Source: a virus
Taxonomy: Duplodnaviria > Heunggongvirae > Uroviricota > Caudoviricetes
Length of the DNA stretch: 64,000 nt
Virus record (IMG/VR): IMGVR_UViG_2706796290_000001
Span: 34,171-98,170 of that record
Strand: one strand, 5' to 3'
Shown: in pieces, positions 1-64,000 of the stretch
Layout of the letters: each line of letters begins with the position of its first letter
Position numbering within the stretch: position 1 is the first letter of the stretch
Program-made: the position numbers and the translations under genes
The notes under the pieces: generated by a model
Database searches by the model: none
What the model saw: the letters and a program-made list of their open reading frames with translations, nothing else
Told to the model about the DNA's origin: nothing

Positions 1-10
1 CCGAGATTGG

Positions 11-1414
11 TTGTGGGAAAGATCACAGTACTATGGTACTGACATCAATGCCAACATGGAAGGTTTTGGTAAAATCTACATGAACACCATTGATTCTCTA
101 GGAAGAAAAGCTTCTTTAAATGTTATTGAAGACATTATGAAGTATAACACTGCTATGCACACTTCTAGGGAAGCTCAGAAGTTTATTAACAAGTCATTGT
201 ACCAAATGGCAGGTACAGCCCAAGTAAACGCTCAAGACTATAACCAATGGGAAGAACACGTAGCTGGTGGTAACAAAGTGGCTTCTGCTGCTCTTGATAT
301 CTTAGCACGACAAGGTAAAATCCAAAAAGATTGGAGAGAATTAGGAACCGCCAAAAAAGCTATTTCCGAATTAAAACTCCAAGGTAAGGATTTAGTACCA
401 GCCTTGACACAAGCTATGGCTAATGCTTCTGCTAAAGGTCTAGAAACTGGTCGTACTGGTTACCAAGCCCAACAAACAAGATTCCAAAACCAAGTAACAC
501 AATTTGCTAGGGATCTTGCTGATGGTGGCTTGTTCGATATGGCTAAGAATTTCTTTAAGTTACTATCAACCATTATGGATGTCATGAAGGCAATGATGCC
601 AATATGGACTGGTTTAGCTAAGGTTATGGGATTCTTCTTTGAGAATTTCGCTTTAGGCATTGAAGCCATTAAGGAATTTTTGAAGTATGGTCTAGATTTT
701 ATATCATTCTTATATGAAACACGTACTGGTGCTCTTATTGCCAATGCTGGTATTGCTTTACTTCTTATTGGACTTTGGAGATTCTTCAATGGCTTCAAGA
801 AGTTTATGACTGCTGTTAAATTATTAATGGCTTCAAACCCAATCCTATTAGCATTAATGGCAATCATTACTATTCTAGGTTTCCTATATGGTCAATGGAA
901 AGCACAACAAGAAGGTTTAGATAACTGGTTAGATGTCTTTACGGATGTTCTAACAATTGCCAAATATTCATTCTTAGAGTTTGTCTACAATGTACAATCA
1001 TACTTCTTTATGATGATTTCGTCAATTGTCTCTAAAGGCATGGAAATCAAAACTTGGTTGTCTGATGTAATTGAAGAAATGAGGGAGATGAGTAAAGTTG
1101 TTGACTTGATTGTTACTGGTTTTGAGAAAGTTGAAGAGTTGAGACAAAGAAACAAAAAGAACCGAGAGGAACTTGATGGAGTATTTGAAAAATATGGAAT
1201 CAACAGAAATAGTTTCTGGTCACCAATGGCTAAACCTATTCAACAACCAACTACACCAAGTCCTTCTAAGAATGCTTTTGGTAATGGCTTAAGTGGCTTT
1301 ACTGGTGCTGACTTCAGAATCAAAACTGAAGGTCAATTCACACTGGTTGACCAAAAAGGAAAACCTCTGGGTAATGCTGAGAATATTAATTCTCAAGTTG
1401 CTTATGGTGTTTAG
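11..1414 (+). CDS. Tail tape measure protein, C-terminal portion (5' end probably outside window)
   Basis: Long ORF running to the window edge. It has multiple hydrophobic TM-like helices and coiled-coil-like segments, and sits immediately upstream of the baseplate genes. Confidence 0.45.
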   Translation: MWERSQYYGTDINANMEGFGKIYMNTIDSLGRKASLNVIEDIMKYNTAMHTSREAQKFINKSLYQMAGTAQVNAQDYNQWEEHVAGGNKVASAALDILARQGKIQKDWRELGTAKKAISELKLQGKDLVPALTQAMANASAKGLETGRTGYQAQQTRFQNQVTQFARDLADGGLFDMAKNFFKLLSTIMDVMKAMMPIWTGLAKVMGFFFENFALGIEAIKEFLKYGLDFISFLYETRTGALIANAGIALLLIGLWRFFNGFKKFMTAVKLLMASNPILLALMAIITILGFLYGQWKAQQEGLDNWLDVFTDVLTIAKYSFLEFVYNVQSYFFMMISSIVSKGMEIKTWLSDVIEEMREMSKVVDLIVTGFEKVEELRQRNKKNREELDGVFEKYGINRNSFWSPMAKPIQQPTTPSPSKNAFGNGLSGFTGADFRIKTEGQFTLVDQKGKPLGNAENINSQVAYGV

Positions 1415-1451
1415 GTAGCAGAATACAGGAGAATAAAATGAGGGATCATGA

Positions 1452-2345
1452 ATGAGATATCACCTATATTCAATCAACACGGGAGAGGTAATCTCTCTCG
1501 ATGCTACCACAAGCTTTAGTGAAAGCCATAAGGCCAATGTCACAGAGCATCCTGTGGAAATGGGCACACCAATTAGTGACCATGTGTTCTTATCCAACCC
1601 AACACTTAACCTGAAGGGTATCGTGACAGATTATGATGTAGTTAATAGTGAATATATTGACTTGTCAAGCTTCTCGGTATCCTCAATAGTTCAAGATGTA
1701 ATTAGTCTTTTTAAGGACCCTACAGATGTTGATAATATTTCAACACAGGATGACACTAAGTTAGACTTTAGGTCAATTGCTGTTGCAAACGCCTTAAAGA
1801 AAGCTTTCTATGATCGCCATGTTTTCTCTTTGTTTGTTTTAGATGACACAGAAGATGCACCACCTATTGATCACTACAACACAGTGGTAATCGATGGTCT
1901 AACCTTCACTAGAAGTGCTGACAATGGTGGTGAAATGATTGAGGTTGATATTGCACTCAAGCAAATACGATTAGCCAAAATCAGAAGATCTGAAGTGACA
2001 AAAGCCGAGAAGGATGCCTTAGATAAAGCTGTTTCTCAGACAGCTAAATCAAACGCTACTAAAGATAGTACTAGTGGTTCATCTAAGAGTACTAAAGATG
2101 GTAAAGGGACTAAAACAAGTGGTGATGGTGCCTTTTCAGATCCTTCAGATATTAGCAAACAATTTGATGTTGGTGCTAAAGAAGGTGAAGGTGCTGGAAG
2201 TTTAGTTGGTAAGGTTAGATCCAAGACAGCAGCTATGGCTAAACAAAAGATGGTAGATGCAGAAGATGCTAGAAAGTTAGCCGAAAGAAACCGAGCAGGT
2301 ATCTCTGAAGGTAAAACTTACGGAACTACTTATGGTGGTAGATAA
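1452..2345 (+). CDS. Tail/baseplate-associated protein (position equivalent to Mu gpN-like protein); Lys/Ser/Gly-rich C-terminus
   Basis: 297-aa ORF with RBS directly after the TMP. Assignment is by synteny only. Confidence 0.3.
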   Translation: MRYHLYSINTGEVISLDATTSFSESHKANVTEHPVEMGTPISDHVFLSNPTLNLKGIVTDYDVVNSEYIDLSSFSVSSIVQDVISLFKDPTDVDNISTQDDTKLDFRSIAVANALKKAFYDRHVFSLFVLDDTEDAPPIDHYNTVVIDGLTFTRSADNGGEMIEVDIALKQIRLAKIRRSEVTKAEKDALDKAVSQTAKSNATKDSTSGSSKSTKDGKGTKTSGDGAFSDPSDISKQFDVGAKEGEGAGSLVGKVRSKTAAMAKQKMVDAEDARKLAERNRAGISEGKTYGTTYGGR

Positions 2346-2359
2346 TTTAAGGAGTATGT

Positions 2360-2707
2360 ATGGAGCAATTAAAATATTATGGTTGTAGGGTAGCACTTTA
2401 TAACGATAAAAACTACACATGCTTTATCAAGCTCTCAGATTTTACTTACCACTTAGCCTTTAGGTACAACACCTTTGCTGGTGCATATATGTTAACTGTA
2501 TATGATGCCAATGGTAATACTCTGATATCAAACAAAATGGTCAAACCTGACAGGATGTTTGATATTAGACCTAGAGAGAATTCTGTAGAATCTTTGAACT
2601 TGGTATTTAATAAAATATTCCCAAATGCTGATGTAAATTATGACAAATGGGATGACAACATGATGTGCACAGCCTATCTTACACGATGGGAGAATGTAGA
2701 GCAATAG
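2360..2707 (+). CDS. Hypothetical baseplate-module protein
   Basis: 115-aa ORF with RBS GGAG, inside the structural operon. Confidence 0.3.
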   Translation: MEQLKYYGCRVALYNDKNYTCFIKLSDFTYHLAFRYNTFAGAYMLTVYDANGNTLISNKMVKPDRMFDIRPRENSVESLNLVFNKIFPNADVNYDKWDDNMMCTAYLTRWENVEQ

Positions 2708-2719
2708 GAAGGAGGGTTT

Positions 2720-3916
2720 ATGTCTGAATATTTATGGGACAGGAAGATCAGGGTTACAGTTTACAAACAAGGCTTGACAACTGATGAAATCACCCAAATC
2801 CTTGCAAGCACAGATGATGGCCTTGAAGAGGGTTTCGATAGAAGCCCAACTCAGACAGGTATTTTAAAGTTTGAAATTGATCAAGAGTTACCTATTGAGT
2901 TTGAGATTACGAAAACTCTAGACAATAGTGGAAAGAATAACTCTGCAAGTTTAAGAATATACAATATTAGTGAAGATACTGCAAAAACTATGGGCCACCA
3001 AATGCTCACAGTTAAAATTGAAGTAGCTTATAGAGGTATGCCTCTTACACCAATCTTCTTAGGGGATGTTATTAGTGCATCCTACAAAAGAGGTAAAGAA
3101 GGAAACTATGCTGACTTTGAAATGAGTCAATCATACCTAATACAAAATACAGGAATCAAGTTCTCTGCTACATTCCCTGCTGGGATGACCTATGCGGAAG
3201 CTGTGTTTTTTGTTTTAGATTTTTACAGTTTTGCTGGTGAGTTTTACTCTGCCAAAGAAGATGAAATTGCCATGTTCCAAAAGCCATTACCTTATGGGTT
3301 AAGCTTAGAGGGAAACATGGCTGAATGTTTAGCAAAGCTTTTAAAGCCTATAGGTATGAATTGGCACATTACTCAAGCTAACACTATTCAAATTTTTACT
3401 GATAGGGTTTTTGAGGAAGGTGGCACTAGTGGAACAATCTCAAAACAAGGTCTAGTTCCCAATAAAACACAATCAAGTGATGTTACAACAAGCACTGGTT
3501 TAACAATATACTCATTCGATGCTGATAGTGGTTTGATTGAAAAACCATACCTAAAAACTGAGACAGTTACGAAAAGAATGGGTGAGGTCGCTAACAACGA
3601 AACATTCATTGCAGTAAAACCTACAAAGTCAAAAGCTAAATCTACAAGTGAAGCGGTTGGTACAAATAAAAAGAAAACCAAAAAAGCTGTAAAGACACCA
3701 AACAAACCGAAGATCACTGTAGCTCGACAAGTTGTTGAGTTTAAAACCTTACTATTACCTCAGATAGAACCAAAAACGGTTGTTGATATTGTTTCCAAAA
3801 CACAGGAAAACATTAGTGGTCGTTACGGAATCTTAGAGGTTAAATATACAGGTGCCAGCTATGATGATAAATGGTACTGTGAATGCATCGGAGTTGCAAC
3901 CAGTAAGATAGATTAA
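2720..3916 (+). CDS. Baseplate hub protein (Mu gp44/P2 gpD-like by size and position)
   Basis: 398-aa ORF with strong RBS GGAGGG. It lies upstream of the spike V-like gene and has a K-rich linker. Confidence 0.35.
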   Translation: MSEYLWDRKIRVTVYKQGLTTDEITQILASTDDGLEEGFDRSPTQTGILKFEIDQELPIEFEITKTLDNSGKNNSASLRIYNISEDTAKTMGHQMLTVKIEVAYRGMPLTPIFLGDVISASYKRGKEGNYADFEMSQSYLIQNTGIKFSATFPAGMTYAEAVFFVLDFYSFAGEFYSAKEDEIAMFQKPLPYGLSLEGNMAECLAKLLKPIGMNWHITQANTIQIFTDRVFEEGGTSGTISKQGLVPNKTQSSDVTTSTGLTIYSFDADSGLIEKPYLKTETVTKRMGEVANNETFIAVKPTKSKAKSTSEAVGTNKKKTKKAVKTPNKPKITVARQVVEFKTLLLPQIEPKTVVDIVSKTQENISGRYGILEVKYTGASYDDKWYCECIGVATSKID

Positions 3917-3920
3917 AGGA

Positions 3921-4670
3921 GTGAACATGAATACAGATTTTATCACAGCACTAAAGAAAGGTGCACAAACCCAGACTGAGAACAGGTACTATTGTTTACC
4001 AGCCGAGGTTGTTGGTGTTGCCAATCTTGATAAGGGTGTAATTGATGTAAAACCAATTATTGAACGAGTGTATGATGATGGATCTGTAAATGAAGTTCCT
4101 ACCATATTATCTGTGCCAATAGCACACCCACACACAAGAAATAGTGCCATAATGTTGCCAGTAAATCAAGGTGACAGTGTACTTTTAGTTTTCTCTCAAA
4201 GGGATATTTCTGCATTTAAAGGTGGAGCAAGAAGTTCTCATGAACCAGAAACAAGAAGAGTTCATGATTTAAATGATGCCTTTGCCATTCTTGGAATTAG
4301 TCCCCTAGAGGAAAGCCCTTATGCATCACAGCAGCATTCCTTGCCACACTCCACAAGTGATGTTGTTGTGGTGCATAATTTAGGTTCTTCAAATGAAAAT
4401 GAAGTAAGACTAAAACGCAATGGAGACATTGAGTTAACTACACCAAATAATTTCGTAGTTAATGCAAAAACAGCACAATTTAATGTTGACAAATTGATAA
4501 ATACGGGTGATAATATTGTAGAGGGAGACTCTACTGTAAATAGCAACCAGACAGTTAATGGAATGACTAATCTTGTTGGTGGTGGTGTTGCCAAGGGAAT
4601 CTCTCTAGAACAACATAGACACCATTACACCGATGATGGTAATGATATGATTACAGACCCTCCACAATAG
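3921..4670 (+). CDS. Baseplate spike/assembly protein V-like
   Basis: 249 aa. The N-terminal OB-like region resembles the gpV/gp5 family. Position matches Mu/P2 gene order. Confidence 0.45.
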   Translation: MNMNTDFITALKKGAQTQTENRYYCLPAEVVGVANLDKGVIDVKPIIERVYDDGSVNEVPTILSVPIAHPHTRNSAIMLPVNQGDSVLLVFSQRDISAFKGGARSSHEPETRRVHDLNDAFAILGISPLEESPYASQQHSLPHSTSDVVVVHNLGSSNENEVRLKRNGDIELTTPNNFVVNAKTAQFNVDKLINTGDNIVEGDSTVNSNQTVNGMTNLVGGGVAKGISLEQHRHHYTDDGNDMITDPPQ

Positions 4671-4690
4671 TGAGGGTTTATTTTTAAGGG

Positions 4691-5107
4691 GTGTATATGG
4701 ACATACTATTAGTAAATGGGAAGGTTTCCATTACAGGAAATCAACTCCATCCAACAACAGACCTTGCCAGTAAAGTTTCCCAAAGAATCTACGTAAGACT
4801 TAAAAGCAACAAAGGTTACTGGTTTCTTGATACTACCTTTGGGGTTGCTTGGCTTGATGAAATCTTTGGAAAAAGAAGAACTAAAGCTGCAATTGATACT
4901 CGACTTCAACAAGAAGTCTTGAAAGACACTTATATTGAAAGAATTAGTTCTTGGTCATCTAACATTGATGGCCGTTCCTATAGTTGTCAATTTACCATAC
5001 AGGTTATAAGAAGTCAAGATGAGGATAACACAATTACCATGAGGTTAGTTGGTAACGAATCTGGTCTTATCCTTCAAGATAGTCTAGGTAATGTATATGA
5101 AATATAG
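4691..5107 (+). CDS. Baseplate wedge protein W (gp25/GPW-like)
   Basis: 138 aa. Size and position are typical of GPW/gp25, and it directly precedes the J-like gene. Confidence 0.45.
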   Translation: MYMDILLVNGKVSITGNQLHPTTDLASKVSQRIYVRLKSNKGYWFLDTTFGVAWLDEIFGKRRTKAAIDTRLQQEVLKDTYIERISSWSSNIDGRSYSCQFTIQVIRSQDEDNTITMRLVGNESGLILQDSLGNVYEI

Positions 5108-5116
5108 GAGGCTTAA

Positions 5117-6580
5117 ATGGCTAGAACTGTAAATGGAGTTTTACAAAGAGATTCTTTATCAGATATTAGAACAAAGCTAAGAACCAAAGCTGTTGAGATT
5201 TTCCAAGAAGTTACACCTTATGGTCAATCAGTTGATACAGACCCAGCTTCTATTTTAGGTAGATGGATTGATATTAATGCTGAAGCAAAATACGACCTTG
5301 AAGAAATAACTGAGTATCTTATTAATATGGCTGACTTAGACACAGCCGAAGGTAACAAACTTGAAGACATTACCAGTTTAGGTGGTATTGATAGACTACA
5401 GTCAACAGCTTCTCAGGTTTTACTTGTTGTTGTAGCTAAACCATATACAGTTATCCCAGCAGGTTCATTCATTAAGAGTGCTTACACTAACGACACTTTC
5501 TCAACCGACTATGAAATTCAAATCCAATCGACACAAGGAGAAGGCGGTGTTTTTGGTTATGACCTCAATGTTGCTGACTCTAGTGATCCAAACTTTAACT
5601 ACGTCTTCACATGGCAACGAGATTCATCTCCGAGCACAAACATTAATGTTAATGTACAACGTGGCACTGGTTCTTTTGACTCTTTTCTACAACTACTTGT
5701 AGATACAATCAATCAAACAACCAATGATGTATTTGCTGAGATATCTTCAGATGGCTATCTTAAGATCACTACAACAGATTACAATGAGACAATATCATTG
5801 AGATTAACAGCAAGTCAAGTTGTTAATGTTTACCAAGGTGTTGAAGCAACCTGTACTAACTTAGGTGCTGTATCGGCTGATGCTGGTACTTTAACTTCAA
5901 TTCAAAGTCCTGTTAATGGTTGGTTGTCAGTTAATAACCCTTTTGATGCTTCTATTGGTTCAGAAATTCAAACCGATGAAGAATTGAGAGATTACTATAA
6001 ATCAGCTAAAAACTTTGGTGGGTCAAGTACTTTGAATGCTCTTCAAGCTTCCTTGTACAGAGTCTCAGGAGTTAAATACGTCTATATCAGTGAGAACACC
6101 TCTAACATTACCACAACAATGCCTTCACACTCATTCAGTGCTGTAGTTCTTGGCGGAAGAAGAGATGATATCGCACAGGTTATCTTCGAAAATAAACCTC
6201 TAGGTATTAACTCTTTTGGTTCTTCTGAAGGTAATGCTGTTGATATCAACGGAAACAACTACACTGTTAATTTTAGTCGGCCTGAGTTTGTTCCTATTGC
6301 TATCAGAATCAGTCTTACACAACAAGCTGGTTTCGAAAATAGTAACTACGATCAAATTAGACAGAATATTATCAACTATCTAAACAGTATGCAATATGGT
6401 GGAGGGGTTGTTTCAATATCAAGACTTTATACACCAATTAATGCGGTGCCAAACCACTATATTAATAGTTTGGAAATTGGTCGAATAGTGAATGGTGTAC
6501 CTGAATATGGAACATCAAACATTACCCTTCAATATAATGAGATACCAACAATCAATCCAGAAAACATCCAATTCTACTAG
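5117..6580 (+). CDS. Baseplate J-like protein
   Basis: 487-aa ORF in the position of Mu gp47/P2 gpJ. Confidence 0.45.
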   Translation: MARTVNGVLQRDSLSDIRTKLRTKAVEIFQEVTPYGQSVDTDPASILGRWIDINAEAKYDLEEITEYLINMADLDTAEGNKLEDITSLGGIDRLQSTASQVLLVVVAKPYTVIPAGSFIKSAYTNDTFSTDYEIQIQSTQGEGGVFGYDLNVADSSDPNFNYVFTWQRDSSPSTNINVNVQRGTGSFDSFLQLLVDTINQTTNDVFAEISSDGYLKITTTDYNETISLRLTASQVVNVYQGVEATCTNLGAVSADAGTLTSIQSPVNGWLSVNNPFDASIGSEIQTDEELRDYYKSAKNFGGSSTLNALQASLYRVSGVKYVYISENTSNITTTMPSHSFSAVVLGGRRDDIAQVIFENKPLGINSFGSSEGNAVDINGNNYTVNFSRPEFVPIAIRISLTQQAGFENSNYDQIRQNIINYLNSMQYGGGVVSISRLYTPINAVPNHYINSLEIGRIVNGVPEYGTSNITLQYNEIPTINPENIQFY

Positions 6581-6588
6581 GAGGTTAT

Positions 6589-7215
6589 ATGATAGATCAT
6601 AGCTTCACAGAAAAAGCTCGATCAAGATATACAGGAACCTTTAAGGGTGATGGTGTTTTTGATTGTGCAGTTAGAACTGGTATTGCATATGAACAAGATT
6701 GCTTAGATCAGTTTGATGACTTTGTTGATAAGCTTTTCAACATTGACAAATCTTCTGGTTTGATGTTGGACCTTATAGGTAAAATTGTAGGTCAGGATAG
6801 GGTTTTAATTTCTTACACTGACCAGACAAACTTTGGTTTCTTAGGTCACCCCTTGGCAGAATCCTTTGGTACAAAAGCAAATCCAAATATTGGTGGTTAT
6901 TGGAAGAGTTCTTCGTCTTCCAGCACTATTTATAGAAAGATGGCTGATGACACTTACAGGACTGTCTTAAAGGCAAGAATTGCATCAAACATCTCTAGAG
7001 GAACTATCAATGACTTCCTCAGAGTTATAAATATTCTTACTGGTCACACTAGATCTCAAATTATTGAGGGTCCTGAAAGTGGTAGTGTCACTTTGGTAAT
7101 CCCTTCAGGTAATGCAACATTAGTTCAATATTATTATACACGTATAGGACAGCCAGATCAAATTCTGCCAATTCCTGTAGGTGTTAGTTTAAAAGTTATT
7201 ATTGTAGAGGAATAA
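6589..7215 (+). CDS. Baseplate/tail protein I-like
   Basis: 208 aa following the J-like gene. Call is by synteny. Confidence 0.3.
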   Translation: MIDHSFTEKARSRYTGTFKGDGVFDCAVRTGIAYEQDCLDQFDDFVDKLFNIDKSSGLMLDLIGKIVGQDRVLISYTDQTNFGFLGHPLAESFGTKANPNIGGYWKSSSSSSTIYRKMADDTYRTVLKARIASNISRGTINDFLRVINILTGHTRSQIIEGPESGSVTLVIPSGNATLVQYYYTRIGQPDQILPIPVGVSLKVIIVEE

Positions 7216-7216
7216 A

Positions 7217-8296
7217 ATGGCAAGAATTAACAAGCCCAACGACTACAATGTTATTTGGGCACAATCAGGTGGTAAATCTGATATTACAGCTAAGATTCCT
7301 GAAGGTTGGGTTGTTGAGATTCCTGACTTTGAAGATATGAATGCCCTTCAGTACAGACAAGATAGAGCCATTGCTTATCTTCTACAAGCTGGTGTTCCTG
7401 AGTGGGATTCTAGTAGTGTTTACTATGTAAACCAAATTACAAACAGAAGTGGTGTATTGTACAGAGCTATTCAAGAAAACCAAGGAAGAGACCCTTCGAC
7501 CTCAGTTGCTAATGGTTATTGGGAAAAATTATCACCTTCTTATGCTGAGTTCATAACACTTCAAAATAGGATAAACTCAACAGATCCCTTCTCACAGTAT
7601 ATTCTTAAAACTCAACCAGTAGTTTCTGTATCTATGGGTGCCACTGGTTATCGGTCTAACATTGAGCCGACCACAGGTATGTTCTTTAACGGTACTGAGA
7701 TGGAGTTTAGAAAATCAGGTGCAACTACAGCAGTTATCCCTCCAGAAACATTGAGTATTGAGGATAATAGCAAATATTTAGCAACAACTGCTTGGGTAAA
7801 ATCTTTAATTGCAGACGAGATTGCTAAAGTTACAACTAAGTTCCAAATTGGGATTGGTGAATCAATTATCAGTAACAACCCACAAAATCCAGCTACAACT
7901 AAAGGGTATGGTGTTTGGGCTTTAGATTGCCAAGGTAGAACCATTGTTGGTGTTTCACAAAATACAACAGATCCTACTTGGACGAAAACTGTAAATAGTT
8001 TGTTTGGTGCTTATACACATACATTGAGTACCGCAGAAATGCCTAGCCACAACCACTATACTGATCAAAGGTTCAATAAGTTATCTGCGATGGCAGAAGA
8101 TGTTTATGATGATCCTGCTATTAGGACTTCTACTCCAAGCGGATTCGACTACAACAATATGTGGGAAGAGTTAGGTACTGGACGGATCACAGCTCAGGCT
8201 AAAGTCCTCATGCAGATCAAAGATGTTGGTGGTAACCAAGCACATAATAACGTACAGCCATCACAAACCAAGTATATCTGGACAAGAATCGCTTAA
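7217..8296 (+). CDS. Tail fiber protein
   Basis: 359-aa ORF directly after the baseplate I-like gene. It is Ser/Thr/Gly-rich in a beta-rich pattern. Confidence 0.4.
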   Translation: MARINKPNDYNVIWAQSGGKSDITAKIPEGWVVEIPDFEDMNALQYRQDRAIAYLLQAGVPEWDSSSVYYVNQITNRSGVLYRAIQENQGRDPSTSVANGYWEKLSPSYAEFITLQNRINSTDPFSQYILKTQPVVSVSMGATGYRSNIEPTTGMFFNGTEMEFRKSGATTAVIPPETLSIEDNSKYLATTAWVKSLIADEIAKVTTKFQIGIGESIISNNPQNPATTKGYGVWALDCQGRTIVGVSQNTTDPTWTKTVNSLFGAYTHTLSTAEMPSHNHYTDQRFNKLSAMAEDVYDDPAIRTSTPSGFDYNNMWEELGTGRITAQAKVLMQIKDVGGNQAHNNVQPSQTKYIWTRIA

Positions 8297-8308
8297 TTAG
8301 GAGTAGGA

Positions 8309-8695
8309 GTGATGGAGATATTTTCAATTAGTACAGCTATTGCCTTCATCAAACCTATAATTCCAAATATCATCGGTGGTGCTTTATCCATTAAGGATGA
8401 GATAACAAGTGGTGCTAAAGAACAATCTTTCAAGAGGTATTTTGTTCTTTTCACCATGTTTATCTTGGCAGTATCTTTTGGGTACTACCTTGGTGGCTTT
8501 ATTATTGAGTATTTGAAGATAGAGAAATGGAGTGGTGACTTGCCCACATTCTCTTATGCAATGATCATGATATTAGCCACAGCATCAAGTCTAAGGTTTA
8601 TTAAGAAATTCACAAGCCGTATCGAAGAAATATTGGATTTAATCTTTGATGGTTTTATCGGCTTGATCAAAACCATATTTAAGATGGATAAGTGA
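8309..8695 (+). CDS. Membrane protein (about 3 TM helices)
   Basis: Hydrophobic segments in the translation. Confidence 0.4.
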   Translation: MMEIFSISTAIAFIKPIIPNIIGGALSIKDEITSGAKEQSFKRYFVLFTMFILAVSFGYYLGGFIIEYLKIEKWSGDLPTFSYAMIMILATASSLRFIKKFTSRIEEILDLIFDGFIGLIKTIFKMDK

Positions 8696-8716
8696 TAGCC
8701 ATGAAGGAGTTATCGA

Positions 8717-9043
8717 ATGAATAACATTATCGACAGTATTACTGCATCTTTTGTTGGAATAGCTTTGTTGCTAACCCCAACAGTTGTATTCCAAGGGGTG
8801 ATGGTTGCACTTGTCGCCTTTTTCATTTGGATTGAGTATTTCTCAAAGAAATTTGATAAGAATGGTTTTATGTATGTGATGTTCACATTTATAGGAATGT
8901 CAGCATCCATACTCTATTACTATGCCCCTAGTATTCAGACCGATTTTGGTTGGACTATAGCGTTAATTACATTTAGTTTATACACAATATACTTCTTAAA
9001 GTATATCTGGAGAATGAGAAAAGATAATCGCACAGGAGATTAG
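8717..9043 (+). CDS. Membrane protein (about 4 TM helices); holin-like candidate
   Basis: Four hydrophobic helices and small size. Lies 2 kb upstream of the endolysin. Confidence 0.35.
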   Translation: MNNIIDSITASFVGIALLLTPTVVFQGVMVALVAFFIWIEYFSKKFDKNGFMYVMFTFIGMSASILYYYAPSIQTDFGWTIALITFSLYTIYFLKYIWRMRKDNRTGD

Positions 9044-9044
9044 A

Positions 9045-10289
9045 ATGGAACAACTTGTTTTAAATATTAATAAAGTCCCTGTTGTGGAAGCATCTCAATT
9101 TAAATACTCAGACCATATTTTTGTTTCAGTTAATGGTCAATTTAAAAGAATGAAAAGAACCGATCTCATTACCTTATTGAGTGCTGATGTTAAAGGTGAA
9201 AAAGGTGATAGAGGTCCGATTGGTTTACAAGGTAGGACTGGAGCTACAGGTGCAACTGGTGCCACAGGAGCTACAGGTGCAACTGGAGATAAAGGCGATA
9301 AGGGAGATCGTGGAGATCGTGGTTTCCGAGGATGGTCACCAGTCTTCAAATCAGTGGCTGAAGATGGTTCTATTTACCTATACTTAAGTGATTGGGTTGG
9401 TGGTGAAAATACAAAACCTAATGTTCTGGGTTATATCTCACCTACAGGGATTGTAAACTATATCACTGAGGGCGCAACTGCAATCAACACTGACTTTGCA
9501 CCACAGATCAATGACCTTCAAGCAAATAAACTAGACGTTGGCTCTACAACTAGTGCTATCCCTGAAGGTTCAAACCTATATTATACAGATGAACGAGTTC
9601 GTGCTGCAACCCTTACAGGTCTTTCTACAGCGACCTCTACAGCTATTGTAGCGACCGATACTGTATTAAGTGCATTTGGCAAGGCACAGGCTCAACTTAA
9701 CCTTAAACAGAACAGTGCAAGTTTAGGAACAGATGTACAAGCTACAGTTCTATCTACTTACACCGTTGGTGGTAATACAGCAATTGCCAACACTGATACC
9801 ATAGCAGCAGCTTTTGGTAAAGCTCAAGGGCAAATTAATGCTAGACAACTTTCAGCCAATCTTTCATCTGATGTTCAGGCGTTAGTACTTTCAAGTTATG
9901 TTGTTGGTTCTAACACAGCTTTAGCCAATACAGATACTTTCATTGCTGCTCTTGGCAAGTTGCAAGGTCAGATCAATGCTAGAGAGGTAGCTGCTAATGT
10001 ACCAGCAGATGTTAGGGCAACAGTTCTTACAGGTCTTTCTACAGCGAGTTCTACAGCAATTACTGCTACAGATACTGTCTTGTCAGCCTTCGGGAAATTA
10101 CAAGCCCAAGTCAACTTGAAACAAGACTCATCTACTCTAGCTGCAAGTGTAAGATCAACAACCCTTACAGGTTTCTCTGCAACACCAAACTCAGCAGTAG
10201 TGGCAGCAGATACACTATTGGCAGCAATAGGAAAATTACAGGCTCAAGTTGATAGTTTATCTTCTAGAGTAACAGCACTAGGAGGATAA
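9045..10289 (+). CDS. Collagen-like repeat tail fiber protein
   Basis: Shows 13 Gly-X-Y triplets (GDRGPIGLQGRTGATGATGATGATGATGDKGDKGDRGDRG). These are followed by about five ~40-aa repeats ending in FGKAQAQxN/LGKLQGQIN. Confidence 0.6.
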   Translation: MEQLVLNINKVPVVEASQFKYSDHIFVSVNGQFKRMKRTDLITLLSADVKGEKGDRGPIGLQGRTGATGATGATGATGATGDKGDKGDRGDRGFRGWSPVFKSVAEDGSIYLYLSDWVGGENTKPNVLGYISPTGIVNYITEGATAINTDFAPQINDLQANKLDVGSTTSAIPEGSNLYYTDERVRAATLTGLSTATSTAIVATDTVLSAFGKAQAQLNLKQNSASLGTDVQATVLSTYTVGGNTAIANTDTIAAAFGKAQGQINARQLSANLSSDVQALVLSSYVVGSNTALANTDTFIAALGKLQGQINAREVAANVPADVRATVLTGLSTASSTAITATDTVLSAFGKLQAQVNLKQDSSTLAASVRSTTLTGFSATPNSAVVAADTLLAAIGKLQAQVDSLSSRVTALGG

Positions 10290-10290
10290 T

Positions 10291-10857
10291 ATGGCAACAA
10301 CTTTTCTAGAGGAAACTGTAGAAGTTTCAATTTCTCGTGAAGAGGCACCAACAACCTCTTCAGGGGTTGACCTAAGAAATATTTTAATTGTTAGCAACAA
10401 CCCTAGATATTCAGATAGTCATCGAACTTACTCATCTGTTTCTGAAATGAAAATGGATGGTTTTACCAGTGATGACTTCGCTTTAAAATTTGCTGCTCTT
10501 TACTTCCCAAACACAGCAATACCCTACGATAGACCAAAGCTTATTGTATCTGGTGGTGCTCTTCTAACGGATTACCATGAGTATGTTAACAAGATATCTC
10601 AAGTATTGCAATCAACAGATAACTTTGGATTGATTGTTACTGATGGTTTATATAGAGGCTTGACTGAGGAACAAGGTGCCAACTTTGTAATTAATGTTGC
10701 CCAGTATGTTGAAACTACTGAGAAGTTTTATGCAGTTTTTCTCGACAATAGATTTATGCCTGAATACAAACAATTCATCCATGCAGCTAGTGACAATGTT
10801 GTACTAACAGAATCACCTGAAGGATTATTGACAGAGAGTTCCTTTGTCAAAGAGTAA
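10291..10857 (+). CDS. Hypothetical protein (tail fiber assembly/chaperone position)
   Basis: 188-aa ORF translationally coupled to the fiber gene. Confidence 0.3.
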   Translation: MATTFLEETVEVSISREEAPTTSSGVDLRNILIVSNNPRYSDSHRTYSSVSEMKMDGFTSDDFALKFAALYFPNTAIPYDRPKLIVSGGALLTDYHEYVNKISQVLQSTDNFGLIVTDGLYRGLTEEQGANFVINVAQYVETTEKFYAVFLDNRFMPEYKQFIHAASDNVVLTESPEGLLTESSFVKE

Positions 10858-10883
10858 TTCAAGGCAGTTAAAAGGAGTTTAAC

Positions 10884-11558
10884 ATGGACATTTTAAAATT
10901 TAACTCTCGTGGTGATTTAGTAGTTCACCTACAGAAAAAACTTGCATCATTAGGCTATAAGTTAAACCCAGATGGCATCTTTGGAAAGGACACTCAAGAA
11001 GCTGTTATTCATTTCCAAAGACAAAATGGCTTAACTTCTGATGGTATCGTTGGCAAGTTAACTTGGTCTATGTTGGACTCTAAAACTTCATCAATAGGTA
11101 AAACTAGAACAATTAGCCAAAACGGTATTGACTTTATAAAAAGTTTTGAGGGTTTAAGGCTACGTGCTTATGACGATGGTGTTGGGGTTATAACTATTGG
11201 TTATGGCACAACTCGTTATCCAAATGGTCATAAAGTTCAATTAGGCGATACCTGCACTGAAAAACAGGCAGAACAGTACTTAGCCAATGATTTAGTCAAG
11301 TTTGAAAAGGCTGTTAATGAACTAGTAAAAGTCCCAGTCAATCAAAATCAATATGATGCACTTGTTAGCTTCACATACAATGTTGGAGTAGGTGCATTAT
11401 CAACAAGTAAGGCTTTAAAGCTTTTAAATGCTGGTGATTACACTGGTTGTGCTAAAGCTATGCTTTCTTGGAATAAAGGTCGTGTTGGTGGAAAACTTGT
11501 TGAAATCGGTGGTCTAACCAGAAGAAGAAATGCAGAAAAAGATTTATTTTTAAAATAA
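10884..11558 (+). CDS. Endolysin: N-terminal PG_binding_1 domain plus GH24 (T4-type) lysozyme
   Basis: N-terminal LASLGY...DGIFG...DGIVG peptidoglycan-binding repeat. Catalytic E/D/T triad context SFEGLRLRAYDD...GYGTT. Strong RBS AAAGGAG. Confidence 0.85.
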   Translation: MDILKFNSRGDLVVHLQKKLASLGYKLNPDGIFGKDTQEAVIHFQRQNGLTSDGIVGKLTWSMLDSKTSSIGKTRTISQNGIDFIKSFEGLRLRAYDDGVGVITIGYGTTRYPNGHKVQLGDTCTEKQAEQYLANDLVKFEKAVNELVKVPVNQNQYDALVSFTYNVGVGALSTSKALKLLNAGDYTGCAKAMLSWNKGRVGGKLVEIGGLTRRRNAEKDLFLK

Positions 11559-11579
11559 AAAGGATACAAGGAGAGATTT

Positions 11580-11861
11580 ATGGCTGATGTTTTAGTATCA
11601 GGTATCAAAATTTCAGAAATGGAATTAGTTAACGATGTAACAGGAGCTGAGAAAGTACCTACAGATCAAACAGGTGATAAAGCTATTAATATTGACCAGA
11701 TATTAGCTTATGTTAATAGCAAGGTGAAACCTGTTTGGGGAAACATTCAAGGTGATATTGATCAGCAAACTGACTTGATTGACATCATAACTGCTCAAAA
11801 TGCCACATTGATAAATGAAATTGAACAGCTTAAACTTAGAGTTACACAACTAGAAACTTAA
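11580..11861 (+). CDS. Hypothetical protein with C-terminal coiled coil
   Basis: 93 aa with RBS AAGGAG. No TM segment. Confidence 0.35.
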   Translation: MADVLVSGIKISEMELVNDVTGAEKVPTDQTGDKAINIDQILAYVNSKVKPVWGNIQGDIDQQTDLIDIITAQNATLINEIEQLKLRVTQLET

Positions 11862-11865
11862 AAAG

Positions 11866-11917
11866 AAACCCCTGAAGGAATTCCTTCCCCTGAAGGAATT
11901 CCTTCAGGGGTTTTTCT
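11866..11917. terminator. Bidirectional rho-independent terminator between convergent late and RNR genes (tandem palindromes)
   Basis: Perfect 24-nt palindrome CCCCTGAAGGAATTCCTTCAGGGG at 11887-11910 followed by TTTTT. It is preceded by a partial copy. Confidence 0.65.
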
Positions 11918-11936
11918 ATGGCTAAAAATTTATGAT

Positions 11937-14708
11937 TTATTGACAGTTATCACATTCTTCATGTCGCTTAATATCACCAGATCCCCTCATAGAGTAGATG
12001 TAATATAAAGCTAAGATACCTGCATTTTCCAAAGCATATTTGTGAACCTTCATAATATACTCTGGAGTGTCATTACTTGTAAAATACAAGTTGATTGACT
12101 GTTGCTGATCAATATATTGTTGTCGTTGTGCACACAAATCCAAATGTTTGATCATGTCAATCTCAAAGGCAGTTCTAAAGACATCCTTCTCATGCTGAGT
12201 CAACCAGTGAACATGTTGTACAGAACCTTTATGCTTATTGATGTCATTGATTACGTCTTCATTGTAAACACCACGTTCCTTCATGATCTCTAGAAGGACC
12301 TTATTAACCCTCCAGATATCCCCTCCAGCACTCTGCTTAACGAACACCATTGCAACATCCAGACCAATACCTTCAGAAGCACCAGCCATAATCTCTGCTG
12401 TTGACTTTGTAGGTGGCATCATCATGGTAGTGGCATTACGGATTCCTAAATGAGCACACCCTTCAGGCATACCAACTTCACGAGCTAGCCACTTAGAAGC
12501 AGCTAAGGTTTGGTCTCTCATACCCTTAAAGATTTCTTCATTTAACCAGAAGCTCTCAAGGCTACCTACCACAATTCTACGTTTTTGTAGTAGTGTGTGG
12601 AAACCTAGTACACCTGTACCAACTGCACGGAATCTCTTGGTGAAGGCTAAGATTTTTCTAAATGCCAAGGCATCCTCTTTATCTTGAGCCATTCTCGTTT
12701 CCATGAACTCAATGTAGTCACTCACATTACAGTCTTGCATAACATGCGCAATAAATGCTAAGTGAGGACATCTTGATTTCCACTCATCGTATAAGTCAAG
12801 GTTCAAGTTTAGAATTACACAAGAGAATGTATGCTTCTCATCACTACCAAGTAACACTTCTTGGCAATTCATTGTATTCAAACCATTGAACATCAACATG
12901 TTACGTTTTGGCTCAAGTGCACAATATGTATCATCAAATCTTCCTTGGTCGATCACTTCATCAACACATACAAATCTTTCAGCAGAACGTTGAGGTTTTC
13001 TTTCACTCCATTTTAGGCGGTGTGTTTTTAAACCTAACTGACTCAACTTAAAGAGACCTGTACTCGATACAAGAAGACGATAAGCATCTTGGCATTCATA
13101 CAGTCCTTTATCACCTGTACCATTATTGAGAGGTAATTCTTTTAGACCACCTACATCCCTCAAGACAACCTTTGAAGAAACACCAAGTGTTTGTAACATC
13201 AATTGCACATCTTGTAAGAATGTCTTGTGAATGCTTACCACTTGGATAGATTCATTTTCACCATTACGAGCAATAGTTCCATCTGAATCTAGGAGTCCAG
13301 CAAACCATTCCAATCGGCTTTCAACAGTGTACTCAGATGTTGGTACAAAGAATTTATCCTTAAGCCCTTCACTGTGAGTAAGCTTAATACGATCACCACC
13401 TTGAAGTCCTGACACTGAAGAAACGCAAGTTATATTTTCAAGTAACTCCTTCTTCTTACCATACAAGTATGTGTGTTTTTTACCTTTGTATTCAAAACCA
13501 TCACCAGTGAAGAATCCATTAGTGTAAGCATGTCCGAGGGTCTTGTCACCTAAAATAACTGGTAGATCAAATTTAGATAGTCGATCACCAGACTTCAACT
13601 CGTAGGCACGTTTAATGACCTCATTGCCATCCTCACCAACAACCTTAAAGCGGTGATACTCTGTGCAATCTAATTCATACCCTGAATCAGTTACCACTTT
13701 AACTAACTTCTGATTTTCACCAGTTTTGATAATTGTCACTTCAGACCATTCAAAACCATTCCACACCTCGACCTGTTGTCCCTCAAGGTCAGAAATCGTT
13801 TGATATCCACCTTTAGTTAAGATTAATGTCTCAGGTGCAACACACAAATTAGAAGCTTTCGCTGTCATACCTGCATCTTTAAATGCCTGAGCTAAGTGGC
13901 GGTTCATTTCATCAATCTTAGTGAAGTAACCCTTACCACGCTGCATCTTGATAGCAATAGCTTTAGCTAATAGGGCAACTGCTTCTGGGTCATCCTTGAC
14001 TAACTTCTCAATGTACTCGTCCTTACATAACCATGCTGGGTTATTACTTTCAGGTCGTTTGAATAGGTACTTTAAAACTTCCTCAAACTCAGGATGTTCA
14101 ATACTAACAGCATAAGATAAACTACCTCTACGGCTACCTTGAACAACCTCATCCATACAATTAATCAAGTCACGAATGACAGGCATCACCCCACCACCAT
14201 AACCACCTCTAGGCAGTTTCTTACCTTTATAGGCCCAGTCATCAACTGAGTAAGATGTACCATGCGAGTGCTTAGTCAAGATACCTGCTTCAGTCACACA
14301 ATCGTAACGAGAGAACAAGTTGTCACCAACATAACCACCAGCACAACTTACTGTTGACCCCCTTTCAGGTAAACCACTGTTCGCCAATAAAGGAGTTGAA
14401 CAAGACACATAACCATCCCAAAGTACGTCAAAAAACACTTCCTCCCAAGTTTTACCAGCCGTATAAGTATCCACATTCCACCAAGAAGGGTACTTATCTG
14501 GTGCATGTTTAGCTAAAGTCTTAGCAATCATTTTATAGCGAGATTTTACAGTCTCACCATTCCAAGAATATTTTTCAAAGAACAATTGAGTACCACCAGT
14601 GGTAAACCATTTAGGGATCTCTCCATGTTCTTGTAGTTTTTTTCTGAGTTGACTGTAACTATCAACCCCGTATAATTCCAATGTTTCTAAATAAGATAAA
14701 ACAGCCAC
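11937..14708 (-). CDS. Ribonucleotide reductase large (catalytic) subunit, interrupted by an intein
   Basis: Loop-1 Cys context PLLANSGL...VSCAGG. After conceptual splicing the active-site motif SNL-C-QEV is restored. C-terminal CxxC tail ECDNCQ. Confidence 0.85.
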   Translation of the reverse strand: MAVLSYLETLELYGVDSYSQLRKKLQEHGEIPKWFTTGGTQLFFEKYSWNGETVKSRYKMIAKTLAKHAPDKYPSWWNVDTYTAGKTWEEVFFDVLWDGYVSCSTPLLANSGLPERGSTVSCAGGYVGDNLFSRYDCVTEAGILTKHSHGTSYSVDDWAYKGKKLPRGGYGGGVMPVIRDLINCMDEVVQGSRRGSLSYAVSIEHPEFEEVLKYLFKRPESNNPAWLCKDEYIEKLVKDDPEAVALLAKAIAIKMQRGKGYFTKIDEMNRHLAQAFKDAGMTAKASNLCVAPETLILTKGGYQTISDLEGQQVEVWNGFEWSEVTIIKTGENQKLVKVVTDSGYELDCTEYHRFKVVGEDGNEVIKRAYELKSGDRLSKFDLPVILGDKTLGHAYTNGFFTGDGFEYKGKKHTYLYGKKKELLENITCVSSVSGLQGGDRIKLTHSEGLKDKFFVPTSEYTVESRLEWFAGLLDSDGTIARNGENESIQVVSIHKTFLQDVQLMLQTLGVSSKVVLRDVGGLKELPLNNGTGDKGLYECQDAYRLLVSSTGLFKLSQLGLKTHRLKWSERKPQRSAERFVCVDEVIDQGRFDDTYCALEPKRNMLMFNGLNTMNCQEVLLGSDEKHTFSCVILNLNLDLYDEWKSRCPHLAFIAHVMQDCNVSDYIEFMETRMAQDKEDALAFRKILAFTKRFRAVGTGVLGFHTLLQKRRIVVGSLESFWLNEEIFKGMRDQTLAASKWLAREVGMPEGCAHLGIRNATTMMMPPTKSTAEIMAGASEGIGLDVAMVFVKQSAGGDIWRVNKVLLEIMKERGVYNEDVINDINKHKGSVQHVHWLTQHEKDVFRTAFEIDMIKHLDLCAQRQQYIDQQQSINLYFTSNDTPEYIMKVHKYALENAGILALYYIYSMRGSGDIKRHEECDNCQ
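12867..13844 (-). mobile_element. Intein (326 aa) with double-motif LAGLIDADG homing endonuclease, inserted at the RNR active-site Cys
   Basis: Starts CVAPETLILTKGG right after SNL and ends ...NGLNTMN before C+1 (CQEV). LAGLIDADG motifs NGFFTGDGF and WFAGLLDSDGT. Codon boundaries were checked at the nucleotide level. Confidence 0.8.
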
Positions 14709-14718
14709 AAATACCTCC

Positions 14719-15282
14719 TTACTTACTTCCTTGTAATCCTTTATTATCTTCTGAATCTTCCATGATCAGATTCAAGAGTTCTTCTTGTTCCTCTTGTTCT
14801 TTCTTCCTCATATTATTCCAAGCTTCTACAAACATAGCCTCAGACCAGTTACTTTCATACTCTCGGTTTTGACCCTTAGTGAAGAAATCTGGCATCTGGT
14901 AACCGTATGTATTTAAGTTAAACATCTTAGCCACTTTAGAATCCTTCTGAGTAACTTGGAACTCTTTAGGGATTTTATCTACAGGAACCTGCAAACGAGT
15001 CAAGAAAGTAAAGATTCGGAAGCGCACAAAATCAATGTACTCGGCTGTTGTATACCCATTGAGTGAACCTGAAGGGATTGCCATATCAATGATTCGCTTC
15101 TCATGCTCTAACACGTAGTGGCAAGCTTGTAGTAACTTTCCAAACATTTCTTCATGCTCATGTAGAGGTTTTCCTACTTCATGGAAATAGGTGTTAAAAT
15201 GTTCTGCGGCGTAAATTCCATGCAACATGGGTTGTTCAGGTGTGCTCGTTACACACACCCCGTAGAGTACTTCACCACTCAA
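14719..15282 (-). CDS. nrdB: Ribonucleotide reductase small subunit (NrdB-like), 3' exon
   Basis: Segment IPSGSLNGYTTAEYIDFVRFRI aligns with the NrdB C-terminal region (GLNKDILCQYVEYITNIRM). The exact splice junction was not resolved. Confidence 0.55.
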   Translation of the reverse strand: MSGEVLYGVCVTSTPEQPMLHGIYAAEHFNTYFHEVGKPLHEHEEMFGKLLQACHYVLEHEKRIIDMAIPSGSLNGYTTAEYIDFVRFRIFTFLTRLQVPVDKIPKEFQVTQKDSKVAKMFNLNTYGYQMPDFFTKGQNREYESNWSEAMFVEAWNNMRKKEQEEQEELLNLIMEDSEDNKGLQGSK

Positions 15283-16078
15283 GTACTCACAGCTTACACT
15301 TTCATGTAAGATCAGACTATATCATCACCACAAGGTTTTACTTGTTGTGGTGCTTCCCACTTCGGTCTTACTTAAGACCTACTCCCCGAAGGGATAGTCG
15401 TTGAGGATTCTAAACCTAATTCCAACCACAAAGCTTTCCAACGTTTTTTATGCCTAATTAACGAAACATATCTACTGTGTATTCCAAAAACTCTAGAGAT
15501 CTGTTTGTTAGTAAAACCTGCTAAGCACATACGAATAACCTTTTCAGCATCATCCTTTGTCAGTTTAACAGTCGAGTTCCTATATCTAGCACCACTTAAC
15601 GAGACATTTTTATTGGGATTTTCCCAAAAATTACGATAGTGGTGATGCACATTATCCTCTTGTTTTACAACCTCTAAATTTTCTATACAATTGTTTAGCT
15701 TGTTAGCATCAATATGATTTATTACAAATCCCTTTGGTATAACACCTTTGATGCACTCCCAAACGAATCTGTGACCATTTTCAGTCACACCATTGAATTC
15801 ATATTGCCGATAACCTGTAGTTGATAAACAGCCTCTCATAAGCTGTCCTCTCTTTCCATACACATTTCCAAATACATCGCAACTGTATCCAGAAAATTTT
15901 GGATGTTTAAATTTTTCCATAATTACCTCCATAATAAGAGGTTGGAATTAGGTTTAGCTTTCCTGCTGATTGCCCAATACTTTAGATTTTTACTCAGTGT
16001 TTAAATTTTTCAACACTTCAGTACTAAAGTCTCTAAGGGGTTTCCAGCATTTCAAGAAGTTTATTGAGGACTTGCAAA
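15283..16078 (-). mobile_element. Putative group I intron splitting the nrdB-like gene, carrying an HNH homing endonuclease ORF
   Basis: The two NrdB-homologous ORFs are co-oriented and collinear, separated by about 0.8 kb. Exon 1 is terminated by an in-frame TAA right at the boundary. An internal free-standing HNH ORF is present. Structured flanks include the CACCACAAGG...CTTGTTGTGGTG hairpin. Boundaries are approximate. Confidence 0.5.
15372..15932 (-). CDS. HNH homing endonuclease (intron-encoded)
   Basis: HNH_3 motif NHIDANKLNNCIENLEV. N-terminal FSGYSCDVFGNVYGKRGQLMRGCLSTTGYRQYEF, typical of phage HNH HEGs. C-terminal HTH-like region. Confidence 0.8.
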   Translation of the reverse strand: MEVIMEKFKHPKFSGYSCDVFGNVYGKRGQLMRGCLSTTGYRQYEFNGVTENGHRFVWECIKGVIPKGFVINHIDANKLNNCIENLEVVKQEDNVHHHYRNFWENPNKNVSLSGARYRNSTVKLTKDDAEKVIRMCLAGFTNKQISRVFGIHSRYVSLIRHKKRWKALWLELGLESSTTIPSGSRS

Positions 16079-16846
16079 TTAATCCTCATCTAGTGCACTC
16101 TGATTAGCAATTTGGGCAATAACTTTAATTAAGTTAAAACCGTTTGTCTGGAAGCTCTTAAGGATAGCAAAGCTAGAGAATAACAAAGCTGTCTCTGTTA
16201 AAGAGAAGCACAAGCATGCAAGCATCTTGTTTTCATCTCGCATTAACCCATCTAACCATTCCATACGTTCATTGAGCACAGGGTCATCAATGTATGATGT
16301 GTAGTAATCATCGGTATCTAGTCCAAGTACAATGTTAATCTCATTGTATGTTCGTGCATGGACCATCAACTCAATCATTGCTAAGGCAGAAGCACCAGCA
16401 CGGGATTCATGTCGAGGGAATACTTTAATGAATAATCCATTCCAGAATTCATCACCAACAATTAATTCATACTGTAAGAATAAGTGTAGAACTGTTTTTA
16501 CTGCATGTAGTTGCTCTTTAGTTAGCACATACTCAAGTTCCATCTGGTCATTCTTGACTTCCATTTCACTCTTAAACCACATCTGCTCTTCAAGCTGCTG
16601 GTCAGCAATCTCAAGAATCTTTGGGTACTTAATCTCATAGCCACTATTGGGTGATGTAATACGGGTTTGCACTAACCCAGTTTTCTCTGAATTTAGTGTT
16701 TTGTTTATTGTCACATAAACGAATTTCCCTTCAGGGTTTTTCTCATCCTTGACATTGATGATTACCTTTCCAGTTGGTGGTGGTAAAAATCCAATCTTCT
16801 CAACCTGACCTTCGGTTAAATCTACCTCAATATTAATTTTAGACAT
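16079..16846 (-). CDS. nrdB: Ribonucleotide reductase small subunit (NrdB-like), 5' exon
   Basis: QMWFKSEMEV matches T4 FFWRPEEV. MIELMVHARTY is the E-x-x-H iron-ligand helix. FSLTETALLFSSFAILKSF matches the EAIRFYVSFACSFAF helix. Confidence 0.6.
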   Translation of the reverse strand: MSKINIEVDLTEGQVEKIGFLPPPTGKVIINVKDEKNPEGKFVYVTINKTLNSEKTGLVQTRITSPNSGYEIKYPKILEIADQQLEEQMWFKSEMEVKNDQMELEYVLTKEQLHAVKTVLHLFLQYELIVGDEFWNGLFIKVFPRHESRAGASALAMIELMVHARTYNEINIVLGLDTDDYYTSYIDDPVLNERMEWLDGLMRDENKMLACLCFSLTETALLFSSFAILKSFQTNGFNLIKVIAQIANQSALDED

Positions 16847-16892
16847 CTTAACTCCTTTTAATTTATAAAATTATAAATCATAAACTCCATGT

Positions 16893-16918
16893 AAAAGTAA
16901 GGCCACTCAATGGTGGCC
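16893..16918 (-). terminator. Rho-independent terminator after minus-strand gene 16926..17402
   Basis: Hairpin GGCCAC-TCAATG-GTGGCC followed by a U-rich tract on the minus strand. Confidence 0.4.
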
Positions 16919-16925
16919 CCTTCTG

Positions 16926-17402
16926 TTATTTACGTTTAATTCTTGCACTGGTAATTCGAGGTTTGTCTGAAGAGCGATGATACTCAATTTCAAAACCCAA
17001 ATCATTTAAGATGTCTGAAAATTCACGAGAGGTTAAATTGGAGTCAAACAATGGTACATCCTCACCATAATTCTTGACAACTTTAATACCTTGAATTTCC
17101 TTACGAGATACCTTTTCCAAGATTTCTTCACAAAATAACTTAGCGAATAAGTCACACAGTGTTTGTACTGCTGGTCGTTTCTCTGGGGTTCGAAAACCGT
17201 TCTGGTCCTCTAATGAGTGCCAACCCCACCAACGACCTTCACCAATGTCAGTCTGTGCAAATAAACTTCGAGTATTTCTTTTGTGATCCTGATAATGCCC
17301 AAGTCGAACAATAAAGTTATCTAGAGTATTCCCTGTCATGTCTACATAATTAGGACGTTTGGTAGGGTCTTTCTCTTGGACTTGGTTTACTGTTTCAATC
17401 AT
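16926..17402 (-). CDS. Hypothetical protein
   Basis: 158-aa ORF, first gene of the minus-strand nucleotide-metabolism transcription unit. No recognisable motif. Confidence 0.4.
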   Translation of the reverse strand: MIETVNQVQEKDPTKRPNYVDMTGNTLDNFIVRLGHYQDHKRNTRSLFAQTDIGEGRWWGWHSLEDQNGFRTPEKRPAVQTLCDLFAKLFCEEILEKVSRKEIQGIKVVKNYGEDVPLFDSNLTSREFSDILNDLGFEIEYHRSSDKPRITSARIKRK

Positions 17403-17800
17403 ATAGTCTCCTTATGAATTGTTTACATAATATGTAGGGATGATTTCTGGCACCACTACAAGTTGCAGGTATTGTAGTATGAATTAAATTTATAAAACAC
17501 CCCACACCTTTAGAAATTCTTAAAAGTTTACCTTGTTTGGTTGTTTGTTATACACAACACAAAGTTAAGGTATCCTCTTGATAAAACTTTTAGAGAATAA
17601 AAAAGGGCACCACCTTGAAGTAGTGCCCTAAAAGTTACCCTAGGAAATATTACTATAATAACCCCTGAGGCAAATTTTTTAAGTTTCCCTTATATTTATA
17701 GTACCCCAAAAAGCAATTTTGTCAATATGTAAACCACAAATATACTGATTGGAAATTTCGATTAAAAATTAAATATTAGTAAATTCTGTAAAAAATACAT

Positions 17801-17883
17801 CAGACTGATTTGATCAAATGCATTTTTTAAAAGTGAACATAACCAGTTCAAAATGGTTTTAACCAGACCGATTTGATCATATG
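17801..17883. promoter_or_regulatory. Pair of 20-bp direct repeats with palindromic TTGATCAA core in the divergent control region
   Basis: CAGACTGATTTGATCAAATG at 17801-17820 and CAGACCGATTTGATCATATG at 17864-17883, in the 600-bp AT-rich intergenic region between divergent genes. Confidence 0.4.
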
Positions 17884-17930
17884 TTCTAATAAGGTAATAA
17901 ATAGGGTTTTAAATATGTTTCTTTTTTAAG

Positions 17931-17959
17931 TTGACAGAGAAAAAAATTTTTTATAAAGT
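17931..17959 (+). promoter_or_regulatory. Sigma70-like promoter for the rightward early/replication transcription unit
   Basis: TTGACA-N17-TAAAGT. Confidence 0.35.
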
Positions 17960-18006
17960 TATCCACATCCAAAGATGGTTGATTGGTATAAGTAAGGAGA
18001 ATTTTC

Positions 18007-18741
18007 ATGTTTAAAGGTTTTTTAACAGATGTGGCAAAAGAAGCTGGTGTTGGTCCTGCAATTCTTTTAAATCAGTTGCACCAATGGGTTAAGTCTACTG
18101 GAAACCAGAAGATTTATAGATCAAACGCCCAACTACATGAAGACCTTGATGGAGTTCTTTCAGTAGCAGCTATTCAACGTCATAAGGTAAAACTTATCGA
18201 ATGTGGATACATTATCGTTTCTCACGATAAAGGAACTATTCGTACTACTACTTACCAATTAACTGAGAAGGCTTTGAAATCTTTAGGTGCTTTCTTTGAC
18301 AAAGCTAAAGACAAAGTTAAACAAGCCTTCCAACCTAAGAAGCCTAAAGAAAATAAACAACCTAAACAACAAGTTCCAGCACAACTTAAAGAGGAACCAG
18401 TAAAGCAAAGCACTGAGAAACCAACCTCTATGGAAGAAGAGTTTAAGAAAGCTGGTCAAGAACGTAAGGACCGCCCTAGAGGTTGCCCTAAAGAACTTCT
18501 TAAAGGTATCTTTATGGGTGCTAAGAAAGAAGAGGAAAAACAAGAAGATGTTGTTTATGAAGACAATTCTGAAGAACTCTTTGGAAATAAATTTGAAGAT
18601 CAAGACTTGAGTGATGAAGAGATCTTTGATAAAATGAGTAAAACTCTTGGTGGTTTATTTAAGACTATCCCTAATGTGGATAAAAGAAATTCAAACCTTC
18701 AATCTATGACTAACTTTGGTAACTTCAGAGAAGAGTACTAA
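18007..18741 (+). CDS. DNA-binding protein (N-terminal HTH) with K/E-rich low-complexity C-terminal half
   Basis: HTH-like LTDVAKEAGVGPAILLNQLHQW. Strong RBS AAGGAG. Confidence 0.4.
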   Translation: MFKGFLTDVAKEAGVGPAILLNQLHQWVKSTGNQKIYRSNAQLHEDLDGVLSVAAIQRHKVKLIECGYIIVSHDKGTIRTTTYQLTEKALKSLGAFFDKAKDKVKQAFQPKKPKENKQPKQQVPAQLKEEPVKQSTEKPTSMEEEFKKAGQERKDRPRGCPKELLKGIFMGAKKEEEKQEDVVYEDNSEELFGNKFEDQDLSDEEIFDKMSKTLGGLFKTIPNVDKRNSNLQSMTNFGNFREEY

Positions 18742-18767
18742 GGCTTGTTGATTAATAATCGGAGAAA

Positions 18768-19397
18768 TTGATAATGACTAAACATAAAATCGGAAAACCT
18801 GATTTCTGTCAGAATTATCCTGAATTAAATAAAGCTTTTGATGAAGAGCTTCAGAGTCTATGCCGTGAAGAAGACGAAAAGACTGTGAACATTAGGAAAG
18901 CTTTCGAAAATTTCAAACCATTCCTAACACAAGCTATTTATGGGACCACTGAGTGTGTAGACCCTAGAGTCCGTGTGTTGGCACAGGCTGGATATGGTTT
19001 TGGTACTAAGAATTGGCGTTTTTATTATGAAGATATTTTAGAAAATGCTCTTGAGTATGCCAGTGAAAAACTGAGTGCTGATGAGTATGAAGATGTTCGT
19101 GCAATGAAGGAAACTTTCTTAGGTGAGGACTTGATAGAGCAGCACTGTCAAGATATGCTAAGAGAATTTTACGGATATGATTACAAAGTTTATTGTTCAG
19201 AGTTTTACCGCTACTTTATACGAGATATGAGTTTAGTTGAAGAGGCTTATTTCTTTACTTTTGCAAATGTTGCTGGTTGGGGTGTTTGGTTTATTGTTAA
19301 ATTACTTATTGGTATTCCTTGGGCAATTCTAGTTTTTGTACTTTATGTAGTTTTTGGAGGCTTGGAAAGAATTTATAATATTATTTTTAAAAAGTAG
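18768..19397 (+). CDS. Hypothetical protein with C-terminal TM helices
   Basis: 209-aa ORF. C-terminal hydrophobic GWGVWFIVKLLIGIPWAILVFVLYVVF. Confidence 0.4.
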   Translation: MIMTKHKIGKPDFCQNYPELNKAFDEELQSLCREEDEKTVNIRKAFENFKPFLTQAIYGTTECVDPRVRVLAQAGYGFGTKNWRFYYEDILENALEYASEKLSADEYEDVRAMKETFLGEDLIEQHCQDMLREFYGYDYKVYCSEFYRYFIRDMSLVEEAYFFTFANVAGWGVWFIVKLLIGIPWAILVFVLYVVFGGLERIYNIIFKK

Positions 19398-19426
19398 TTG
19401 ACATTGTTTTCTACCTTATCTAATAT
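19398..19426 (+). promoter_or_regulatory. Sigma70-like promoter (AAAAGTAGTTGACA family)
   Basis: TTGACA 19398-19403, N17, TAATAT 19421-19426. Confidence 0.5.
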
Positions 19427-19488
19427 ACACACATCAGGTAGAGATACCTACCTAATTAATAAACAAGATATCCTAAGAGGAAACTTAA

Positions 19489-19980
19489 ATGAAAGCGATT
19501 GTTAGTTCATCTTTAAAAGCACAAGAAGTTCGTTCTAAGCGTGAAAACTTAGAGTTTAAATCAAATGGGACTAAGTTGTATCGTTCACTTGAAAAAATGT
19601 TTAAGGTTCGTGATGCACTTGCTGATGCTAAAGCAACTATTGCTGAAGTAACTGGTGAGAAATACATGATCGTTACAGCCGATGAAGCGATCCGTATTTA
19701 TGAAAATAACAAATCATCATTTACAAGTTTTACTTTTGTCAAAATTTCTGATTGCACATTGCGTACAATTTCTACTCGACAAACTGATATTGGTGTGTCT
19801 GGCACTGCTTGTCCAAGTAAAAACAAAGATCAATATAATGTCTTTGATACAAATTTGGCTAAGAAAATGATCAAAGAAGGTCGTAAAGAAGAAGTTGAAA
19901 GTGGTGGTGCATGGCGTTCATTTAACAAGAAATCACTTGTTAGTATGCGACACAATGGTACAACTTATTTGATTGCTTGA
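19489..19980 (+). CDS. Hypothetical protein
   Basis: 163-aa ORF with RBS. Confidence 0.45.
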   Translation: MKAIVSSSLKAQEVRSKRENLEFKSNGTKLYRSLEKMFKVRDALADAKATIAEVTGEKYMIVTADEAIRIYENNKSSFTSFTFVKISDCTLRTISTRQTDIGVSGTACPSKNKDQYNVFDTNLAKKMIKEGRKEEVESGGAWRSFNKKSLVSMRHNGTTYLIA

Positions 19981-19987
19981 GGTATTT

Positions 19988-20257
19988 ATGGACTATTCAA
20001 ACACTAAGTTTCAACTTGCAAAAGAAATAGTGCAAAAATTTAACCTGAATGGTAAAGATTCCGTATTTGTTTGTAACTCAATACAGAAACATATGGATTT
20101 GTATTTTTCAGAAATGCCACAAGTAAAGAAGTTTTCAAGTATGACTGGTTGTCAAGATGTTAGGCAAGCAGTTTATTGCTTAGATATGCACTCTTGGAAT
20201 ACTGGAATGGCCGTAAAATACTTTCAGGAGAATGCTGTAAAGGTAAATTTACAATAG
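19988..20257 (+). CDS. Hypothetical protein
   Basis: ATG at 19988 with GAGG spacer. In frame with the tracked ORF 19973..20257. Confidence 0.4.
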   Translation: MDYSNTKFQLAKEIVQKFNLNGKDSVFVCNSIQKHMDLYFSEMPQVKKFSSMTGCQDVRQAVYCLDMHSWNTGMAVKYFQENAVKVNLQ

Positions 20258-20327
20258 TAATTAAAACTTATAAATTAATTTAACAAGAGTCATCCAATAG
20301 GGTGCTCTTGTTTTTCGTCTTTATAAA

Positions 20328-20627
20328 ATGGAGAAAAAGATGGTATTTGAAATTGGAATTCTTAGAGAAGCTTTGCAAGGTATCAGGAAGGCAAAAATGA
20401 AAGTGAGACTTGACCCGTATATTGGCGAGGAAGAGTGCATCGAAATTCTTGAGGAACTTAATCTTGCAGAGATGGTGCACATGTCTCTCATTGCAACAAT
20501 GTATGAGCAGCAACAAGTTGTGTCTGGAAAAGGAATTATAAAAGGGACTAAGACACCAAAAGAAATTTTAGATCAACTTCGAGAGAAATCACCAGAGGAT
20601 TCTAAAGTAATTTTACCAGATAATTAA
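20328..20627 (+). CDS. Hypothetical protein
   Basis: 99-aa ORF. Confidence 0.4.
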   Translation: MEKKMVFEIGILREALQGIRKAKMKVRLDPYIGEEECIEILEELNLAEMVHMSLIATMYEQQQVVSGKGIIKGTKTPKEILDQLREKSPEDSKVILPDN

Positions 20628-20640
20628 AAGGAGGAAAACT

Positions 20641-22677
20641 GTGCAATATGAAGGATTCAAAATAAAAGGTGGAACTTACCAAAATTTTGATGTGAGTGAT
20701 TTAGATTTTAGCCATGAACACAAAACAACCTGCCCTAAATGTGAATCTAAAGGTAAGGACCGTTCTGGAAATAACTTTCATATTTACTCTCCAGATGAAT
20801 TAGGTAGACCTAGTGGTGGTAAGTGTTGGGCTGCTGGTTGTGGATTCCGTATCTTAAGCGCTGAAATTATCGGTGAGCTAGAGGCTACAGGAAATGGTCA
20901 TGGTAAATATGAGTTAACAGAAGAGGAAAAAGCTGAATTAAAGACACAACAGCTTTTAAGGAAATCTCAAAGGAATAAGGAGAAGGCATTGGAAAAGGCA
21001 TTATCTAGGGAAGATTTTTTGTCGATTTGGCAAAGCACTGGATCTGACCCTAAAGGTTGGAGAGGTTTGACAAAAGAAACCTGTGATGATTTAAAAATCC
21101 GATTCCGATATAATGAGGATGATGGTAAGCCAAACTCAATGTTGGTCCCAACCTTTATGCCTATGGAGGATGGCGCTAAGGCTGTACCAGTGGGTTATAA
21201 GATTCGAGTATTCCCTAAAGACTTCTCTCATTCAGTTGGTGCTTTTGGTAAAGCTACTGATTTGATTGGTATGGCAAAATTCCACAGCCATAACAAAACT
21301 TTAGTGATTACTGCTGGTGAAGTTGACTGGGCTTCAGCTTATCAGATGTACAAGGCTAAGAAACCTGAACGTTATATTCCAGCTATTGTAACCTCACCAC
21401 TGGGTGAAGAGGGAACCTTACAGCACTTCTTGGAGAACCCTAGAAACTACGAGTTCTTCATGCAATTTGATAAGGTTATCTTGTGCTTAGACTCTGATGA
21501 TGCTGGATTAAAGGCTATGGAATCATTTGCCGAGAAGATGCCTAGAGAGAAACTTTGGAAGGTTCAACTACGCTACAAAGATGTAAATGAGTATCTTGTA
21601 CAAGGTAAATACCAAGAATTTGTCGATGATGTTGAGTTTAAGGCCAAACCATGTCATGATTCCTTGATCATTGGTTCTGGTGGTTGGCAAGTTGCCATTA
21701 AGCGTGAAATTAGTGTGGAGAAGTTGCAATTACCTCCAATGTTGTGTAGACTAGAGAAATCTATAAAAGGTGGTTTCCCAATGGGTCGTATTGTAACCAT
21801 TGGTGCAGCAAGTTCTGCTGGTAAAACCACCTTAGTAAACTCAATGATTTATTACTGGTTGGGTTTAAGAACACATAAAATCGGTATTGTATCTTTGGAG
21901 TTAACCTTTGGTCAATACTGTATGGATATGCTGTCACGACATGTTGGTAGAAAAATTGATGCATTTGAGACAGTTAAGGAACAACAAGATTTCTTAAATC
22001 GTCCAGATGTGATCGATGCTGCAAATGATTTCTTCTACAATGAAGATGGAAGTGATAGATTCTGGGTGGTTGATAACCGAGATTCAAACATTGCAGAGAT
22101 TCAACGCCTGTGTGAACAGATGGTTATCCAACATGGAATTAATGTTCTTATCTTAGACCCAGTTTCAGACTTAACACAAAAACTTGATAAGGAAAAACAA
22201 GTTGAGTTTGCTTCTTGGCAAAAGAGCTTTGTTAAGAAACATAATGTCTTGATGATTCAAATTTCACACGTTCGTAAAACAGGAAATGGTCAAAAGAGTT
22301 ATGCTGAAGGTGCTGTCCCTACAGAAGATGACTTGATCGGTTCATATGCTGTTGGTTCATCTAGTGCGTGTACCATTATGCTTGCACGTAATAAGATGAG
22401 TGATAACCCACGTGTACGTAATACTACAGGTGTTTATGTTCCGAAGTGTCGTTGGAGTCCAGTTACAGGTCACTTAGATGATATTTACTACGATCTAGAG
22501 ACACACCGATTGCACAATCTAGAGCAATGGGATTTAGGTATTGTCGATACTGGACAGAAGCTCTTGTTAGATGAAGACTTAGATACAAAAGGTGATGATC
22601 AAGATCATGTTTGTGCTGATGAACAGGAATCTGTATATGCATCATCAAGTGACGTAACTCAATTGTTTAGTGAGTAG
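20641..22677 (+). CDS. Primase-helicase (zinc ribbon + TOPRIM primase + DnaB/gp4-type helicase)
   Basis: GTG start 6 nt after AAGGAGG. CPKC...C-x2-C zinc ribbon. Walker A GAASSAGKTT, motifs LILDPVSD and ISHVRK. Confidence 0.85.
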   Translation: MQYEGFKIKGGTYQNFDVSDLDFSHEHKTTCPKCESKGKDRSGNNFHIYSPDELGRPSGGKCWAAGCGFRILSAEIIGELEATGNGHGKYELTEEEKAELKTQQLLRKSQRNKEKALEKALSREDFLSIWQSTGSDPKGWRGLTKETCDDLKIRFRYNEDDGKPNSMLVPTFMPMEDGAKAVPVGYKIRVFPKDFSHSVGAFGKATDLIGMAKFHSHNKTLVITAGEVDWASAYQMYKAKKPERYIPAIVTSPLGEEGTLQHFLENPRNYEFFMQFDKVILCLDSDDAGLKAMESFAEKMPREKLWKVQLRYKDVNEYLVQGKYQEFVDDVEFKAKPCHDSLIIGSGGWQVAIKREISVEKLQLPPMLCRLEKSIKGGFPMGRIVTIGAASSAGKTTLVNSMIYYWLGLRTHKIGIVSLELTFGQYCMDMLSRHVGRKIDAFETVKEQQDFLNRPDVIDAANDFFYNEDGSDRFWVVDNRDSNIAEIQRLCEQMVIQHGINVLILDPVSDLTQKLDKEKQVEFASWQKSFVKKHNVLMIQISHVRKTGNGQKSYAEGAVPTEDDLIGSYAVGSSSACTIMLARNKMSDNPRVRNTTGVYVPKCRWSPVTGHLDDIYYDLETHRLHNLEQWDLGIVDTGQKLLLDEDLDTKGDDQDHVCADEQESVYASSSDVTQLFSE

Positions 22678-22717
22678 TTAAATGCATATTTATTAAAGGA
22701 TTAATTAGGAGGTAATT

Positions 22718-25222
22718 TTGACAGACCAAAAGAAATATCACGTTTTTGCAGCCGACTTGGAAAGTACAGGTTTGCTTCATCATCTTGAAGAGCAGGGTGA
22801 GAATGCCCGATTACACAACTTTGGTCTGTTATCTACCAAAAGTGATTCTTATGCCATTCTACATCCAATGGAACAAGGTGACCGTGAGAAACTTCAAAAG
22901 GTTTTAGATCGTGAAGATACTGTTTTGGTTATCCATAATGGTATCTGCTATGATATAGAAGCTTTAAAACATTTTAAATTTGATACTTCAAAAGTTAAAG
23001 TAATTGATACTTTATATCTTGCTTGGTACTTAGATTTCTTTAAGGAAGGTCGTTATGGCTTAGAGGCTTATGGTGAGTTGTTAGGCTTTCCTAAGCCACC
23101 TATTGAAGACTGGGAGAATCTAACTCAAGAGGATTATGACCACCGTGTTTATGGGGATATTAAAATCCAGAAAGCACTTTGGTTAAAGCTTTGTAAGCAG
23201 TTTGCAGAACTGTACAACATTCCAAATGATGAGTACATGGAGTCCCGTGTCATTGATCATTATGCAATGAAGTACATTATGTGGAAGGGTGAACAGATGC
23301 GTATTCAACAAGAGAATATGTGGAAGTTCGACTATGAAAAAGCTGCACCAATGCTTAAGAAGATTGAGTTTCAAATCAATGAAAAGATTGAAGCTCTCAC
23401 AAGTGTAATGCCGAAGGTTCCAGTCTATGCAACAAGAAAGCGTCCAGCTAAACCTTTCAAGCAAAATGGGGAGTTGAGTGCTACTGGTTTAAAATGGAAG
23501 GAACTCACAGAGGAAATGAACCTGCCTTTTGAACATGCTGATGAAATCCGAATGATTACTAAGTATAATCCACCAAACCCAGCTTCACCAGCACAGGTTA
23601 AGGATTGGCTGTTTGATTTAGGGTGGGTGCCACAAACCTACGAGTTTAAGAAAGATGATAGTGGTGAAAGGAAAATCCCTCAGATTTATGTAAAAGGATC
23701 TGGTGGTGAGGTTTGCCCATCTGTACAAGAGCTTGCAGAGCGATACCCAGAGGTTGGTCACTTGGTTGGCCTTGGTGTGTTAAAGCACCGAAAAGGAATG
23801 GTAGCTAACTGGCTCAACAACCATAGAAATGGATACCTAACAGCCCGTGCTGCTGGGTTCACTAACACCTTACGCTTGAAGCATGCAGAGTTGGTAAATA
23901 TCCCTTCAGGTCGTGTTTTCTTGGGTTCGCAAGTACGTGCACTATTAACGGTGCGTGATGATGCTAACATTTTGTTAGGTTCAGACTTGAGTTCTTTAGA
24001 AAACCGATTGAAGTTCCACTTCCAGATGCCTCTTGACCCTGACTATGTTAAGGCCCAGATGTCTAAAGACTTCGATCCTCACTTATCCCTAGCTCTTCTT
24101 GCTGGACTACTCACAGAGGATGAAGTCAACTTCTACAAGATAGAAGAAAAAGGCTTTGACATGCCTGATGAAGTGTACACTGATGATCTCAAGGAGATGC
24201 TTGCTAAGAGTGATGATTGGAAGCATACTGAATTAGCTCGTATTGAGAAGATACGTGGTATGGGTAAAGCTGGTAACTATGCTTGTTTGCCAATGGATAC
24301 TCAAGTTGCAATTATTGATACAAATAATTTTGGTTATGTGAAGTACGTCACATTTGATGATTTAAAAGATACGGACCGAATTGTTCAGTATTGGTCTGAT
24401 TCTGGAGAATATACAGCAAGTCCTTATAAGTACAAACACTTCTATAAGGATGCAGAGGTTGTGACTGTAAAAATTAAACCTGATGGGATTGTGACATTTA
24501 AATGCACTATGAACCACCGTTGGTTGGTGAGGTTTGATAATGGTCGTGAAGGTTTTGCTGAACTTTCAGATATCATTTCAAATAACTACGAAATGAATTA
24601 TGCTGGCGTGTGGGTAAAGGGTTCCGACTTAGAAATTATAGAAGTTACAAAAGAGGACGTTTTTTGTTTAACTACTGAAAGTTCATCATTCTTGATTAAA
24701 CAGGGTAGGTATTATTCGATTACTGGTAACTGTCAGTATGGCGCTGGAGCTAAAACTGTGGCACGTACAGCGAAGGTATCTTTAGATGTTGGTCAACAGA
24801 TTGTTGAAGGTTATCGAATGATGAATTGGTCCATTGATGTTATTGCTTCTAATACATCAATTAAAAAGACATCCTTTGGTGATTTCCAGTTAAACCCAAT
24901 CAATAAGATGTACTATCCTCTCAAGACAGCTAAGGATAGATTCTCAACATTAATTCAAGGTAGTGGTGCCTATGTACTTGATCTTTGGTTGATGTTTATT
25001 TTTAAACGCTTGAAGTTAGCTCATCAAGTTGGTATTATGAAGGATGTTAAACTTCTAGGACAATTTCATGATGAAATAATCTTAGAATTCAATGAGTTAC
25101 AGAAAGCAGAAGTTGAAAAGTTGGTTAATGACGCTATGGGTGATGTTAATAACGCTTTAAAACTTCATGTAGATTTAGCATGTGATATCAAGTTTGGTAA
25201 AAACTATTCAGATATTCACTAA
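22718..25222 (+). CDS. Family A (T7-like) DNA polymerase with 3'-5' exonuclease domain, interrupted by a mini-intein
   Basis: Exo I FAADLESTG. Motif A-like LLGSDLSSLENR. Motif C QFHDEI. Motif B K..NYA|CQYGAG is split by the intein. TTG start after AGGAGG. Confidence 0.85.
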   Translation: MTDQKKYHVFAADLESTGLLHHLEEQGENARLHNFGLLSTKSDSYAILHPMEQGDREKLQKVLDREDTVLVIHNGICYDIEALKHFKFDTSKVKVIDTLYLAWYLDFFKEGRYGLEAYGELLGFPKPPIEDWENLTQEDYDHRVYGDIKIQKALWLKLCKQFAELYNIPNDEYMESRVIDHYAMKYIMWKGEQMRIQQENMWKFDYEKAAPMLKKIEFQINEKIEALTSVMPKVPVYATRKRPAKPFKQNGELSATGLKWKELTEEMNLPFEHADEIRMITKYNPPNPASPAQVKDWLFDLGWVPQTYEFKKDDSGERKIPQIYVKGSGGEVCPSVQELAERYPEVGHLVGLGVLKHRKGMVANWLNNHRNGYLTARAAGFTNTLRLKHAELVNIPSGRVFLGSQVRALLTVRDDANILLGSDLSSLENRLKFHFQMPLDPDYVKAQMSKDFDPHLSLALLAGLLTEDEVNFYKIEEKGFDMPDEVYTDDLKEMLAKSDDWKHTELARIEKIRGMGKAGNYACLPMDTQVAIIDTNNFGYVKYVTFDDLKDTDRIVQYWSDSGEYTASPYKYKHFYKDAEVVTVKIKPDGIVTFKCTMNHRWLVRFDNGREGFAELSDIISNNYEMNYAGVWVKGSDLEIIEVTKEDVFCLTTESSSFLIKQGRYYSITGNCQYGAGAKTVARTAKVSLDVGQQIVEGYRMMNWSIDVIASNTSIKKTSFGDFQLNPINKMYYPLKTAKDRFSTLIQGSGAYVLDLWLMFIFKRLKLAHQVGIMKDVKLLGQFHDEIILEFNELQKAEVEKLVNDAMGDVNNALKLHVDLACDIKFGKNYSDIH
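24284..24730 (+). mobile_element. Mini-intein (149 aa, no endonuclease domain) in DNA polymerase motif B
   Basis: Begins CLPMDTQVAI. Block B CTMNHRW (TxxH). Ends ...YYSITGN before C+1. Splicing restores KAGNYA-CQYGAG. Boundaries verified on nucleotides. Confidence 0.75.
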
Positions 25223-25227
25223 AGTTG

Positions 25228-25264
25228 TTGACATGGTGTTATTGTTGTTATACATTAGCACCAT
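25228..25264 (+). promoter_or_regulatory. Promoter with overlapping inverted-repeat operator
   Basis: TTGACA 25228-33, N17, TACATT 25251-56. Inverted repeat ATGGTGTT (25233-40) and AGCACCAT (25257-64). Confidence 0.5.
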
Positions 25265-25293
25265 AACTTAGTTAAAGCTTAAAAGGAGCTTAT

Positions 25294-26553
25294 ATGTATA
25301 ACGTAAGTGGTAATACTTATCGTCCGTGTAACACCAGTGTTCAGCAAGAAAAATTAGAGATTGCAACTTATAAGATTGGATTGGATGATTTTGGTTACAA
25401 GCTTATACGTGTTGAAAACATGAAGTTACCTGAAAAGGTTTATGGAAGTAACACGGAGATTAGTGAAAAGATTATTCGTCTTTTTGAAGATAATGTTGGT
25501 GAGACAAGTGGTGTAATGCTTAGTGGTTTCAAAGGAACTGGTAAGACATTGACAGCAATTGAGTCATGTCAACTTGCGATTTCTAAAGGTTATCCAGTGT
25601 TGTTGCTTCAAGATAAACAATATGGCCCAAATTTCAACTCGTTTTTAGAAAGTATTAAACAGCCTTGTGTTGTATTTATCGATGAATTTGAAAAGCTTTT
25701 TGATGACAATGAATCTATGAAGTCAACTATTATGTTGCTTGATGGTGCAATTAAGTCTCATAAACTTTTCTTGTTGACTTCAAATACTGCTCTTGGAAAC
25801 CGTAGTAACTTAGAGTTTTTGCACAACCGACCAAGCCGTGTATTTTATTGCTTTGAATATGGTGGTCTTGAAGATGAAGTTGTGGTTGAATACTGTGAGG
25901 ATAAGCTGGAAGAAAAATCCTACTTGTCTGAAATCTTAGCATTCAAGCGCTGCTTCAAAACCTTCTCTATTGATATCTTGAAGGCAATTGTTTCAGAGTT
26001 GAATCGATACAAAGGTCAACCTTTTTATTTGGTTATGCAACACCTGAATGTAACACCTGACCGTACAGTTAAAGATTATGACTTTAATGTTGAATTAAAT
26101 GTATTTGGACAGAAGTTTGACGCACGTAAAGTTGTTCAACGTGATTATTCATATCGATTAGGTTCTTACCAGTTGAATGAAATTTTGAATGATGGTGATA
26201 GTACAGTAATTAGATTTACAATCCCTACTGATGGCATTGATGGGAAGGCTTTGGAAGATGCTTTACGATCTTGTGGTCATTTATTTGATGAAAATGAAAC
26301 ACCAATCTCTAAAGAAGAGCAAGAAGAATTAACTCGACAAGGTGTTGAGTGGATGAAATCACGAGAGCTTCGTATGAAGGTGACAGATTATGATCTCACT
26401 ATTAATTTGCGATTGGATTCTCATTCAGAGGTTTCTAATGTAACACAAGATGAAAAAACTCGTGCAATTACATTCCAGCTTGCTGATGGTGTGACACTGA
26501 CATATACACCAATTTTAGTCGGTATGAAATCGGTTCAGAAGTTCTACATCTAA
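25294..26553 (+). CDS. AAA+ family ATPase
   Basis: Walker A GFKGTGKT, Walker B VVFIDEFE. 419 aa. Confidence 0.55.
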   Translation: MYNVSGNTYRPCNTSVQQEKLEIATYKIGLDDFGYKLIRVENMKLPEKVYGSNTEISEKIIRLFEDNVGETSGVMLSGFKGTGKTLTAIESCQLAISKGYPVLLLQDKQYGPNFNSFLESIKQPCVVFIDEFEKLFDDNESMKSTIMLLDGAIKSHKLFLLTSNTALGNRSNLEFLHNRPSRVFYCFEYGGLEDEVVVEYCEDKLEEKSYLSEILAFKRCFKTFSIDILKAIVSELNRYKGQPFYLVMQHLNVTPDRTVKDYDFNVELNVFGQKFDARKVVQRDYSYRLGSYQLNEILNDGDSTVIRFTIPTDGIDGKALEDALRSCGHLFDENETPISKEEQEELTRQGVEWMKSRELRMKVTDYDLTINLRLDSHSEVSNVTQDEKTRAITFQLADGVTLTYTPILVGMKSVQKFYI

Positions 26554-26561
26554 TTTTTAAA

Positions 26562-26585
26562 GAGACCTTTATGGGTCTCACTTTT
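26562..26585 (+). terminator. Rho-independent terminator
   Basis: GAGACC-TTTATG-GGTCTC followed by ACTTTTT. Confidence 0.55.
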
Positions 26586-26595
26586 TGGAGGTTGT

Positions 26596-26832
26596 ATGAG
26601 AGATTTTTTAGGTGATACTTTAGAGGTTGGTGATAATGTTGTTTTTCTCAAAACACCTATTGTTGGTGAACACACTTTCTGCATAGGAAAAGTTGCAAAG
26701 ATTTCTAAAAAGAAAGTCTTTGTTGAATTTAAAAGAGATTGGGGTGATAAAGAAGTTTTTTGGGATTGTTGGCGATACCCTGAACAACTTATCAAAACAA
26801 ATGTGGAGTTTATTGAAGATGAAAAGCATTAA
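26596..26832 (+). CDS. Small KOW/SH3-like protein
   Basis: 78 aa with VGDNVVFL...IGKVAKI pattern. Confidence 0.4.
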   Translation: MRDFLGDTLEVGDNVVFLKTPIVGEHTFCIGKVAKISKKKVFVEFKRDWGDKEVFWDCWRYPEQLIKTNVEFIEDEKH

Positions 26833-27058
26833 TGGTTATGAACTGAAGGTTGGTCAATTGGTTATCTGTGCAGAACAGAAGACAGCAGATTTCTTTCATG
26901 GTAAAATTACACAGATCAACGAAAAGACTGTTATTGTGGAAACACATAGGGAAAACTACAAGTACCACAAATACTCTAAACCAGTGACTGGCTATGTAAC
27001 TCACCCAAGACGACCTGAACAAGTATTTGTTTTAGGAAGCCCTAAAGAATTGAATTAA
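26822..27058 (+). CDS. Small KOW/SH3-like protein
   Basis: ATG at 26822 overlaps the upstream stop. LKVGQLVICAE...GKITQI pattern. Confidence 0.4.
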   Translation, partial: KSINGYELKVGQLVICAEQKTADFFHGKITQINEKTVIVETHRENYKYHKYSKPVTGYVTHPRRPEQVFVLGSPKELN

Positions 27059-27087
27059 AAATTCTTTAAAATATTTTATAAAAGTAG

Positions 27088-27125
27088 TTGACATGGTGTT
27101 TTAATTATGATTTAATTAGCACCAT
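27088..27125 (+). promoter_or_regulatory. Promoter with the same inverted-repeat operator as at 25228
   Basis: TTGACATGGTGTT ... TTAGCACCATAA. Inverted-repeat arms at 27093-27100 and 27118-27125. Confidence 0.45.
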
Positions 27126-27314
27126 AAATTAATAATCAATATATTACCTACCTTAGATGTGCAACACATCATATTTTTAGGAAGCCTCTAGGCAAGCCAG
27201 AAAGAAAAATGGAGAAGACAAGTTTTATTTAAGTCAGGACGACTATAATTAAGCGACTTTACGTCTTTTTCGCAAAACATATCTTAAAAGTATTTACTAA
27301 AAGGAGTTTACTAA

Positions 27315-27974
27315 ATGGCTAATACAAGTCTAGTTGATGGTGTTGTTTTATTTAATTCTTTAAAAAACCCAAAGTTTAAATTCGAAAGTCAAACTCGCCG
27401 AGAGTTTACAATTGATTTAGTTGTGAGTAAGAAAGATGCTATTGCTTGGAATAAACGTTTCAAGAAACAGCAAGCTGAAATTATTGACAACCAAGACTTT
27501 GTGGCAAAGTTTGAGATGGAAGTACCGTTCCCTGAACAAGATGAACAGTACAAAATCAAAGTAAAACGCCCAGCAGACTATGAAGAAAAAGATCCAACAA
27601 CCCTTCAGAAAACTGGTCGAATCTTACCAATTCCAGATAAGTATCGCCCTCGTGTTCTACAGTTGGTTGACCCAGAAACACGTAAATGTGTTGATATCAC
27701 CTTCAAGGATTTTGGTGTAGGTCGTGGATCTAAAGTAACCGTTCAGTATGAAGAACGTGATAATGGTTCTTTTGGGACTACAGCACGTTTATCTAACGTT
27801 CGTGTTAACGAGTTGGTGAAGTTTGAGACAGGAAACTCATTTGATCAACTTGGTGAGGTGGAAGAGGTTATGGAAAACCCTTACGCACAAAAAGCAACTC
27901 CAGCGCCAGCAGCTAATGAAGGCGGTGCCACTGGTGGTGACCCAAGCCAATCAGAAGTTGAAGATCTCTTTTAA
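27315..27974 (+). CDS. Single-stranded DNA-binding protein (T7 gp2.5-like) with acidic C-terminal tail ending in Phe
   Basis: 219 aa. C-terminus DPSQSEVEDLF. OB-fold-sized N-terminal part. Sits in the replication cluster. Confidence 0.5.
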   Translation: MANTSLVDGVVLFNSLKNPKFKFESQTRREFTIDLVVSKKDAIAWNKRFKKQQAEIIDNQDFVAKFEMEVPFPEQDEQYKIKVKRPADYEEKDPTTLQKTGRILPIPDKYRPRVLQLVDPETRKCVDITFKDFGVGRGSKVTVQYEERDNGSFGTTARLSNVRVNELVKFETGNSFDQLGEVEEVMENPYAQKATPAPAANEGGATGGDPSQSEVEDLF

Positions 27975-27988
27975 TTGGTGAGGTAGAT

Positions 27989-28534
27989 ATGAGTGCAAGA
28001 AATCCGAAAAGGAAAGTTTATAAAACAAACCCAAAAATAACAATTTCTGTAGAGAAGGACCTTCGTTGGAGAGATGTTAAGGATATGGTTTTTGATTCGA
28101 TAGAACAGGGAGTTCCTTCGGATTTTGAATCTAAAAAACTTGCACAACTATCTATCAAGTTACTAGCTGAGAAACAAGGATGTTCTCAGTTAAACTTGAG
28201 TTTTTATCCAGTTGTTCGTAGTACCCTTGAACATTTAACCCCTGATGAACTTAGAAAGATAGCCATTCAGTGTATTGTGAAATGTACTGAGACAGAAGAA
28301 ACCAGTGAGAACATTGTACCTATTGCTAATAAGGTTGGTGTTATTTATGGTCGATTCTTTGATTATCGCTATAAGGGCAAACCTTATGTGGTATCTAAGC
28401 AAGCTGATCTTTTAGAAGAAGAAGTGGGTGTTGCTAATTTACCTAAAGATGGTGATCTGGAAGAAAACCAACTGGAGGAAGATGAGCAGTATGACATCAT
28501 GGGGGCATTAGGACATATCCCTATAGATTTGTAG
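27989..28534 (+). CDS. Hypothetical protein, acidic C-terminus
   Basis: 181-aa ORF. Confidence 0.4.
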   Translation: MSARNPKRKVYKTNPKITISVEKDLRWRDVKDMVFDSIEQGVPSDFESKKLAQLSIKLLAEKQGCSQLNLSFYPVVRSTLEHLTPDELRKIAIQCIVKCTETEETSENIVPIANKVGVIYGRFFDYRYKGKPYVVSKQADLLEEEVGVANLPKDGDLEENQLEEDEQYDIMGALGHIPIDL

Positions 28535-28574
28535 TTCATAGGTTTTTACAAGGAATTTGCATAAGGAGTTGTGC

Positions 28575-29810
28575 ATGAGTAAGTATGATGGAATTGGTGA
28601 GAAGTTGCCAATTGTCACGGACTTAGGTGTTATTGAATATGAATTACCAGTTTATAGCTCTAAGGATGTTGTTGCAGTTTTTGACTTAGACTTTATTGTG
28701 TACTCTTCTGCATGTATGGCTGATCACACATCAATTAAGGTGACATCGAAAAAGAAAGGTGTTGTCAAGTACTTCAAAAGTAGGACTGAATTTAATGAAT
28801 TGCTGAGAGGGTTTAATGAAAAAAACCCTGATGGTAAACTCACTAAAGCGGATTTTATTATTGAAGATATTGTTGTTCCCCAGCCTGTATCACATGCCTT
28901 AAGAAGTATTAAAGCACGAATTCAAGGTATTATGGAAGTACTTGGTGCAAATAAAGCTGAGTATTATGTTGGTGGTGAGAATAATTTCAGGATGAGATTG
29001 CCATTGCCAGTACCATACAAAGGTAACCGAAAGGAAATGCGGAAGCCTACTCATTTAGCAGAAAGTAAAAAGTATGCTATTGAGGTTATTGGTGCCAAGA
29101 GTGTCTATGGTAGGGAAGCTGACGATGTGGTAACACAACGGGCCGTTCAGATTAGAAAGCAAGGAGCTAAAGCTATTCTGATTGGCGAGGATAAAGATGC
29201 TTATGGCACATTTAATATCTACACTTATAACCCTAAAAAGGATTTTGAGCCTTTCTTCATAGGTGAATCCCCTTCTGTTTGGAGCACAAGTTTCATTGGT
29301 CACATAGACACAATTGAAAAGGTATCCATAGATAAGAATACAGGGAAAGAAAAAGTCACTTATGATTATAAAGGTTGTGGCCTAGCATGGAAATGCTATC
29401 AGATTGCCACAGGGGATGATGCAGATGGTTACCACTTTTTAGATATTGCCAAGAGATTGTATTGTGATAAACATGGAGTCAGTCTGATGGCAGCAGCTAA
29501 GAAGATTCAACTCGATAGGGTAGGTTTAGTGGAAAAACTAAACAATGCCAAGGAAGAAAAAGAGTTGTGGGAAATTCTCTTAGAGCATTCAAAAAAATAT
29601 TATGGGGAAGAACCTTTCGAATATACAGACCACAATGGTATTAAACACACAACAGATTATATAGGTGTTCTTAACTTATACTATCACTGTGTGCATATGC
29701 GGTTGTCAGTCGCTGATGACAATACCTTCTACACCATCTTGAGAAAACATGGATTGTATGATGGTGCGTTTAATCCAGAAGTTGAGTATTGTTATTTGTT
29801 CGAAAAGTAA
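28575..29810 (+). CDS. 5'-3' exonuclease / flap endonuclease
   Basis: G-x-EADDVV motif (SVYGREADDVVTQ). N-terminal acidic cluster AVFDLDF. ATG at 28575 lies 7 nt after AAGGAG. Confidence 0.6.
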   Translation: MSKYDGIGEKLPIVTDLGVIEYELPVYSSKDVVAVFDLDFIVYSSACMADHTSIKVTSKKKGVVKYFKSRTEFNELLRGFNEKNPDGKLTKADFIIEDIVVPQPVSHALRSIKARIQGIMEVLGANKAEYYVGGENNFRMRLPLPVPYKGNRKEMRKPTHLAESKKYAIEVIGAKSVYGREADDVVTQRAVQIRKQGAKAILIGEDKDAYGTFNIYTYNPKKDFEPFFIGESPSVWSTSFIGHIDTIEKVSIDKNTGKEKVTYDYKGCGLAWKCYQIATGDDADGYHFLDIAKRLYCDKHGVSLMAAAKKIQLDRVGLVEKLNNAKEEKELWEILLEHSKKYYGEEPFEYTDHNGIKHTTDYIGVLNLYYHCVHMRLSVADDNTFYTILRKHGLYDGAFNPEVEYCYLFEK

Positions 29811-29849
29811 TCTTTCAGTAATTATTCAGTTCAAATTAACAAAAATTTG

Positions 29850-29878
29850 TTGACTTGGTGTTTGCATAGTTCTAATAT
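29850..29878 (+). promoter_or_regulatory. Sigma70-like promoter
   Basis: TTGACT-N17-TAATAT. Shares the TTGACTTGGTGTT core with the other family promoters. Confidence 0.5.
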
Positions 29879-29891
29879 ACAAGGAATAGTT

Positions 29892-30566
29892 ATGGTTGCA
29901 AGACATTCAAGAACTAAGTTAAATATATCTAACATTGATACATCAAATATGAAACCTTCGGAGAAAGTTCAACATATACTTGAGCTTAATCCAGAGGTTT
30001 TCCCTTCTAAGGCTTCTTATATTGACCTCTTAAGGAAGTGTATTCGTGCAGGTTGGGTAAAACACCCAGTTAAGCAAGCTTACAAAGAGTCAAAAAAGAA
30101 GAAGATCAAAAACCCAAACCCATATCACCAGAAAAGATTTGAGTATGTTTGGGGTTACACCTGTGAAATTTGTGGTGAAGATTATGTCGAAAAGGATATC
30201 GAAGTAGACCACAAAGTAGGAAACATTAGGTTTACCGAAATAGAGGACTTTGAGAGTTATGCTCTTGCAATTTTACATATTGCACCAGAGGACTTGCAAA
30301 TACTCTGTGCTTATCGGGACACTGATGTTAGATCAAGGAAGAAACATTCCTGTCACCATATCAAAACACTAGCAGAAAAGAATGGAATATCTTTTGAAGA
30401 GGCTAAAATTTTGAAAAAGGTTATTCAGGTGGAGAAGTCTGGCGAAGGTGCTGTTGTAAAGATGTTGACTAGTTTAGGTGTATCTACTAAGGATATTCCA
30501 AAAACAAAGTCAGGTAAAAATAAATTATTAAGGGAGGTTGCTCTAAGTCAAGTTAAGGCTAAGTAA
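29892..30566 (+). CDS. Free-standing HNH endonuclease
   Basis: CEICGEDY...EVDHKVGN HNH/zinc-finger motif. Start at ATG 29892 after AAGGA. Confidence 0.65.
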   Translation: MVARHSRTKLNISNIDTSNMKPSEKVQHILELNPEVFPSKASYIDLLRKCIRAGWVKHPVKQAYKESKKKKIKNPNPYHQKRFEYVWGYTCEICGEDYVEKDIEVDHKVGNIRFTEIEDFESYALAILHIAPEDLQILCAYRDTDVRSRKKHSCHHIKTLAEKNGISFEEAKILKKVIQVEKSGEGAVVKMLTSLGVSTKDIPKTKSGKNKLLREVALSQVKAK

Positions 30567-30579
30567 CCTTGGAGGTAAA

Positions 30580-31557
30580 ATGTCAAAACAAAATTTAGAG
30601 TATAATCTCGAAATGGTTGAGCCTAGAGATTGGCATGCTAAAGCTGTAGAAATGAGTCTGCAAGGTAAATCCTCAAGTGATATTGCTGAGGCTTTACTTG
30701 GCAGACGCACTCAAGGAAGTACGGTTCGAGATTTTCTTCGGAAGGTTAGTATCAGCAAGGCTGCTCTTGAAGTAGAAAATAAAGAATTGAAGATTCTCTA
30801 TTGGGATATTGAGACTCTGCCTTCTGTTTCTGCACACTGGGGTCAGTGGGGTCAGAATATCTCTAAAGGGAAAAAGATTAGAGAGGGTCATATGTTGAGT
30901 CATGCTTGGGCTTGGGGTGATGGGGAAGTTCAAAGCTCTATCTTAACACCTCAAGAGGTGATTAATGCAGATGACTCTCGTATCGTCTACGAGATGTGGA
31001 GCCTATTCGATCAAGCCGATGTAATTGTTGCACACAATGGTAGAAAGTTTGATATTAAGAAGGCTAAGACCTCATTTATCCTTCATGGTTTAGTTCCACC
31101 ATCCCCATACAAGGTTGTTGACACATTAAGTATTGCTAAGCGAAACTTTGCATTCCCATTTAACAACTTGGATTATCTGTGCGAAGTATTGGGGGTTGAA
31201 TTTAGGAAGGTTGAAAATAGTGGTGAAAAACTATGGATGTCTTGCCTCGCTGGTGATCCTGAATCATTGAAGCTTATGAGAGAATATAATGAAGGTGATA
31301 TTCCAACACTACGAGCACTGTATAAAAAACTACGTGCATGGGATACCGATGGAGTGAACTTGGGTTTATTTGTTGAGGGTGAAGATAAGTGCTTATGCCC
31401 TAATTGTGCATCAGATAACCTTGAAAAAATCGGTGGTAAAACTGCTAAGACACCTAATAATGTCTATGACGTTTATCGTTGTAAGGATTGTAAAGCTATT
31501 AGTCGAAGTGTGACTAGCATTAGTGGTTCTAAAAATAACTTAGTTAAAGTGGTTTAA
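30580..31557 (+). CDS. DEDD-family 3'-5' exonuclease with N-terminal HTH-like segment and C-terminal Cys4 zinc ribbon
   Basis: Exo I YWDIETL. Exo II AHNGRKFD. Exo III YNEGD. C-terminal CPNC...CKDC. Confidence 0.65.
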   Translation: MSKQNLEYNLEMVEPRDWHAKAVEMSLQGKSSSDIAEALLGRRTQGSTVRDFLRKVSISKAALEVENKELKILYWDIETLPSVSAHWGQWGQNISKGKKIREGHMLSHAWAWGDGEVQSSILTPQEVINADDSRIVYEMWSLFDQADVIVAHNGRKFDIKKAKTSFILHGLVPPSPYKVVDTLSIAKRNFAFPFNNLDYLCEVLGVEFRKVENSGEKLWMSCLAGDPESLKLMREYNEGDIPTLRALYKKLRAWDTDGVNLGLFVEGEDKCLCPNCASDNLEKIGGKTAKTPNNVYDVYRCKDCKAISRSVTSISGSKNNLVKVV

Positions 31558-31571
31558 AATTGGAGGGAATT

Positions 31572-32483
31572 ATGAATTTGGAAGTTGAAGATATTAAAAA
31601 ACAAACACAGGAAGTTGCAGTAGCTATGGAAAATGTATTACATGATGCTCAGAGTGCTGCTATTGAGTTGGCCCATAGCGAGGTTGAACAGCCAGAGATT
31701 TCACCTGAAGAACAAGCTCGACAGGATCGTGTTGTAGCTTGTGTTCGTAAGATTGTACTTTTGAATACAATCATGGGCAACAACCCTGTGTACGGTGTTT
31801 TACCAAGTGAACATTTGAAAATCTTATCTGCTCAAGAAAAAGTATTCTTGGAAGAACGTAATGAAGCCTTAGCTGCAATCCATTCTAAATACCTTATTGA
31901 AGTGTTAGATGGTTTAGCTGATATGTTTGTTGTACAGACTGGCTACCAGCATTTAAACGCACCAATTCCAGAAGAATTAATTGCTGAAGGTCATTTCCCA
32001 GAACAATTTGCAGGACATGTTGGCTCAGCTTTAATGGGTCCAGAGATTGGTGCTTTATCAAATAGTGTATTTGCAGGTATGGCTGATGCATTCCATATTG
32101 CACGTATTGCCTCAGAGCAGCTTTTTATTGACAGACTTGGGGTTAGCCAAGAACGATACCTTGAGGGTTGTATTCTAGCGCTAGAGCTTATCTGTGACAA
32201 CAACTTAGCTAAAGCTACAAAAGACAAAGATTTGGCTGCACGTTGGTACAAGAAACTTGGTAAAAAGTTAGTCGAGAAAGAAGGATGGCATATCCGTGCA
32301 GTTGAAGTTAATGGTGAAACTTGGTATTCACTCTTTGATGGTAATGGTAAATTCCGTAAACACAAGGACTTTGTTGGTGTAGATTTGCAACCTGTTTTAG
32401 ATTATATGCTTGAGGGTATTGACAAAGAGTTAATTCCAGATCAAGATAATGCTAAGTTACTATTCGAACAAGCGAGAGGTTAA
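31572..32483 (+). CDS. Hypothetical protein
   Basis: ATG at 31572 after GGAGGG. 303 aa. Confidence 0.45.
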   Translation: MNLEVEDIKKQTQEVAVAMENVLHDAQSAAIELAHSEVEQPEISPEEQARQDRVVACVRKIVLLNTIMGNNPVYGVLPSEHLKILSAQEKVFLEERNEALAAIHSKYLIEVLDGLADMFVVQTGYQHLNAPIPEELIAEGHFPEQFAGHVGSALMGPEIGALSNSVFAGMADAFHIARIASEQLFIDRLGVSQERYLEGCILALELICDNNLAKATKDKDLAARWYKKLGKKLVEKEGWHIRAVEVNGETWYSLFDGNGKFRKHKDFVGVDLQPVLDYMLEGIDKELIPDQDNAKLLFEQARG

Positions 32484-32484
32484 T

Positions 32485-32586
32485 ATGGCTGAAAATACTG
32501 AAACAGTTACAATTTCAAATCAGAGTGCTAAGTTGCACGAGAAGTTATTGGGAGATGGGGAGGAGGTGTTGATTGAGCTTAAATAG
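32485..32586 (+). CDS. Small ORF (33 aa) overlapping the RBS of the ThyX-like gene
   Basis: ATG after GAGAGG. Highly speculative. Confidence 0.2.
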   Translation: MAENTETVTISNQSAKLHEKLLGDGEEVLIELK

Positions 32587-33601
32587 AAATTTTTTTGAAA
32601 GGTCGACAAACATCACCGCTAAGGTTATTGCGGACAGTATTTCCCCTTCAGGACAACGTATCACGACCTTTGAGATTGAATATCCACGTTTTATCCTTGC
32701 TGAGTTGAACACTCATAAGATGTTGGAAAAGAATTCATCTAGTTCTCGTGCTATTCCCATCACTAAAATGATTGAGCAAATTGAATCTAATGGTGCAACT
32801 CCTCTATACTGGGGTAAAACTAAGTCAGGGATGCAAGCTGGGGAAGAGGTGGTTGGAAATGACCTAAGTGTTATACAATACTTGTGGGGCTTGGCACGAT
32901 CAAGTGCTGTAGCATCAGCAGATATTTTATCTCAAATGGGGTTGCATAAACAAACAGCTAATCGTTTGCTTGAACCTTTTCAGATGATGAAGACTGTCAT
33001 TACTGGAACTGATTGGGATAACTTCTTCAATTTACGTATTCATCCAGATGCCCAGCCAGAGTTCTGTATGTTAGCTTACAAGATGTATATGGCTATGCAA
33101 GATAGTGCCCCTGTAAAATTAGTTGCTGGTCAATGGCATTTGCCATTTGTTCACACTTTTATTAGTAAAGATGGTGTTCAATATTATAGTGATGGTATTA
33201 GTCCTCTGAGTGGTGGTAAACAACTTTCACTTGAAGAAGCTATTCGTGTATCTGCATCGTGTTGTGCTCAAACATCATACCGTAAGAGTGATGATTCATT
33301 AGAGAAAGCTGATAAGATTTTCGACATGTTGATCAAGGCAGATGTGCTTCATGCTTCACCTTTTGGGCACTTAGCTACACCAATTGTATCTGTAAATGAC
33401 ACTGTTAATGAAATCTATAAAAATCTGACAGATGATTTTACTTGGGAACTTGGTGTAACTCATATGAGACGTGGTGGTATATTGTGTTCAGGTAATTTAA
33501 CTGGTTGGATTTCATATCGACATCTTATTCCAAACAATACATGTTATGAATTTGATTTTGAAGAACGTATGAAGCTCTTCTCAGATGGAAGTGTTTCTTA
33601 A
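32573..33601 (+). CDS. ThyX-family (Thy1 fold) protein with the RHR motif replaced by THK; C-terminal extension
   Basis: TFEIEYPRFILAELNTHKMLEKNSSSSRAI aligns to the ThyX signature ...ELLRHRIASYSQESQRY. Second conserved block DWDNFFNLRIHPDAQPEF. TTG start 6 nt after AGGAGG. Confidence 0.6.
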   Translation: MSLNRNFFERSTNITAKVIADSISPSGQRITTFEIEYPRFILAELNTHKMLEKNSSSSRAIPITKMIEQIESNGATPLYWGKTKSGMQAGEEVVGNDLSVIQYLWGLARSSAVASADILSQMGLHKQTANRLLEPFQMMKTVITGTDWDNFFNLRIHPDAQPEFCMLAYKMYMAMQDSAPVKLVAGQWHLPFVHTFISKDGVQYYSDGISPLSGGKQLSLEEAIRVSASCCAQTSYRKSDDSLEKADKIFDMLIKADVLHASPFGHLATPIVSVNDTVNEIYKNLTDDFTWELGVTHMRRGGILCSGNLTGWISYRHLIPNNTCYEFDFEERMKLFSDGSVS

Positions 33602-33611
33602 GGAGGTGTAC

Positions 33612-34001
33612 ATGGCTTATGTACGAGCAAGCCACAAGGATGTGGTAGAGTTACTTACACAGGGAAACTATGAAGTAACCAAGGAAAATATTTATAAAGC
33701 ATTACATTTGGTTTTTGGTTTTGATAGAACTCGTAGGGGTGAGTTTGGAATTGAAGATTCTGAAACGGCTTTATCGGAGAATGATATTGGCAAAAAGCGT
33801 TGGTTTAGTGTAGATGCATACCAACACAAAACCTTGGATGGTGAAGTTGTGGTTGGGTTAATGTATATTGGCTACGAACGTAAGGATGAGGATTGGATTC
33901 AAAATGGACGACCTTCTGAGGAAGTTAAAATGGAAATTCGAAATGATCCCTCTTACAATGCTTTAATTGCTGGTTTAAGTCGAAGACGACCTGTTAGTTA
34001 A
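33612..34001 (+). CDS. Hypothetical protein
   Basis: ATG at 33612 after AGGAGG. Confidence 0.4.
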   Translation: MAYVRASHKDVVELLTQGNYEVTKENIYKALHLVFGFDRTRRGEFGIEDSETALSENDIGKKRWFSVDAYQHKTLDGEVVVGLMYIGYERKDEDWIQNGRPSEEVKMEIRNDPSYNALIAGLSRRRPVS

Positions 34002-34090
34002 CGATTAAAATTTGAAGTGTTTCTTTATAGAGGCAAACCTAAAGGCTCACCTCTGGTGGGCTTTATTTGTATGTGCAGAAGGAGTTTTAA

Positions 34091-35860
34091 ATGGGAAAAA
34101 ATATTACCCGTAAAAGAGAGGATGGCCGTAACACCCGTAACCGTGACTACAGACAAGAAATTGGAGAAAGAGATTTATACATCAGTGAGAAGCACAAACA
34201 ACAACGTGAAGAGTATATTAAACAAAACCCAATTGTTCCATTAAACCCTAAACAACGTAGATATATGGAACTATTAGATGAGAAGAAGTGTATCATTGCT
34301 ACAGGCTTTGCAGGTTGTGTTGATGCTGATACAGAATTCTTAAGTGAATCTGGCTGGAAGCGCATGGCAGATTATGTTGTTGGTGACAAAGTCATGCAAG
34401 TCAGTCAAGAAGGTTTATTGGGAAGTTTTGTTGACCCAGTTCAATATATTAAACGTGAGTGTGATTGGTTCTACCACTTCAAGACGCATCGTGGTATTGA
34501 TCAAGTTTTATCCGAAGAGCACCACGTGGCGTATACGATAAAAGATCGATTACGGCTGAACAAAGTGTTAGTTGCTGATCTTGTAGAAAGTTTAGATTAC
34601 AAACCTAATGGCTTCCTAGGTAAAATTCCTTGTATCTATAGATTTAATGGCAATAGTTTAGGTTTAAGTGATTGGGATATTAGACTTGGTGTTGCTATCA
34701 AAGCGGATGCACATCTCGCTTCTGAGACAACAGGACGATATGTCTTTCGGCTAAAGAAAGAGCGTAAGGTTGAAAGACTTAAGTGGATTTTGGAAAATAT
34801 GGGGCGTGATTATAAACTACGGCACTTAGAAGGTGGGTATACTGAAATTCAAGTCTATGCGCCAGAACACACAAAAAACCTTGCAGATTGGATGTTTTGC
34901 TCAAAAGAAGATGCAGAAATAATTATGAGTGAATATCAATACTGGGATGGGGATTCAAAACCAGTTGGGTCTAGGTTGCCGAGATTCTCGACATCTAGAA
35001 AGACAGAAGCCGATGCCATGCAGTACTTTGCAAACATTTGTGGGTATCGTGCAAGTGTTACTGAGGTGACTTCAGATTGTACGTTTAAGCATGTAAAAAA
35101 GGTTTACAAATATGAAGGTCGTGTGATGTACACAATTAGTTTCACGAAACAAACGCACATACGCTTGACACCAAAAAATCGTGTTACAGGAGAGATTGTG
35201 AAACCAGATAAAATCCCAAGTGTTGATGGGTATAAATATTGTTTTGAAGTTCCATCTGGTTTCTTGTTACTTAGAAGAAACGGCAAGGTGTTTGTCACAG
35301 GTAATACATCTAAAACATATATCCCCACAGCTATCTTTGCAGATTTATACCGTACAGGAAAGCTTAAGAAAATTGTTTTAATTCGACCAGCCGTGTCTAA
35401 TTCTAAGAGTTTAGGTTACTTTGCAGGGACTATTGAGCAAAAGAGTTCTGTTTGGTTGGCACCTGTTATTGATGTGCTATACAAACGTCTAGGTCGTCCA
35501 GCAGCCCTACAGGCTATCGCTAATGGTGACATTGAGTTTGTTCCTATGGAAACAGTTAAAGGTCGAAGCTTTGATGAAGACACAGCAGTTATTGTTACGG
35601 AAGCTGAAGATTGTACCAAAGAGGAAATCATGTCTCTACTAACCCGACAAAATGGTTGTAAGATGGTCATTGAAGGTGATGTTCGACAAAGTGCACTTCG
35701 AGAGGAAAGTGGTTTGAAGTTGGCTATTGATCTTTACATGAAGCATAAATCCCTTCAGGAAACTATGGGGTTAATTAACTTTGATGATGTACAGGATATT
35801 GTCCGAAGCCCTGAATGTAAAATTTGGATTAAAGTGTTCGTTAAGGAGAAGTTAATGTGA
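34091..35860 (+). CDS. phoH: PhoH-like ATPase interrupted by an intein within the Walker A motif
   Basis: LNPKQRRYMELL...IIATGFAG | intein | TSKTYIPTAIFADL...IVLIRPAV...LGYFAG matches the PhoH core GPAGTGKT...LTRPAVEAGE.LGFLPG. Confidence 0.8.
   Translation: MGKNITRKREDGRNTRNRDYRQEIGERDLYISEKHKQQREEYIKQNPIVPLNPKQRRYMELLDEKKCIIATGFAGCVDADTEFLSESGWKRMADYVVGDKVMQVSQEGLLGSFVDPVQYIKRECDWFYHFKTHRGIDQVLSEEHHVAYTIKDRLRLNKVLVADLVESLDYKPNGFLGKIPCIYRFNGNSLGLSDWDIRLGVAIKADAHLASETTGRYVFRLKKERKVERLKWILENMGRDYKLRHLEGGYTEIQVYAPEHTKNLADWMFCSKEDAEIIMSEYQYWDGDSKPVGSRLPRFSTSRKTEADAMQYFANICGYRASVTEVTSDCTFKHVKKVYKYEGRVMYTISFTKQTHIRLTPKNRVTGEIVKPDKIPSVDGYKYCFEVPSGFLLLRRNGKVFVTGNTSKTYIPTAIFADLYRTGKLKKIVLIRPAVSNSKSLGYFAGTIEQKSSVWLAPVIDVLYKRLGRPAALQAIANGDIEFVPMETVKGRSFDEDTAVIVTEAEDCTKEEIMSLLTRQNGCKMVIEGDVRQSALREESGLKLAIDLYMKHKSLQETMGLINFDDVQDIVRSPECKIWIKVFVKEKLM
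34316..35305 (+). mobile_element. Intein (330 aa), probably with an endonuclease domain, inside PhoH Walker A
   Basis: Begins CVDADTEFLSESG and ends ...NGKVFVTGN before T+1. Internal LGVAIKADAH resembles a degenerate LAGLIDADG motif. Boundaries verified on nucleotides. Confidence 0.75.
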
Positions 35861-36249
35861 TGTCTGAGGATGTTCATACACGTTCATATATGGAGGCAGT
35901 AGAGCACATGCAAAAGTGTGAGAATGCTCTACTGGAGGCTATCAACAAGGTGTTTGAAGAGTACTCCAAGATGAATTACTTCTTGGATTCCTACTTAAAT
36001 ATGTCGGAGGCGCTTAAAGAAATTAAGAGGAATTTCAATAACTTGGTAGATAAAGTAAATAATTTTAATCTTCCTTTAAAAAAGTTGTTGACAAAGAATT
36101 TTTCTATTGGTAAAGTATGCTACATATTAAAGGCAAACGCCAAAATAGATAAGACATCTGGTTTAACAAAGATTGACACTTATAGTGTCTTTAAGATAAA
36201 CTTGGATGGTTCTGAGTCGATAGTTCTAACGGGAGATTGGCATGAATAA
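35860..36249 (+). CDS. Hypothetical protein
   Basis: ORF overlapping the phoH stop (ATGTGATG). Confidence 0.4.
   Translation: MSEDVHTRSYMEAVEHMQKCENALLEAINKVFEEYSKMNYFLDSYLNMSEALKEIKRNFNNLVDKVNNFNLPLKKLLTKNFSIGKVCYILKANAKIDKTSGLTKIDTYSVFKINLDGSESIVLTGDWHE
36088..36116 (+). promoter_or_regulatory. Possible internal promoter (AAAAAGTTGTTGACA family)
   Basis: TTGACA-N17-TAAAGT inside the 35860..36249 ORF. Confidence 0.3.
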
Positions 36250-36274
36250 GTTTAAATAACTCGGAGAGAAAACT

Positions 36275-36511
36275 TTGAAAATTACGCAAGCACAGTTAGA
36301 CCATCTTTGTACTCTTCATACTTTAATGGTATCCTCTAAGGAATCCTATGATGAAGCTGTTAAGAAAGTTGCAGAAGACAATGGTGTTGACAGTTCTGTA
36401 TTAAAGTCCTTCATTGGTAAATATGAAGGGGATCGTGAAAAATTAAATAAAGAAGTGGAGAAAAAGCAACAATTTATTGATCTTGTTGAAAACTTCACTT
36501 GGGAGAATTAA
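36275..36511 (+). CDS. Hypothetical protein
   Basis: TTG start after GGAGAG. 78 aa. Confidence 0.35.
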   Translation: MKITQAQLDHLCTLHTLMVSSKESYDEAVKKVAEDNGVDSSVLKSFIGKYEGDREKLNKEVEKKQQFIDLVENFTWEN

Positions 36512-36513
36512 CA

Positions 36514-36939
36514 ATGGGTTTGGAAAGTGTAGAGGATTTACTAAAGCTTTTGGCTAAAGTTAAGATGCATGCAGCAATGGTACGTCTTGCTGAAGTTCAA
36601 GCTGGTAAGTCAGGCTTAGAAGTTGCACGAGCTTGGTTCTCTGTTTGTCGTGGACATTATGTAGTGCCAAAACCAACAGACGAATATGAGCCAGATTTTG
36701 AAGAAGATCGACTTAAAATTGTTGGTTTGGTTGAAGATGGTGAAAAATTTAAGTTTGAATTTGAAACATCTACTGGTTCAACAGTTCAATTAGGTGGTCG
36801 ATTACATGCTGACTACATCTTAGTTGATAGCCAAGATGTTGACCCTTTTGAAATAATCGAACAATTAACAAATGTTCTTGGTGGGGAAGACTTGAAGAAG
36901 TCTGATAGTGATTCACCAATTAAACACTTGCTAAGTTAA
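36514..36939 (+). CDS. Hypothetical protein
   Basis: ATG 36514. Confidence 0.4.
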   Translation: MGLESVEDLLKLLAKVKMHAAMVRLAEVQAGKSGLEVARAWFSVCRGHYVVPKPTDEYEPDFEEDRLKIVGLVEDGEKFKFEFETSTGSTVQLGGRLHADYILVDSQDVDPFEIIEQLTNVLGGEDLKKSDSDSPIKHLLS

Positions 36940-37022
36940 TTTAAATAAGGTAATATTCAGGTAGTACTAAAGGTTGTACTACCACTACCACTACTAAACA
37001 AAAATTTTTGGAGAAAATATTT

Positions 37023-37595
37023 ATGACACGTTTAAATACTCAATATGTTGAAACTCAAAACACTGGCAAGTTAAAAGTTGGTGATGTTGTTGAAATCTTA
37101 AATACAGAAGAATTCCATGATGGTGCAAAAGTTGGTGATCGTGCTGTTGTTTTACAAATTCGAACTATGCCAATCATTGCATTACGCTTCGCTGTATTAG
37201 GTTATGAAGTGGAAGGTTTTGACCATCTTGTATTCCGAAACATTGATTTTGAAGACTTTGAAGATGAAGTTAAATTCTTAGGTCGACAAACAGATGCACA
37301 TGAATTCCAAACCAAATACCTTGAAAAGTTAGGTGCTTCAAACATCCGAGTTCTTGATCTTGCACGTTTTGATGAAGATTATGTGGAGCAAAATGCTGTT
37401 TACCCTCTAGTTGGTGCTGCATTGAAACCTACAATCAAGTGGGTTGAAAGTGAAGATGAAGGTCTTGTTGCTGCTGTAACTGGTTGGGAAGCTGATACTG
37501 ATGAAGATGGTGATGTTCTTGTGTTCCAACTTGAAGATGGTAACATCCAGTACACACAGTTAGATGAAGGTGTTGAGTTAGCTTTAGCTAGTTAA
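37023..37595 (+). CDS. Hypothetical acidic protein
   Basis: ATG 37023 after GGAG. D/E-rich. Confidence 0.4.
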   Translation: MTRLNTQYVETQNTGKLKVGDVVEILNTEEFHDGAKVGDRAVVLQIRTMPIIALRFAVLGYEVEGFDHLVFRNIDFEDFEDEVKFLGRQTDAHEFQTKYLEKLGASNIRVLDLARFDEDYVEQNAVYPLVGAALKPTIKWVESEDEGLVAAVTGWEADTDEDGDVLVFQLEDGNIQYTQLDEGVELALAS

Positions 37596-37623
37596 GTCCT
37601 TAAAATAACTTGATTAAAGAATG

Positions 37624-37647
37624 CCCCAACATTGTTTGGGGTTTTCT
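37624..37647 (+). terminator. Rho-independent terminator
   Basis: CCCCAAC-ATTG-TTTGGGG followed by TTTTCTT. Confidence 0.5.
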
Positions 37648-37674
37648 TGTAGTTTAACTTGACAGGAGGTCATT

Positions 37675-38067
37675 ATGGGAGAGCATATAATTCGTGCTCA
37701 GGCAATTGCGGAATTTAAAAGTAAAGACACAAGTGGGTCTGTTGGTTGTTCTGAAGTCCAATCAAAAACTGGTGCAATTAAATCTGATGGGGGTTCCTCA
37801 ACATATTACGATATTGCATTACCTGATGGATTACTCGATGAGTTAATTCGAAGAAAGCAAGATGAAGGACAATCTTATATTAAAACTGAAGAGATTATCC
37901 ATCTAGGTCTCGGAAATGACTTTGATGCTGGTAATATTTTCAAGTGTCTGGTTCGCATGGAATCTTTAAAGCAAGGCAAAGGTAAGGCTGGGAACAGCCT
38001 TGAGTATGATGCCAATAAAGTATTGTACTCAGCTAAGAAAATTGCTGGTCGTTTGGTTAGAAAATAA
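37675..38067 (+). CDS. Hypothetical protein
   Basis: 130 aa with RBS GGAGG. Confidence 0.4.
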   Translation: MGEHIIRAQAIAEFKSKDTSGSVGCSEVQSKTGAIKSDGGSSTYYDIALPDGLLDELIRRKQDEGQSYIKTEEIIHLGLGNDFDAGNIFKCLVRMESLKQGKGKAGNSLEYDANKVLYSAKKIAGRLVRK

Positions 38068-38129
38068 TATTCCATTAAGAAATTTTATATGATATCATCC
38101 TCACTAGGTTATCTTGGTGAGGATTTTTT

Positions 38130-38432
38130 ATGACGATGCGAAAAGAAGATGGTGGGATTGACTACCTACTTGCCTCCTTGTTTTTATTATTAGGGTTTGT
38201 TTTAGGTGCTCTATTTCTTGCCTACCAAAACACCCAGTTTATGAAGAATGAGATGTATACAGGTTGTACTAAGTTAGGATTTTATGAGGTCTATCCCGAT
38301 GAGGGTAAAGGTGTCTACTGTACCATAGCAAATTATGAGAAGGAGCACACTGAATACAATACCTACAAGGTTTTTAAAGATGATGGTGAGTTGTTTACCA
38401 CCATTCGTGAAGATTTAGGAGAGAAGAAATAA
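38130..38432 (+). CDS. Small membrane protein (1 TM)
   Basis: Hydrophobic LLASLFLLLGFVLGALFLAY. Confidence 0.4.
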   Translation: MTMRKEDGGIDYLLASLFLLLGFVLGALFLAYQNTQFMKNEMYTGCTKLGFYEVYPDEGKGVYCTIANYEKEHTEYNTYKVFKDDGELFTTIREDLGEKK

Positions 38433-38947
38433 TGCACATTCAAAAAGGTAAACTTCGCTTTAACAAGCGAGAGTTGTGGAACTTAGATAAACACCTTGCT
38501 AAAGTTATTGTTCAGGGGTTGCAACAGTTCAAGAGTGTCCACAAGAACACCATCCCACCACACTTAGTCACTGAGGATATTAACCCTGAAACTGGTAGAG
38601 AGGTTTATTGGGATTATTCGAGTGAGTATTGTGATGAACAATGGCAAGAGTTATTAGATAAGATGATCTTTGCGTTTACAGAGCATCCAACATACTTTGA
38701 TATTGAACCTTATGATTTTTATTATGATGATTTAACACACCCTGAAAAGTTTCCTGAGCAAGTGTGGGAAGATCATCCTGTTTATGGTAAGGTAACAGAG
38801 TGGAGACGTGTGTTAAAAGAGGGTGTTACACAAGAAGACGTGGATGCTTGGTGGGAACGTAGTCGAGCTTACGATGCTGAGATTAAACGCAAAGTGGATG
38901 AAGGTCGAGAGTTATTCATTAAACATTTTGATAGCTTGTGGGACTGA
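38432..38947 (+). CDS. Hypothetical protein
   Basis: 171 aa. Translationally coupled (ATAATG). Confidence 0.4.
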   Translation: MHIQKGKLRFNKRELWNLDKHLAKVIVQGLQQFKSVHKNTIPPHLVTEDINPETGREVYWDYSSEYCDEQWQELLDKMIFAFTEHPTYFDIEPYDFYYDDLTHPEKFPEQVWEDHPVYGKVTEWRRVLKEGVTQEDVDAWWERSRAYDAEIKRKVDEGRELFIKHFDSLWD

Positions 38948-38977
38948 GATATGCAGCATTATCGAGGAGAGGTATAG

Positions 38978-39184
38978 ATGAGTAATATTAAAGTGGGTGA
39001 TAAGGTTGAAGTTATCCATGCAGGTCTATTTGGATGGAATGTCCACAAAGGACATGTTGGTACAGTGAAAAACATAGTAGGTGATTTTGAAATAGAGGTA
39101 TACTTTGATAGTATTGGGGATGGGCTAACCCAGTGGGTTCACTACCCAACTTGGGAACGTTGGGTAAAAGTTATTAAGGAGTAA
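38978..39184 (+). CDS. Small KOW/SH3-like paralog family member
   Basis: IKVGDKVEVI ... W-rich C-terminus. Confidence 0.5.
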   Translation: MSNIKVGDKVEVIHAGLFGWNVHKGHVGTVKNIVGDFEIEVYFDSIGDGLTQWVHYPTWERWVKVIKE

Positions 39185-39187
39185 CCA

Positions 39188-39451
39188 ATGAGCCTACCAA
39201 AAATTAAAGTTGGAGATACTGTAAGAGTGACTGATACAGAAGTATTTGCAGATTTTGTTCAGAAGGGTGATATTGCTACCATTGCAGATATTGAGTTTGG
39301 AGATGTTTATGTAGACATCTGGATGGAGAGTGATAAGTGGGGGTGGACACAGTTCGTGCGTATAAGTACTGATGATTTTAGAGGGTGGGGTAACCTATCA
39401 GTAACTTTTCTGCATGATTCTCAAAAACTTGTTGACAAACCTTCCGAATAA
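39188..39451 (+). CDS. Small KOW/SH3-like paralog family member
   Basis: IKVGDTVRVTD ... paralog of the preceding gene. Confidence 0.5.
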   Translation: MSLPKIKVGDTVRVTDTEVFADFVQKGDIATIADIEFGDVYVDIWMESDKWGWTQFVRISTDDFRGWGNLSVTFLHDSQKLVDKPSE

Positions 39452-39495
39452 ACTTAAGATTCAACCATAAGATAAACACTTAGTTTGGAGTTAAA

Positions 39496-40323
39496 ATGTT
39501 AAAAAAGATTGCTTTAGTTGGTGCGTTGGTTGCTTCGGCAATTTCATTCACAGGTTGTACACGAGTTACTGATGCAGAGGTTGGTGTGAAGACTAGCTTC
39601 ACTGGTAAGATTTCTGATGCACCACAGTATCAAGGTTTATACTTCCCTTGGGTATATAGCTTAGATAAATTCTCCACACGTAACCTGATTATTGATGTTT
39701 CTGGTCAGCCTATTGTTGAGAATGTGCAGATGGATGGTATGACCATTCGGGTAAATTACTCAATTAAACCTGAACTTGCACCTGAAATGTGGAAAACCCA
39801 GAAAGCACAACACATGGTTCGTGGAGGTGGTGAGGGTGATGAAAAACGTGAAATATTCCTCATGGGTTTATATGTTGAGACAATCTCTCGTAATGTCATG
39901 ATGGATGTGGTTAAGAACTACAAAGCCTTGGAGGTAAACTCTAAGCGTACAGAGATTGAGCCAATCTTAAAAGCTCAGATTGTGAAGACAATCAATGCCA
40001 ACGGTCGTGGTAAGTATGTTAATATTAATGAGGTGGTTATTATTAATTCACAACCACCGAAATCTGTTATGGATTCCGCTAAGCGTTACTTGACATCACT
40101 GAACGACTTACGTACAAAGCAGAATGAAGTAGAGATTGCTAAGCAAGAATCTGAGCGATTGAAAGCTTTGGCTTCACAGGCAAATGAAACTACTTTAGAC
40201 TACATGCGAGCACAAGCTCAGTTGAATAACTCGGAGGCAATGATGGAAATGGCTCGTAATAAGAGTGTAAATAAGTTGATCATTGCACCAATGAATATCA
40301 CATCTTTAGGTAAGTTAGACTAA
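39496..40323 (+). CDS. SPFH/band-7 domain lipoprotein
   Basis: Signal peptide plus lipobox FTGC. C-terminal Ala/Glu-rich coiled coil typical of SPFH (flotillin/HflK-like). Confidence 0.55.
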   Translation: MLKKIALVGALVASAISFTGCTRVTDAEVGVKTSFTGKISDAPQYQGLYFPWVYSLDKFSTRNLIIDVSGQPIVENVQMDGMTIRVNYSIKPELAPEMWKTQKAQHMVRGGGEGDEKREIFLMGLYVETISRNVMMDVVKNYKALEVNSKRTEIEPILKAQIVKTINANGRGKYVNINEVVIINSQPPKSVMDSAKRYLTSLNDLRTKQNEVEIAKQESERLKALASQANETTLDYMRAQAQLNNSEAMMEMARNKSVNKLIIAPMNITSLGKLD

Positions 40324-40369
40324 CAATTAATAGATTGGAGATATAAAAAACCAGTTAAGGATATCTTAT

Positions 40370-40537
40370 ATGTATGCTTTTATTTGTTGGTTGATCATCT
40401 TTTTATTTTACATTGCAGTATGGTATGTGGTAAAATTATATAAAGATGGAAAAGTTGGAGAGTTCTTTACAATGATGTGTATTACTATGTTACCAATAGT
40501 ACACACTTTGATATGTAAAGCTTTCTTTAATATTTAA
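40370..40537 (+). CDS. Small membrane protein (54 aa), not in ORF track
   Basis: ATG 40370. Translation MYAFICWLIIFLFYIAVWYVV... has two hydrophobic helices. Fills the gap downstream of the SPFH gene. Confidence 0.3.
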   Translation: MYAFICWLIIFLFYIAVWYVVKLYKDGKVGEFFTMMCITMLPIVHTLICKAFFNI

Positions 40538-40551
40538 TTAGGAGAAAATAT

Positions 40552-40902
40552 ATGTCAAAAAATTCACATGTAAATACATTGGAAGTTGTTAATGGTGGTC
40601 AACCTGTAGTTAGTATTCAAGATTTGAACACTGCACGTAAAAACAAGTTGTTCCATGATGGTTTACAACGTGTATATGAAAAGATGTACCGTAGTGGTTT
40701 TATGAAAGATACCACACCAAAACAACAAAAGATGATTGAGGAAGAACCAATCATGATGTTATCTCGTGAGTTATATCCATCCAGACAAGCGTACCGCCAT
40801 GCATTACGTAGCTGGGCTAAGCAGAAAGAGCGCTTTGCTAAAGCTGATTCTCGTGGATTGCTTCCAGAGCACTTAAAGGTTCACTTAACTGGACTTGCAT
40901 AA
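40552..40902 (+). CDS. Hypothetical protein
   Basis: 116 aa with RBS AGGAG. Confidence 0.4.
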   Translation: MSKNSHVNTLEVVNGGQPVVSIQDLNTARKNKLFHDGLQRVYEKMYRSGFMKDTTPKQQKMIEEEPIMMLSRELYPSRQAYRHALRSWAKQKERFAKADSRGLLPEHLKVHLTGLA

Positions 40903-40907
40903 AGTTT

Positions 40908-40930
40908 GCCCCTTTCAGGGGCTTTCTTAT
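40908..40930 (+). terminator. Rho-independent terminator
   Basis: GCCCCTTTCAGGGGC followed by TTTCTTATT. Confidence 0.55.
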
Positions 40931-40942
40931 TAGGAGATTCTT

Positions 40943-41149
40943 ATGGATAAATTCAAGGTTAGTGATCGTATTAAAGTTGTTGCTACATCAGACCAACAAC
41001 TAGAGATAGGGATAATTGGAGTTGACCTTAAAGGTAAGGTTGGAATAGTTATCGATCTGTATTGTGATGGTGGTGGGATGACAGCAGATTTTCATAAATA
41101 TGGTCGATGGTCTATGCCAAGTGATTACGTTGACAGGGTAGTAGGATGA
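40943..41149 (+). CDS. Small KOW-like paralog (LKGKVG subgroup)
   Basis: KVSDRIKVV ... LKGKVGIVIDL. Confidence 0.45.
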   Translation: MDKFKVSDRIKVVATSDQQLEIGIIGVDLKGKVGIVIDLYCDGGGMTADFHKYGRWSMPSDYVDRVVG

Positions 41150-41358
41150 GTACAAATACACAAAACATTAAAATGGGGGATAAAGTTAAGGTTATCTCAA
41201 CTGAACGTCAACTTTCTGAGATCGGTGCATCTGGAGATAACCTCAAAGGAAAGATTGGTGTGGTAACGAGCATCTTTCGTTATGGTTTTGCTGTTGATTT
41301 TGATAAAAATGGATGTTGGTGTTTGAGATTTGAGGATGTTCATAAAGTGGTTGAGTGA
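41146..41358 (+). CDS. Small KOW-like paralog (LKGKIG subgroup)
   Basis: KMGDKVKVIS ... LKGKIGVVTSI. Confidence 0.45.
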   Translation: MSTNTQNIKMGDKVKVISTERQLSEIGASGDNLKGKIGVVTSIFRYGFAVDFDKNGCWCLRFEDVHKVVE

Positions 41359-41444
41359 TTGTTGTGAAATTGTAAATTAATTTGACAATAATAACTTTTG
41401 ATGATATACATAAAGAACTATTAAACTTTTAAGAGGAATATTTT

Positions 41445-41876
41445 ATGGATCATCAAGAAAAATTTGATCAAAATCAACCAGAAACTTCAAAACACAAGGG
41501 AACACCTTGGTTAGATTGGCTTCGTGGTACTATTGGCACCCTGTTAATTGTTATTGCAGTAGGTGCTTTTGTTGCGAATAATCAACAACAACAATCGCAC
41601 TCTATTGTAACTGCTATTCAAGCTTTGAACAAGGATAAAATTCGAGAAACATACTCTTCAAGTAATTATAATATTGCCATGACATGTGGCATGGATGGTA
41701 ACTACCAGACTGCTTCTAATGTTTTAGAGCTAAGTGATGTCAAAGTTAAAACCCTTAGCAGTATTGTGCTGTACGACACTGGTATTGTAATGGCAAACTT
41801 TAGTGACAACACAAAGTTTATCACAGATATTAAAAACTGCACAATCAATGTTCAGAAGCTAACCAAGGAGTCGTAA
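41445..41876 (+). CDS. Membrane-anchored protein (1 TM)
   Basis: TM segment GTIGTLLIVIAVGAFVA. Confidence 0.4.
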   Translation: MDHQEKFDQNQPETSKHKGTPWLDWLRGTIGTLLIVIAVGAFVANNQQQQSHSIVTAIQALNKDKIRETYSSSNYNIAMTCGMDGNYQTASNVLELSDVKVKTLSSIVLYDTGIVMANFSDNTKFITDIKNCTINVQKLTKES

Positions 41877-42027
41877 TATGAGGGAAATTTCTAAAGAGTA
41901 TATCAAAAGAAAAGTTAAAGATTGGTATAACCTAGCAGCAACACATCCAAGGATTACCTATGCGATATTCTTGGTGGTTGTTTTTTCTTTAATACTTTTA
42001 AATACTGAATAGTAATAGGAGGTTTGG

Positions 42028-42594
42028 GTGTCTATTAAAGGGACTGGTGACTATATTCGTGTGACTGTTTCTCAAGAGGCAAAAGCTGCACTTGCTCGGA
42101 AGTTATTGCCTTTAGAGAATGTCAAAGATAAATATAGTGCATCAGCACAAACACAGCTAGGTTTTCCTTTTGGGGGTAACCTAGGGATTCCTTACACCTT
42201 AGAAACAATGAAGAGGCGCTATGTAGATTTCCTTGGTGAAAATGAGATTAAAATTCTTAGGTACATGATGCGGATATCTTTATCCTCAATTAAATATGGG
42301 ATGTATACCAAGCAAGATTACGCTATGGTGAACTTCACAAGCTCAATTGTATCACCTTATCTTTGGGATGTGTTTAAGGAGTGGCTAATCTCATGTGGAT
42401 TTACTGTACGAGAGGATATTCGAGAGACAGTACTAATCCAAGATTCTTACAATCAAGGGTCTGGAAGGTTTAAACTAATGTACGGTGCAAAAATCTTTTG
42501 GTCAAAAAAATCTGAAGAAAATGTTGACTTGTTAACTAAGATGGGTGTAGGATTGGGTATCAAAAATGGTTATGACCTAGAGGAAATCTTATGA
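42028..42594 (+). CDS. Hypothetical protein
   Basis: GTG start after GGAGG. 188 aa. Confidence 0.4.
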   Translation: MSIKGTGDYIRVTVSQEAKAALARKLLPLENVKDKYSASAQTQLGFPFGGNLGIPYTLETMKRRYVDFLGENEIKILRYMMRISLSSIKYGMYTKQDYAMVNFTSSIVSPYLWDVFKEWLISCGFTVREDIRETVLIQDSYNQGSGRFKLMYGAKIFWSKKSEENVDLLTKMGVGLGIKNGYDLEEIL

Positions 42595-42977
42595 CCGAAA
42601 TAGTTAAACAAGAAGAGAGCACTTCTGAAGACGAAATCATCAAAGTTAAAAAGAGTGTTGTTGTAGAGTACATCCTGAAAGATAGAAATAAATATCTAAG
42701 AGCACAACAATCACGCTATAAAAACATGAGATTGATTGATGGAATTCATATGAGATTTCTATTTATATATGGTGCTTTGTCGATTTTACTTGTGTTATCA
42801 TTACTGTGGACAATTGTTCGAATCATACTATTAAAAGAATTCTACGATGTTTTACTAGGAGCTTTTGATGTAATACTACTATTCATCTTTGTTATGCGTG
42901 TTGATGATGCACTACACTGGTGGGATGAAGAAGAGGAAAGAACAGGAGGTTATCTTGCCGACACAGAAACAGACTGA
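42591..42977 (+). CDS. Membrane protein (2 TM)
   Basis: Two hydrophobic helices. Confidence 0.4.
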   Translation: MTEIVKQEESTSEDEIIKVKKSVVVEYILKDRNKYLRAQQSRYKNMRLIDGIHMRFLFIYGALSILLVLSLLWTIVRIILLKEFYDVLLGAFDVILLFIFVMRVDDALHWWDEEEERTGGYLADTETD

Positions 42978-42993
42978 TTCACTATACGTTGAA

Positions 42994-43425
42994 ATGCTAG
43001 AACCCCTGAAGAAACGCTCTCATGGGGTTAGAGCTAAAGTTGGAGCAATCTTGGTGACCCAACAAGGTAACCTTCTGGTTGGAATTAATGGGCTACCTAA
43101 ACAGCTTGGAAACAAGTTGGAGATTGAAGAGGTAGTTTTAGAGAGTGTATTTGGACAGCCACCTAGATGGGTTCTCACAGGTGAGTTAATAACTAAACCT
43201 ACAGTTATTCATGCAGAGATGAATTGTATTTTAAAGGCTGCTAGAGAAGGAGTTAGCACAGTTAATTCTACTGTCTATGTAACGCTATCACCATGTGCTC
43301 ATTGTGCCTCTATGCTTGTTTCTGCTGGTGTAAAGCGGTTGGTTTATGTTGAGGATTATCGTGATCCTTCAGGGCTGGATGTTTTGAGGCGTTGTGATAT
43401 AGAAGTTGTTAAATATAAGGAGTAA
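42994..43425 (+). CDS. dCMP (deoxycytidylate) deaminase
   Basis: Zinc motifs HAEMNCI and SPCAHCA. N-terminal KVGAILV as in T4 Cd. Start is uncertain (ATG 42994 versus upstream TTG 42889, which overlaps the previous gene). Confidence 0.65.
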   Translation: MLEPLKKRSHGVRAKVGAILVTQQGNLLVGINGLPKQLGNKLEIEEVVLESVFGQPPRWVLTGELITKPTVIHAEMNCILKAAREGVSTVNSTVYVTLSPCAHCASMLVSAGVKRLVYVEDYRDPSGLDVLRRCDIEVVKYKE

Positions 43426-43430
43426 TTTCT

Positions 43431-43754
43431 TTGGATATGTTGGAAGTTTATTTAAAAAAGAGAATGTTGGGTTGTGCTTTTAAAGGTATTATCCATCAAG
43501 GTCCTGACAAGGATAAGTTTAAAGATTCTGAATTTCTACTTACAAGAATTTCAAATCGCTATGTTTGGGGGCACCCTGTAGGATATCCAAAGAAGAGATT
43601 CTGCTTTAAATTGTCCGAAGTTAGATTTTACTTTGATGATCAACAGTCTGAACCACATCAATCATTCATGTGTAAGCTGATGGATGCCTTATGTGATGTT
43701 GAAGATGACATCCAAAGTGGTTATATTAAGTATTTAATAACAGACCAAAATTGA
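43431..43754 (+). CDS. Hypothetical protein
   Basis: 107 aa. Confidence 0.4.
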   Translation: MDMLEVYLKKRMLGCAFKGIIHQGPDKDKFKDSEFLLTRISNRYVWGHPVGYPKKRFCFKLSEVRFYFDDQQSEPHQSFMCKLMDALCDVEDDIQSGYIKYLITDQN

Positions 43755-43774
43755 GCTTGAAAATTTAAATCAAA

Positions 43775-43807
43775 CCCCTAGTGCTTGACATTAGGGGTAT
43801 TTTTTTG
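43775..43807 (+). terminator. Rho-independent terminator
   Basis: CCCCTA...TAGGGG hairpin followed by TATTTTTTTG. Confidence 0.55.
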
Positions 43808-43848
43808 TTAAAATTAAATTTAATAGATAACCAAAAGGTTAATTTTTT

Positions 43849-44289
43849 ATGACAACTTTTGTATATGTTGAAATGTCTGAGGGGTCAAAATCCCCAGTGG
43901 GTAAGCTTCATGAGGTAGATACCTCAATGATCTGTATTCATAAAGATACTCTTTTTAAAGGTTTTCCAGAAGTCAACTTCGACATGTTGATGGAAACATT
44001 GAAAGAACACCTCAATGAATTCGAAGAGTCAACTTTCTTAAAAAACTGGCAAGGTGTTGGTTATATGAAAAATATACCACAACATCAATTTGCACTAAGA
44101 ATGATTGAGAAGTATAAACTGTTCTCAGCCCTTGATGAAATGGAACTTGAAGATATTGAATATGATGAATACACTGATAGTGTTGTTCAAAGTATACTCG
44201 CACTGTTAGATGATTTATTCAATTATGGGGATACCATCGAGGTGATTAAGATTATTTATGCTGGTGAAGTTAATAACTTGTTTGGATGA
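43849..44289 (+). CDS. Hypothetical acidic protein
   Basis: 146 aa. Confidence 0.4.
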   Translation: MTTFVYVEMSEGSKSPVGKLHEVDTSMICIHKDTLFKGFPEVNFDMLMETLKEHLNEFEESTFLKNWQGVGYMKNIPQHQFALRMIEKYKLFSALDEMELEDIEYDEYTDSVVQSILALLDDLFNYGDTIEVIKIIYAGEVNNLFG

Positions 44290-44399
44290 GGGTTTTTAAA
44301 TGAAAGAGAAATGGACTGTTGTTGCTGCTATAGCTTGTAGCATATTAATCCTGTACTTCTGTGCACTATCTCAAAATAAAGCTAAATAGGCTCAGTGTG

Positions 44400-44573
44400 A
44401 TGGAGAAACGCGATTTTATGCAAGTGGTGGGAGAATTTATGCTTGTGACAACTACAAAAAGCATGAAGCTCAACAACAGGAAACACAGGAATGGACAAAC
44501 AACTAGTTTTGAACTATTTAAGGACCTACAGTTTTTCTTACATACGACCTATGTACAGATCCCTACAGGTTAG
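44400..44573 (+). CDS. Hypothetical small protein (overlaps the next ORF by about 80 nt out of frame)
   Basis: ATG 44400 within tracked ORF 44361..44573. Confidence 0.25.
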   Translation: MEKRDFMQVVGEFMLVTTTKSMKLNNRKHRNGQTTSFELFKDLQFFLHTTYVQIPTG

Positions 44574-44694
44574 ATCTAAAGGTATGTCTTTAAACAAATT
44601 TAGGAAGTTTTTAAAAGGTATGGAAAAGGAAGGATTAATTGAAGAGGTTAAGATACTTCCTTACCATGACTTTCCTTGCTGGAGATTGAAATGA
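44491..44694 (+). CDS. Hypothetical small basic protein
   Basis: 67 aa, K/R-rich. Confidence 0.3.
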   Translation: MDKQLVLNYLRTYSFSYIRPMYRSLQVRSKGMSLNKFRKFLKGMEKEGLIEEVKILPYHDFPCWRLK

Positions 44695-44915
44695 CATTTT
44701 TTAATGAAGAGCGTATTGGTGGAAAAGATGAGGTAGAGTTGGGAACTAGGGTAATATCAAGTCTCAATGTGCACAGTTTCAATAAAATCACCTACGAGTT
44801 TTCCTTCTTGATTTTTGGTGAGGATTTTGATAAAACTATCTACACACGCTTTGATATGGATTTCAATATTGAAGACCATGAAGAATTTATCTGGAGAGAT
44901 GAAGATGGGGATTAA
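44676..44915 (+). CDS. Hypothetical protein
   Basis: 79 aa. Confidence 0.35.
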   Translation: MLEIEMTFFNEERIGGKDEVELGTRVISSLNVHSFNKITYEFSFLIFGEDFDKTIYTRFDMDFNIEDHEEFIWRDEDGD

Positions 44916-45078
44916 AAAATCTAGAGAAAAATTTGAAGAAGCCTTCAAAGAAGTGTGGTCCAGAAGGAATGTGGAATTCCAACGATTAGTTTGGTTGGAG
45001 GAAGAACAGCGATATGACCGTGATCACCCACAAATCATGTGGGAGTTGTGGCAGATACAAGAATCCCTAGGAGATTAA
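44899..45078 (+). CDS. Hypothetical protein
   Basis: ATG 44899 in frame with tracked ORF 44815..45078. Confidence 0.35.
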   Translation: MKMGIKKSREKFEEAFKEVWSRRNVEFQRLVWLEEEQRYDRDHPQIMWELWQIQESLGD

Positions 45079-45079
45079 T

Positions 45080-45286
45080 ATGAGTGAATTCAATAAGGGT
45101 GACCGTGTAGTTATTGAATTCTCACCTGTATGGAATGTACTATTTAATCCAAAGAAAGTTTTTAGTGGGAATATTGGTAAGATAAAAGATAAATTTGAAT
45201 ATGCAGGTTGTTTATTTTACAGGGTTTATAATCCAGAATGGGAGTTTGATGTTAATGTCAAAGCTTCTTTGTTAACTAAATTTTAA
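45080..45286 (+). CDS. Small KOW-like paralog family member (YNPEW)
   Basis: NKGDRVVIE ... GNIGKIKD ... YNPEW. Confidence 0.5.
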   Translation: MSEFNKGDRVVIEFSPVWNVLFNPKKVFSGNIGKIKDKFEYAGCLFYRVYNPEWEFDVNVKASLLTKF

Positions 45287-45295
45287 AGGTATACC

Positions 45296-45682
45296 ATGAA
45301 ACAAATTATTTTCCTAGATGATGAAAGAGTAATCCAAGATGTAACTTGGTTAGATTATTCTAAAATGGATAACTCTAAGTGGTCTGGTGCTTATGTCATC
45401 TCCCAAAGTTCAGCTTCTCGTTTAATCTCATACATTAAACATTATGGGAAATACTTTGACTGGGAAAATACTTTGTTTTCCTTAGACCATGACCTTCAGG
45501 ATTTTGATGGGGAGGAAGAGTCTACAGGTTATACTTTCATTAAATGGTTGGTTGACTTTATGGTTAAGAACGAAATTTCCCTCCAACATCTCCATGTAGT
45601 TGTGCACTCACAAAATCCTGTTGGTAAAGAAAACATTGAAAAATATATCAGTAATGCTAAACTACACTATTTAGAATTCTAG
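45296..45682 (+). CDS. Hypothetical protein
   Basis: 128 aa. Confidence 0.4.
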   Translation: MKQIIFLDDERVIQDVTWLDYSKMDNSKWSGAYVISQSSASRLISYIKHYGKYFDWENTLFSLDHDLQDFDGEEESTGYTFIKWLVDFMVKNEISLQHLHVVVHSQNPVGKENIEKYISNAKLHYLEF

Positions 45683-45688
45683 GAGATT

Positions 45689-45907
45689 TTGATGGGATAT
45701 TACAAAGTAGGTGATGTAGTTGAAATTACCAAACTAATAGCTTTAGATGAAGAACTTGGTATAAAAGTTGGGGATATTGCGAAGGTCCAACGAGTAAAAG
45801 ATTATGATGATGGTGATCAATACATTATCTGTTATAATCCAAAATGGAATAGATTAATTGATGGATTAAGGCGAATGGTCCCCCGACAGTTAAAGAAGGT
45901 GAAGTAA
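45689..45907 (+). CDS. Small KOW-like paralog family member
   Basis: KVGDVVEITKL...GIKVGDIAKV...CYNPKW. Confidence 0.55.
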   Translation: MMGYYKVGDVVEITKLIALDEELGIKVGDIAKVQRVKDYDDGDQYIICYNPKWNRLIDGLRRMVPRQLKKVK

Positions 45908-46119
45908 TGGCAGAAGCAATACTAGATGTAAAAAACCTCAAGGCACCAATTGTAGTAGTCCGTTTTACGGTGTTTGGTGATAGGGCAATGTATAAGTTGT
46001 ACTTGAAAAAAGATTTTGGGTATTACTGTGAAGATCAACCTAGTGCTTGGTTTGATAGTAGTCTTGTAGATCACTTAAATGATTGGCAATATCATTCACA
46101 CCAAGAAATTTATTTGTAG
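45907..46119 (+). CDS. Hypothetical protein
   Basis: 70 aa. Confidence 0.35.
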   Translation: MAEAILDVKNLKAPIVVVRFTVFGDRAMYKLYLKKDFGYYCEDQPSAWFDSSLVDHLNDWQYHSHQEIYL

Positions 46120-46127
46120 GAGTTATT

Positions 46128-46349
46128 ATGGCTAAATACAAAGAAGGTGATAAAGTTGTTGTCACAAAGCTTGTTTCTACTGACTATGAAAGAGGTATAC
46201 GTGTTGGACACATAGCTAAGGTTGTCACAGTTCGAGATCTAGATGGAGCTGCCTATTGTCACAACCCCGAATGGGATTATAGAGGGTTACAACGTCAAAA
46301 TAGAACAATGCTATCCTACCAAATTGAAAAATGTGAGGTGCACAAGTGA
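46128..46349 (+). CDS. Small KOW-like paralog family member
   Basis: KEGDKVVVTKL...GIRVGHIAKV...CHNPEW. ATG 46128 after AGGAG. Confidence 0.55.
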   Translation: MAKYKEGDKVVVTKLVSTDYERGIRVGHIAKVVTVRDLDGAAYCHNPEWDYRGLQRQNRTMLSYQIEKCEVHK

Positions 46350-46573
46350 ATGTGGATTTTAATCAAGATACAGGTAAAGGTTTAACGATTGGGGAAATTC
46401 GTTCTCGTGCACAAAAATATGCTACACATTATGAAATTCAAGGAAATGAGGTGGTATACTACGCTAAGGATCAAATAGGTCGTTGGTGCTATGTTGATGA
46501 TGAAAGTGGTGGAGGTTGGCCTACACATTCTTGTGAATGGGATCGTCTGGATAATGAACTGAAGCCACTTTAA
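46346..46573 (+). CDS. Hypothetical protein
   Basis: 75 aa. Confidence 0.35.
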   Translation: MNVDFNQDTGKGLTIGEIRSRAQKYATHYEIQGNEVVYYAKDQIGRWCYVDDESGGGWPTHSCEWDRLDNELKPL

Positions 46574-46601
46574 TGTGGTTTTACTTTTTGGAGATTGTGT
46601 G

Positions 46602-46790
46602 ATGTTTAAAGTAGGTGATAAAGTAGAGGTGATAGAGGTTTTAGCTGCCGATGAGGAAGCTAATATCAAGGTTGGTGATGTAGCAAAAGTCACTGTGGTG
46701 AGAGGTCCTTTTTGGATTCAATGTGAAAATCCTGAATGGGTAGACGGTTTCATGCCTATGAGAGAATACCAAATCAAGAAGGTAGGATAG
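46602..46790 (+). CDS. Small KOW-like paralog family member
   Basis: FKVGDKVEVIEVL...IKVGDVAKV...CENPEW. Confidence 0.55.
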   Translation: MFKVGDKVEVIEVLAADEEANIKVGDVAKVTVVRGPFWIQCENPEWVDGFMPMREYQIKKVG

Positions 46791-46793
46791 TTA

Positions 46794-46987
46794 TGCGATA
46801 TAATATTGGTGATAAAGTAGTTATCACAAGAGTTTCAGTAACAGATACTAGATTTGGGGTGAAGGTTGGAGATGTAGCCAAGGTAGTTGAACAAGATCAC
46901 TGGGATCGAAATTGGTACTATTGTAGAAACCCTGATTGGAAACAAGATATAGTCAATATGAAAAATGACCAACTTAAAAAACTCTGA
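46794..46987 (+). CDS. Small KOW-like paralog family member
   Basis: NIGDKVVITRV...GVKVGDVAKV...CRNPDW. Confidence 0.55.
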
Positions 46988-47005
46988 AAATAATTTTAAA
47001 AAGTT

Positions 47006-47034
47006 GTTGACAGGAAAATTAAAACCCACTAACA
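47006..47034 (+). promoter_or_regulatory. Sigma70-like promoter upstream of the MoxR-like cassette
   Basis: AAAAAGTTGTTGACA-N17-TAACAT. Confidence 0.4.
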
Positions 47035-47123
47035 TAAGCCTCATAGAGAACAAGCAAACAAAGTTCTTAATGAAATACTTGAATAAACAGCACATTGGTG
47101 CACAAACTATCTAGGAGATATTA

Positions 47124-48317
47124 ATGGATTTACTTATTGGTCATTCTTACCAGTTAATCAACACTAAAGATCCAGCTTTCATGTTCACAACTGGTTTTAG
47201 TGACCCTAAGACAAATAAAGTCATTAAAGATGCTATTATTAAACCTTACAGCAAAGATGATGATGGTGATGTTTTTGCTTATGCATACTTCCCAGATCGT
47301 CAAGACACTATTATCAATCCAGATCACAATGTGTTGATCATTCGAAGTGAATTTGATTTGTTTAAAGAGGTTGGTGCTGGTGATCAATCTCAACCAGAAG
47401 TGGATGGAATTGAAGAAAGTGAAGTATTCTCTCACAATCTTAAGAAGATGTTCCAAGAGATGGTTGATAAAAACCTAGGCTCTGAAGAGATGCAATCGAA
47501 GATCACTGAAACTATCCGTGAAACTGTGCTTGAGCAAGCTCCACGACCACTTGAAGTGAAGTTTGGTGAGAAGACAACTGTAATTGGTACTGCTCACGTA
47601 ATGCTTGCAGAAGCTTTAAAACGCTTAAATGCAACAAAGAACATCATGTTAGTTGGTCCTGCTGGTTCTGGTAAGACTTACCTTGCAGCACAACTTGCAG
47701 AGTCTTTACAGCTTGACTTCTCATCAATTTCTTGTAGCTCTGGTATGTCTGAATCAGTGATTACTGGTTGGTTGTTACCTGTTGATGGTGGTGCATTTGA
47801 ATACCATGAAAGTGACTTCATTCGAATTTACGAAAATGGTGGTGTGTTCTTGTTTGATGAAATGGATGCTGCTGACCCATCTATCTTATTGATCATCAAC
47901 CAAGCATTAGCAAACGGTAAAATTACTGTTCCACAACGTAAAGGTAATACAGAAGTTAAACGACATAAAGACTTCATTTGTGTTGGCGCATGTAACACAT
48001 TTGGTCGTGGTTCTAACTTAATGTACTCTGGTCGTGAACGATTGGATGAATCAACACTTGACCGTTTCCGTTTAGGTTTGATGGAAATGGATTACGACAA
48101 GCTCCTTGAAGAAAAAGTTGTTGATAAAGCTGTTCGTGAATGGGCTTGGCAAGTACGTGCTCGAATTCAGGAAAGTGGTTTACGCCGAGTGATGTCAACA
48201 CGTTTCATGATCGATGCAACTAAGTTGTTACAAAATACTGATGCAACAATGCAGAAAGTAAAAGATATCTTCTTTGTTGGTTGGTCTGATGACGAGAGAC
48301 GTAAAACTGATTTATAA
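47124..48317 (+). CDS. MoxR-like (AAA_5-type) AAA+ ATPase with about 150-aa N-terminal extension
   Basis: Walker A VGPAGSGKT, Walker B FLFDEMDAA, sensor region ACNTFGRGSN, arginine-finger-like ESTLDRF. Confidence 0.55.
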   Translation: MDLLIGHSYQLINTKDPAFMFTTGFSDPKTNKVIKDAIIKPYSKDDDGDVFAYAYFPDRQDTIINPDHNVLIIRSEFDLFKEVGAGDQSQPEVDGIEESEVFSHNLKKMFQEMVDKNLGSEEMQSKITETIRETVLEQAPRPLEVKFGEKTTVIGTAHVMLAEALKRLNATKNIMLVGPAGSGKTYLAAQLAESLQLDFSSISCSSGMSESVITGWLLPVDGGAFEYHESDFIRIYENGGVFLFDEMDAADPSILLIINQALANGKITVPQRKGNTEVKRHKDFICVGACNTFGRGSNLMYSGRERLDESTLDRFRLGLMEMDYDKLLEEKVVDKAVREWAWQVRARIQESGLRRVMSTRFMIDATKLLQNTDATMQKVKDIFFVGWSDDERRKTDL

Positions 48318-48335
48318 CAAAAACTTCCCAAGAAA

Positions 48336-48368
48336 CCCCTAAAGGAATTCCTTTAGGGGTTTTATTTT
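48336..48368 (+). terminator. Rho-independent terminator (palindrome family)
   Basis: CCCCTAAAGGAATTCCTTTAGGGG followed by TTTTATTTT. Confidence 0.65.
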
Positions 48369-48381
48369 GAATAAATTTTAC

Positions 48382-48410
48382 TTGATTTAAAAATAGAATT
48401 TGTTTAGAAT
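48382..48410 (+). promoter_or_regulatory. Sigma70-like promoter
   Basis: TTGATT-N17-TAGAAT. Confidence 0.4.
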
Positions 48411-48446
48411 CTACTTAGTTATTAAGCTCAATAAGAGGATATCTCA

Positions 48447-49340
48447 ATGTATAAATCTGTTGAAAATGTTAAAGGTTTGCACGGTAAAGTGGCGATCGTT
48501 AAATATAGAAATGTTTCTGATGCTATGGACCACTATAAAAAATATGATGTGGACATCCCTTTCAAGCACAATAAAGGTAAGGTTTCAGAGTATCGTGGTG
48601 GTCATCATAGTACTGATTGGACAGGTTTTAGTGATCAACGTCACTTTGAACAAACTATGCTTCATGGTGATAAAATCAAAGCGATTGAGATTGAAGAAAT
48701 TCAAGCACCAGAAGTTAAGGTTGAGTCACGTAAACGTAAACGCCATAAAGGGCCTATCGGTGATACTTTAGATATTCATGCAGTATATCGTGGTGAATTG
48801 GATCGTGCATGGACCTATACCAAACGTGATATGCATGATGGTGGTATGAAAAACATCACCCTCCTAATTAACATTGGTGATAACTGTGGCGTTTCCTCAC
48901 AGGCATTAGGGTGGCGTGGTGCAGTGGCATTGAAAGTTTGTGATGTGATGACTGAAGCTGGTTATAATGTTCGAATCATTGCTAACCAAATGACTGAAGA
49001 TTTAACCCGTGATGACGATGGTTATGGCTACAATTGCACAACTGTTAAGGACTTTGATGAATACTTGGATGTGCCTAAGCTTGCTGCAATCTTCTGCCGT
49101 GCAGGTTTCTTCCGTTCAGTAATCTTCACCACAATTGTTTATGAAGCTGAATTACTGGGGAAACGTGTAGGTTACGGTTTAGGTCGATCTATCAAGTCAC
49201 ACAGTGAGGAAGGTAAGAAGCTAATCGAACATGTGCACCAAGATGAAGGATATATGGTGGTATTCCCTTCGGTGAATGGTAAAGAGGATGCTTTAAATGC
49301 CATGAAGGAGATCTTAAAGCCTTATTTAATTGAGGAATAA
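48447..49340 (+). CDS. Hypothetical protein, candidate partner of the MoxR-like ATPase
   Basis: 297-aa ORF with RBS AAGAGGA, immediately downstream of the ATPase. No recognisable motif. Confidence 0.4.
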   Translation: MYKSVENVKGLHGKVAIVKYRNVSDAMDHYKKYDVDIPFKHNKGKVSEYRGGHHSTDWTGFSDQRHFEQTMLHGDKIKAIEIEEIQAPEVKVESRKRKRHKGPIGDTLDIHAVYRGELDRAWTYTKRDMHDGGMKNITLLINIGDNCGVSSQALGWRGAVALKVCDVMTEAGYNVRIIANQMTEDLTRDDDGYGYNCTTVKDFDEYLDVPKLAAIFCRAGFFRSVIFTTIVYEAELLGKRVGYGLGRSIKSHSEEGKKLIEHVHQDEGYMVVFPSVNGKEDALNAMKEILKPYLIEE

Positions 49341-49342
49341 TC

Positions 49343-49621
49343 ATGGATCGTCAAGAGATGATTAAGAAGTATCCTATCGGCTCTAAGCTGGTAGGGAGAT
49401 ATCTAGGGCACAAAAAGTCTTCAATTGAAATGATTTGTAAGGTTGTTGGTTATTCTGCTTTCAGAACTTCGATTTTAGTCTATAATCCAGAAATAATTGG
49501 TCATAATGGTACTGGAAGATGTGTAGATCAAACAGCATCTAGAATTTCTGGGGAAAAGATAAAAGATCTTTATGGTAACCATTGTTGGTATGTTAAATAT
49601 GAAGATTTGCGAGGTAATTAA
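49343..49621 (+). CDS. Small paralog (YPIGSK...YNPxI subgroup)
   Basis: YPIGSKLVGRY...LVYNPEIIGHNGTG...CWYV. Confidence 0.5.
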   Translation: MDRQEMIKKYPIGSKLVGRYLGHKKSSIEMICKVVGYSAFRTSILVYNPEIIGHNGTGRCVDQTASRISGEKIKDLYGNHCWYVKYEDLRGN

Positions 49622-49914
49622 TGATTTTAGAAGGGCTAGAAGACATTGCTAGAGAATATCCAATAGGTTCGAAGGTTATATGTAATGGGAATAATCTTAG
49701 TTATGGGGGGAATGGAGAAGAATTAGTTTGTAAAGTTCTTGGCTATAGCCGATGGGGATATGGTTTGTTACTATACAACCCTGACATTCTAGGACATTCA
49801 GGGAATGGTTTATGTTTAAATGGTTTGCATGAAGAAGTTGATCAAGGCTACCTTGAGAGAAACTACCGAGAGAGTTGCTGGTATATTAGCTACAACATGG
49901 TTAAGAAGGTGTAG
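49621..49914 (+). CDS. Small paralog (same subgroup)
   Basis: YPIGSKVICNG...LLYNPDILGHSGNG...CWYI. Confidence 0.5.
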   Translation: MILEGLEDIAREYPIGSKVICNGNNLSYGGNGEELVCKVLGYSRWGYGLLLYNPDILGHSGNGLCLNGLHEEVDQGYLERNYRESCWYISYNMVKKV

Positions 49915-49944
49915 TATACCTATAGATAAAATGTGGAGGTATAA

Positions 49945-50217
49945 ATGGTTGCTGTTCCAAAAGATAAATTCCCTATTGGATGTAAAGTAAGGGTGATTAG
50001 TGGAGATGGTAGGTGGAAAACTGGAGATATTGGCAAGGTGATAGGCTATGGTGGTACAGATGATATTGTTATATACAACCCACGTATAGAAGGACATAGT
50101 GCATCAACTCACTGTTTTGATAAGAATGGTTGTAGGATCAAGGATGAAGTAAGGTTAAAATATGCAGGTCATTTATGGTACATCTCTATAAGAAGTACAG
50201 AAAGAATTGGAGGTTAA
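49945..50217 (+). CDS. Small paralog (same subgroup)
   Basis: FPIGCKVRVISG...VIYNPRIEGHSAS...LWYI. Confidence 0.5.
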   Translation: MVAVPKDKFPIGCKVRVISGDGRWKTGDIGKVIGYGGTDDIVIYNPRIEGHSASTHCFDKNGCRIKDEVRLKYAGHLWYISIRSTERIGG

Positions 50218-50220
50218 GTC

Positions 50221-50682
50221 GTGAGTAAGCAAGTAGAAAACCCTAAGTACAAATCCTTAAAACAACCTACAGGTAATGGTTCATGTCGCCCTAAAGGTTA
50301 TGGCTGGGTGCAAGTTGATAAGTTAGTGGGTTCTGACAATCAGTATGGTATTGTAGAAAATGGTATCTATAAGGTTGTGGTGTATAATCCTTTAGGTGTA
50401 ATTATTATTACTCCAGATGCCCCGTATGGTGACAACACAAGAGAGCTAATTAAGGATCAATATCATTGGGTTTCATTTGATGATGTCTTTAATCCAATAC
50501 CTGAAGATGAAGAACTGAAGGTTGGTGATAGGGTAATGCTTAATCAAGATTACAACACCTATAAAAAAGGTTATGTTATGAAAGTAAAAGAAATCAGAAA
50601 AGATGGTGACGATTTGCTTGTACAACTTTGTAATCCGAGTACATCCTTCTGGGCTTATTCTCATAGAATACGTAAATTCTAA
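50221..50682 (+). CDS. Two-domain paralog family member
   Basis: GTG start. VVYNPLG... plus second unit KVGDRVML...CNPSTSFW. Confidence 0.45.
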   Translation: MSKQVENPKYKSLKQPTGNGSCRPKGYGWVQVDKLVGSDNQYGIVENGIYKVVVYNPLGVIIITPDAPYGDNTRELIKDQYHWVSFDDVFNPIPEDEELKVGDRVMLNQDYNTYKKGYVMKVKEIRKDGDDLLVQLCNPSTSFWAYSHRIRKF

Positions 50683-50766
50683 TTAAGTTTCCATTGAAAA
50701 CTTGCACAAACCCTCAAGAAATGATAGTATGCACCTATTAATCAACCAAGCATTATAGGTGCTAAA

Positions 50767-51231
50767 ATGGCTAAACGTTTTAAGTATACTAAACTTCAAC
50801 AATCTCAAAAAACTTCAAAATTATCATCTATTTGCAATAAAGTGACTACTTCTGTAGCTCGCTTTTTTCGTGTTGCCTTTAAAAACTTCTTAAGTATGTT
50901 TAAAGGTGGTTCTCCACAGGATATCATGCGAGATAGATTTAAAGAGTGGCACGAAGATGTAAACCTTGCAAATAAGAAGGTGACTTATCAAGTTGGTCAG
51001 AGAGTAACCATTAATGATGTTTCTTATTTTGAGAAATACAGAGGTTTTCATGCTGGTGATGTTGCAAAAATTACCAAATTGATTAATGAGGATGGTGTTG
51101 AGAAGTTAGCACTCTTCAATCCTAAATGGATCACTGCGAAAGATGAACTTGGTTTGGGTTGTGTAATTGTTGATCCTAAGAAATGCATGGTGGAGATTGT
51201 TGGTGTAAAATCTGGGGGTGTAAATGTATAA
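50767..51231 (+). CDS. Paralog family member with N-terminal basic extension
   Basis: VGQRVTIND...GDVAKITKL...FNPKW. Confidence 0.45.
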   Translation: MAKRFKYTKLQQSQKTSKLSSICNKVTTSVARFFRVAFKNFLSMFKGGSPQDIMRDRFKEWHEDVNLANKKVTYQVGQRVTINDVSYFEKYRGFHAGDVAKITKLINEDGVEKLALFNPKWITAKDELGLGCVIVDPKKCMVEIVGVKSGGVNV

Positions 51232-51472
51232 TGAAGGTCTACCTGTAGATGGTGCTAAAATAGTGGTTAACAACCCTGATGGCATATCCAGAAGCACCTA
51301 CAACGTAAGAGAAAACGATGTGGCGAAAGTAGTGGGGAGAATTCATGGTTCTGGTTACAGTATACTAGCATACAATCCTGATTGGAAAAATAAAGAGAGG
51401 GATCACGATGCATTTACATACAAGGGACCTTGTGTGATATTGTGTCGCAGTGAGTATGAGGTGATTGAATAA
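51224..51472 (+). CDS. Small KOW-like paralog family member
   Basis: AKIVVNNPD...NDVAKVVGR...YNPDW...SEYEVIE. Confidence 0.5.
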   Translation: MYNEGLPVDGAKIVVNNPDGISRSTYNVRENDVAKVVGRIHGSGYSILAYNPDWKNKERDHDAFTYKGPCVILCRSEYEVIE

Positions 51473-51789
51473 TGGAAATGTGGGATGGTTATGGTGTGTC
51501 AAGCTATGCAAAAGGTGAATATGATGCATCAGAGGTTGTTGTAGGTTCAAAGATAGTTATAACAAAACCTGACAGTGTTTCTATTGCAAGGAATGCTCTT
51601 AATGGTGATATTGGAAAGATCGTACATGTATGTAAAGTTGACAACAAGCCATGTACATATCTGGCATATAATCCAAAGTGGAAATGTTGTGACGATGGTA
51701 TGCAGAGGGGTTTTGGATATGGGGGTTTGTTTATAATACTTTGGAGAAGTGAGTTTGAGGTGATTCGATATGAAAACAAAAGTTGGTGA
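51472..51789 (+). CDS. Small KOW-like paralog family member
   Basis: GSKIVITKPD...GDIGKIVHV...YNPKW...SEFEVIRYE. Confidence 0.5.
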   Translation: MEMWDGYGVSSYAKGEYDASEVVVGSKIVITKPDSVSIARNALNGDIGKIVHVCKVDNKPCTYLAYNPKWKCCDDGMQRGFGYGGLFIILWRSEFEVIRYENKSW

Positions 51790-51985
51790 TAAAATCAAAA
51801 TAACCTCTCTTGATAAGTAAAGTGATGCCACAGGAGTAGAAATAGGACATGTTGGTAAAGTTGTTGAGGTTTACCCTGCTGGGTGCTTTGCTGAGAATCC
51901 ATTGTGGGGTAAAGGTTCAACAGGATTCTTTAACAGTGAATTTGAGGTCTTAAATAAATCTGAGGGTTTGAACGATGACTGAATG
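51770..51985 (+). pseudogene. Paralog family member with in-frame TAA (codon 17) - pseudogene or readthrough candidate
   Basis: MKTKVGDKIKITSLDK*SDATGVEIGHVGKVVEV...ENPLW...SEFEVLNK aligns throughout with its paralogs. The stop at 51818-51820 falls at a variable position within the domain. Confidence 0.5.
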
Positions 51986-52244
51986 TTATTATTGGGATGT
52001 CCCATCACAAACTAAAGAGCCTACAATAAAAGTTGGCGATAAGGTTGAGATAATTGATCCTCATCAGCTTGACAAATTCCTTGGAATTCAGGTTGGGGAT
52101 GTGGCTAAAGTGGTTTATGTAGGAAATGATCATTTAAGATGTAATAATCCAAGATGGAATATCCGTGATCATGAAATCGGCAGAGTGATGGGTCTAAATC
52201 AAATTAAGCTGATTGTGAATACTTATAAGGAAGAATCTCTATGA
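51975..52244 (+). CDS. Small KOW-like paralog family member
   Basis: IKVGDKVEIIDP...GIQVGDVAKVVYV...CNNPRW. Confidence 0.55.
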   Translation: MTECYYWDVPSQTKEPTIKVGDKVEIIDPHQLDKFLGIQVGDVAKVVYVGNDHLRCNNPRWNIRDHEIGRVMGLNQIKLIVNTYKEESL

Positions 52245-52498
52245 AAGAACCAGAAATTGGCACCAAAGTTGTAATTGTTAATCCTGATGACCGTTCTCGT
52301 GCAGAAGGTATTGTTGAAGGTGATGTAGGTAAAATACTCAAATGTGAATCTAGCTTCAAAGCAAATGAGTTGCTATTACTTGTGCACAACCCTAAGTGGG
52401 AAAACATGCACGAAGGTGTTCTTGATTGTAAATCACCTTGTCATCTTGTATACTTATCTGAATGTGATATTTACGAAGAATGCCTTAAGGGGAATTAG
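52241..52498 (+). CDS. Small KOW-like paralog family member
   Basis: EIGTKVVIVNPD...GDVGKILK...HNPKW. Confidence 0.5.
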   Translation: MKEPEIGTKVVIVNPDDRSRAEGIVEGDVGKILKCESSFKANELLLLVHNPKWENMHEGVLDCKSPCHLVYLSECDIYEECLKGN

Positions 52499-52500
52499 TT

Positions 52501-52851
52501 ATGAGTGCTAAGATACCAGAAATACCACCTATACCAAAACCAGAGCCAGAAAAACCTTATGAAATTTCTCAGACTGTACATAGTCGATTTAATCACCAGA
52601 AGTGTCAGTACGAAGTATTTTCTGTAGGTGAGAGGGTGAGAATATCCCTTTATGGATCTCAATTCCTGAATAATTATGGTATTTACGATGGTCACGTAGG
52701 GAAAATTGTAGAGATAAAAAAGGTTGATATGGGGAATGGAAGTGTTGTTGCTAAGATTTACATAAAAAACCCACTATGGCACTATAAATTACCCGACAAA
52801 GACCCTACAATAATGGAGTTTTTGGATTATGAAGTTTCCAAATTGGAGTAG
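52501..52851 (+). CDS. Paralog family member with N-terminal Pro-rich extension
   Basis: VGERVRISL...GHVGKIVEI...KNPLW. Confidence 0.45.
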   Translation: MSAKIPEIPPIPKPEPEKPYEISQTVHSRFNHQKCQYEVFSVGERVRISLYGSQFLNNYGIYDGHVGKIVEIKKVDMGNGSVVAKIYIKNPLWHYKLPDKDPTIMEFLDYEVSKLE

Positions 52852-52949
52852 GGGATAAAGTAGGGAGTAGGGGTAGAGTAGTAATTAAAGTGTTAACTAG
52901 GGCAGTAAATAGAGTAGTTAATAGAAATTGTAAGTTTTAGGAGGATTTT

Positions 52950-53270
52950 ATGCCCAATGTGGATTTTGAAAGTTTATTCAGCCTCGGTTCTGAAGATAAA
53001 CCAGTAGGTTATCTCCCAAAGGATGTTAAAATTATTATAACAGCACCACAACAAGAAAAGGTTATCTTTAAAGGTTGGGACATGAGTAGGCGAGATGGTG
53101 TCCGTAGAGAGATACCTGTAGGTACTGTGTTTAAAGTCATAGATGTGACCAAGAATGGTAGATTCATTAAAGGAACTAATCCCGATTACACCTTAAGTGA
53201 TATTGTTTTTTATAACACTGAGGTGGAATATGCTATGGTTCCTGTAGAGTTGGTTGGAATGGAGGTTTAA
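52950..53270 (+). CDS. Small protein, distant member of the KOW-like family
   Basis: PVGTVFKVIDV ... pattern. RBS AGGAGG. Confidence 0.4.
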   Translation: MPNVDFESLFSLGSEDKPVGYLPKDVKIIITAPQQEKVIFKGWDMSRRDGVRREIPVGTVFKVIDVTKNGRFIKGTNPDYTLSDIVFYNTEVEYAMVPVELVGMEV

Positions 53271-53862
53271 GTAATAGAGGATGAAGTATTGTGGTTTTAA
53301 GGAATTATTTAAATATTACCTTAAGTACTACCTTTGAGGATACCTCTAGCATTGCCTACTTGGTATCTTTGTTGTTTGTGGGTAGTAAACATGAAAATTG
53401 AAGTGACTACTTCTAGGGATTCCATCAAGGTAGATTCTTTGTGCTTAAGTTAAAACTATACCACATAAGGGTTTATTTGTCAATATTTAAAAACCTTGTC
53501 AATAGTTCGTTTGTTCATTATTTAAACTAAAATTAACTAAGGTATTGTCTTTTAAGGTAATAAAGTTTGTGTGCTAATATTACAACTATATAACTACCTA
53601 TATTACTACCTATATGGCATATTTGTGTATTTCTTAAACAATTAGATAAATATTTAAAATTATTTTGTAAATTGTTTGTAATTACCACAATGTATTCCTA
53701 TATAGTTCATAAATATAAGAAAACCTTAATTTTTGTGTGTTTTAAAAATATCTATTTTATCAAGTAGTTAATAAACCTTGAAGGCTATGCTTAATTTATC
53801 CTTCAATCTTATCCTTCACAATATATTAAAAGGTGAGGGTTATTTTTGAGAGTATCCTTAAG

Positions 53863-54041
53863 GGAATCCTTCAAGGTAGGTTTCACTTTGTAGATTATAT
53901 TTGTAGTTTCTCTTGTCTTATCTCTTGTTGTTTCTCTTGTTATTTTTAGCACTCTATCAAAGGTTGTAATGTTGTTGTAATCCCTTGTAGGTCAATGTTG
54001 TAGGTCAATGTTGTATGCTTGTTTGTGGGGTTCCTTGTAGG
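53863..54041. repeat. Cluster of short tandem/direct repeats in a 1-kb noncoding region
   Basis: TCTCTTGT x3 (53910-53940). GTTGTAAT x2. Tandem TAGGTCAATGTTG x2 (53988-54013). CCTTGTAGG x2. Palindromic CCTTAAGG at 53866-53873. Confidence 0.6.
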
Positions 54042-54105
54042 AAAGAGTGTCAAGATTTTAGATGGACCAAAGACAGCCCTGTGGCGAGTTTTTAGGGGTT
54101 CTTTA

Positions 54106-54190
54106 GGGGATAACCTCTGGGGATATCCTTCAGGTTTCCTTTGGGGATAACCTCTGGGGATAACCTCTAGGGACATCCTTCAGGTTCCCT
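54106..54190. repeat. Iteron-like repeats, GGATAACC core (left cluster)
   Basis: GGGGATAACCTCT(G/A)GGGA at 54106, 54143 and 54156, the last two tandem with 13-nt period. Interleaved (G)GAYATCCTTCAGGTTYCC x2. Confidence 0.6.
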
Positions 54191-54311
54191 GAAAGGTCAA
54201 GTAAAGGCTCTTTCGATATTTTTTCACATATACACAGGGTGGGTTACTTTAGTTATTGACACCTCAAAGAATCTCAGGTAAGATTCCCTTAAGATTAAAG
54301 AGGAGGAAATT

Positions 54312-54872
54312 ATGTCCTACAAATCAGAGGTACGAAAATCTCACAATTTAACCCTAGAGGGATTACCTCAAACACCCTTAATGAGCCGTTCGGCGAATGC
54401 CTCACTAACTAACCCATTGGCTTACTCCCCAAAATACTTAGGCAGTGCTACAGAAGAAATTGACATTATTGTGCTCCTAGATGGTTTAATAACAGACCCT
54501 AAAGTTTCCCGTATTAGTGCTGACATTGTGCTGGATACCATGAACATTACCTACAAGGCATCCATAGACAATCTATACAAAGAGGTTGTGCTAAAGCACT
54601 CCCCGAACGGCGCACCAGTAAAGGGACTCAATAGAGTATATTGTCAGATTATCAGTAAGACAGATGAAAGTCAAGAAGATTTGGAGGATAAACCAGTAAA
54701 GTATTACTTTGAGGTATGGCGCACTAATTCTGAGGGCGAAATTGTAGAGCAACATTGTGCCCAACTTCTGCCACTATTGAGCTTGTTATACCCTACAATT
54801 CGTGCCTTCAAGGTTAGATTAGGTGGCATTATCCAAAAAGTTGACATTGTTGGTGCAATTAAATTACAATAG
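54312..54872 (+). CDS. Hypothetical protein
   Basis: 186 aa. Very strong RBS AAGAGGAGG. Confidence 0.45.
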   Translation: MSYKSEVRKSHNLTLEGLPQTPLMSRSANASLTNPLAYSPKYLGSATEEIDIIVLLDGLITDPKVSRISADIVLDTMNITYKASIDNLYKEVVLKHSPNGAPVKGLNRVYCQIISKTDESQEDLEDKPVKYYFEVWRTNSEGEIVEQHCAQLLPLLSLLYPTIRAFKVRLGGIIQKVDIVGAIKLQ

Positions 54873-54995
54873 ATGGATCTTAAGTCCCCTGAAGGGTATC
54901 CTAGGGGGATATTCTTAAAGATATTTTAAAAGTCCTAGATATTTTGAAAATCGTAGGAAAAATCCGAAAAAGTAGGAAAAGTTTGGGAAATTGTT

Positions 54996-55265
54996 ATGAA
55001 TCATGATGTATTTGAGTGGTATGGTGGTGATGAGGTGGTAGCTATAATAGATAAGCTGGATGCTTTGTGCATTTCTAGAGCAGTAAATATGGGGTTTGAT
55101 TGTCGAGTTATTCTTGATGCGGAGTGTAAATATGAAGATCAACGTCTAGCCTATAGCTTGATGCACAAATTGTTTGTATTAGGGCTACGCAGCCACCTAT
55201 ATATGAGCATACACCTACACTGCAAGGACGAGCTTGGTAATGAGATGCACTTTGAGCTAGGTTAG
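54996..55265 (+). CDS. Hypothetical protein
   Basis: 89 aa. Confidence 0.35.
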   Translation: MNHDVFEWYGGDEVVAIIDKLDALCISRAVNMGFDCRVILDAECKYEDQRLAYSLMHKLFVLGLRSHLYMSIHLHCKDELGNEMHFELG

Positions 55266-55270
55266 CAAGG

Positions 55271-55307
55271 AATTTTTGAAAAATTTTTGGAAATTTTGAA
55301 ATTTGAG
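55271..55307. repeat. AT-rich GAAATTTT-type tandem repeats
   Basis: AATTTTTGAAAAATTTTTGGAAATTTTGAAATTTGAG. Confidence 0.5.
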
Positions 55308-55737
55308 ATTTCTATATTTGGTGCGAAACCAAAAAAGTGACCCTAAAAATATTCTCCACCCCCAAAAAATCCATCTTCAAAAGTAGATCCTCTGGAAGCC
55401 TTTAAAGTCAACCCCTCGGTTCATCTATAAAATATAAATGCAATAAAAAAACTACTAAAAATTACCTAAAAGGTGTAGACATCGAACCCTTTTCTATGTT
55501 ATCCGTGCGCGTTTCTATTTATAGGAAAGATGAAATGGTGTATCTCAGCCTTTCCACTGGTGAACAATCTCTATTTCCTTGCTGTTAATGATAAAAGACG
55601 GCGCTTAATTCACCTAAATAAATGATTTTCTATAGGTATTCATAAAAGATTTAATAAAATAAACAATTAAATTATCTTTATTTTCATGTATTTATGATTA
55701 TTTTTAGTATTATTTTAAAATTATTTGAAGAAAAGGC

Positions 55738-55766
55738 TTGCAATAGTTTTTATAATTGCTCATAAT
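55738..55766 (+). promoter_or_regulatory. Possible promoter for the low-GC small-gene island
   Basis: TTGCAA-N16/17-TCATAAT. Confidence 0.3.
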
Positions 55767-55803
55767 CGCCTCAACTTCTCATGAAATGTAAAAAGGGCAT
55801 AGT

Positions 55804-55947
55804 ATGAACACGATTGAAATTATTGATTTTACCCAAGAGCAAGAGGAAACAATCAAACAAGCTTTTCAGGCTGAACATTTAAAAGACGAATTGAGTCTTA
55901 AAAAACAGTTTAATGATGAATACGACTTTAATTTTGATGATGAATAA
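55804..55947 (+). CDS. Small acidic protein (47 aa), not in ORF track
   Basis: ATG 55804. Translation MNTIEIIDFTQEQEETIKQAFQAEHLKDELSLKKQFNDEYDFNFDDE. Confidence 0.35.
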   Translation: MNTIEIIDFTQEQEETIKQAFQAEHLKDELSLKKQFNDEYDFNFDDE

Positions 55948-56028
55948 AAGTTTATATACAATGCAATTTATTCTTAGATTGCATTAATATGTAAACAACA
56001 AGCTAAACAGCTTAAAGGAAACACGAAC

Positions 56029-56559
56029 ATGAATACATTTGAATATATTAAATCTGCCGTTGCATCTGAGATTTATCAGTTACCTTCAATTAGTTTTGAT
56101 TATCATCAAGACAATGAACAAGCTTTACTTGATCACATTGAGGTAAACGGATATTGCCAACCTTCAGAAATTGGAACGACTGCCGAAGCTTATAACATTG
56201 TTTGGAGTGATCTAGCACGAAATACTGATTATGAAATGCCTGATTTTAGCTTATGTAAATCGAGTTTAGAATGCATCGAAGTCGAAGGGCAAGCCATTTT
56301 ATCAGGTGCTTATTATGAAGCTACTCAAGAAATAGTAAAAGAAATCGCAAGTGCTATCGATGAATGCTTTAGTTATGATTTTGGCAATTTAGAATTAACC
56401 GAAATGTATCTTGGTGAATCAGGACTAGGGCATATTCCACACGATTACGAAATAGACATTGCAGATTCAAGCATGCTTGTTTGGGTAAAATCTAAAATGA
56501 TTCAAATAACAGTTTCAGATGTCACATTGTACGGCATACTTGAACAAGTTGAAAACTAA
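56029..56559 (+). CDS. Acidic hypothetical protein (176 aa), DNA-mimic / anti-restriction-like composition
   Basis: High D/E content. No recognisable motif, so the functional idea is speculative. Confidence 0.4.
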   Translation: MNTFEYIKSAVASEIYQLPSISFDYHQDNEQALLDHIEVNGYCQPSEIGTTAEAYNIVWSDLARNTDYEMPDFSLCKSSLECIEVEGQAILSGAYYEATQEIVKEIASAIDECFSYDFGNLELTEMYLGESGLGHIPHDYEIDIADSSMLVWVKSKMIQITVSDVTLYGILEQVEN

Positions 56560-56605
56560 GCAATAGTAAACAATACGTGCATTATATTAATAGCGAGTAT
56601 TTAAA

Positions 56606-56770
56606 ATGAAAAAAGCATTTAATGGCTTAATGTATGAAAACATTAAAATATCAAGTGAAGAGTTTTATAAGTTAGGTGGATTCTCTAATCCTAATTTGTT
56701 TAGAACGTCACAAGGGCATTTTAAACAAGTTGAGACTTTAGCTTATAAGAAATTTAAGCTAACAAAATAA
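56606..56770 (+). CDS. Small hypothetical protein (54 aa)
   Basis: ATG 56606. MKKAFNGLMYENIK... Confidence 0.3.
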   Translation: MKKAFNGLMYENIKISSEEFYKLGGFSNPNLFRTSQGHFKQVETLAYKKFKLTK

Positions 56771-56874
56771 TCTGGTAAACAAAACGTGCATTGTATTATG
56801 AACAGTATAATGCACAATATTAAATGATTCTTTCGGAGTTTTTATTCCATTACATTTCATAAAGGTAACATAAC

Positions 56875-57018
56875 ATGAAACATTATCAGATCATTCATAA
56901 TGGCTTAGTTTATTGTGTAGACGTTTATGCATCATCTAAAAGAGAAGCTATTGCTCGATACAGACACCAATGGAATCTTGAAGGAAAACGCATTAACTTA
57001 CAATGTTGGACAGTTTAA
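56875..57018 (+). CDS. Small hypothetical protein (47 aa)
   Basis: ATG 56875. MKHYQIIHNGLVYCVDVYASSKREAIARYRHQWNLEGKRINLQCWTV. Confidence 0.3.
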   Translation: MKHYQIIHNGLVYCVDVYASSKREAIARYRHQWNLEGKRINLQCWTV

Positions 57019-57046
57019 TTTTTACATTTAATCGGAGCAATACAGT

Positions 57047-57325
57047 ATGAAATTAACCAATCAAGAAATTATCAATTATTTATCCACCAATCAAGATACC
57101 CGCAAAAAGGTTATATTGAGTAATATTAATTCAGTCTTAAAAGTTAATGATTTATTAACAGATAATGACATTGGTACGATTATTCATGACTCAAGCTTTT
57201 ATGACGATTTATATGATCATAACGTACCTTTCATTGACTTATTAAACGATTGGTTTATGTCGCACCTAGACATTCCCGAAAATAGTAACGATGTCATGTG
57301 TTGGTTGCACTATATTTACGCTTAA
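57047..57325 (+). CDS. Hypothetical protein
   Basis: 92 aa. Low-GC codon usage. Confidence 0.4.
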   Translation: MKLTNQEIINYLSTNQDTRKKVILSNINSVLKVNDLLTDNDIGTIIHDSSFYDDLYDHNVPFIDLLNDWFMSHLDIPENSNDVMCWLHYIYA

Positions 57326-57335
57326 TAATGTTTTT

Positions 57336-57557
57336 ATGAAATCAGACGGGAAATACGATATGACATACTCACTAATTAACATGAATAAATGTGATGTAAC
57401 TGCAATAGAAGTGATTTATAAAGGAGGTAAACGGCGTATATTCAACCTTAAAAATAAAGTTTATCGTTCTGATGCTATAGACTTACAAACAAAGTTAGAG
57501 AATTATAACAACGTATTCCGTGTGAATTGTCATACAACATTAAACCACTATATATGA
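57336..57557 (+). CDS. Hypothetical protein
   Basis: ATG 57336. Confidence 0.4.
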   Translation: MKSDGKYDMTYSLINMNKCDVTAIEVIYKGGKRRIFNLKNKVYRSDAIDLQTKLENYNNVFRVNCHTTLNHYI

Positions 57558-57569
57558 GGATACAACACA

Positions 57570-57776
57570 ATGTTAATCATTAACCGTTATAAATGCCCTA
57601 TATCAGGTAAAACTTCGATATGTGCTCATAAAGTTACTAACATGAAAGTGATTAAATCATATAAGCCATGTGATGAATCATTCATTGAGATGTTATCACA
57701 AGGACATAAGCAATTTCTATTGTGTGATGTTCCTAGTTATAGTATGTTATCTAAAATCAATATTGTTAAAAGTTAA
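57570..57776 (+). CDS. Hypothetical Cys-containing small protein
   Basis: 68 aa. C-x-I-S...C...C...C. Confidence 0.35.
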   Translation: MLIINRYKCPISGKTSICAHKVTNMKVIKSYKPCDESFIEMLSQGHKQFLLCDVPSYSMLSKINIVKS

Positions 57777-57790
57777 TTGTGAGTATATGT

Positions 57791-57973
57791 ATGAAATTTT
57801 ACAATGTTGTTCAAAGTGAAAAAATAGGTGCAAATGTTTATGGTATACGTGCCAAATCTGAAGCAGATGCAATTGAGAAGGTTTATAATAAAACTGGTGT
57901 AAAATGCCTATATGCTTTTGTTAGTAGCTTTTATGGAGTAGGTATGACTAATCGAACAGATTTGCTTAATTAA
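57791..57973 (+). CDS. Hypothetical small protein
   Basis: ATG 57791. Confidence 0.35.
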   Translation: MKFYNVVQSEKIGANVYGIRAKSEADAIEKVYNKTGVKCLYAFVSSFYGVGMTNRTDLLN

Positions 57974-57983
57974 ATCGGAGTAT

Positions 57984-58226
57984 ATGAAAATGATTGAAGT
58001 AATTAAAACGGTTAATTGTGAAAACAGCAATACAATTTTTGGATTCAATAGTGAAAATGTTTATTATACGGTTACAGTGAACAATAACGGTGATTATTGG
58101 TTGCAATTATCAGGGAGCTATTCCTTCGGTAATCATGGGCATGAAAAGATACTTTCGCATATTAAAAGTATAGGAATTGTTTTACGTGAAAATGTAACTG
58201 CTAAAAAGTATTTTAGCAAAGCATAG
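57984..58226 (+). CDS. Hypothetical small protein
   Basis: 80 aa. Confidence 0.35.
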   Translation: MKMIEVIKTVNCENSNTIFGFNSENVYYTVTVNNNGDYWLQLSGSYSFGNHGHEKILSHIKSIGIVLRENVTAKKYFSKA

Positions 58227-58259
58227 TGTTATATTAAGTTTAATTTTGGAGTGTTTAAA

Positions 58260-58469
58260 ATGATTAAATCGTTCAATAAAGATGGCAAATATTACTACTG
58301 CAAAACAGATCTAAATAGTTGGTCGCAGTGGGCTTGTCGTCATGAAGACGGATTAGAAACATTTGCTAAAGTAAGTGTATCATCATACAAATTGAAAAGA
58401 CAAAATGTAATAGATGCAATTGATAATGTAGAAAATCGTTATTCAAATGATGAGATGATTAGTAGCTAA
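58260..58469 (+). CDS. Hypothetical small protein
   Basis: ATG 58260 after GGAG. Confidence 0.35.
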   Translation: MIKSFNKDGKYYYCKTDLNSWSQWACRHEDGLETFAKVSVSSYKLKRQNVIDAIDNVENRYSNDEMISS

Positions 58470-58487
58470 ACTTTATCTTTACCTTAC

Positions 58488-58511
58488 AGCGCCGTCATTG
58501 GCGCTTTTTTA
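58488..58511 (+). terminator. Rho-independent terminator
   Basis: AGCGCC-GTCATT-GGCGCT followed by TTTTTT. Confidence 0.6.
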
Positions 58512-58540
58512 TTGTCTGGATAAACAATTAAAAAATAGTA

Positions 58541-58568
58541 TTGCAGTCTTTTATTTTTTATGTATAAT
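58541..58568 (+). promoter_or_regulatory. Sigma70-like promoter
   Basis: TTGCAG-N16-TATAAT upstream of ATG 58606. Confidence 0.45.
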
Positions 58569-58605
58569 CAGTCTTAGAAACAACAAACATTGTAGAGATT
58601 CCCAA

Positions 58606-58935
58606 ATGGCTAAATTACTTGTAATTAAAACAACACAAGCAATAATCTATGTTGCAAATGGTAAAGTTACACTAGTTAAAAATGCCTTAAATGGTCGTTT
58701 TATGAAAATCGCTAAATTTGCCAATATTGTGGACAATTTGATTGTAGCTGCTAAAAAAGCTAATTCTGCTATTAGCCAACACAAGACTTTTTATTACAAC
58801 ATAGAAACAAAATTAGCTCTACGTAAATTTAAAAGTTTAGCTAAAATGGCTACTGCATTACTGGGTGATGTGTTGGTGCATGTAAGCCGTAACTATAGAC
58901 ACACGGGTTTTGATTTTACTTTGCTATCTATGTAA
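58606..58935 (+). CDS. Hypothetical protein
   Basis: ATG 58606. 109 aa. Confidence 0.4.
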   Translation: MAKLLVIKTTQAIIYVANGKVTLVKNALNGRFMKIAKFANIVDNLIVAAKKANSAISQHKTFYYNIETKLALRKFKSLAKMATALLGDVLVHVSRNYRHTGFDFTLLSM

Positions 58936-58981
58936 TCTTAAGTAGTATACATTAACAACATTCTATATAAGGATTAATACA

Positions 58982-59170
58982 ATGAGTATTAAACAGCATG
59001 TAGGCGGTTTTCTCTTCACGTTCGGCCTAGTAGTAGCTCTAGGGTTATTCTATAGTGCCGTTGCTGAAGGTAATAATCTTAAAGATACACTCTTATCAGT
59101 CCTTTTCGGTTTAGCCCTTGTGTGGGCTATTGTAAAGGCTTTCAAAAAAGAAATTATGCGGGGGTGTTAA
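58982..59170 (+). CDS. Small membrane protein (2 TM)
   Basis: FLFTFGLVVALGLFYSAV...LFGLALVWAIV. Confidence 0.4.
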   Translation: MSIKQHVGGFLFTFGLVVALGLFYSAVAEGNNLKDTLLSVLFGLALVWAIVKAFKKEIMRGC

Positions 59171-59171
59171 A

Positions 59172-59528
59172 ATGGATTTTATACAAGAGAGATCAAAACC
59201 TGAATCAATTCAATGTAGCTTCTATGCTGACATAGGCACTACAAGTAACCCACAAGAATCTGTAACGGTGCATATCAAAGTTTTATACTCTAGTGTCATC
59301 ACTCAATTGGGAAATGAAGGGTTATCATTTGAAGCATATCATAAAGAAGATGATTACGGGTATAAGGTCCTATTTTGTGCTTTTAAGGATTATCTAGCAG
59401 AAGCTGAATTAATTATTAAGTGTAAGGATGATGTAGATAGTGTAGCTCTAATTGAATTGGCATTAGACTACATCGGAGCGGGTGCCCTTAAGTATGTTGT
59501 TAGTGAACGCTATATAGAAGCTCTATAA
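59172..59528 (+). CDS. Hypothetical protein
   Basis: 118 aa. Confidence 0.4.
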   Translation: MDFIQERSKPESIQCSFYADIGTTSNPQESVTVHIKVLYSSVITQLGNEGLSFEAYHKEDDYGYKVLFCAFKDYLAEAELIIKCKDDVDSVALIELALDYIGAGALKYVVSERYIEAL

Positions 59529-59836
59529 TTAATTTTATCTAATAAGGCTGCCTTTATAGGTGGCCTTTTTTATTGCCTAAAATAAATCAGAAAGGTTTTG
59601 CCTTAAGGGGTTTTATGTGTGGGGTGTTAGCACTACCTATAAATACTCCATGTCATGTGTGGTTATTTCCTCATAGAATCGCTCAGGTTTAACAGTGGCG
59701 GTGTGTAGTAGGGGTATACATTGGGGTTATCTCTCATGGCTATAGTGGCCCAAATATATTCATAGGCCCTAGATATTTTAGGATTTTAGGACCGAAAAAT
59801 AAGCCCGCCACCCCCATGGTTTAGTGGGTTGTCGAA

Positions 59837-59944
59837 CCCCCGAAGGATAACCCTCAAGAACAACCCTCAAGAAACCCCCGAAGGATAACCCTCAAGAACA
59901 ACCCTAAAGGTACAACCCCGAAGGATAACCCTCAAGAACAACCC
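59837..59944. repeat. Iteron-like repeats, GGATAACC core (right cluster)
   Basis: CCCCGAAGGATAACCCTCAAGAACAACCC at 59837, 59875 and 59916, with 38-41 nt period. Confidence 0.65.
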
Positions 59945-60062
59945 CACCAGATATTTTGAAAGGCTTCCCAAAACTTCAATTTCGAAAAGCCAACCTTAAA
60001 AATTTTTTTATAAAAATCCACTAACCTAAAACTCAATCCTCAACAGATACCTCATAATTTTC

Positions 60063-60284
60063 CTAAAACATAAATTTTGTGTGCTTAGTGATAACAACCC
60101 AATACCAAAAAGAACACATAAATAGAATTAACGTTGGTATAAATGTTATGAAAAGAAGACTGATAGAATCTAACACATACTTATCTTGAATGAATTTGAT
60201 GCAAAATATCCAAGCCTTCGTAAATAACACCACAAAGCAAAGATAGAACGATGCAATACCAAACATTAATAAAAAATCTATCAT
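60063..60284 (-). CDS. Small membrane protein (2-3 TM)
   Basis: 73 aa, hydrophobic. Confidence 0.35.
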   Translation of the reverse strand: MIDFLLMFGIASFYLCFVVLFTKAWIFCIKFIQDKYVLDSISLLFITFIPTLILFMCSFWYWVVITKHTKFMF

Positions 60285-60524
60285 TTAATTTTCCTCTTTA
60301 ATTACTGTGCCAAGAACCTTGAGTTCACCATTTCTGTAGCTATTATATTTACCATTAGACCAATGAACCTTCCACCATATCATATTCTCATCATCACTTT
60401 CACGTGTCACTCTAACCACTTCACCAACGATACCTCTTGGGTTGTCTGGGTAGTTTTCTTCCCAGTATGGACTTAGAGGGTCTAGTGTAACTTTTGCACC
60501 AACAAATAATTTACGGCTCATCAA
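60285..60524 (-). CDS. Minus-strand paralog family member (WSNG family)
   Basis: VGAKVTL...HWSNGKYNSY...LKVLG. Confidence 0.5.
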   Translation of the reverse strand: MMSRKLFVGAKVTLDPLSPYWEENYPDNPRGIVGEVVRVTRESDDENMIWWKVHWSNGKYNSYRNGELKVLGTVIKEEN

Positions 60525-60762
60525 CTACCACTCCTAGAATCTTCAGATCTTCAGCATCGTATCCATTATACTTCCCATTACTCCAATGTACACCAATCCT
60601 TAAATCACCACCTGTTTCATAAAAGTCCCATATTTTCCAAACAAGACCAGATATACCTGAAGGGTTAAAAGAGTGTTCAGGTGCCTCATTATTGAAGTAC
60701 TGTGAGTTCCTAGCTATTGTTACCTTAGTGCCAATTTCAAAGTCTTCCAATTTATTAGCCAT
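60511..60762 (-). CDS. Minus-strand paralog family member
   Basis: IGTKVTI...HWSNGKYNGY...LKILG. Confidence 0.5.
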   Translation of the reverse strand: MANKLEDFEIGTKVTIARNSQYFNNEAPEHSFNPSGISGLVWKIWDFYETGGDLRIGVHWSNGKYNGYDAEDLKILGVVVDEP

Positions 60763-60997
60763 CGACCACCACTCCTAAAACCTTTAAGTCACCATCTTGG
60801 TAGGTGTTAGATTCACCATTACTCCACTTAACTCCCCACCAGATTTCATCTTCCTCTTCATCCTCAGCAGCAATACCAGTTACAACACCTGCAATATCTG
60901 ATGGATTTCTATAATAATTCCCATAATAAATACTCTTTGAGTCAATGGTGACTTTTGCCCCAATGAACAATTTCCGATCTCCCTCTACTATTACCAT
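60755..60997 (-). CDS. Minus-strand paralog family member
   Basis: IGAKVTI...KWSNGESNTY...LKVLG. Confidence 0.5.
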   Translation of the reverse strand: MVIVEGDRKLFIGAKVTIDSKSIYYGNYYRNPSDIAGVVTGIAAEDEEEDEIWWGVKWSNGESNTYQDGDLKVLGVVVDG

Positions 60998-61560
60998 GTT
61001 GGCAAACCCTCCACAAACTGTTTACACCAATGTACTTGACCAAGTGTCCAAGAATCATAGAAAGGTATCTCTCCAAATCTTGAGTGCAACTTTACTTCAA
61101 GCTTATCTTCCCAGTCTCCATTTCTCGACAGAATCTTCCAACCATAAATAAAGAAGTGTTCGCCATCAAAGACCAAAGAACCAATCCCACACTCATTAGT
61201 TCTTAAGTCACGCACTTCCAATAAATCACCAACATAAAGTGGACCACGCTCAAATAGATTGATTTTTGAGTAAGTTCCAATTCTACCTAAATGGTAAATA
61301 TCTCCATGTATGTTTGTATATAGTTCTCCAAAATTATAACCTTGACCAAGAACTTTTAAATCAACCGCATCGTATGAATTTCTTTGACCATTATCCCACT
61401 GAACTTGGTAGGGTAAATGACATACTTTATAACCATCCAGTTCATTCCTAATGACTACTCCAGCGATTCCTTGGGGATTGTTGAACATACCCTCATCATT
61501 CCACCACTCAGATTCTTTACTTAAGGTTACTTTTGTCCCAATTACAATTTCTTTGTGCAC
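60991..61560 (-). CDS. Minus-strand paralog family member with about 110-aa C-terminal extension
   Basis: IGTKVTL...QWDNGQRNSY...LKVLG plus extra domain (YVGDLLEV...). Confidence 0.5.
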   Translation of the reverse strand: MHKEIVIGTKVTLSKESEWWNDEGMFNNPQGIAGVVIRNELDGYKVCHLPYQVQWDNGQRNSYDAVDLKVLGQGYNFGELYTNIHGDIYHLGRIGTYSKINLFERGPLYVGDLLEVRDLRTNECGIGSLVFDGEHFFIYGWKILSRNGDWEDKLEVKLHSRFGEIPFYDSWTLGQVHWCKQFVEGLPTW

Positions 61561-61581
61561 AACAATCTCCTATTCCTATTC

Positions 61582-62139
61582 CTATTCAACACCAGTCACA
61601 CCATCTAGTGTGTCTCGAACTGTAAATTTAGGTCCGTAATCAGGTTCTTTATGAAATGATTCATGTTTTTCATAACTAACATCATCCCAAGTGTTGCCAT
61701 TTAGTGTTGCTGACTTATAGCCCATAACAAAGTAACCCTTCTTAGTTTTAACTACAGGATGAATTCTAGGAACATCGTCTTTAAAGCCTATCTTAACCAA
61801 ATCACCAACAAACAGAGGTAATCTATCAGTGCCAACCAGAGGTGTTGCTTCACCGATATTGCCATAGAACTCATCAGCGTAAAGAGTATTTTTCTTGATA
61901 AGGTATTTCGGAAGGGTGGTTTGACCTAAAACCTTCAGTTCGTCTGCCTTATAGTAATTAGTTTCACCATTAGACCATTTAACTACAAAGCACAGTCTCA
62001 GCTTGTCATTTATTGAAATGACCTGCCCATGAGTACCTATTGGGTTCCAAGGTGATGACTCACCATTTTCATCAATGATAGCCCAACGACTGCTCTTCTC
62101 TAAAGTAACTTTAGTTCCAACCTTAATTATCTTTTCCAT
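61582..62139 (-). CDS. Minus-strand paralog family member with about 110-aa C-terminal extension
   Basis: VGTKVTL...KWSNGETNYY...LKVLG plus extra domain (FVGDLVKI...). Confidence 0.5.
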   Translation of the reverse strand: MEKIIKVGTKVTLEKSSRWAIIDENGESSPWNPIGTHGQVISINDKLRLCFVVKWSNGETNYYKADELKVLGQTTLPKYLIKKNTLYADEFYGNIGEATPLVGTDRLPLFVGDLVKIGFKDDVPRIHPVVKTKKGYFVMGYKSATLNGNTWDDVSYEKHESFHKEPDYGPKFTVRDTLDGVTGVE

Positions 62140-62154
62140 AACAACCTCTCATGT

Positions 62155-62547
62155 TTACTTACCAGTTCGCACTAAATAACTTGTAAATTTACCTATGCGC
62201 TTTTTGCCCTTAGAACTACCTTGGTTCTCTCTACATATTTTTAGTTTACCTTTTTTAATAAGATACTTCAAGTCTTGATCAATGTACCACTGCCATTTAA
62301 TATTAATCCACAACCTTACAGGTTCACTGGAGGTCTCATAGCGAATATCTTGATTAAACCACTCCATAATTAATTTACGTCTTGGTGCACCAAAAGGCAT
62401 ATGCCACCACATACGCATACCTTGTGCACGAGCCTCAGTGAAACAACTCTTATTTTCTCCCAAGGAACTTAGAATTTTCTCTAAATAAAATTCCTTCTGG
62501 ATATCCTTTAAAGTTTTTTCCATAACAAACCTCCACAAAAAAGCCAC
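62155..62547 (-). CDS. Hypothetical basic protein
   Basis: 130 aa with W-rich segment. Confidence 0.35.
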   Translation of the reverse strand: MAFLWRFVMEKTLKDIQKEFYLEKILSSLGENKSCFTEARAQGMRMWWHMPFGAPRRKLIMEWFNQDIRYETSSEPVRLWINIKWQWYIDQDLKYLIKKGKLKICRENQGSSKGKKRIGKFTSYLVRTGK

Positions 62548-62574
62548 CTTACGGTGGCCTCTATTCTAACTTAC

Positions 62575-62832
62575 TTAGTTTTCTTCTTCAAGACTTTCAA
62601 TTTCCTCACCAGAAATATGTCGCACTAATTCCCAGTATTGCTGGTAGAATTCTTTTCGTCCTAACTTACACATTTCCAAAATTTGTTCTTCGGCTTGTGG
62701 TTCGGTTAGACCTTCGTTTTCCATCAGCAAGTATTTCAATACTGAAATCTCCATCAGTAACTTATCCTTTGCAGCTTTGTTACGAATGTCTTCCAGAACG
62801 GTTAAAACTTTTTCTTCAAACACTTGACTCAT
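62575..62832 (-). CDS. Hypothetical small acidic protein
   Basis: 85 aa. Confidence 0.35.
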   Translation of the reverse strand: MSQVFEEKVLTVLEDIRNKAAKDKLLMEISVLKYLLMENEGLTEPQAEEQILEMCKLGRKEFYQQYWELVRHISGEEIESLEEEN

Positions 62833-63968
62833 TTTGACTCCTTAATTTTTAATTTCACATCTTTCATTTGTTCAAATCCCCAGTAGGTACTCACCTGATC
62901 AAAAGGCATACCCCCACCGCCATTTACAATTTGATCACCAATTTCAAAACCTTTGCCTTTGAAATTTAATAAGTATTTGTACCGACTTAAGCCATAGTAA
63001 CTACTTCCATATCGATGAGCAGTGTCAATATTATGTTCTCGCAATACTTCACTATAGTCAAATCCTTTTGCACTGAACTGATATAGAGCACCAGCTTTAA
63101 AACTTTTCACAGCATCATGGTTAAACACAGTTCCACCATCTTTTGGTTCTATATACACCGACTTACTCTTGTACTGTGCAATTCTCCCATCTGTACTGAC
63201 AAAAGTCAACAACTTCGGCATATCTAATGTTCCAGTTGTTTGTGAGGTATTTACGGTATCACCAATGATTACTCTTTCGTCAGCACCCCAACCCTTACCT
63301 TCAACATAAACCTCTTTTTCATCATATACATACCCTCCACCTGAGAACGTGTATATACCTTTAGAGAAAACTTGGTAGGTGTTATGCTTTCTAGGTACGC
63401 TGAAAATATGAATTTCTCCAACAGTTCCAACAGCTTCTAATTCATGTCTACCAACGTATACCCAATCAACATCATTTTCCTTGTAACCTTTAGGTAGGCT
63501 TACAACCATACCTTCAACAAGTTTGATTGACTTATTTAATTTTTTACTGGCATTAGCTTGTCGAGTTTCAGCATCAAGCTTGTTCATTTCTGGCTCTAGA
63601 GAACTTCCCTCAGAAAAGATACTCCACTTACCATTCATGTTGTAAAACATCTTATACTTACCGTTAAGCTCTCCACCTTTAGAGCAACCATCTGCACGTA
63701 GCACTTCAAGTAAATTCGAGGTGTAGATTTCAAAGCTGTAACCATTAGAATGTCGAATAACAATGTACTCAGCTTCTGTTTGCCAACGACTTGAAGTCGT
63801 AATAAATTTAAATCCGTGCGTAAAATCATTTGTAAATTCATGCTGAGTTAGAGACTCTAATGGAACACGATCACTATAACGATCACCTCTAGCCCAATTT
63901 AAAGCTGTACTTTGGCGTTTTTCAAAAGTTGCCTGTGTTGTATTCACTTCTTCATCTGGCTTAGGCAC
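62829..63968 (-). CDS. Hypothetical protein (possibly 5'-truncated by window edge)
   Basis: 379-aa ORF. The frame stays open upstream of the annotated GTG to the window end. Confidence 0.4.
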   Translation of the reverse strand: MPKPDEEVNTTQATFEKRQSTALNWARGDRYSDRVPLESLTQHEFTNDFTHGFKFITTSSRWQTEAEYIVIRHSNGYSFEIYTSNLLEVLRADGCSKGGELNGKYKMFYNMNGKWSIFSEGSSLEPEMNKLDAETRQANASKKLNKSIKLVEGMVVSLPKGYKENDVDWVYVGRHELEAVGTVGEIHIFSVPRKHNTYQVFSKGIYTFSGGGYVYDEKEVYVEGKGWGADERVIIGDTVNTSQTTGTLDMPKLLTFVSTDGRIAQYKSKSVYIEPKDGGTVFNHDAVKSFKAGALYQFSAKGFDYSEVLREHNIDTAHRYGSSYYGLSRYKYLLNFKGKGFEIGDQIVNGGGGMPFDQVSTYWGFEQMKDVKLKIKESK

Positions 63969-64000
63969 AAAGAAAGAAATGTCACGTGTACCATGTTTTA

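Follow-up and report, generated by a model that had tools for sequence, protein, structure and literature searches.

The window analyzed here, a stretch of 64,000 nucleotides from the 98 kb genome of an Acinetobacter myovirus, contains 21 intact genes for diverged copies of one predicted SH3-like mini-protein, 20 of them within 38978-53270 and the other upstream, at 37023 (Table 1), which together represent about 13% of the genes of this phage. The array is located in the non-structural plus-strand region (replication and nucleotide metabolism), where 23 unrelated annotated genes are interleaved among the members, which stand in four blocks. The preliminary description had presented the genes as adjacent and as occupying about 14 kb; physical contiguity was, however, found only in 49343-53270 (11 genes and a pseudogene), and the coding DNA of the family totals 6.0 kb. 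The 40943 and 41146 genes overlap by 4 nt, and Shine-Dalgarno-like sites are present upstream of 18 of the 21 family genes. Promoter-like sites were not enriched (62 observed vs 72±10 in shuffles), and the evidence on transcription units is limited to a few strong terminators. A cREC_REC gene also lies inside the array and was counted in support of the reading of the family as a repertoire of binders, which is set out below.

A MoxR-type AAA_5 ATPase and its DUF7192 partner are located between two family blocks, and from this adjacency the family proteins might be supposed to be substrate adaptors or clients of the ATPase, each delivering a different target. Such a role would be very unlikely, as other members lie 6-10 kb away beside unrelated genes. 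A role as minor virion or assembly proteins, for example as decoration or scaffolding accessories, would be in keeping with the SH3-like domains of some phage structural and lysis modules (PMC13164509), but it is extremely unlikely, because no family member is located among the structural genes (record positions 11-56 kb) and a profile search found no copy elsewhere in the phage genome.

Table 1. Coordinates of the family genes, the pseudogene copy and the minus-strand paralogues in the window.
Feature	Coordinates	Strand	Supporting result
Member, 190 aa, outside the interval first described	37023..37595	+	HMM E 4e-9 to 2e-8
Member, 68 aa	38978..39184	+	HMM E 4e-17; phrog_5785 E 1.5e-15; weak SH3_15, 15.6 bits
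Member, 87 aa	39188..39451	+	HMM E 6e-20
Member, LKGK subgroup, 68 aa	40943..41149	+	HMM E 5e-10
Member, LKGK subgroup, 70 aa	41146..41358	+	HMM E 2e-10; phrog_20971
Member, 68 aa	45080..45286	+	HMM E 8e-19
Member, 71 aa, chosen for structure model	45692..45907	+	
Member, 73 aa	46128..46349	+	HMM E 4e-23
Member, universal type, 62 aa	46602..46790	+	HMM E 9e-24; orthogroup 9 in 8/8 loci
Member, 64 aa	46793..46987	+	HMM E 1.5e-23; sole match to literal scaffold (regex)
Member, YPIGSK subgroup, 92 aa	49343..49621	+	phrog_16588; YPIGSK-pair search reaches whole family
Member, YPIGSK subgroup, 97 aa	49621..49914	+	YPIGSK-pair search and hhalign to core
Member, 90 aa, bridges YPIGSK and core	49945..50217	+	HMM E 2.5e-10 core, 1.8e-25 YPIGSK profile
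Member, 153 aa, family domain residues 98-151	50221..50682	+	HMM domain E 1.2e-12
Member, 154 aa, family domain residues 73-129	50767..51231	+	HMM E 5e-18; pI 9.7
Member, 82 aa	51224..51472	+	HMM E 1e-13
Member, 105 aa	51472..51789	+	HMM E 1.3e-19
Pseudogene copy	51770..51982	+	Stop-to-stop segment HMM match, E 1.3e-5
Member, 89 aa	51975..52244	+	HMM E 6e-20
Member, universal type, 85 aa	52241..52498	+	HMM E 1.4e-19; orthogroup 19 in 8/8 loci
Member, 116 aa, domain residues 39-111	52501..52851	+	HMM E 3e-18
Divergent member, 106 aa	52950..53270	+	E 0.08 window-only profile; E 9.4e-7 multi-phage profile
Second array, outside the finding, five MIB_HERC2-like SH3-type paralogues	60285..62139	-	Own profile E 1e-30 to 1e-39
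Minus-strand paralogues	60285-60524, 60511-60762, 60755-60997, 60991-61560, 61582-62139	-	

To determine family membership, we used six members as the seed of a profile, which was searched iteratively against the 313 ORFs of the window (E<1e-3); it converged on 18 ORFs, with no match among 6,260 shuffled ORFs. The divergent 52950 gene was recruited once ORFs from five related phages had joined the profile. Furthermore, a search seeded only with the YPIGSK pair (49343 and 49621) converged on the entire family, and hhalign aligned this subgroup with the core at a probability of 84% (E 7e-6). As a result, 21 ORFs belonged to a single family at E<1e-3, compared with 0/6,260 shuffled ORFs, and by profile comparison the members are shown to share common descent. 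The proposal of a family of more than 20 genes, far above chance, was thus borne out, including all eight coordinates given as examples and both the YPIGSK (49343-50217) and LKGK (40943-41358) subgroups. The scaffold proposed for them holds as a consensus: a loosened form matched 8 of the 21 members, none of the 292 other ORFs and none of 4,200 shuffles, whereas the string exactly as first written matched one gene. The suggestion that the genes at 26596-27058 may be distant members was not sustained, since the family profile gave an E of only 0.018, neither 26596 nor 26819 had Pfam support, and membership could be demonstrated for neither.

The fold is shown by modeling to be a small SH3-like beta-barrel, as had been proposed: the AlphaFold2 model of the 45692 protein (pLDDT 92) is a highly bent antiparallel barrel of five strands and about 60 residues. 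The conserved scaffold positions are G7, V10, G27, V29, K31, V32 and N49-P50-x-W52, and column entropies placed the hypervariable segments in the loop joining beta1 to beta2, in the hairpin of beta2 and beta3 and in the C-terminal tail. A zinc site considered for the YPIGSK subgroup was rejected on the grounds that its orthologues have no invariant Cys pair, only PIGxK, GY, NP, GH, Y and W being invariant. Hidden second units were sought by hhalign at the N-terminal ends of 50221 and 50767 and in the C-terminal part of 37023, with probabilities of 0.2-8%. The 50767 gene, one of two proposed two-unit fusions, was ruled out as such, because its first 72 residues form a basic stretch that does not resemble the family (probability 0.2%). 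In the other, 50221, only one unit was detectable by sequence and hhalign missed the N-terminal half, but an AlphaFold2 model of moderate confidence (pLDDT 74) has five strands in both halves, and it is possible that the N-terminal half is a second barrel. The 37023 protein resembles the family in an N-terminal half-domain, with a match to profile positions 3-36 only; its C-terminal part is strongly acidic (pI 4.25, net charge -23) and was unsupported as a hidden unit, and this type was found in 3 of 8 loci.

We compared the family with known domains and systems. A Pfam scan of 12 main-family members, five minus-strand paralogues and the 26596-27058 ORFs gave nothing above cut-off. The label KOW in the preliminary description could not be retained as family membership: among the ten members tested, the best match to KOW (PF00467), that of 41146, reached 14.9 bits (E 0.024) against a cut-off of 22.3 bits, and the other nine had none. 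The best single-protein match to SH3_15 (PF18346), that of 38978, likewise stayed below its cut-off of 24 bits (15.6 bits), and MIB_HERC2 (PF06701, cut-off 33.5 bits) matched none of the twelve main-family members scanned. The family profile did match the HERC2 chain 9l8y (E 2.9e-5) and a Cafeteria protein in which Pfam recognizes nine SH3_15 repeats (E 1.6e-28), both values being summed over repeats, with single-repeat values of only 0.17-0.67. With that qualification, the nearest sequence relatives appear to be the Mind bomb REP/MIB-HERC2 protein-interaction modules. In Mind bomb and HERC2 the repeats lie inside an E3 ligase, whereas the phage units are separate genes, and the NPxW motif and variable C-terminal tails are found in the phage family only. 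The second, minus-strand array is distantly related to the main family (hhalign probability 78%, E 1.7e-5), and its 60285 gene gave the only match to MIB_HERC2, at 26.7 bits and so under the cut-off.

SH3-like barrels can also bind RNA and DNA. The copies could accordingly be nucleic-acid binders, like the KOW, Tudor, Sso7d and OapB barrels, that act on phage or host transcription, translation or RNA stability, and they might serve as decoys for NusG or ribosomal KOW partners. We consider this unlikely, because no member reached the KOW cut-off and the significant sequence-level relatives, scored over summed repeats, are protein-binding SH3 repeats. Unlike the KOW domains of NusG, Spt5 and ribosomal L24, the phage family has neither an NGN nor a ribosomal context and is heterogeneous in charge: pI ranges from 4.05 to 9.8, with about 58% of 179 members below 7, which argues against one common nucleic-acid ligand.

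Among phage proteins, phrog_5785 was matched by seven of ten members tested (E 1.5e-15 to 9e-25) and phrog_16588, 28097 and 20971 by the remaining three. The members belong to these groups of unknown function (E 1e-15 to 1e-108), so that PHROGs breaks the family into several unannotated groups and records neither its common ancestry nor its expansion. Ten members had no match to the defence models of PADLOC-DB at E<=0.01, and hence neither resource gave an annotated defence or anti-defence family. A search of viral structures in BFVD returned uncharacterized proteins only. A word-indexed protein search with the family alignment gave 33 matches, all from this phage lineage; an exhaustive search with the family profile, which was needed to reveal wider relatives, gave 601 cluster representatives, the Cafeteria protein among them. 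The same domain is present in the metagenomic proteins P0034 (four repeats in 313 aa, E 6e-29) and P0037 and, according to tblastn and Foldseek, in proteins of Xanthomonas phages phiL7 (p36), DMF5-T1 and FoX2 and Burkholderia phage vB_SBP9. P0034, P0037 and the phage tandem-repeat proteins share the motif pattern FKVGDKV...GYSVGDV...NP with the family, but they fuse two to four units per polypeptide, whereas in the array about 21 units are encoded by genes of their own, each with its own tail. The literature on MIB_HERC2 in phages, on SH3-like paralogue families and on these phages did not describe the family, and it and its expansion appear to be previously undescribed.

To compare copy sets, we used six cultured (complete) phages and two partial metagenomic contigs, with sequence types defined at 65% identity. 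The copy-number comparison called for in the preliminary description revealed 19-28 copies in each complete phage, at least 54 types across the eight genomes and contigs, and about eight universal types. Within one genome, no pair of copies in this set was at least 65% identical, and paralogues were mostly 16-52% identical. Direct repeats did not exceed 35 nt, the longest repeat family being 35 nt at 77% identity, and they coincided with short conserved coding stretches. There was thus no sign of recent "accordion" amplification, neither near-identical copies within a genome nor long direct DNA repeats. The lack of such pairs points to turnover via loss, decay and replacement rather than recent duplication; as judged from these sequences, the duplications are old and the present variation results from replacement, loss and recombination. 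In megablast comparisons with AM24, Mithridates, Ab15 and Herod, 62-73% of the family DNA aligned, compared with 83-95% of the non-family DNA of the same region, whereas the values for Bestia were nearly equal (93% vs 96%). Chimeric copies were observed among the members, and Bestia and Mithridates contain copies that are truncated or split. The proposed nonsense allele was confirmed as the 51770-51982 copy, which has an in-frame TAA at 51818-51820, after codon 16, a single C>A difference from the TAC in Bestia; in Bestia, Ab15 and Herod the counterpart still encodes the full 70 aa, and the window is 100% identical to P577 across this region. Of the proposed rapid birth-and-death evolution, diversification, membership turnover and decay therefore stand and rapid birth does not.

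The dN/dS among orthologues was 0.36 for the family and 0.13 for 15 interleaved genes. By site class it was 0.43 for loops, 0.40 for tails and 0.11 for the scaffold, a low value that is partly expected since the class was set from paralogue conservation. Purifying selection is thereby shown to keep each type, with loops and tails evolving at about 3-4 times the rate of the scaffold and of the neighboring genes. Pooled dN/dS was below 1 in all site classes, with no signal of positive selection, and the quicker loop evolution could merely be weak constraint. It may be asked whether the copies are dispensable passengers, namely old duplicates or small mobile cassettes in a plastic region with little or no function. 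Their patchy presence among relatives, the fresh pseudogene and truncated copies, a dN/dS exceeding that of the neighbors and the HNH homing endonuclease genes inserted in the array region of Herod, Ab15 and Mithridates are in line with this. Nevertheless, it is quite unlikely: the overall and scaffold dN/dS indicate that the fold is maintained by selection, 21 of 22 copies are intact, most have ribosome-binding sites as noted above, and the universal types are retained in every genome.

Large lytic phages have plastic regions of small accessory genes, for example the hyperplastic regions of T4-type phages, in which short ORFs of the early or middle class, with no known function, differ among close relatives; those are unrelated ORFans, whereas here one homologous fold family occupies most variable slots. 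Because close relatives carry different copy sets, the family makes a good candidate for an exchangeable toolkit of binders directed at host proteins. The reading we favor from the sequence data, although its probability falls a little short of even, is that the copies are diversified modules that bind proteins in the service of host takeover or counter-defence, with a set that varies between phages. Each copy would be a module with its own ligand, likeliest a protein of the host or of a rival element, the barrel would act as an inhibitor or adaptor in takeover or counter-defence, and loss, replacement and recombination would fit the copy set to whichever A. baumannii strains the phage encounters. 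A narrower version, which is speculative and somewhat unlikely, is that the array forms a counter-defence repertoire of cassette-like genes, in which each barrel would use its hypervariable loops and tail to neutralize or redirect a different target of host immunity or takeover, and phages of this lineage would swap and drop cassettes to track A. baumannii defences. In function only, this may be likened to Nip of Bacillus phage Phi3T, which counters the SpbK TIR NADase; unlike the array family, Nip consists of one protein of 279 aa that carries an HU-like dimerization domain. If true, the counter-defence repertoire would be an equivalent, on the side of the phage, of a diversified receptor repertoire, resting on one minimal fold.

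The family explains much of the gene-content difference between phages that are otherwise 91-94% identical, in a group in which about 70% of genes have no assigned function (PMC5795418) and whose members are therapy candidates against carbapenem-resistant A. baumannii (PMC6444642). If the copies are dispensable, they would reveal how large a share of a lytic phage genome one drifting family can take up. If they are target-specific binders, host-range differences would be partly explained, and the family would supply minimal binding scaffolds as a natural library and serve as a tractable model of phage protein-repertoire diversification.

The interval 38978-53270 (window coordinates, i.e. record coordinates minus 34,170) is matched at 100% identity by Acinetobacter phage YMC13/03/R2096 (R2096; KM672662 / NC_027332, 98,170 bp) and by phage P577, and at 91-94% identity across 79-93% of its length by the phages Bestia, Ab15, AM24, Herod and Mithridates. 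In a comparative study (PMC5795418), AM24 and R2096 make up a separate cluster, about 70% of their genes are without function, and a paralogue family goes unmentioned; RefSeq labels all the family genes considered here 'hypothetical protein'. Family membership was determined by profile search among the window's 313 ORFs (>=40 aa, both strands), using a seed profile of six genes from the preliminary description, which was then iterated. At convergence the profile had collected 18 ORFs at E<1e-3; default filters left no match among 6,260 shuffled ORFs, even at E<10, and the best shuffled-ORF E-value was 0.024 once the filters were off. Enrichment of the profile with ORFs from five related phages recruited 52950-53270 at E 9e-7. 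The YPIGSK genes 49343 and 49621 (genes are named by start coordinate) were unreached from the core seed, and seeding with them alone led to the entire family via 49945; profile-profile comparison of this subgroup with the core gave a probability of 84% and an E-value of 7e-6. A further member, 37023-37595, lies upstream of the interval and is matched over only the first half of the domain. Thus, the core, multi-phage and YPIGSK-seeded searches give 21 intact members in the window, which bears out the proposed expansion to more than 20 genes and corresponds to 6.0 kb of coding length (6.1% of the genome) and 21 of the 162 annotated protein genes. The remainder of the genome (record 1-34,170) yielded no member by profile.

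The members had been described as adjacent; they are in fact interleaved with 23 unrelated annotated genes, including those for an SPFH protein, a dCMP deaminase, a cREC_REC protein, an AAA_5 ATPase and a DUF7192 protein, and are distributed over the blocks listed in the table. Several family genes overlap by 1-4 nt, and a Shine-Dalgarno-like site is located upstream of 18 of the 21. The sequence pattern proposed as a shared scaffold fitted one gene in its literal form and had to be loosened to cover 8 of the 21 members, the loosened form occurring in 0 of 292 other ORFs and 0 of 4,200 shuffles. Two further assignments were not retained: the supposed two-unit fusion at 50767, whose N-terminal 72 residues have no kinship to the family, and the distant membership of 26596 and 26819. 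These two small beta-rich ORFs (26596-27058) could be additional small proteins of the SH3 or Tudor type, though not demonstrable members, the former being borderline against the family profile (E 0.018) and the latter showing only a weak Phage_ProQ_C_like (Tudor-like) match (E 5.5e-4).

Coordinates of the family blocks and of the second paralogue array in the window
Feature	Coordinates	Strand	Remarks
Family block 1	37023-39451	+	
Family block 2	40943-41358	+	
Family block 3	45080-46987	+	
Family block 4	49343-53270	+	sole contiguous block
Second array, five paralogues (78-188 aa)	60285-62139	-	motif IGTKVTL..NP.GI.G.V..W.V.WSNG..N.Y..LKVLG

The AlphaFold2 model of the 45692 product (71 aa), based on an alignment of 17 window paralogues, had a mean pLDDT of 92 and shows five strands arranged as a barrel, the beta1-beta2 loop including a short helix. 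No member reached a Pfam gathering score, the best being 15.6 bits for SH3_15 and 14.9 bits for KOW, and PHROGs assigned members to phrog_5785, 16588, 28097 and 20971, all of 'unknown function'. Against PDB sequences, the family profile matched HERC2 (9l8y) at E 2.9e-5, and when 1.84 billion cluster representatives were searched exhaustively with it, 601 matched at E<=1e-3. About 35 of the best 150 matches consist of a single domain (60-120 aa) and share the NPxW...QIKKV pattern, and most other matches were long proteins with 2-15 repeats, such as Cafeteria and Artemidia proteins that Pfam calls Mind bomb SH3 repeats (SH3_15, E 7e-97) and the metagenomic protein P0034, with four near-perfect repeats (FKVGDKVRVV...GYSVGDVS...NP...QLELV). 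By tblastn of 50,697 cultured-phage records, the single-gene form is confined to this Acinetobacter lineage, whereas the Xanthomonas phages phiL7, DMF5-T1 and FoX2 and the Burkholderia phage vB_SBP9 have repeat-protein forms of the domain. Therefore, the second half of the earlier term "KOW/SH3-like" is correct, and KOW denotes a resemblance of fold that does not amount to membership. At the superfamily level, the members lie closest to the Mind bomb REP / MIB-HERC2 type, in line with probable kinship to peptide-binding SH3 repeats. The possibility that the members bind nucleic acid is weakened by the sub-threshold KOW score and by the spread of charge among them (pI 4.05-9.8, median 6.4).

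Column entropies calculated with one representative per orthologue group (>=65% identity) indicated that G7, G27 and W52 are near-invariant and that V10, V29, K31, V32, N49 and P50 are conserved, with high variability at positions 13-22 and 33-48 and everywhere beyond W52. The pooled dN/dS (Nei-Gojobori, all orthologue pairs) was 0.36 for the family, ranging from 0.10 to 0.92 per group, and 0.13 for 15 interleaved genes, so that selection on the family is purifying but relaxed. When sites were split by the profile, dN/dS was 0.11 in the scaffold, 0.43 in the loops and 0.40 in the tails, with a dS of about 0.21 in each, a contrast between scaffold and loops that is somewhat biased because the scaffold class was defined by paralogue conservation; these pooled values do not demonstrate positive selection. 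Taken together, the site-class ratios and column entropies indicate that the barrel fold is kept by selection and that the surface parts evolve fast, the unit being a minimal, conserved barrel whose loops and tails vary and whose charge is heterogeneous. That the copies are dispensable passengers is made less plausible by the scaffold ratio and by the intactness of 21 of 22 copies. The exception is the nonsense allele noted earlier, which a stop-to-stop segment search confirmed as an extra copy, 51770-51982, broken by a TAA at 51818-51820; a lone C>A change in a Tyr codon separates it from the intact Bestia gene, and P577 presumably carries the same stop, since it is 100% identical to the window across the region. 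Decayed copies were also found in Bestia (L002 14886-15180, a split copy of the 49621 type) and Mithridates (L004 15957-16175, a truncated copy of the 49343 type).

Turnover was compared across eight loci, namely the window, the five cultured relatives and two metagenomic contigs of the same lineage. Their 179 members fell into 54 groups at >=65% identity, only about eight of them universal, and the copies per phage numbered 19 in Herod, 21 in R2096 and Ab15, 22 in Bestia, 24 in AM24 and 28 in Mithridates. The duplications are old, because no single genome has two members of one group, the R2096 paralogues are 16-52% identical to one another, and the only DNA repeats between copies are short (16-35 nt) and mostly encode KVGDKV and YNPKW. 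Present-day differences between sets arise via loss, decay and slot replacement, as in four relatives whose 45692 slot is filled by proteins only 54-57% identical; recombination between paralogues is seen in the metagenomic protein P0055, in which an N-terminus of the 50221 type is fused with a barrel of the 51472 type. Megablast aligned 62-73% of the family DNA versus 83-95% of the non-family DNA of the same 16.5 kb in four of the five cultured relatives, the exception being Bestia (93% versus 96%), and the 15 interleaved control genes were found in seven or eight of the eight loci, with two exceptions. Near-identical phages thus carry the family in a patchy distribution, and it lies in a non-structural region, the wrong genome module for the rival proposal that the members are virion components. 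HNH homing endonuclease genes lie inside the same variable region in Mithridates (L004 8215-8844), Ab15 (L005 4996-5625) and Herod (L006 4996-5625), coinciding in the latter two with loss of the 40943-type copy; R2096 has no such insertion there.

Among the neighbouring genes, a conserved pair encoding a MoxR-type AAA_5 ATPase (which the record names 'porphyrin biosynthesis') and a DUF7192 protein (47124-49340) is flanked by two family blocks; this adjacency is the one ground for the unlikely rival reading that the members would be adaptors for it. Bestia, Mithridates and the metagenomic contig L008 have an additional minus-strand gene (about 290-304 aa) separating the two, its L008 version bearing Pfam DUF723. 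A cREC_REC (cyclic-phosphate processing receiver) domain protein (45296-45682; Pfam E 1.4e-16) lies within the third block, and its gene is present in 8 of 8 related loci. The PhoH-like gene 34091-35860 encodes 589 aa, of which Pfam PhoH covers residues 400-582 only (profile positions 22-203); its sequence (...ATGFAG/CVDADTEF...VFVTGN/TSKTYI...) suggests that the Walker A loop is interrupted by an intein-like insertion of about 330 aa, which matched no intein profile. The segment 53300-60000, whose G+C (0.31-0.36) is lower and GC skew weaker than in the gene blocks on either side, and whose ORFs are short and sparse, divides the plus-strand block from the minus-strand block. The minus-strand paralogues are distant relatives of the main family (hhalign probability 78%), one having a sub-threshold Pfam MIB_HERC2 match (26.7 bits) and two having C-terminal extensions of about 110 aa; single-copy relatives occur in phages of Pseudomonas, Yersinia, Klebsiella and Aeromonas.

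The structural and evolutionary description of the family is secure. The fold is ordinary, and variable small-gene regions are familiar in large phages; no prior account of the family, its expansion or its repeat form was found in the searchable literature. What look new are a single SH3-like family constituting 13% of a lytic phage's genes, its pool of at least 54 types, and the occurrence of the same barrel unit elsewhere as intragenic repeats. There is a precedent for SH3-like counter-defence in Nip of phage Phi3T, which has two predicted SH3-like domains and forms a tripartite complex with the defence protein SpbK and YonE (PMC11984713), for which we claim no homology to the family. We infer, as the best-fitting reading, that the family may be a repertoire of binding modules, each with a different ligand, that would serve host takeover or counter-defence.

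Follow-up and report, generated by a model that had tools for sequence, protein, structure and literature searches.

Repeat arrays at the predicted terminal-repeat boundaries of Acinetobacter phage YMC13/03/R2096, candidate end-recognition elements

In phage T7, short repeats reportedly form arrays in the unique DNA adjoining each boundary of the terminal repeat. Clusters of short repeats beside the cut also make up the terminase recognition sites lambda cosB, P1 pac and SPP1 pac. In T5, the 10.1-kb terminal repeat carries pre-early genes that are mostly poorly conserved, and its inner boundary is straddled by Repeat Region 3/injection-stop, highly conserved repeat-rich untranslated DNA with 9 direct repeats that extends 270 bp into unique DNA and whose non-coding repeats are more conserved than the ORFs (Davison, bioRxiv 10.1101/866236). 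The Pseudomonas phage PaP1 (Pakpunavirus) has a 1,190-bp non-permuted terminal redundancy, established by run-off sequencing (PMC3652863), and the Bacillus phage SPO1, as far as it is summarized there, has a long terminal redundancy that holds its host-takeover module (Stewart et al. 1998, cited in PMC3652863). Here we describe two repeat arrays of Acinetobacter phage YMC13/03/R2096 (R2096) whose position at the boundaries of a long direct terminal repeat (DTR) is well supported, and which most likely mark the packaging cut site on the phage genome. A DTR flanked by arrays is an ordinary layout among such phages, yet it is undescribed for the R2096 group.

The window analysed is a stretch of 64,000 nucleotides with 100% identity to R2096, whose whole genome record spans 98,170 bp (window position = record position - 34170). 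The initial annotation had placed two repeat clusters in it, and both were found at the coordinates it gave (Table 1). They have the top tandem-repeat scores of the window in Tandem Repeats Finder (TRF), which reads the left one as 5.4 copies of period 13 (54106-54173) and the right one as 7.4 copies of period 13 (59849-59944) or, alternatively, as 2.8 copies of 38 nt (59835-59944). GGGGATAACCTCTGGGGA is present in two exact copies (54106 and 54143) and one copy with 1 mismatch (54156), GAYATCCTTCAGG in two copies, and the 29-mer CCCCGAAGGATAACCCTCAAGAACAACCC in three exact copies (59838, 59876 and 59916). The core GGATAACCYTC, which had been ascribed to both clusters, fits the right one only; the left one reads GGATAACCTCT, so that the exact core common to both is the 8-mer GGATAACC. 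This 8-mer occurs 9 times in the window versus 1.4 expected, a count reached in 0 of 100 shuffles. Across the 98,170-bp genome these are its only multi-copy clusters, the 11 other sites being scattered singles.

Table 1. Features of the arrays, the inferred DTR and the upstream region (window coordinates).
Feature	Position	Strand	Remarks
Mini-arrays, period 12/13	52874-52925, 53309-53334, 53586-53615, 53901-53945, 53985-54015		within 52845..54105; TRF
Highly conserved noncoding block	53340-53880		within 52845..54105; sliding identity to four relatives
Two TGAAGGATAA copies, 13-nt spacing	53796..53822	-	inside conserved block; right-array motif, inverted
Left array	54106..54190	+	~6 units, period 13: GGGGATAACCTCT x3, GGGRYATCCTTCAGGTTYCC x2
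Inferred DTR	54210..59813	+	about 5.6 kb; boundaries +/-2 nt, by homology to Ab15 record
Promoter-like site, host sigma-70 type	54256..54284	+	TTGACA, 17 nt, TAAGAT; conserved in relatives
First DTR gene, 186 aa	54312..54872	+	phrog_36187, unknown function; conserved in all relatives
Low-GC DTR interior	55266..58960	+	leader 55266-55803 (noncoding), then ~11 small ORFs, function unknown
Last two DTR genes, 62 aa and 118 aa	58982..59528	+	conserved in all relatives
Terminator-like hairpin	59544..59567	+	at the close of the DTR genes; right boundary ~245 nt further on
Right array	59835..59944	+	8 units, period 13; CCCCGAAGGATAACCCTCAAGAACAACCC x3 among them; convergent genes either side

The clusters had also been described as sharing one orientation, which is true of the near-palindromic 8-mer but not of the arrays over their full length. 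Aligned in inverted orientation they reach a local score of 23 (best of 1000 shuffles, 15), compared with 14 (best shuffle, 11) for the direct alignment, so an imperfect inverted pair describes them better than direct repeats do. Their strand composition is likewise mirrored (top-strand G+T of 0.56 in the left array versus 0.22 in the right), and GAAGGATW motifs are found on the minus strand only upstream of the DTR and on the plus strand only downstream of it. By hand count, R2096 and Ab15 both have a core of the GATAACC or GACATCC type at a distance of 31-32 nt from each boundary, a weak symmetry (about 1 in 4 by chance) because a 13-nt period always puts some unit near any distance. Single-strand folding of the arrays gave nothing significant, and any function would thus be exerted as duplex sites.

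The boundaries of the DTR were transferred to R2096 by homology from one GenBank record, that of the closely related phage Ab15, in which positions 1-5018 recur as 97287-102304 with 0 mismatches. Aligned to the window, this 5,018-bp repeat starts at about 54210, leaving 20 nt to the left array, and stops at about 59813, roughly 23 nt short of the right one. Each cluster therefore borders a long DTR from the outside at a distance of some 20-25 nt, which favors the terminal-repeat boundary that the initial annotation had listed among several readings. The flanks of the boundaries, AAGTAAAGGCT and TTTTCGATATTTTTTCAC at one and GCCCCACCC and GCGAGGGG at the other, match the window at 54209/54210 and about 59813/59814 and are conserved in relatives where examined. 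Both boundaries fall in noncoding DNA at a plus-to-minus strand switch, and a random assembly overlap is very unlikely to give such a coincidence (chance <1e-6 by rough estimate). The R2096 record is collapsed and holds the DTR in single copy, as do all records of the group other than Ab15. Sequence homology thus predicts a DTR at both ends of R2096 virion DNA, which would measure about 103.8 kb, not 98.2 kb. The large terminase clusters with those of Felix O1-like, rV5-like and PaP1-like phages (38% identity); neither a small terminase nor an array-binding protein came to light.

In several respects this organization recalls that of T7, with imperfect short-repeat arrays in unique DNA outside both DTR boundaries, flanking the single copy in concatemers, and a linear non-permuted genome with host-transcribed early genes at its left end. 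However, the two phages belong to unrelated families (T7 is a podovirus and R2096 a myovirus), the T7 repeat is 160 bp long, non-coding and flanked by ~7-nt units, whereas that predicted for R2096 is about 5.6 kb long with ~15 genes and 13-nt units, and the right array appears dispensable in relatives. T5 shares the multi-kb terminal repeat of early genes and the conserved repeat-rich untranslated DNA at a boundary, but most of its repeats fall within the terminal repeat and paired DnaA boxes are among them, whereas the R2096 arrays lie outside both boundaries and lack a consensus DnaA box. PaP1 is, like R2096, a virulent myophage (about 92 kb, with tRNA genes and a large terminase about 38% identical) whose direct terminal repeats are non-permuted and contain small genes without known function; its repeat is five times shorter, and no comparable 12-13-nt arrays were seen beside its mapped ends. 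SPO1, in the summary cited above, is similar in its long terminal repeat crowded with small early genes and differs in its Gram-positive host, its 13-kb repeat and its unrelated genes. Finally, the R sites of lambda cosB, the hexamers of P1 pac and SPP1 pacL/pacR resemble the R2096 arrays, which are putative binding sites, in placing several copies of a short motif no more than about 100 bp from the cut, where they position the nuclease, although these phages form cohesive ends or headful series rather than fixed long terminal repeats.

The region upstream of the left array (52845..54105) matches no Rfam family and contains no tRNA. In its conserved block, identity to four relatives is 95-100% in almost every 60-nt window, as against ~85-93% in adjacent genes and 62-80% in the array, and the TGAAGGATAA pair is kept in 6 of the 6 GenBank relatives compared. 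We infer an end-recognition or packaging function for the arrays, and give roughly even chances to their being such elements, comparable to those of T7 and T5, where the DTR borders the unique DNA of a linear, non-permuted myophage genome. Lying in unique DNA ~20-25 nt outside the DTR, the arrays would flank its single copy in the concatemer as an imperfect inverted pair. They could act as binding sites on duplex DNA, chiefly the universal left array together with the conserved noncoding block upstream, at which the terminase, or else an accessory protein for end recognition, would be positioned. Site-specific cuts or nicks might then fall ~31 nt inward of the nearest GGAWWWCC core, with one strand cut at the first boundary and the opposite strand at the second, and the DTR would be duplicated by strand-displacement synthesis, in the manner of the T7 model. 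The right array would be an expandable accessory copy and not essential.

The two arrays differ in their distribution. The left array, with 4-6 GG..TAACYTCT-type units, occupies the same position in 14 of 14 related genomes examined. At the right flank, examined in 13 genomes, three GAAGGATAA copies are present in two (R2096 and Bestia), one copy in four (AM24, Mithridates, L022 and L027), and a lone degenerate CCTCTCARGRATATC unit in the remaining seven (Ab15, Herod, L020, L021, L023, L025 and L026). Since the latter include Ab15, which has the only recorded DTR, a multi-copy right array is not needed for a DTR, and across these sequences the right array looks dispensable. This variation in close relatives, between one degenerate unit and as many as 8 units, is what would be expected if the arrays were minisatellites prone to slippage or recombination that flank the DTR in noncoding DNA near recombinogenic genome ends, the true recognition signals being the invariant boundary sequences and the conserved block at 53340-53880. 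Such a lack of sequence-specific function, which we consider unlikely, would also account for the drift of the left array, the arrays being the least conserved part of the junction (62-80% versus 95-100% in the neighbouring noncoding DNA), for the other period-12/13 mini-arrays nearby, and for the absence of visible co-variation between left and right units (in AM24, CTAAC/GTAAC on the left and GAAGGATAAC on the right). On the other hand, it does not explain why the left array is held in place in every genome, nor why the arrays and the invariant pair at 53796-53822 make up one motif with a 13-nt period, mirrored about the DTR.

Alternatively, the arrays could be operators of a phage DNA-binding regulator that switches early DTR transcription or blocks read-through into or out of the DTR. 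The core GGATATCC/GGATAACC forms a perfect or near palindrome, a typical property of dimer-bound sites, the strong promoter-like site at 54256-54284 is found 66-150 nt downstream of the left array, and the right array occupies a convergent zone where transcripts must end. However, this promoter-like site, upstream of the first DTR gene, is 46 nt inside the left end of the DTR, and the left DTR copy of the virion therefore carries it without the left array, which is thus not required for first expression. The right array, which the initial annotation had offered, like the left one, as a possible transcription-switch site, is not near any promoter, is flanked by convergent genes and is nearly missing in half of the relatives. 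Together with the absence of helix-turn-helix or other DNA-binding domains from the DTR genes (Pfam, five ORFs tested), these observations make operators improbable.

A further reading takes the arrays for iterons of a replication origin, for clusters resembling DnaA boxes, or for an injection-stop signal of the T5 kind that binds a host protein. Read on the minus strand, the left units give TTATCCCCA, 1 mismatch from a DnaA box, and this variant is also listed for the T5 injection-stop region (bioRxiv 10.1101/866236); moreover, AT-rich DNA follows each array, and cumulative GC skew peaks at the right array. Nevertheless, the consensus DnaA box (TTATNCACA) is absent from 53-60 kb and occurs 5 times in the window, exactly as often as expected by chance, neither AM24 nor the right array preserves the DnaA-like reading, and the T5 repeats are mostly inside the terminal repeat, not outside as here. 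The skew minimum, two consensus DnaA boxes (TTATCCACA) and a 20-nt repeat pair are instead found at 17.4-18.7 kb, where the replication gene cluster starts (gene order per the Herod annotation). With no initiator or partition gene adjoining the arrays, the iteron function proposed at first (origin, partition or transcription switch) is not supported, and we regard this reading as highly improbable. Least probable of all is that there is no DTR, the Ab15 duplication being an untrimmed overlap of a circularly permuted assembly and the clusters merely bracketing a mobile early-gene island: no publication on how the Ab15 ends were determined was found, the other group records are collapsed and the block interior is mosaic, but both duplication ends are intergenic, at a strand switch and at most 25 nt from the arrays, unlike a random overlap, non-permuted terminal repeats have been mapped in some phages with a related terminase, the sequence has neither an integrase nor exact repeats of the att kind, and the first and last block genes are conserved in all relatives.

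The proposal that the arrays bound an acquired island is only partly borne out. The interior is indeed low in GC (0.296-0.321 over 55-59 kb versus about 0.36-0.39 in the rest of the window) and mosaic, with a gene content that differs among relatives and patches common to TaPaz-like phages (TaPaz genome GC, 32.6%), but the genes at either edge of the block are conserved throughout the relatives. Queried with 55266-59530, TaPaz, B9, BS46, Phab24 and phiAB441 match over 11-24% at 82-90% identity, and Bestia and AM24 match the last ~560 nt only. The arrays do not track the island either: they are absent from TaPaz-like phages that hold pieces of it, and Ab15 and Herod have 56% of it with the right array essentially absent, which comes close to what the initial annotation had itself named as evidence against an island reading.

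The predicted DTR carries small early genes of unknown function, of which at least the first has a host-type promoter-like site. Five interior ORFs gave no Pfam matches, and the AlphaFold model of the first gene product was unusable (pLDDT 44.6); this gene bears an in-frame mini-insertion of 27-30 nt at 54379-54408. The about 13 small genes that had been counted correspond to 13 ORFs of 47-176 aa in 55804-59528, a scan recovered both the promoter-like site at 55738 and the terminator at 58488, and the promoter-like site at 58541 (TTGCAG, spacer, TGTATAAT) is recognisable by eye.

At 100% identity, the window corresponds to part of the genome of Acinetobacter phage YMC13/03/R2096 (hereafter R2096; KM672662/NC_027332, 98,170 bp), a virulent myophage of the unclassified AM24-like group; subtracting 34170 from a record position gives the window position. 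Both repeat clusters are directly visible in the window sequence, at 54106-54190 (the left array) and 59835-59944 (the right array), and Tandem Repeats Finder returned them as period-13 arrays, the top-scoring tandem repeats of the window. The right array holds three exact copies of a 29-mer and the left array two exact copies of an 18-mer plus one with a single mismatch. The initial annotation, made from the sequence alone, gave the clusters a shared GGATAACCYTC core in the same orientation. The exact common core is instead the 8-mer GGATAACC (9 occurrences in the window vs. 1.4 expected), and the likeness between the arrays is greater inverted than direct (local alignment scores of 23 and 14, neither attained in 1000 shuffles), with a top-strand G+T of 0.56 in the left array and 0.22 in the right. 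Genome-wide, the clusters of GGATAACC are confined to these two, the 11 other sites being single, and GAAGGAWWWCC occurs 10 times against 0.4 expected. The 11 single sites (record 561-11004; window 22122, 22927, 25588 and others) exceed a rough expectation of 2-3, possibly a codon-pair effect; those whose strand was compared by eye with gene orientation read GGTTATCC on the coding strand. An 18-nt tandem at 11869-11905 was rejected as a third array site: it has the CCTGAAGGAWWTCC of the array units but is a perfect-palindrome terminator. This intrinsic terminator, CCCCTGAAGGAATTCCTTCAGGGG (window 11865-11915), has a duplicated 18-nt half and sits between the convergent lysis and ribonucleotide reductase genes.

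The relation of the arrays to the genome ends emerges from the related phage Ab15 (PP763259, 102,304 bp), which is 83-89% identical to R2096 over this region. The Ab15 record carries the same gene block at both ends, positions 1-5018 being equal to 97287-102304 with 0 mismatches (a 5,018-bp repeat). The left end of this repeat, …AAGTAAAGGCT/TTTTCGATATTTTTTCAC…, aligns to window 54209/54210, 20 nt past the left array, and its right end, …GCCCCACCC/GCGAGGGG…, aligns to about 59813/59814, about 23 nt before the right array. Carrying these boundaries over to the collapsed R2096 record via conserved flanking sequence, we read window 54210-59813 (about 5.6 kb) as a putative long direct terminal repeat (DTR) present in that record as a single copy; the DTR lengths predicted for relatives are 4.6-5.6 kb. 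Both boundaries fall in noncoding DNA, and the right one coincides with the plus-to-minus strand switch and the cumulative GC-skew maximum, positions at which a random untrimmed assembly overlap would be unlikely to land. A terminal-repeat boundary was among the options of the initial annotation, and it is the one that the comparison supports, the arrays lying in unique DNA directly outside both boundaries of the Ab15-derived repeat. As a claim about position only, it is very probable that the arrays lie on either side of a DTR. Six sequences of relatives begin within the left array, between 25 and 50 nt upstream of the boundary inferred for the DTR: the records of Herod, Bestia, Mithridates and AM24 (MW316731-MW316733, KY000079) and the Logan contigs L025 and L026. 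Because such starts may stem from how records are conventionally annotated, or from the assembly graph breaking at a hypervariable repeat, and not from mapped ends, they were not counted as independent evidence of physical ends. A scan of IMG/VR with both boundary strings yielded no relative, its sole match (L012) being unrelated and due to chance. Literature searches found no paper on the genome ends of R2096, AM24 or Ab15 and none citing the Ab15 accession, and the literature on R2096, TaPaz and Acinetobacter phage genomics reports no terminal repeats for this group.

Conservation was followed in 14 related genomes, of which six are GenBank records and eight are contigs found via the protein of the first DTR gene. 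The left array is found in all 14, with 4-6 units of GG..TAACYTCT type, and its sequence drifts (62-80% identity to R2096; the AM24 units are CTAAC/GTAAC). The right array, followed in 13 genomes, comprises three GAAGGATAA copies in R2096 and Bestia, one in four genomes, and a single degenerate CCTCTCARGRATATC unit in the other seven, Ab15 included. Upstream of the left array, a noncoding block retains 95-100% identity in nearly all 60-nt windows across four relatives, in which the genes beside it are only 85-93% identical. The block matched no Rfam family or tRNA, and Rfam (E up to 1) and tRNA scans of 53.2-60.2 kb gave no credible match; it is a candidate for the true packaging signal or for an unknown RNA. 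Within it, the right-array motif GAAGGATAA recurs twice, 13 nt apart and inverted, at 53796-53822. Additionally, GAAGGATW motifs all lie on the minus strand upstream of the DTR and on the plus strand downstream of it, and a GATAACC- or GACATCC-type core stands 31-32 nt outside each boundary in R2096 and Ab15 (hand count), a symmetry that the 13-nt period reduces to weak evidence. As the true packaging signal, the left array, found in every genome, and the conserved block upstream of it are stronger candidates than the right array, which has the look of an accessory copy able to expand. Small paralogous genes occur in runs on both sides of the DTR; one of the five downstream has a sub-threshold Pfam match to MIB_HERC2 (E 5e-6).

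Coordinates of features in and around the putative DTR (window positions unless a contig of the same phage group is named)
Feature	Position	Strand	Remarks
AT-rich divergent intergenic region, 600 nt	17403-18741		at the cumulative GC-skew minimum
About 9 small paralogous genes	49945-53270	+	upstream of the DTR; common motifs GD(V/I)(A/G)K(V/I)...NP.W
Conserved noncoding block	53340-53880		about 540 nt, AT-rich
Promoter-like site	53483-53455	-	11/12 matches, with TG; strong; inside the conserved block
Inverted TGAAGGATAA pair	within 53340-53880		inside the conserved block
Promoter-like sites in the DTR	54256, 55738, 58541		count of promoter-like sites overall not above shuffles
Terminators in the DTR	58488, 59544
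Mini-element, R2096	54379-54408 (also 54596-54614)
Mini-element, contigs	L006 365, 164; L011 1438; L021 10070, 10258; L023 10324
Five small paralogous genes	60285-62139	-	downstream of the DTR; common motif W.V.WSNG..N.Y....LKVLG

Among known systems, T7 and T5 offer the closest parallels to this layout. In T7, short-repeat arrays lie on the unique side of both terminal-repeat boundaries. R2096 resembles T7 in that its short-repeat arrays stand directly outside both boundaries, with the right one degenerate in 7 of 13 relatives, whereas its putative repeat differs from that of T7 in length and coding content. In T5, the repeat is several kb long and carries pre-early genes, and an untranslated region that is conserved and rich in repeats straddles its inner end (bioRxiv 10.1101/866236); in contrast, the R2096 arrays are outside the repeat and without DnaA boxes. 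With the large terminase of the Herod record as tblastn query, the relatives found were those of PaP1/PAK_P1-like (38%), Felix O1-like and rV5-like phages. PaP1 has a non-permuted terminal redundancy of 1,190 bp that was mapped experimentally (PMC3652863); provided that this redundancy occupies the final 1,190 nt of the record, no arrays flank it, and therefore the arrays are not general to the terminase clade but specific to this genus. AbpL, whose ends are mapped, was rejected as a comparator, being an unrelated 41-kb podophage.

Taken together, a composite explanation, to which we give an even chance, is that the arrays position terminase or an accessory protein at the DTR ends and that the DTR is duplicated as in the T7 model. 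In concatemers, one DTR copy would be flanked by both arrays as an imperfect inverted pair; terminase or an accessory protein bound there would position nicks on opposite strands at the two boundaries, and strand-displacement synthesis would afterwards duplicate the DTR in the T7 manner. Single-strand folding of the arrays and both boundaries was no better than that of shuffles, and hairpin-based end models were therefore dropped. Alternatively, the arrays could be neutral minisatellites next to recombinogenic ends. The variation in array copy number fits such an origin, although the retention of the left array in 14 of 14 genomes and the mirrored motif layout do not, and we regard it as unlikely. 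It is decidedly improbable that the arrays are operators of a regulator: the core is palindromic and a promoter-like site lies 66-150 nt downstream of the left array, but at the left virion end this site would be without an upstream array, and no promoter adjoins the right array.

That the arrays are origin, DnaA or injection-stop sites is very unlikely. The left units are one mismatch away from a DnaA box, in a variant also noted in the T5 injection-stop region, but neither AM24 nor the right array keeps this likeness, and the consensus box TTATNCACA is absent from 53-60 kb. An element of the T5 injection-stop (Repeat Region 3) type was rejected, as no paired DnaA boxes were found within the inner DTR end. 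The initial annotation had also proposed origin or partition sites and suggested a search for an adjoining initiator gene; 10 DTR genes and 10 neighbouring genes, examined for an initiator or ParB-type gene, gave no significant Pfam match, and the clusters are near the skew maximum. The replication gene cluster starts at 17.4-18.7 kb (gene order as in the Herod annotation), where the skew minimum and two consensus DnaA boxes also fall. Besides two CAGACYGATTTGATCAWATG copies 63 nt apart, the intergenic region there has these consensus DnaA boxes, TTATCCACA at 17959 and a second at 18675, and it lies directly upstream of the primase/helicase and polymerase genes and of a 244-aa protein (formerly annotated as an HTH protein; no Pfam match), which makes it a better origin candidate than the arrays.

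Least probable is that the arrays are an assembly artefact or the boundaries of an island, given boundary positions unlike those of a random overlap and the occurrence of island parts without arrays in TaPaz-like phages. The low-GC dip itself (GC of about 0.30 over 55-59 kb) and the 13 small ORFs of the block were confirmed. TaPaz, B9, BS46, Phab24 and phiAB441 have 11-24% of 55266-59530 in common with R2096 at 82-90% identity, and the genome-wide GC of TaPaz, 32.6%, accounts for the dip in the DTR interior. GGATAAC arrays are absent from the corresponding regions of TaPaz-like phages, indicating that the arrays belong to the genome ends and not to the island; where the TaPaz record starts is arbitrary, set by a SPAdes overlap. 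The converse also runs against an island that tracks the repeats, as Ab15 and Herod keep 56% of it with almost no right array. Nor does the block behave as if bounded by att-like repeats: there is no integrase, and the terminal genes within the brackets, namely the first (54312-54872) and the last two (58982-59528) of the DTR, are kept in every relative. The genes between these form a mosaic: of 55266-59530, Bestia and AM24 have no more than the final ~560 nt. Pfam gave no match for any of the 10 DTR proteins tested, and four of them matched PHROGs, all of unknown function. Homologues of the first DTR protein occur in this phage group only, and its AlphaFold model (pLDDT 44.6) was unfit for a fold search. 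The low-GC gene block has a noncoding leader at 55490-55740 that includes the promoter-like site at 55738 and is visibly similar to the corresponding noncoding stretches of TaPaz and phiAB441; it may act as a regulatory element or small RNA common to an exchangeable early module.

R2096, P577 and AM24-like phages are under development against carbapenem-resistant Acinetobacter baumannii, and although the layout would be unsurprising to a specialist, the DTR reading helps to correct genome-end annotation and to engineer therapeutic phages. If it is true, the packaged genome would be about 103.8 kb, not 98.2 kb, some 15 early genes would be present in two copies per virion, and those at the left end, likely candidates for host takeover or anti-defence, would be the first DNA open to expression. 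The cis signals relevant to engineering or rebooting would then lie in the noncoding zones at 53.3-54.2 kb and 59.8-59.95 kb, and the boundary strings together with the left array could be used to re-orient and complete collapsed records of the genus in silico.

Aligning the first DTR protein brought out what is perhaps the most unusual feature of this stretch. A GC-rich mini-element of 27-30 nt, TAATGAGC(C)GTTCRGCGAATGCYTCACTA, whose 7-nt ends are imperfectly inverted, occurs as an in-frame insertion at five sites in the first DTR gene across relatives; both orientations are found, and at least one copy is present in 12 of 26 family members (R2096 and 25 homologues). One further copy lies in AM24 noncoding DNA beside the left array, and no copy is more than about 500 nt from the left boundary of the DTR; none was found elsewhere in the full R2096 and Herod genomes, or in IMG/VR or GTDB representative genomes. 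An invariant stretch of the gene that codes for KHSPNGAP agrees with the reverse complement of the mini-element at 16 of 19 positions. A MITE-like element and end-associated templated insertion are both possibilities. Speculatively, and as a long shot, the arrays and the inverted GAAGGATAA pair might be mirror-image landing pads for a putative dedicated end-defining protein that nicks opposite strands at both DTR boundaries with a ruler of about 31 nt, and the same end-proximal DNA transactions might also generate the templated mini-insertions. One carrier of the mini-element, L023 (GCA_052396245.1, JBQTVS010000002.1, 97,154 bp), is a complete genome of this phage group deposited as an A. baumannii 'plasmid', which could be due to a carrier state, pseudolysogeny or contamination.

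What the first reader, a model, noticed from the sequence alone, without database searches (positions are those of the whole stretch)
60285..62139. Second, minus-strand tandem family (WSNG...LKVLG) with two domain-extended members
Five consecutive minus-strand genes share [I/V]G[T/A]KVT[L/I] - about 40 aa - [HKQ]WSNG..N.Y....LK[V/I]LG. The three short members are about 80 aa. The two at 60991 and 61582 carry a related extra 110-aa domain of their own (YVGDLLEV / FVGDLVKI). The N-terminal VGxKVx motif echoes the plus-strand family, so it may be a distant clade of the same fold expanded independently and encoded on the opposite strand.
Basis: seen in the sequence. Interest (0 to 1): 0.6.

Follow-up and report, generated by a model that had tools for sequence, protein, structure and literature searches.

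The report
Phage array of MIB/HERC2-like SH3 proteins
Five neighbouring genes of an Acinetobacter phage encode diverged copies of one small beta-barrel protein that is a viral relative of the peptide-binding MIB/HERC2 domain of animal ubiquitin ligases; they are probably dispensable protein-binding accessory factors of untested function.

Summary
The window is Acinetobacter phage YMC13/03/R2096. Five consecutive minus-strand genes (79, 83, 80, 189 and 185 aa) are true paralogs, with pairwise BLASTP E from 2e-5 to 1e-18.

The shared ~73-aa domain is not a new fold. It is a divergent, phage-type branch of the MIB/HERC2 SH3-like domain:
- hhalign to bona fide eukaryotic repeats gives 96.8-97.8% probability;
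- an AlphaFold model reaches pLDDT 86;

GenBank already tags one of the five genes as "Pfam: Mib_herc2".

The two long members share a second, all-beta C-terminal domain (E = 1e-8). Searches that can only reach fairly close relatives found it only in this phage clade, and it has no sequence match to anything known.

The proposed link to the plus-strand family is weak (26-64% probability, first strands only).

Context:
- The domain is widespread in phages: 998 representative clusters.
- It is often found in arrays or fused to varied domains.
- Copy number is 3-5 among near-identical phages.
- dN/dS is about 0.2-0.5.
- Divergence sits mainly in two loops.

Best reading: dispensable, diversifying protein-binding modules from a probable early operon. 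Function is untested. Interest is modest.

The parts
60285..60524 (-). S1: stand-alone MIB/HERC2-like SH3 protein, 79 aa (TTG start at 60524; GenBank uses the ATG at 60521)
   Evidence: ORF. Pfam MIB_HERC2 at E = 5.2e-6, 26.7 bits, below the 33.5-bit cut-off. phrog_9469 at E = 5e-35. GenBank note 'Pfam: Mib_herc2'.
60511..60762 (-). S2: stand-alone MIB/HERC2-like SH3 protein, 83 aa; overlaps S1 by 14 nt
   Evidence: ORF. BLASTP to its paralogs at E 6e-8 to 5e-12. phrog_9469 at E = 6e-30. Absent in phage AM24 and replaced by a very divergent allele in Mithridates.
60755..60997 (-). S3: stand-alone MIB/HERC2-like SH3 protein, 80 aa; overlaps S2 by 8 nt
   Evidence: ORF. BLASTP to S1 at E = 3e-16, 53% identity. 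phrog_9469 at E = 1e-30.
61342..61560 (-). L1 N-terminal MIB/HERC2-like domain (aa 1-73 of the 189-aa protein encoded by 60991-61560)
60991..61341 (-). L1 C-terminal all-beta domain (aa 74-189 plus stop); the gene overlaps S3 by 7 nt
   Evidence: Homologous to the L2 C-domain, E = 1e-8. phrog_11307 at E = 1.5e-55 for the whole protein. No Pfam or PDB sequence hit. Model blocks from residue 101 to 160 have mean pLDDT 82-96 and the region is all-beta.
61921..62139 (-). L2 N-terminal MIB/HERC2-like domain (aa 1-73 of the 185-aa protein encoded by 61582-62139)
   Evidence: Family profile hmmsearch at E = 7e-25. BLASTP to L1 at E = 1e-18 over 174 aa.
61582..61920 (-). L2 C-terminal all-beta domain (aa 74-185 plus stop)
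   Evidence: Absent in AM24 and Bestia.

Best explanation
The five genes form a tandem paralog array, produced by duplication and divergence, of a small soluble five-stranded SH3-like beta-barrel. The barrel belongs to a large, mostly viral branch of the MIB/HERC2 domain superfamily.

Three copies are the bare domain. Two carry a second beta-rich domain that my searches found only in this phage clade.

The genes lie at the far end of a leftward block of about 14.5 kb made of small non-structural genes. Four of the five genes (L1, S3, S2, S1) are joined by 7-14-nt overlaps, each with its own Shine-Dalgarno site, so they are probably co-transcribed and translationally coupled.

By analogy with the MIB/HERC2 domains of Mind bomb, which dock short linear peptide epitopes, I infer that each copy acts as a non-catalytic protein-binding module. 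It would bind a host protein, or possibly a phage protein, during infection. The paralogs differ mainly in two surface loops, so they would cover different targets or target variants.

Shown here: paralogy, homology to MIB/HERC2, the fold, gene dispensability, purifying selection, and wide occurrence in phages. Inferred only: early expression, protein (not nucleic-acid) ligands, and any role in host takeover or anti-defence.
For: Paralogy.

Homology to MIB/HERC2:
- Pfam PF06701 at E = 5e-6 for S1.
- Family profile against PDB MIB1 at E = 1.8e-4, matching both of its MIB/HERC2 repeats, and HECTD1 at E = 0.6.
- An exhaustive HMMER search found 998 representative proteins at E <= 1e-3. They include Kipferlia bialata A0A9K3CQF0, which has ten Pfam-certified MIB_HERC2 repeats.
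- hhalign to those ten repeats gives 96.8% probability (E = 3e-10) with the clade profile and 97.8% (E = 1e-12) with a 230-sequence phage profile.

The known role of MIB/HERC2 domains is docking the N-box peptide (PMC11887331).

Diversification: strand columns are 60-96% conserved among the five paralogs, while loops 14-27 and 40-50 are 33-41% conserved and carry the indels.

Accessory status: copy number is 3 (AM24), 4 (Bestia, Mithridates) and 5 (Herod, R2096) among phages about 92-94% identical in this region. dN/dS is 0.2-0.5 for most ortholog pairs, on small counts.

Not DNA-binder-like: pI is 4.2-6.9.

Modular adaptor behaviour elsewhere: the same domain sits N-terminal to many unrelated extensions. 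It also occurs in multi-domain proteins with ART-PolyVal, an L7/L12 C-terminal domain, dGTP diphosphohydrolase or a tail lysozyme.

Arrays of separate genes recur in other viral contigs, for example 7 copies in L066 and at least 8 on one 92-kb contig.

Genomic setting: the block of small leftward genes includes a Ser/Thr phosphatase. Neighbours of homologs elsewhere are mostly DNA-metabolism or unknown genes, with only a few structural ones.
Against: - There is no experimental or contextual evidence for any specific partner.
- Four of the five proteins do not hit the Pfam MIB_HERC2 model at all, and none reaches its gathering score.
- The N-terminal half-motif of canonical domains (GPDWKWGxQDG) is replaced by S-x-YY...NP, so the ligand site may not be conserved.
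- Early timing is inferred from gene order only. The promoter scan was no better than shuffled sequence: 12 sites against 15.7 expected.
- No hit in the PADLOC or NCBIfam libraries.
Confidence: 0.5

Rival explanations
1. The proteins bind nucleic acid or the ribosome. They would act like KOW, Tudor or eL14-type SH3-like barrels and modulate host transcription or translation.
Against: The proteins are acidic to neutral, pI 4.2-6.9, net charge -8 to 0. Sequence-level homology points specifically to MIB/HERC2 and not to KOW or ribosomal families. The Pfam KOW and L21e matches seen in relatives are far below threshold.
Confidence: 0.15
2. The proteins are virion-associated or injected, like the domains of polyvalent proteins. 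They would be packaged and delivered with the DNA, or serve as capsid or tail decoration.
For: The same domain occurs in large proteins that carry ART-PolyVal (P0056) or a phage tail lysozyme domain. A few neighbours in other contigs are Mu-F or scaffold proteins.
Against: In this phage the array lies in the leftward block of small non-structural genes. It is tens of kilobases away from, and on the opposite strand to, the terminase-to-tape-measure structural module at record positions 21.7-35 kb. The proteins are tiny and their number varies between near-identical phages. Most neighbours elsewhere are DNA-metabolism genes.
Confidence: 0.1
3. The copies are subunits of one hetero-oligomeric assembly. 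They would be co-translated through the overlapping genes, rather than being independent binders with different targets.
For: Overlaps of 7-14 nt join four of the five genes, and each downstream gene's Shine-Dalgarno site lies inside the gene before it, which suggests coupled, stoichiometric synthesis. In other phages 2-4 repeats are fused in one polypeptide. Eukaryotic MIB1 uses two copies together in its MZM module.
Against: Copy number drops to 3 or 4 in close relatives without loss of the rest of the array, and different members are missing in different phages. That is hard to reconcile with an obligate complex.
Confidence: 0.15

Closest known systems
MIB/HERC2 domain (Pfam PF06701) of eukaryotic E3 ligases MIB1/MIB2, HERC2 and HECTD1
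   Same: About 65-aa SH3-like barrel. Shared first strand [LV]-x-[VI]-G-[AT]-[KR]-V. Shared signature W-x-V-x-W-[DS]-N-G-x-x-N-x-Y followed by D-L. Profile-profile probability 96.8-97.8%. Best structural match.
   Different: The phage proteins stand alone or sit next to unrelated small domains, not inside HECT or RING ligases. The canonical 'GPDWKWGxQDG' segment is replaced by 'S-x-YY...NP'. None of the five reaches the Pfam gathering score. The ligand is unknown.
PHROG families phrog_9469 (short form) and phrog_11307 (long form), with weaker matches to phrog_18715, 7871 and 17146
   Same: These are the families the five proteins belong to, E from 1e-30 to 1e-55.
   Different: PHROGs lists them as 'unknown function'. 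It records no link to MIB/HERC2.
DUF4314 (Pfam PF14192), an SH3-clan domain of bacteria and phages
   Same: A small phage SH3-like domain with a D/S-N-G turn. Some BFVD structural neighbours are named DUF4314, and 2 of 89 relatives hit the model.
   Different: None of the five window proteins hits DUF4314 even at E <= 1. MIB_HERC2 is the better match throughout.
YorP of the Bacillus subtilis SPbeta prophage (PDB 2heq), a small SH3-like phage protein of unknown function
   Different: Only 15-17% identity and no sequence-level relationship was shown. Its function is equally unknown.
Mind bomb REP (SH3_15, PF18346) and tandem Tudor modules (53BP1, SETDB1)
   Same: Foldseek aligns the two-domain long form over 160-170 columns to these double-barrel modules. 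This suggests that L1 and L2 are tandem beta-barrel proteins.
   Different: The scores are weak (E 0.03-0.3, rmsd above 10 Å). The C-domain has no sequence similarity to them or to the N-domain beyond the 'VGDxV' first strand.

Membership tests
MIB_HERC2 (Pfam PF06701) | Score at or above the Pfam gathering cut-off (33.5 bits) against the family HMM | tested here: not met
   S1 scores 26.7 bits (E = 5.2e-6). S2, S3, L1 and L2 give no hit at E <= 1. Among 89 wider relatives, 14 hit at E <= 1e-4.
MIB_HERC2 (Pfam PF06701) | Statistically supported homology to bona fide MIB/HERC2 repeats (profile level) | tested here: met
   hhalign against ten Pfam-certified repeats of Kipferlia A0A9K3CQF0 gives 96.8% (E = 3e-10) and 97.8% (E = 1e-12). 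hmmsearch against PDB MIB1 gives E = 1.8e-4.
MIB_HERC2 (Pfam PF06701) | Five-stranded SH3-like barrel most similar to solved MIB/HERC2 domains | tested here: met
MIB_HERC2 (Pfam PF06701) | Full sequence signature: G-[AP]-x-W-K-W-G-x-Q-D-G in the first loop, plus W-V-x-V-x-W-D-N-G-x-x-N-x-Y-R | tested here: inconclusive
   The second half is present (V-x-W-[SD]-N-G-x-x-N-x-Y). The first half is replaced by S-x-[YW]-[YW]...N-P.
MIB_HERC2 (Pfam PF06701) | Embedded in a eukaryotic HECT or RING E3 ubiquitin ligase | tested here: not met
   The phage proteins stand alone at 79-189 aa and no ligase domain is detected.
MIB_HERC2 (Pfam PF06701) | Binds a short linear peptide epitope of a substrate | not testable with these tools
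   Known for the MIB1 MZM module with the JAG1 or Delta N-box (PMC11887331). No binding data exist for the phage proteins.
DUF4314 (Pfam PF14192) | Match to the family HMM | tested here: not met
   No hit for any of the five at E <= 1.
PHROG phrog_9469 / phrog_11307 | Match to the family HMM over most of its length | tested here: met
   S1-S3 match phrog_9469 at E from 6e-30 to 5e-35. L1 and L2 match phrog_11307 at E = 1.5e-55 and 4e-41.
Polyvalent proteins (Iyer et al. 2017) | A large multi-domain polypeptide combining several effector domains | tested here: not met
   The window proteins have one or two domains and no enzymatic domain. Only distant relatives such as P0056 (992 aa, ART-PolyVal) fit. 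The main text of the 2017 paper does not mention SH3 or HERC2.

The most novel reading that the evidence does not exclude
The phage-type MIB/HERC2 domain is a widespread viral 'handle' for seizing host proteins that nobody has described. On this reading, arrays such as this one are fast-turnover sets of inhibitors or decoys aimed at host defence or takeover targets. Specificity would be written in two variable loops, and the C-terminal domain of L1 and L2 would be a new effector or second binding module. A further corollary would be that the eukaryotic ubiquitin-ligase MIB/HERC2 domain shares ancestry with, or was acquired from, this prokaryotic-virus radiation.
Probability: 0.15. Interest if true: 0.6.

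Novelty: new variant of a known kind. Interest (0 to 1): 0.33.

Why it matters
MIB/HERC2 is treated in the literature I could search as a eukaryotic ubiquitin-ligase substrate-docking domain. No paper in the library links it to phages.

Here it turns out to have a large viral radiation: 998 clusters at 50% identity, and 80 of 80 IMG/VR pattern hits confirmed. The domain occurs alone, in gene arrays, in internal repeats, and fused to ADP-ribosyltransferase and other modules.

If these proteins are host-protein binders, they would be a compact and easily engineered scaffold. They would also be a new place to look for phage takeover or anti-defence factors in therapeutic Acinetobacter phages.

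As it stands the result is mainly an annotation upgrade: five 'hypothetical proteins' become members of a known fold superfamily. It also gives a clear experimental target.

Tried and rejected
- NCBIfam and PADLOC scans of the five proteins and their four neighbours gave nothing for the family. The only hit was a weak Cmr5 match (E = 0.0023) for the unrelated 62575-62832 protein, which I regard as noise.
- The first structure prediction used only 9 close homologs and was unusable (pLDDT 53). A 35-sequence alignment fixed it.
- The k-mer-limited homolog searches returned only the same phage clade. The exhaustive representative search was needed to reach distant relatives.
I replaced it with a degenerate DNA pattern for V-x-W-x-N-G-x-x-N-x-Y-x-x-x-D-L.
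- The afdb50 fold library was unavailable.
- The C-terminal domain gave nothing significant against PDB sequences (a porin at E = 0.88). hhalign of it against the N-domain, MIB/HERC2 and the plus-strand families aligned only an 11-13-residue 'VGDxV' strand. I therefore rejected the idea that it is a second, degenerate MIB/HERC2 copy detectable by sequence.
- Single-sequence tblastn against GenBank phages found only the eight records of this clade. PLSDB plasmids gave no match.
- The promoter scan was not above shuffled expectation, so I make no claim about internal promoters.
- Literature searches for phage or bacterial MIB/HERC2 found nothing. The paper describing this phage does not discuss these ORFs.

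Full report
**Source and setting**

The window is the right-hand 64 kb of Acinetobacter phage YMC13/03/R2096 (KM672662.1, 98,170 bp; window position = record position minus 34,170; 100% identity). This is a ~98-kb phage of A. baumannii with close relatives P577, Herod, Ab15, AM24, Bestia and Mithridates.

The finding lies at the far end of a leftward-transcribed block of about 40 small genes. Because the record is permuted, the block runs from record position ~10.6 kb down through position 1 and on to window 60063. It contains a Ser/Thr phosphatase but no structural genes. GC skew turns negative across 60-64 kb, as expected for minus-strand coding.

**Checking the observation**

The five ORFs are at the stated coordinates: 60285-60524 (79 aa, called S1 here), 60511-60762 (83 aa, S2), 60755-60997 (80 aa, S3), 60991-61560 (189 aa, L1) and 61582-62139 (185 aa, L2). 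They coincide with annotated CDSs.

In an all-against-all BLASTP of 213 window ORFs, every pair of the five is significant: E from 2e-5 to 1e-18, 34-53% identity. S ... N-P ... G-x-V ... V-x-W-x-N-G-x-x-N-x-Y ... L-K-x-L-G.

The C-terminal extensions of L1 and L2 are homologous on their own, at E = 1e-8. A family HMM finds no sixth copy in the whole genome.

Each gene has a GGAG-type ribosome-binding site. L1/S3, S3/S2 and S2/S1 overlap by 7, 8 and 14 nt. This suggests co-transcription and translational coupling, which is an inference.

**What the shared domain is**

- Pfam gives MIB_HERC2 (PF06701) for S1 only, at E = 5.2e-6 and 26.7 bits, below the 33.5-bit cut-off. The other four give nothing. 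The GenBank record already carries 'Pfam: Mib_herc2' on that one gene.
- A 20-sequence family profile hits human MIB1 in the PDB at E = 1.8e-4 and aligns to both of its MIB/HERC2 repeats. HECTD1's Mib-herc2 domain comes next at E = 0.6.
- An exhaustive HMMER search of 1.84 billion representatives found 998 proteins at E <= 1e-3 and 55 at E <= 1e-10.
- One of these, P0171 (E = 1.4e-8), is Kipferlia bialata A0A9K3CQF0, with ten Pfam-certified MIB_HERC2 repeats at E = 9e-133.
- Profile-profile comparison with those ten repeats gives 96.8% probability (E = 3e-10) with the clade profile. With a profile of 230 distinct phage-type domains it gives 97.8% (E = 1e-12).
- An AlphaFold model of L1 built on 35 sequences has pLDDT 86 and pTM 0.82.

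The shared domain is therefore a divergent branch of the MIB/HERC2 SH3-like superfamily. It keeps the first strand and the W-x-N-G-x-x-N-x-Y hairpin. It replaces the canonical 'GPDWKWGxQDG' loop with 'S-x-YY...N-P'.

**The C-terminal domain of L1 and L2**

This domain has no Pfam, NCBIfam or PDB sequence match. In my searches it occurred only in 18 proteins of 180-191 aa, all of which also carry the N-terminal domain. The searches that could see it were limited to fairly close relatives, so wider occurrence is not excluded. None of the 80 more distant viral loci contains it.

It is predicted with good confidence as all-beta, with one short helix. Foldseek aligns the whole two-domain model weakly to double-barrel modules: the Mind bomb REP, SETDB1 and 53BP1 tandem Tudor domains, at E 0.03-0.3.

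By sequence it shares only an 11-residue 'VGDxV' strand with the N-domain. I treat it as an unclassified beta domain, possibly a second barrel.

**Relation to the plus-strand family**

The window holds a ten-member plus-strand family (45689...52851, 'VGDKV...VGDVAKV...NPxW') and three smaller families.

hhalign between the minus-strand profile and the ten-member family gives 26% probability, rising to 50% with the broad profile. The small families give 33-64%. In every case only the first two or three strands align. The bona fide MIB/HERC2 repeats show no similarity to any of them (below 1%).

Plus-strand members do dominate the sub-threshold hits of the family HMM, at E 0.3-2.4. A common SH3-like fold class is plausible. 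Membership of one family is not shown.

**Wider distribution**

A degenerate DNA pattern for V-x-W-x-N-G-x-x-N-x-Y-x-x-x-D-L found 84 matching stretches of IMG/VR viral contigs. I scanned 80 of them and all 80 contain ORFs that match the broad HMM. The contigs are mostly 20-350 kb.

- Arrays of separate genes recur. L066 has seven copies, three of them adjacent. One 92-kb contig has at least eight copies (L010, L012, L082). Several other contigs have adjacent pairs.
- Elsewhere 2-4 repeats are fused in one polypeptide.
- The domain also sits N-terminal to many unrelated extensions.
- It is found in large proteins with ART-PolyVal, an L7/L12 C-terminal domain, dGTP diphosphohydrolase or a tail lysozyme.
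- Neighbouring genes show no fixed partner. They are mostly DNA-metabolism genes or genes of unknown function: DUF932 in 6 of 126, family A DNA polymerase, Rad52, DnaB, ligase and RNR.
- Homologs in T4-like Proteus, Morganella and Providencia phages are all annotated 'hypothetical protein'.
- BFVD structural neighbours are likewise uncharacterised. A few are labelled DUF4314.

**Evolutionary behaviour**

Among phages about 92-94% identical in this region, AM24 has 3 copies, Bestia 4, Mithridates 4, and Herod and R2096 5. Different members are missing in different phages.

dN/dS is 0.2-0.5 for most ortholog pairs, on small counts. The S2 copy of Mithridates is a very divergent allele, with dN = 0.33.

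Among the five paralogs the strand columns are 60-96% conserved. Loops 14-27 and 40-50 are 33-41% conserved and hold the indels.

The proteins are acidic to neutral, pI 4.2-6.9.

**Interpretation**

Shown here: a tandem, individually dispensable but selectively maintained array of MIB/HERC2-type SH3-like proteins.

Inferred: the proteins are non-catalytic protein-binding modules made from a probable early operon, and loop divergence gives each copy a different target. The inference rests on the known role of MIB/HERC2 domains in docking short peptide epitopes (PMC11887331), and on the adaptor-like way the domain is combined with other domains in other phages.

The rivals cannot be excluded with these tools. 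They are RNA or ribosome binding, virion or injected proteins, and a hetero-oligomer.

**Novelty and score**

The fold and superfamily are known. One of the five genes is already tagged in GenBank. PHROGs already clusters the proteins, as unknown function.

What appears to be undescribed in the searchable literature is the size and architecture of the viral branch of MIB/HERC2.

I rate this a new variant of a known kind, of modest interest (0.33). The main value is an annotation upgrade and a tractable experimental lead.

Noticed in passing
window 59835-59944: A 38-bp tandem repeat of 2.8 copies at 93% match (AACCCCCGAAGGATAACCCTCAAGAACAACCCTAAAGGTA). It lies in the ~530-bp non-coding gap where the plus-strand and minus-strand gene blocks converge. 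In phages Herod and Ab15 an HNH homing endonuclease gene is annotated in or next to this region.
   Followed up: partly
window 38978-52851, plus strand: There are at least four further small paralog families, all starting with a 'VGDKVxV'-type strand. They are a ten-member 'NPxW' family (45689...52851), a three-member 'YNPxIxGHS' family (49343-50217), and the pairs 38978/39188 and 40943/41146. None has a significant Pfam hit. This phage seems unusually rich in amplified small putative beta-barrel genes.
   Followed up: partly
P0011 and P0188: Homologs are recorded by NCBI as 'hypothetical protein ACT414_18560 / _18550 (plasmid) [Acinetobacter baumannii]' on a 97,154-bp contig. A phage of this clade has therefore apparently been deposited as a plasmid of a bacterial assembly. 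This could reflect a carrier state, pseudolysogeny or contamination. PLSDB 2024 has no match.
   Followed up: partly
L003 5411-5641 (phage Mithridates): The S2 position in Mithridates holds a 76-aa allele with dN = 0.33 and dS about 0.9 relative to S2 of R2096, Herod and Bestia. The flanking S1 and S3 differ by only dN 0.02-0.03. This looks like a local replacement of one array member.
   Followed up: partly
P0057 (666 aa, JGI metagenome): This protein has two phage-type MIB/HERC2-like domains fused to a ribosomal L7/L12 C-terminal domain (Pfam PF00542, E = 9.6e-22). The combination is odd and hints that some family members act at the ribosome or on translation GTPases.
   Followed up: no
IMG/VR contig IMGVR_UViG_3300035698_019240 (L010, L012, L082) and L066: Other viral contigs carry even larger sets of stand-alone copies. 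One 92-kb contig has at least 8, including four in a row at L082 1126-2079. L066 has 7 within 13 kb.
   Followed up: partly
window 60063-60284, minus strand: Immediately downstream of the array, with no intergenic gap, lies a 73-aa hydrophobic protein that looks membrane-spanning from its sequence (pI 8.5). It has no family match. It is the last gene of the leftward block.
   Followed up: no
window 62575-62832, minus strand: This 85-aa acidic protein (phrog_30204) gives a weak PADLOC match to Cmr5, E = 0.0023. It is probably chance.
   Followed up: no
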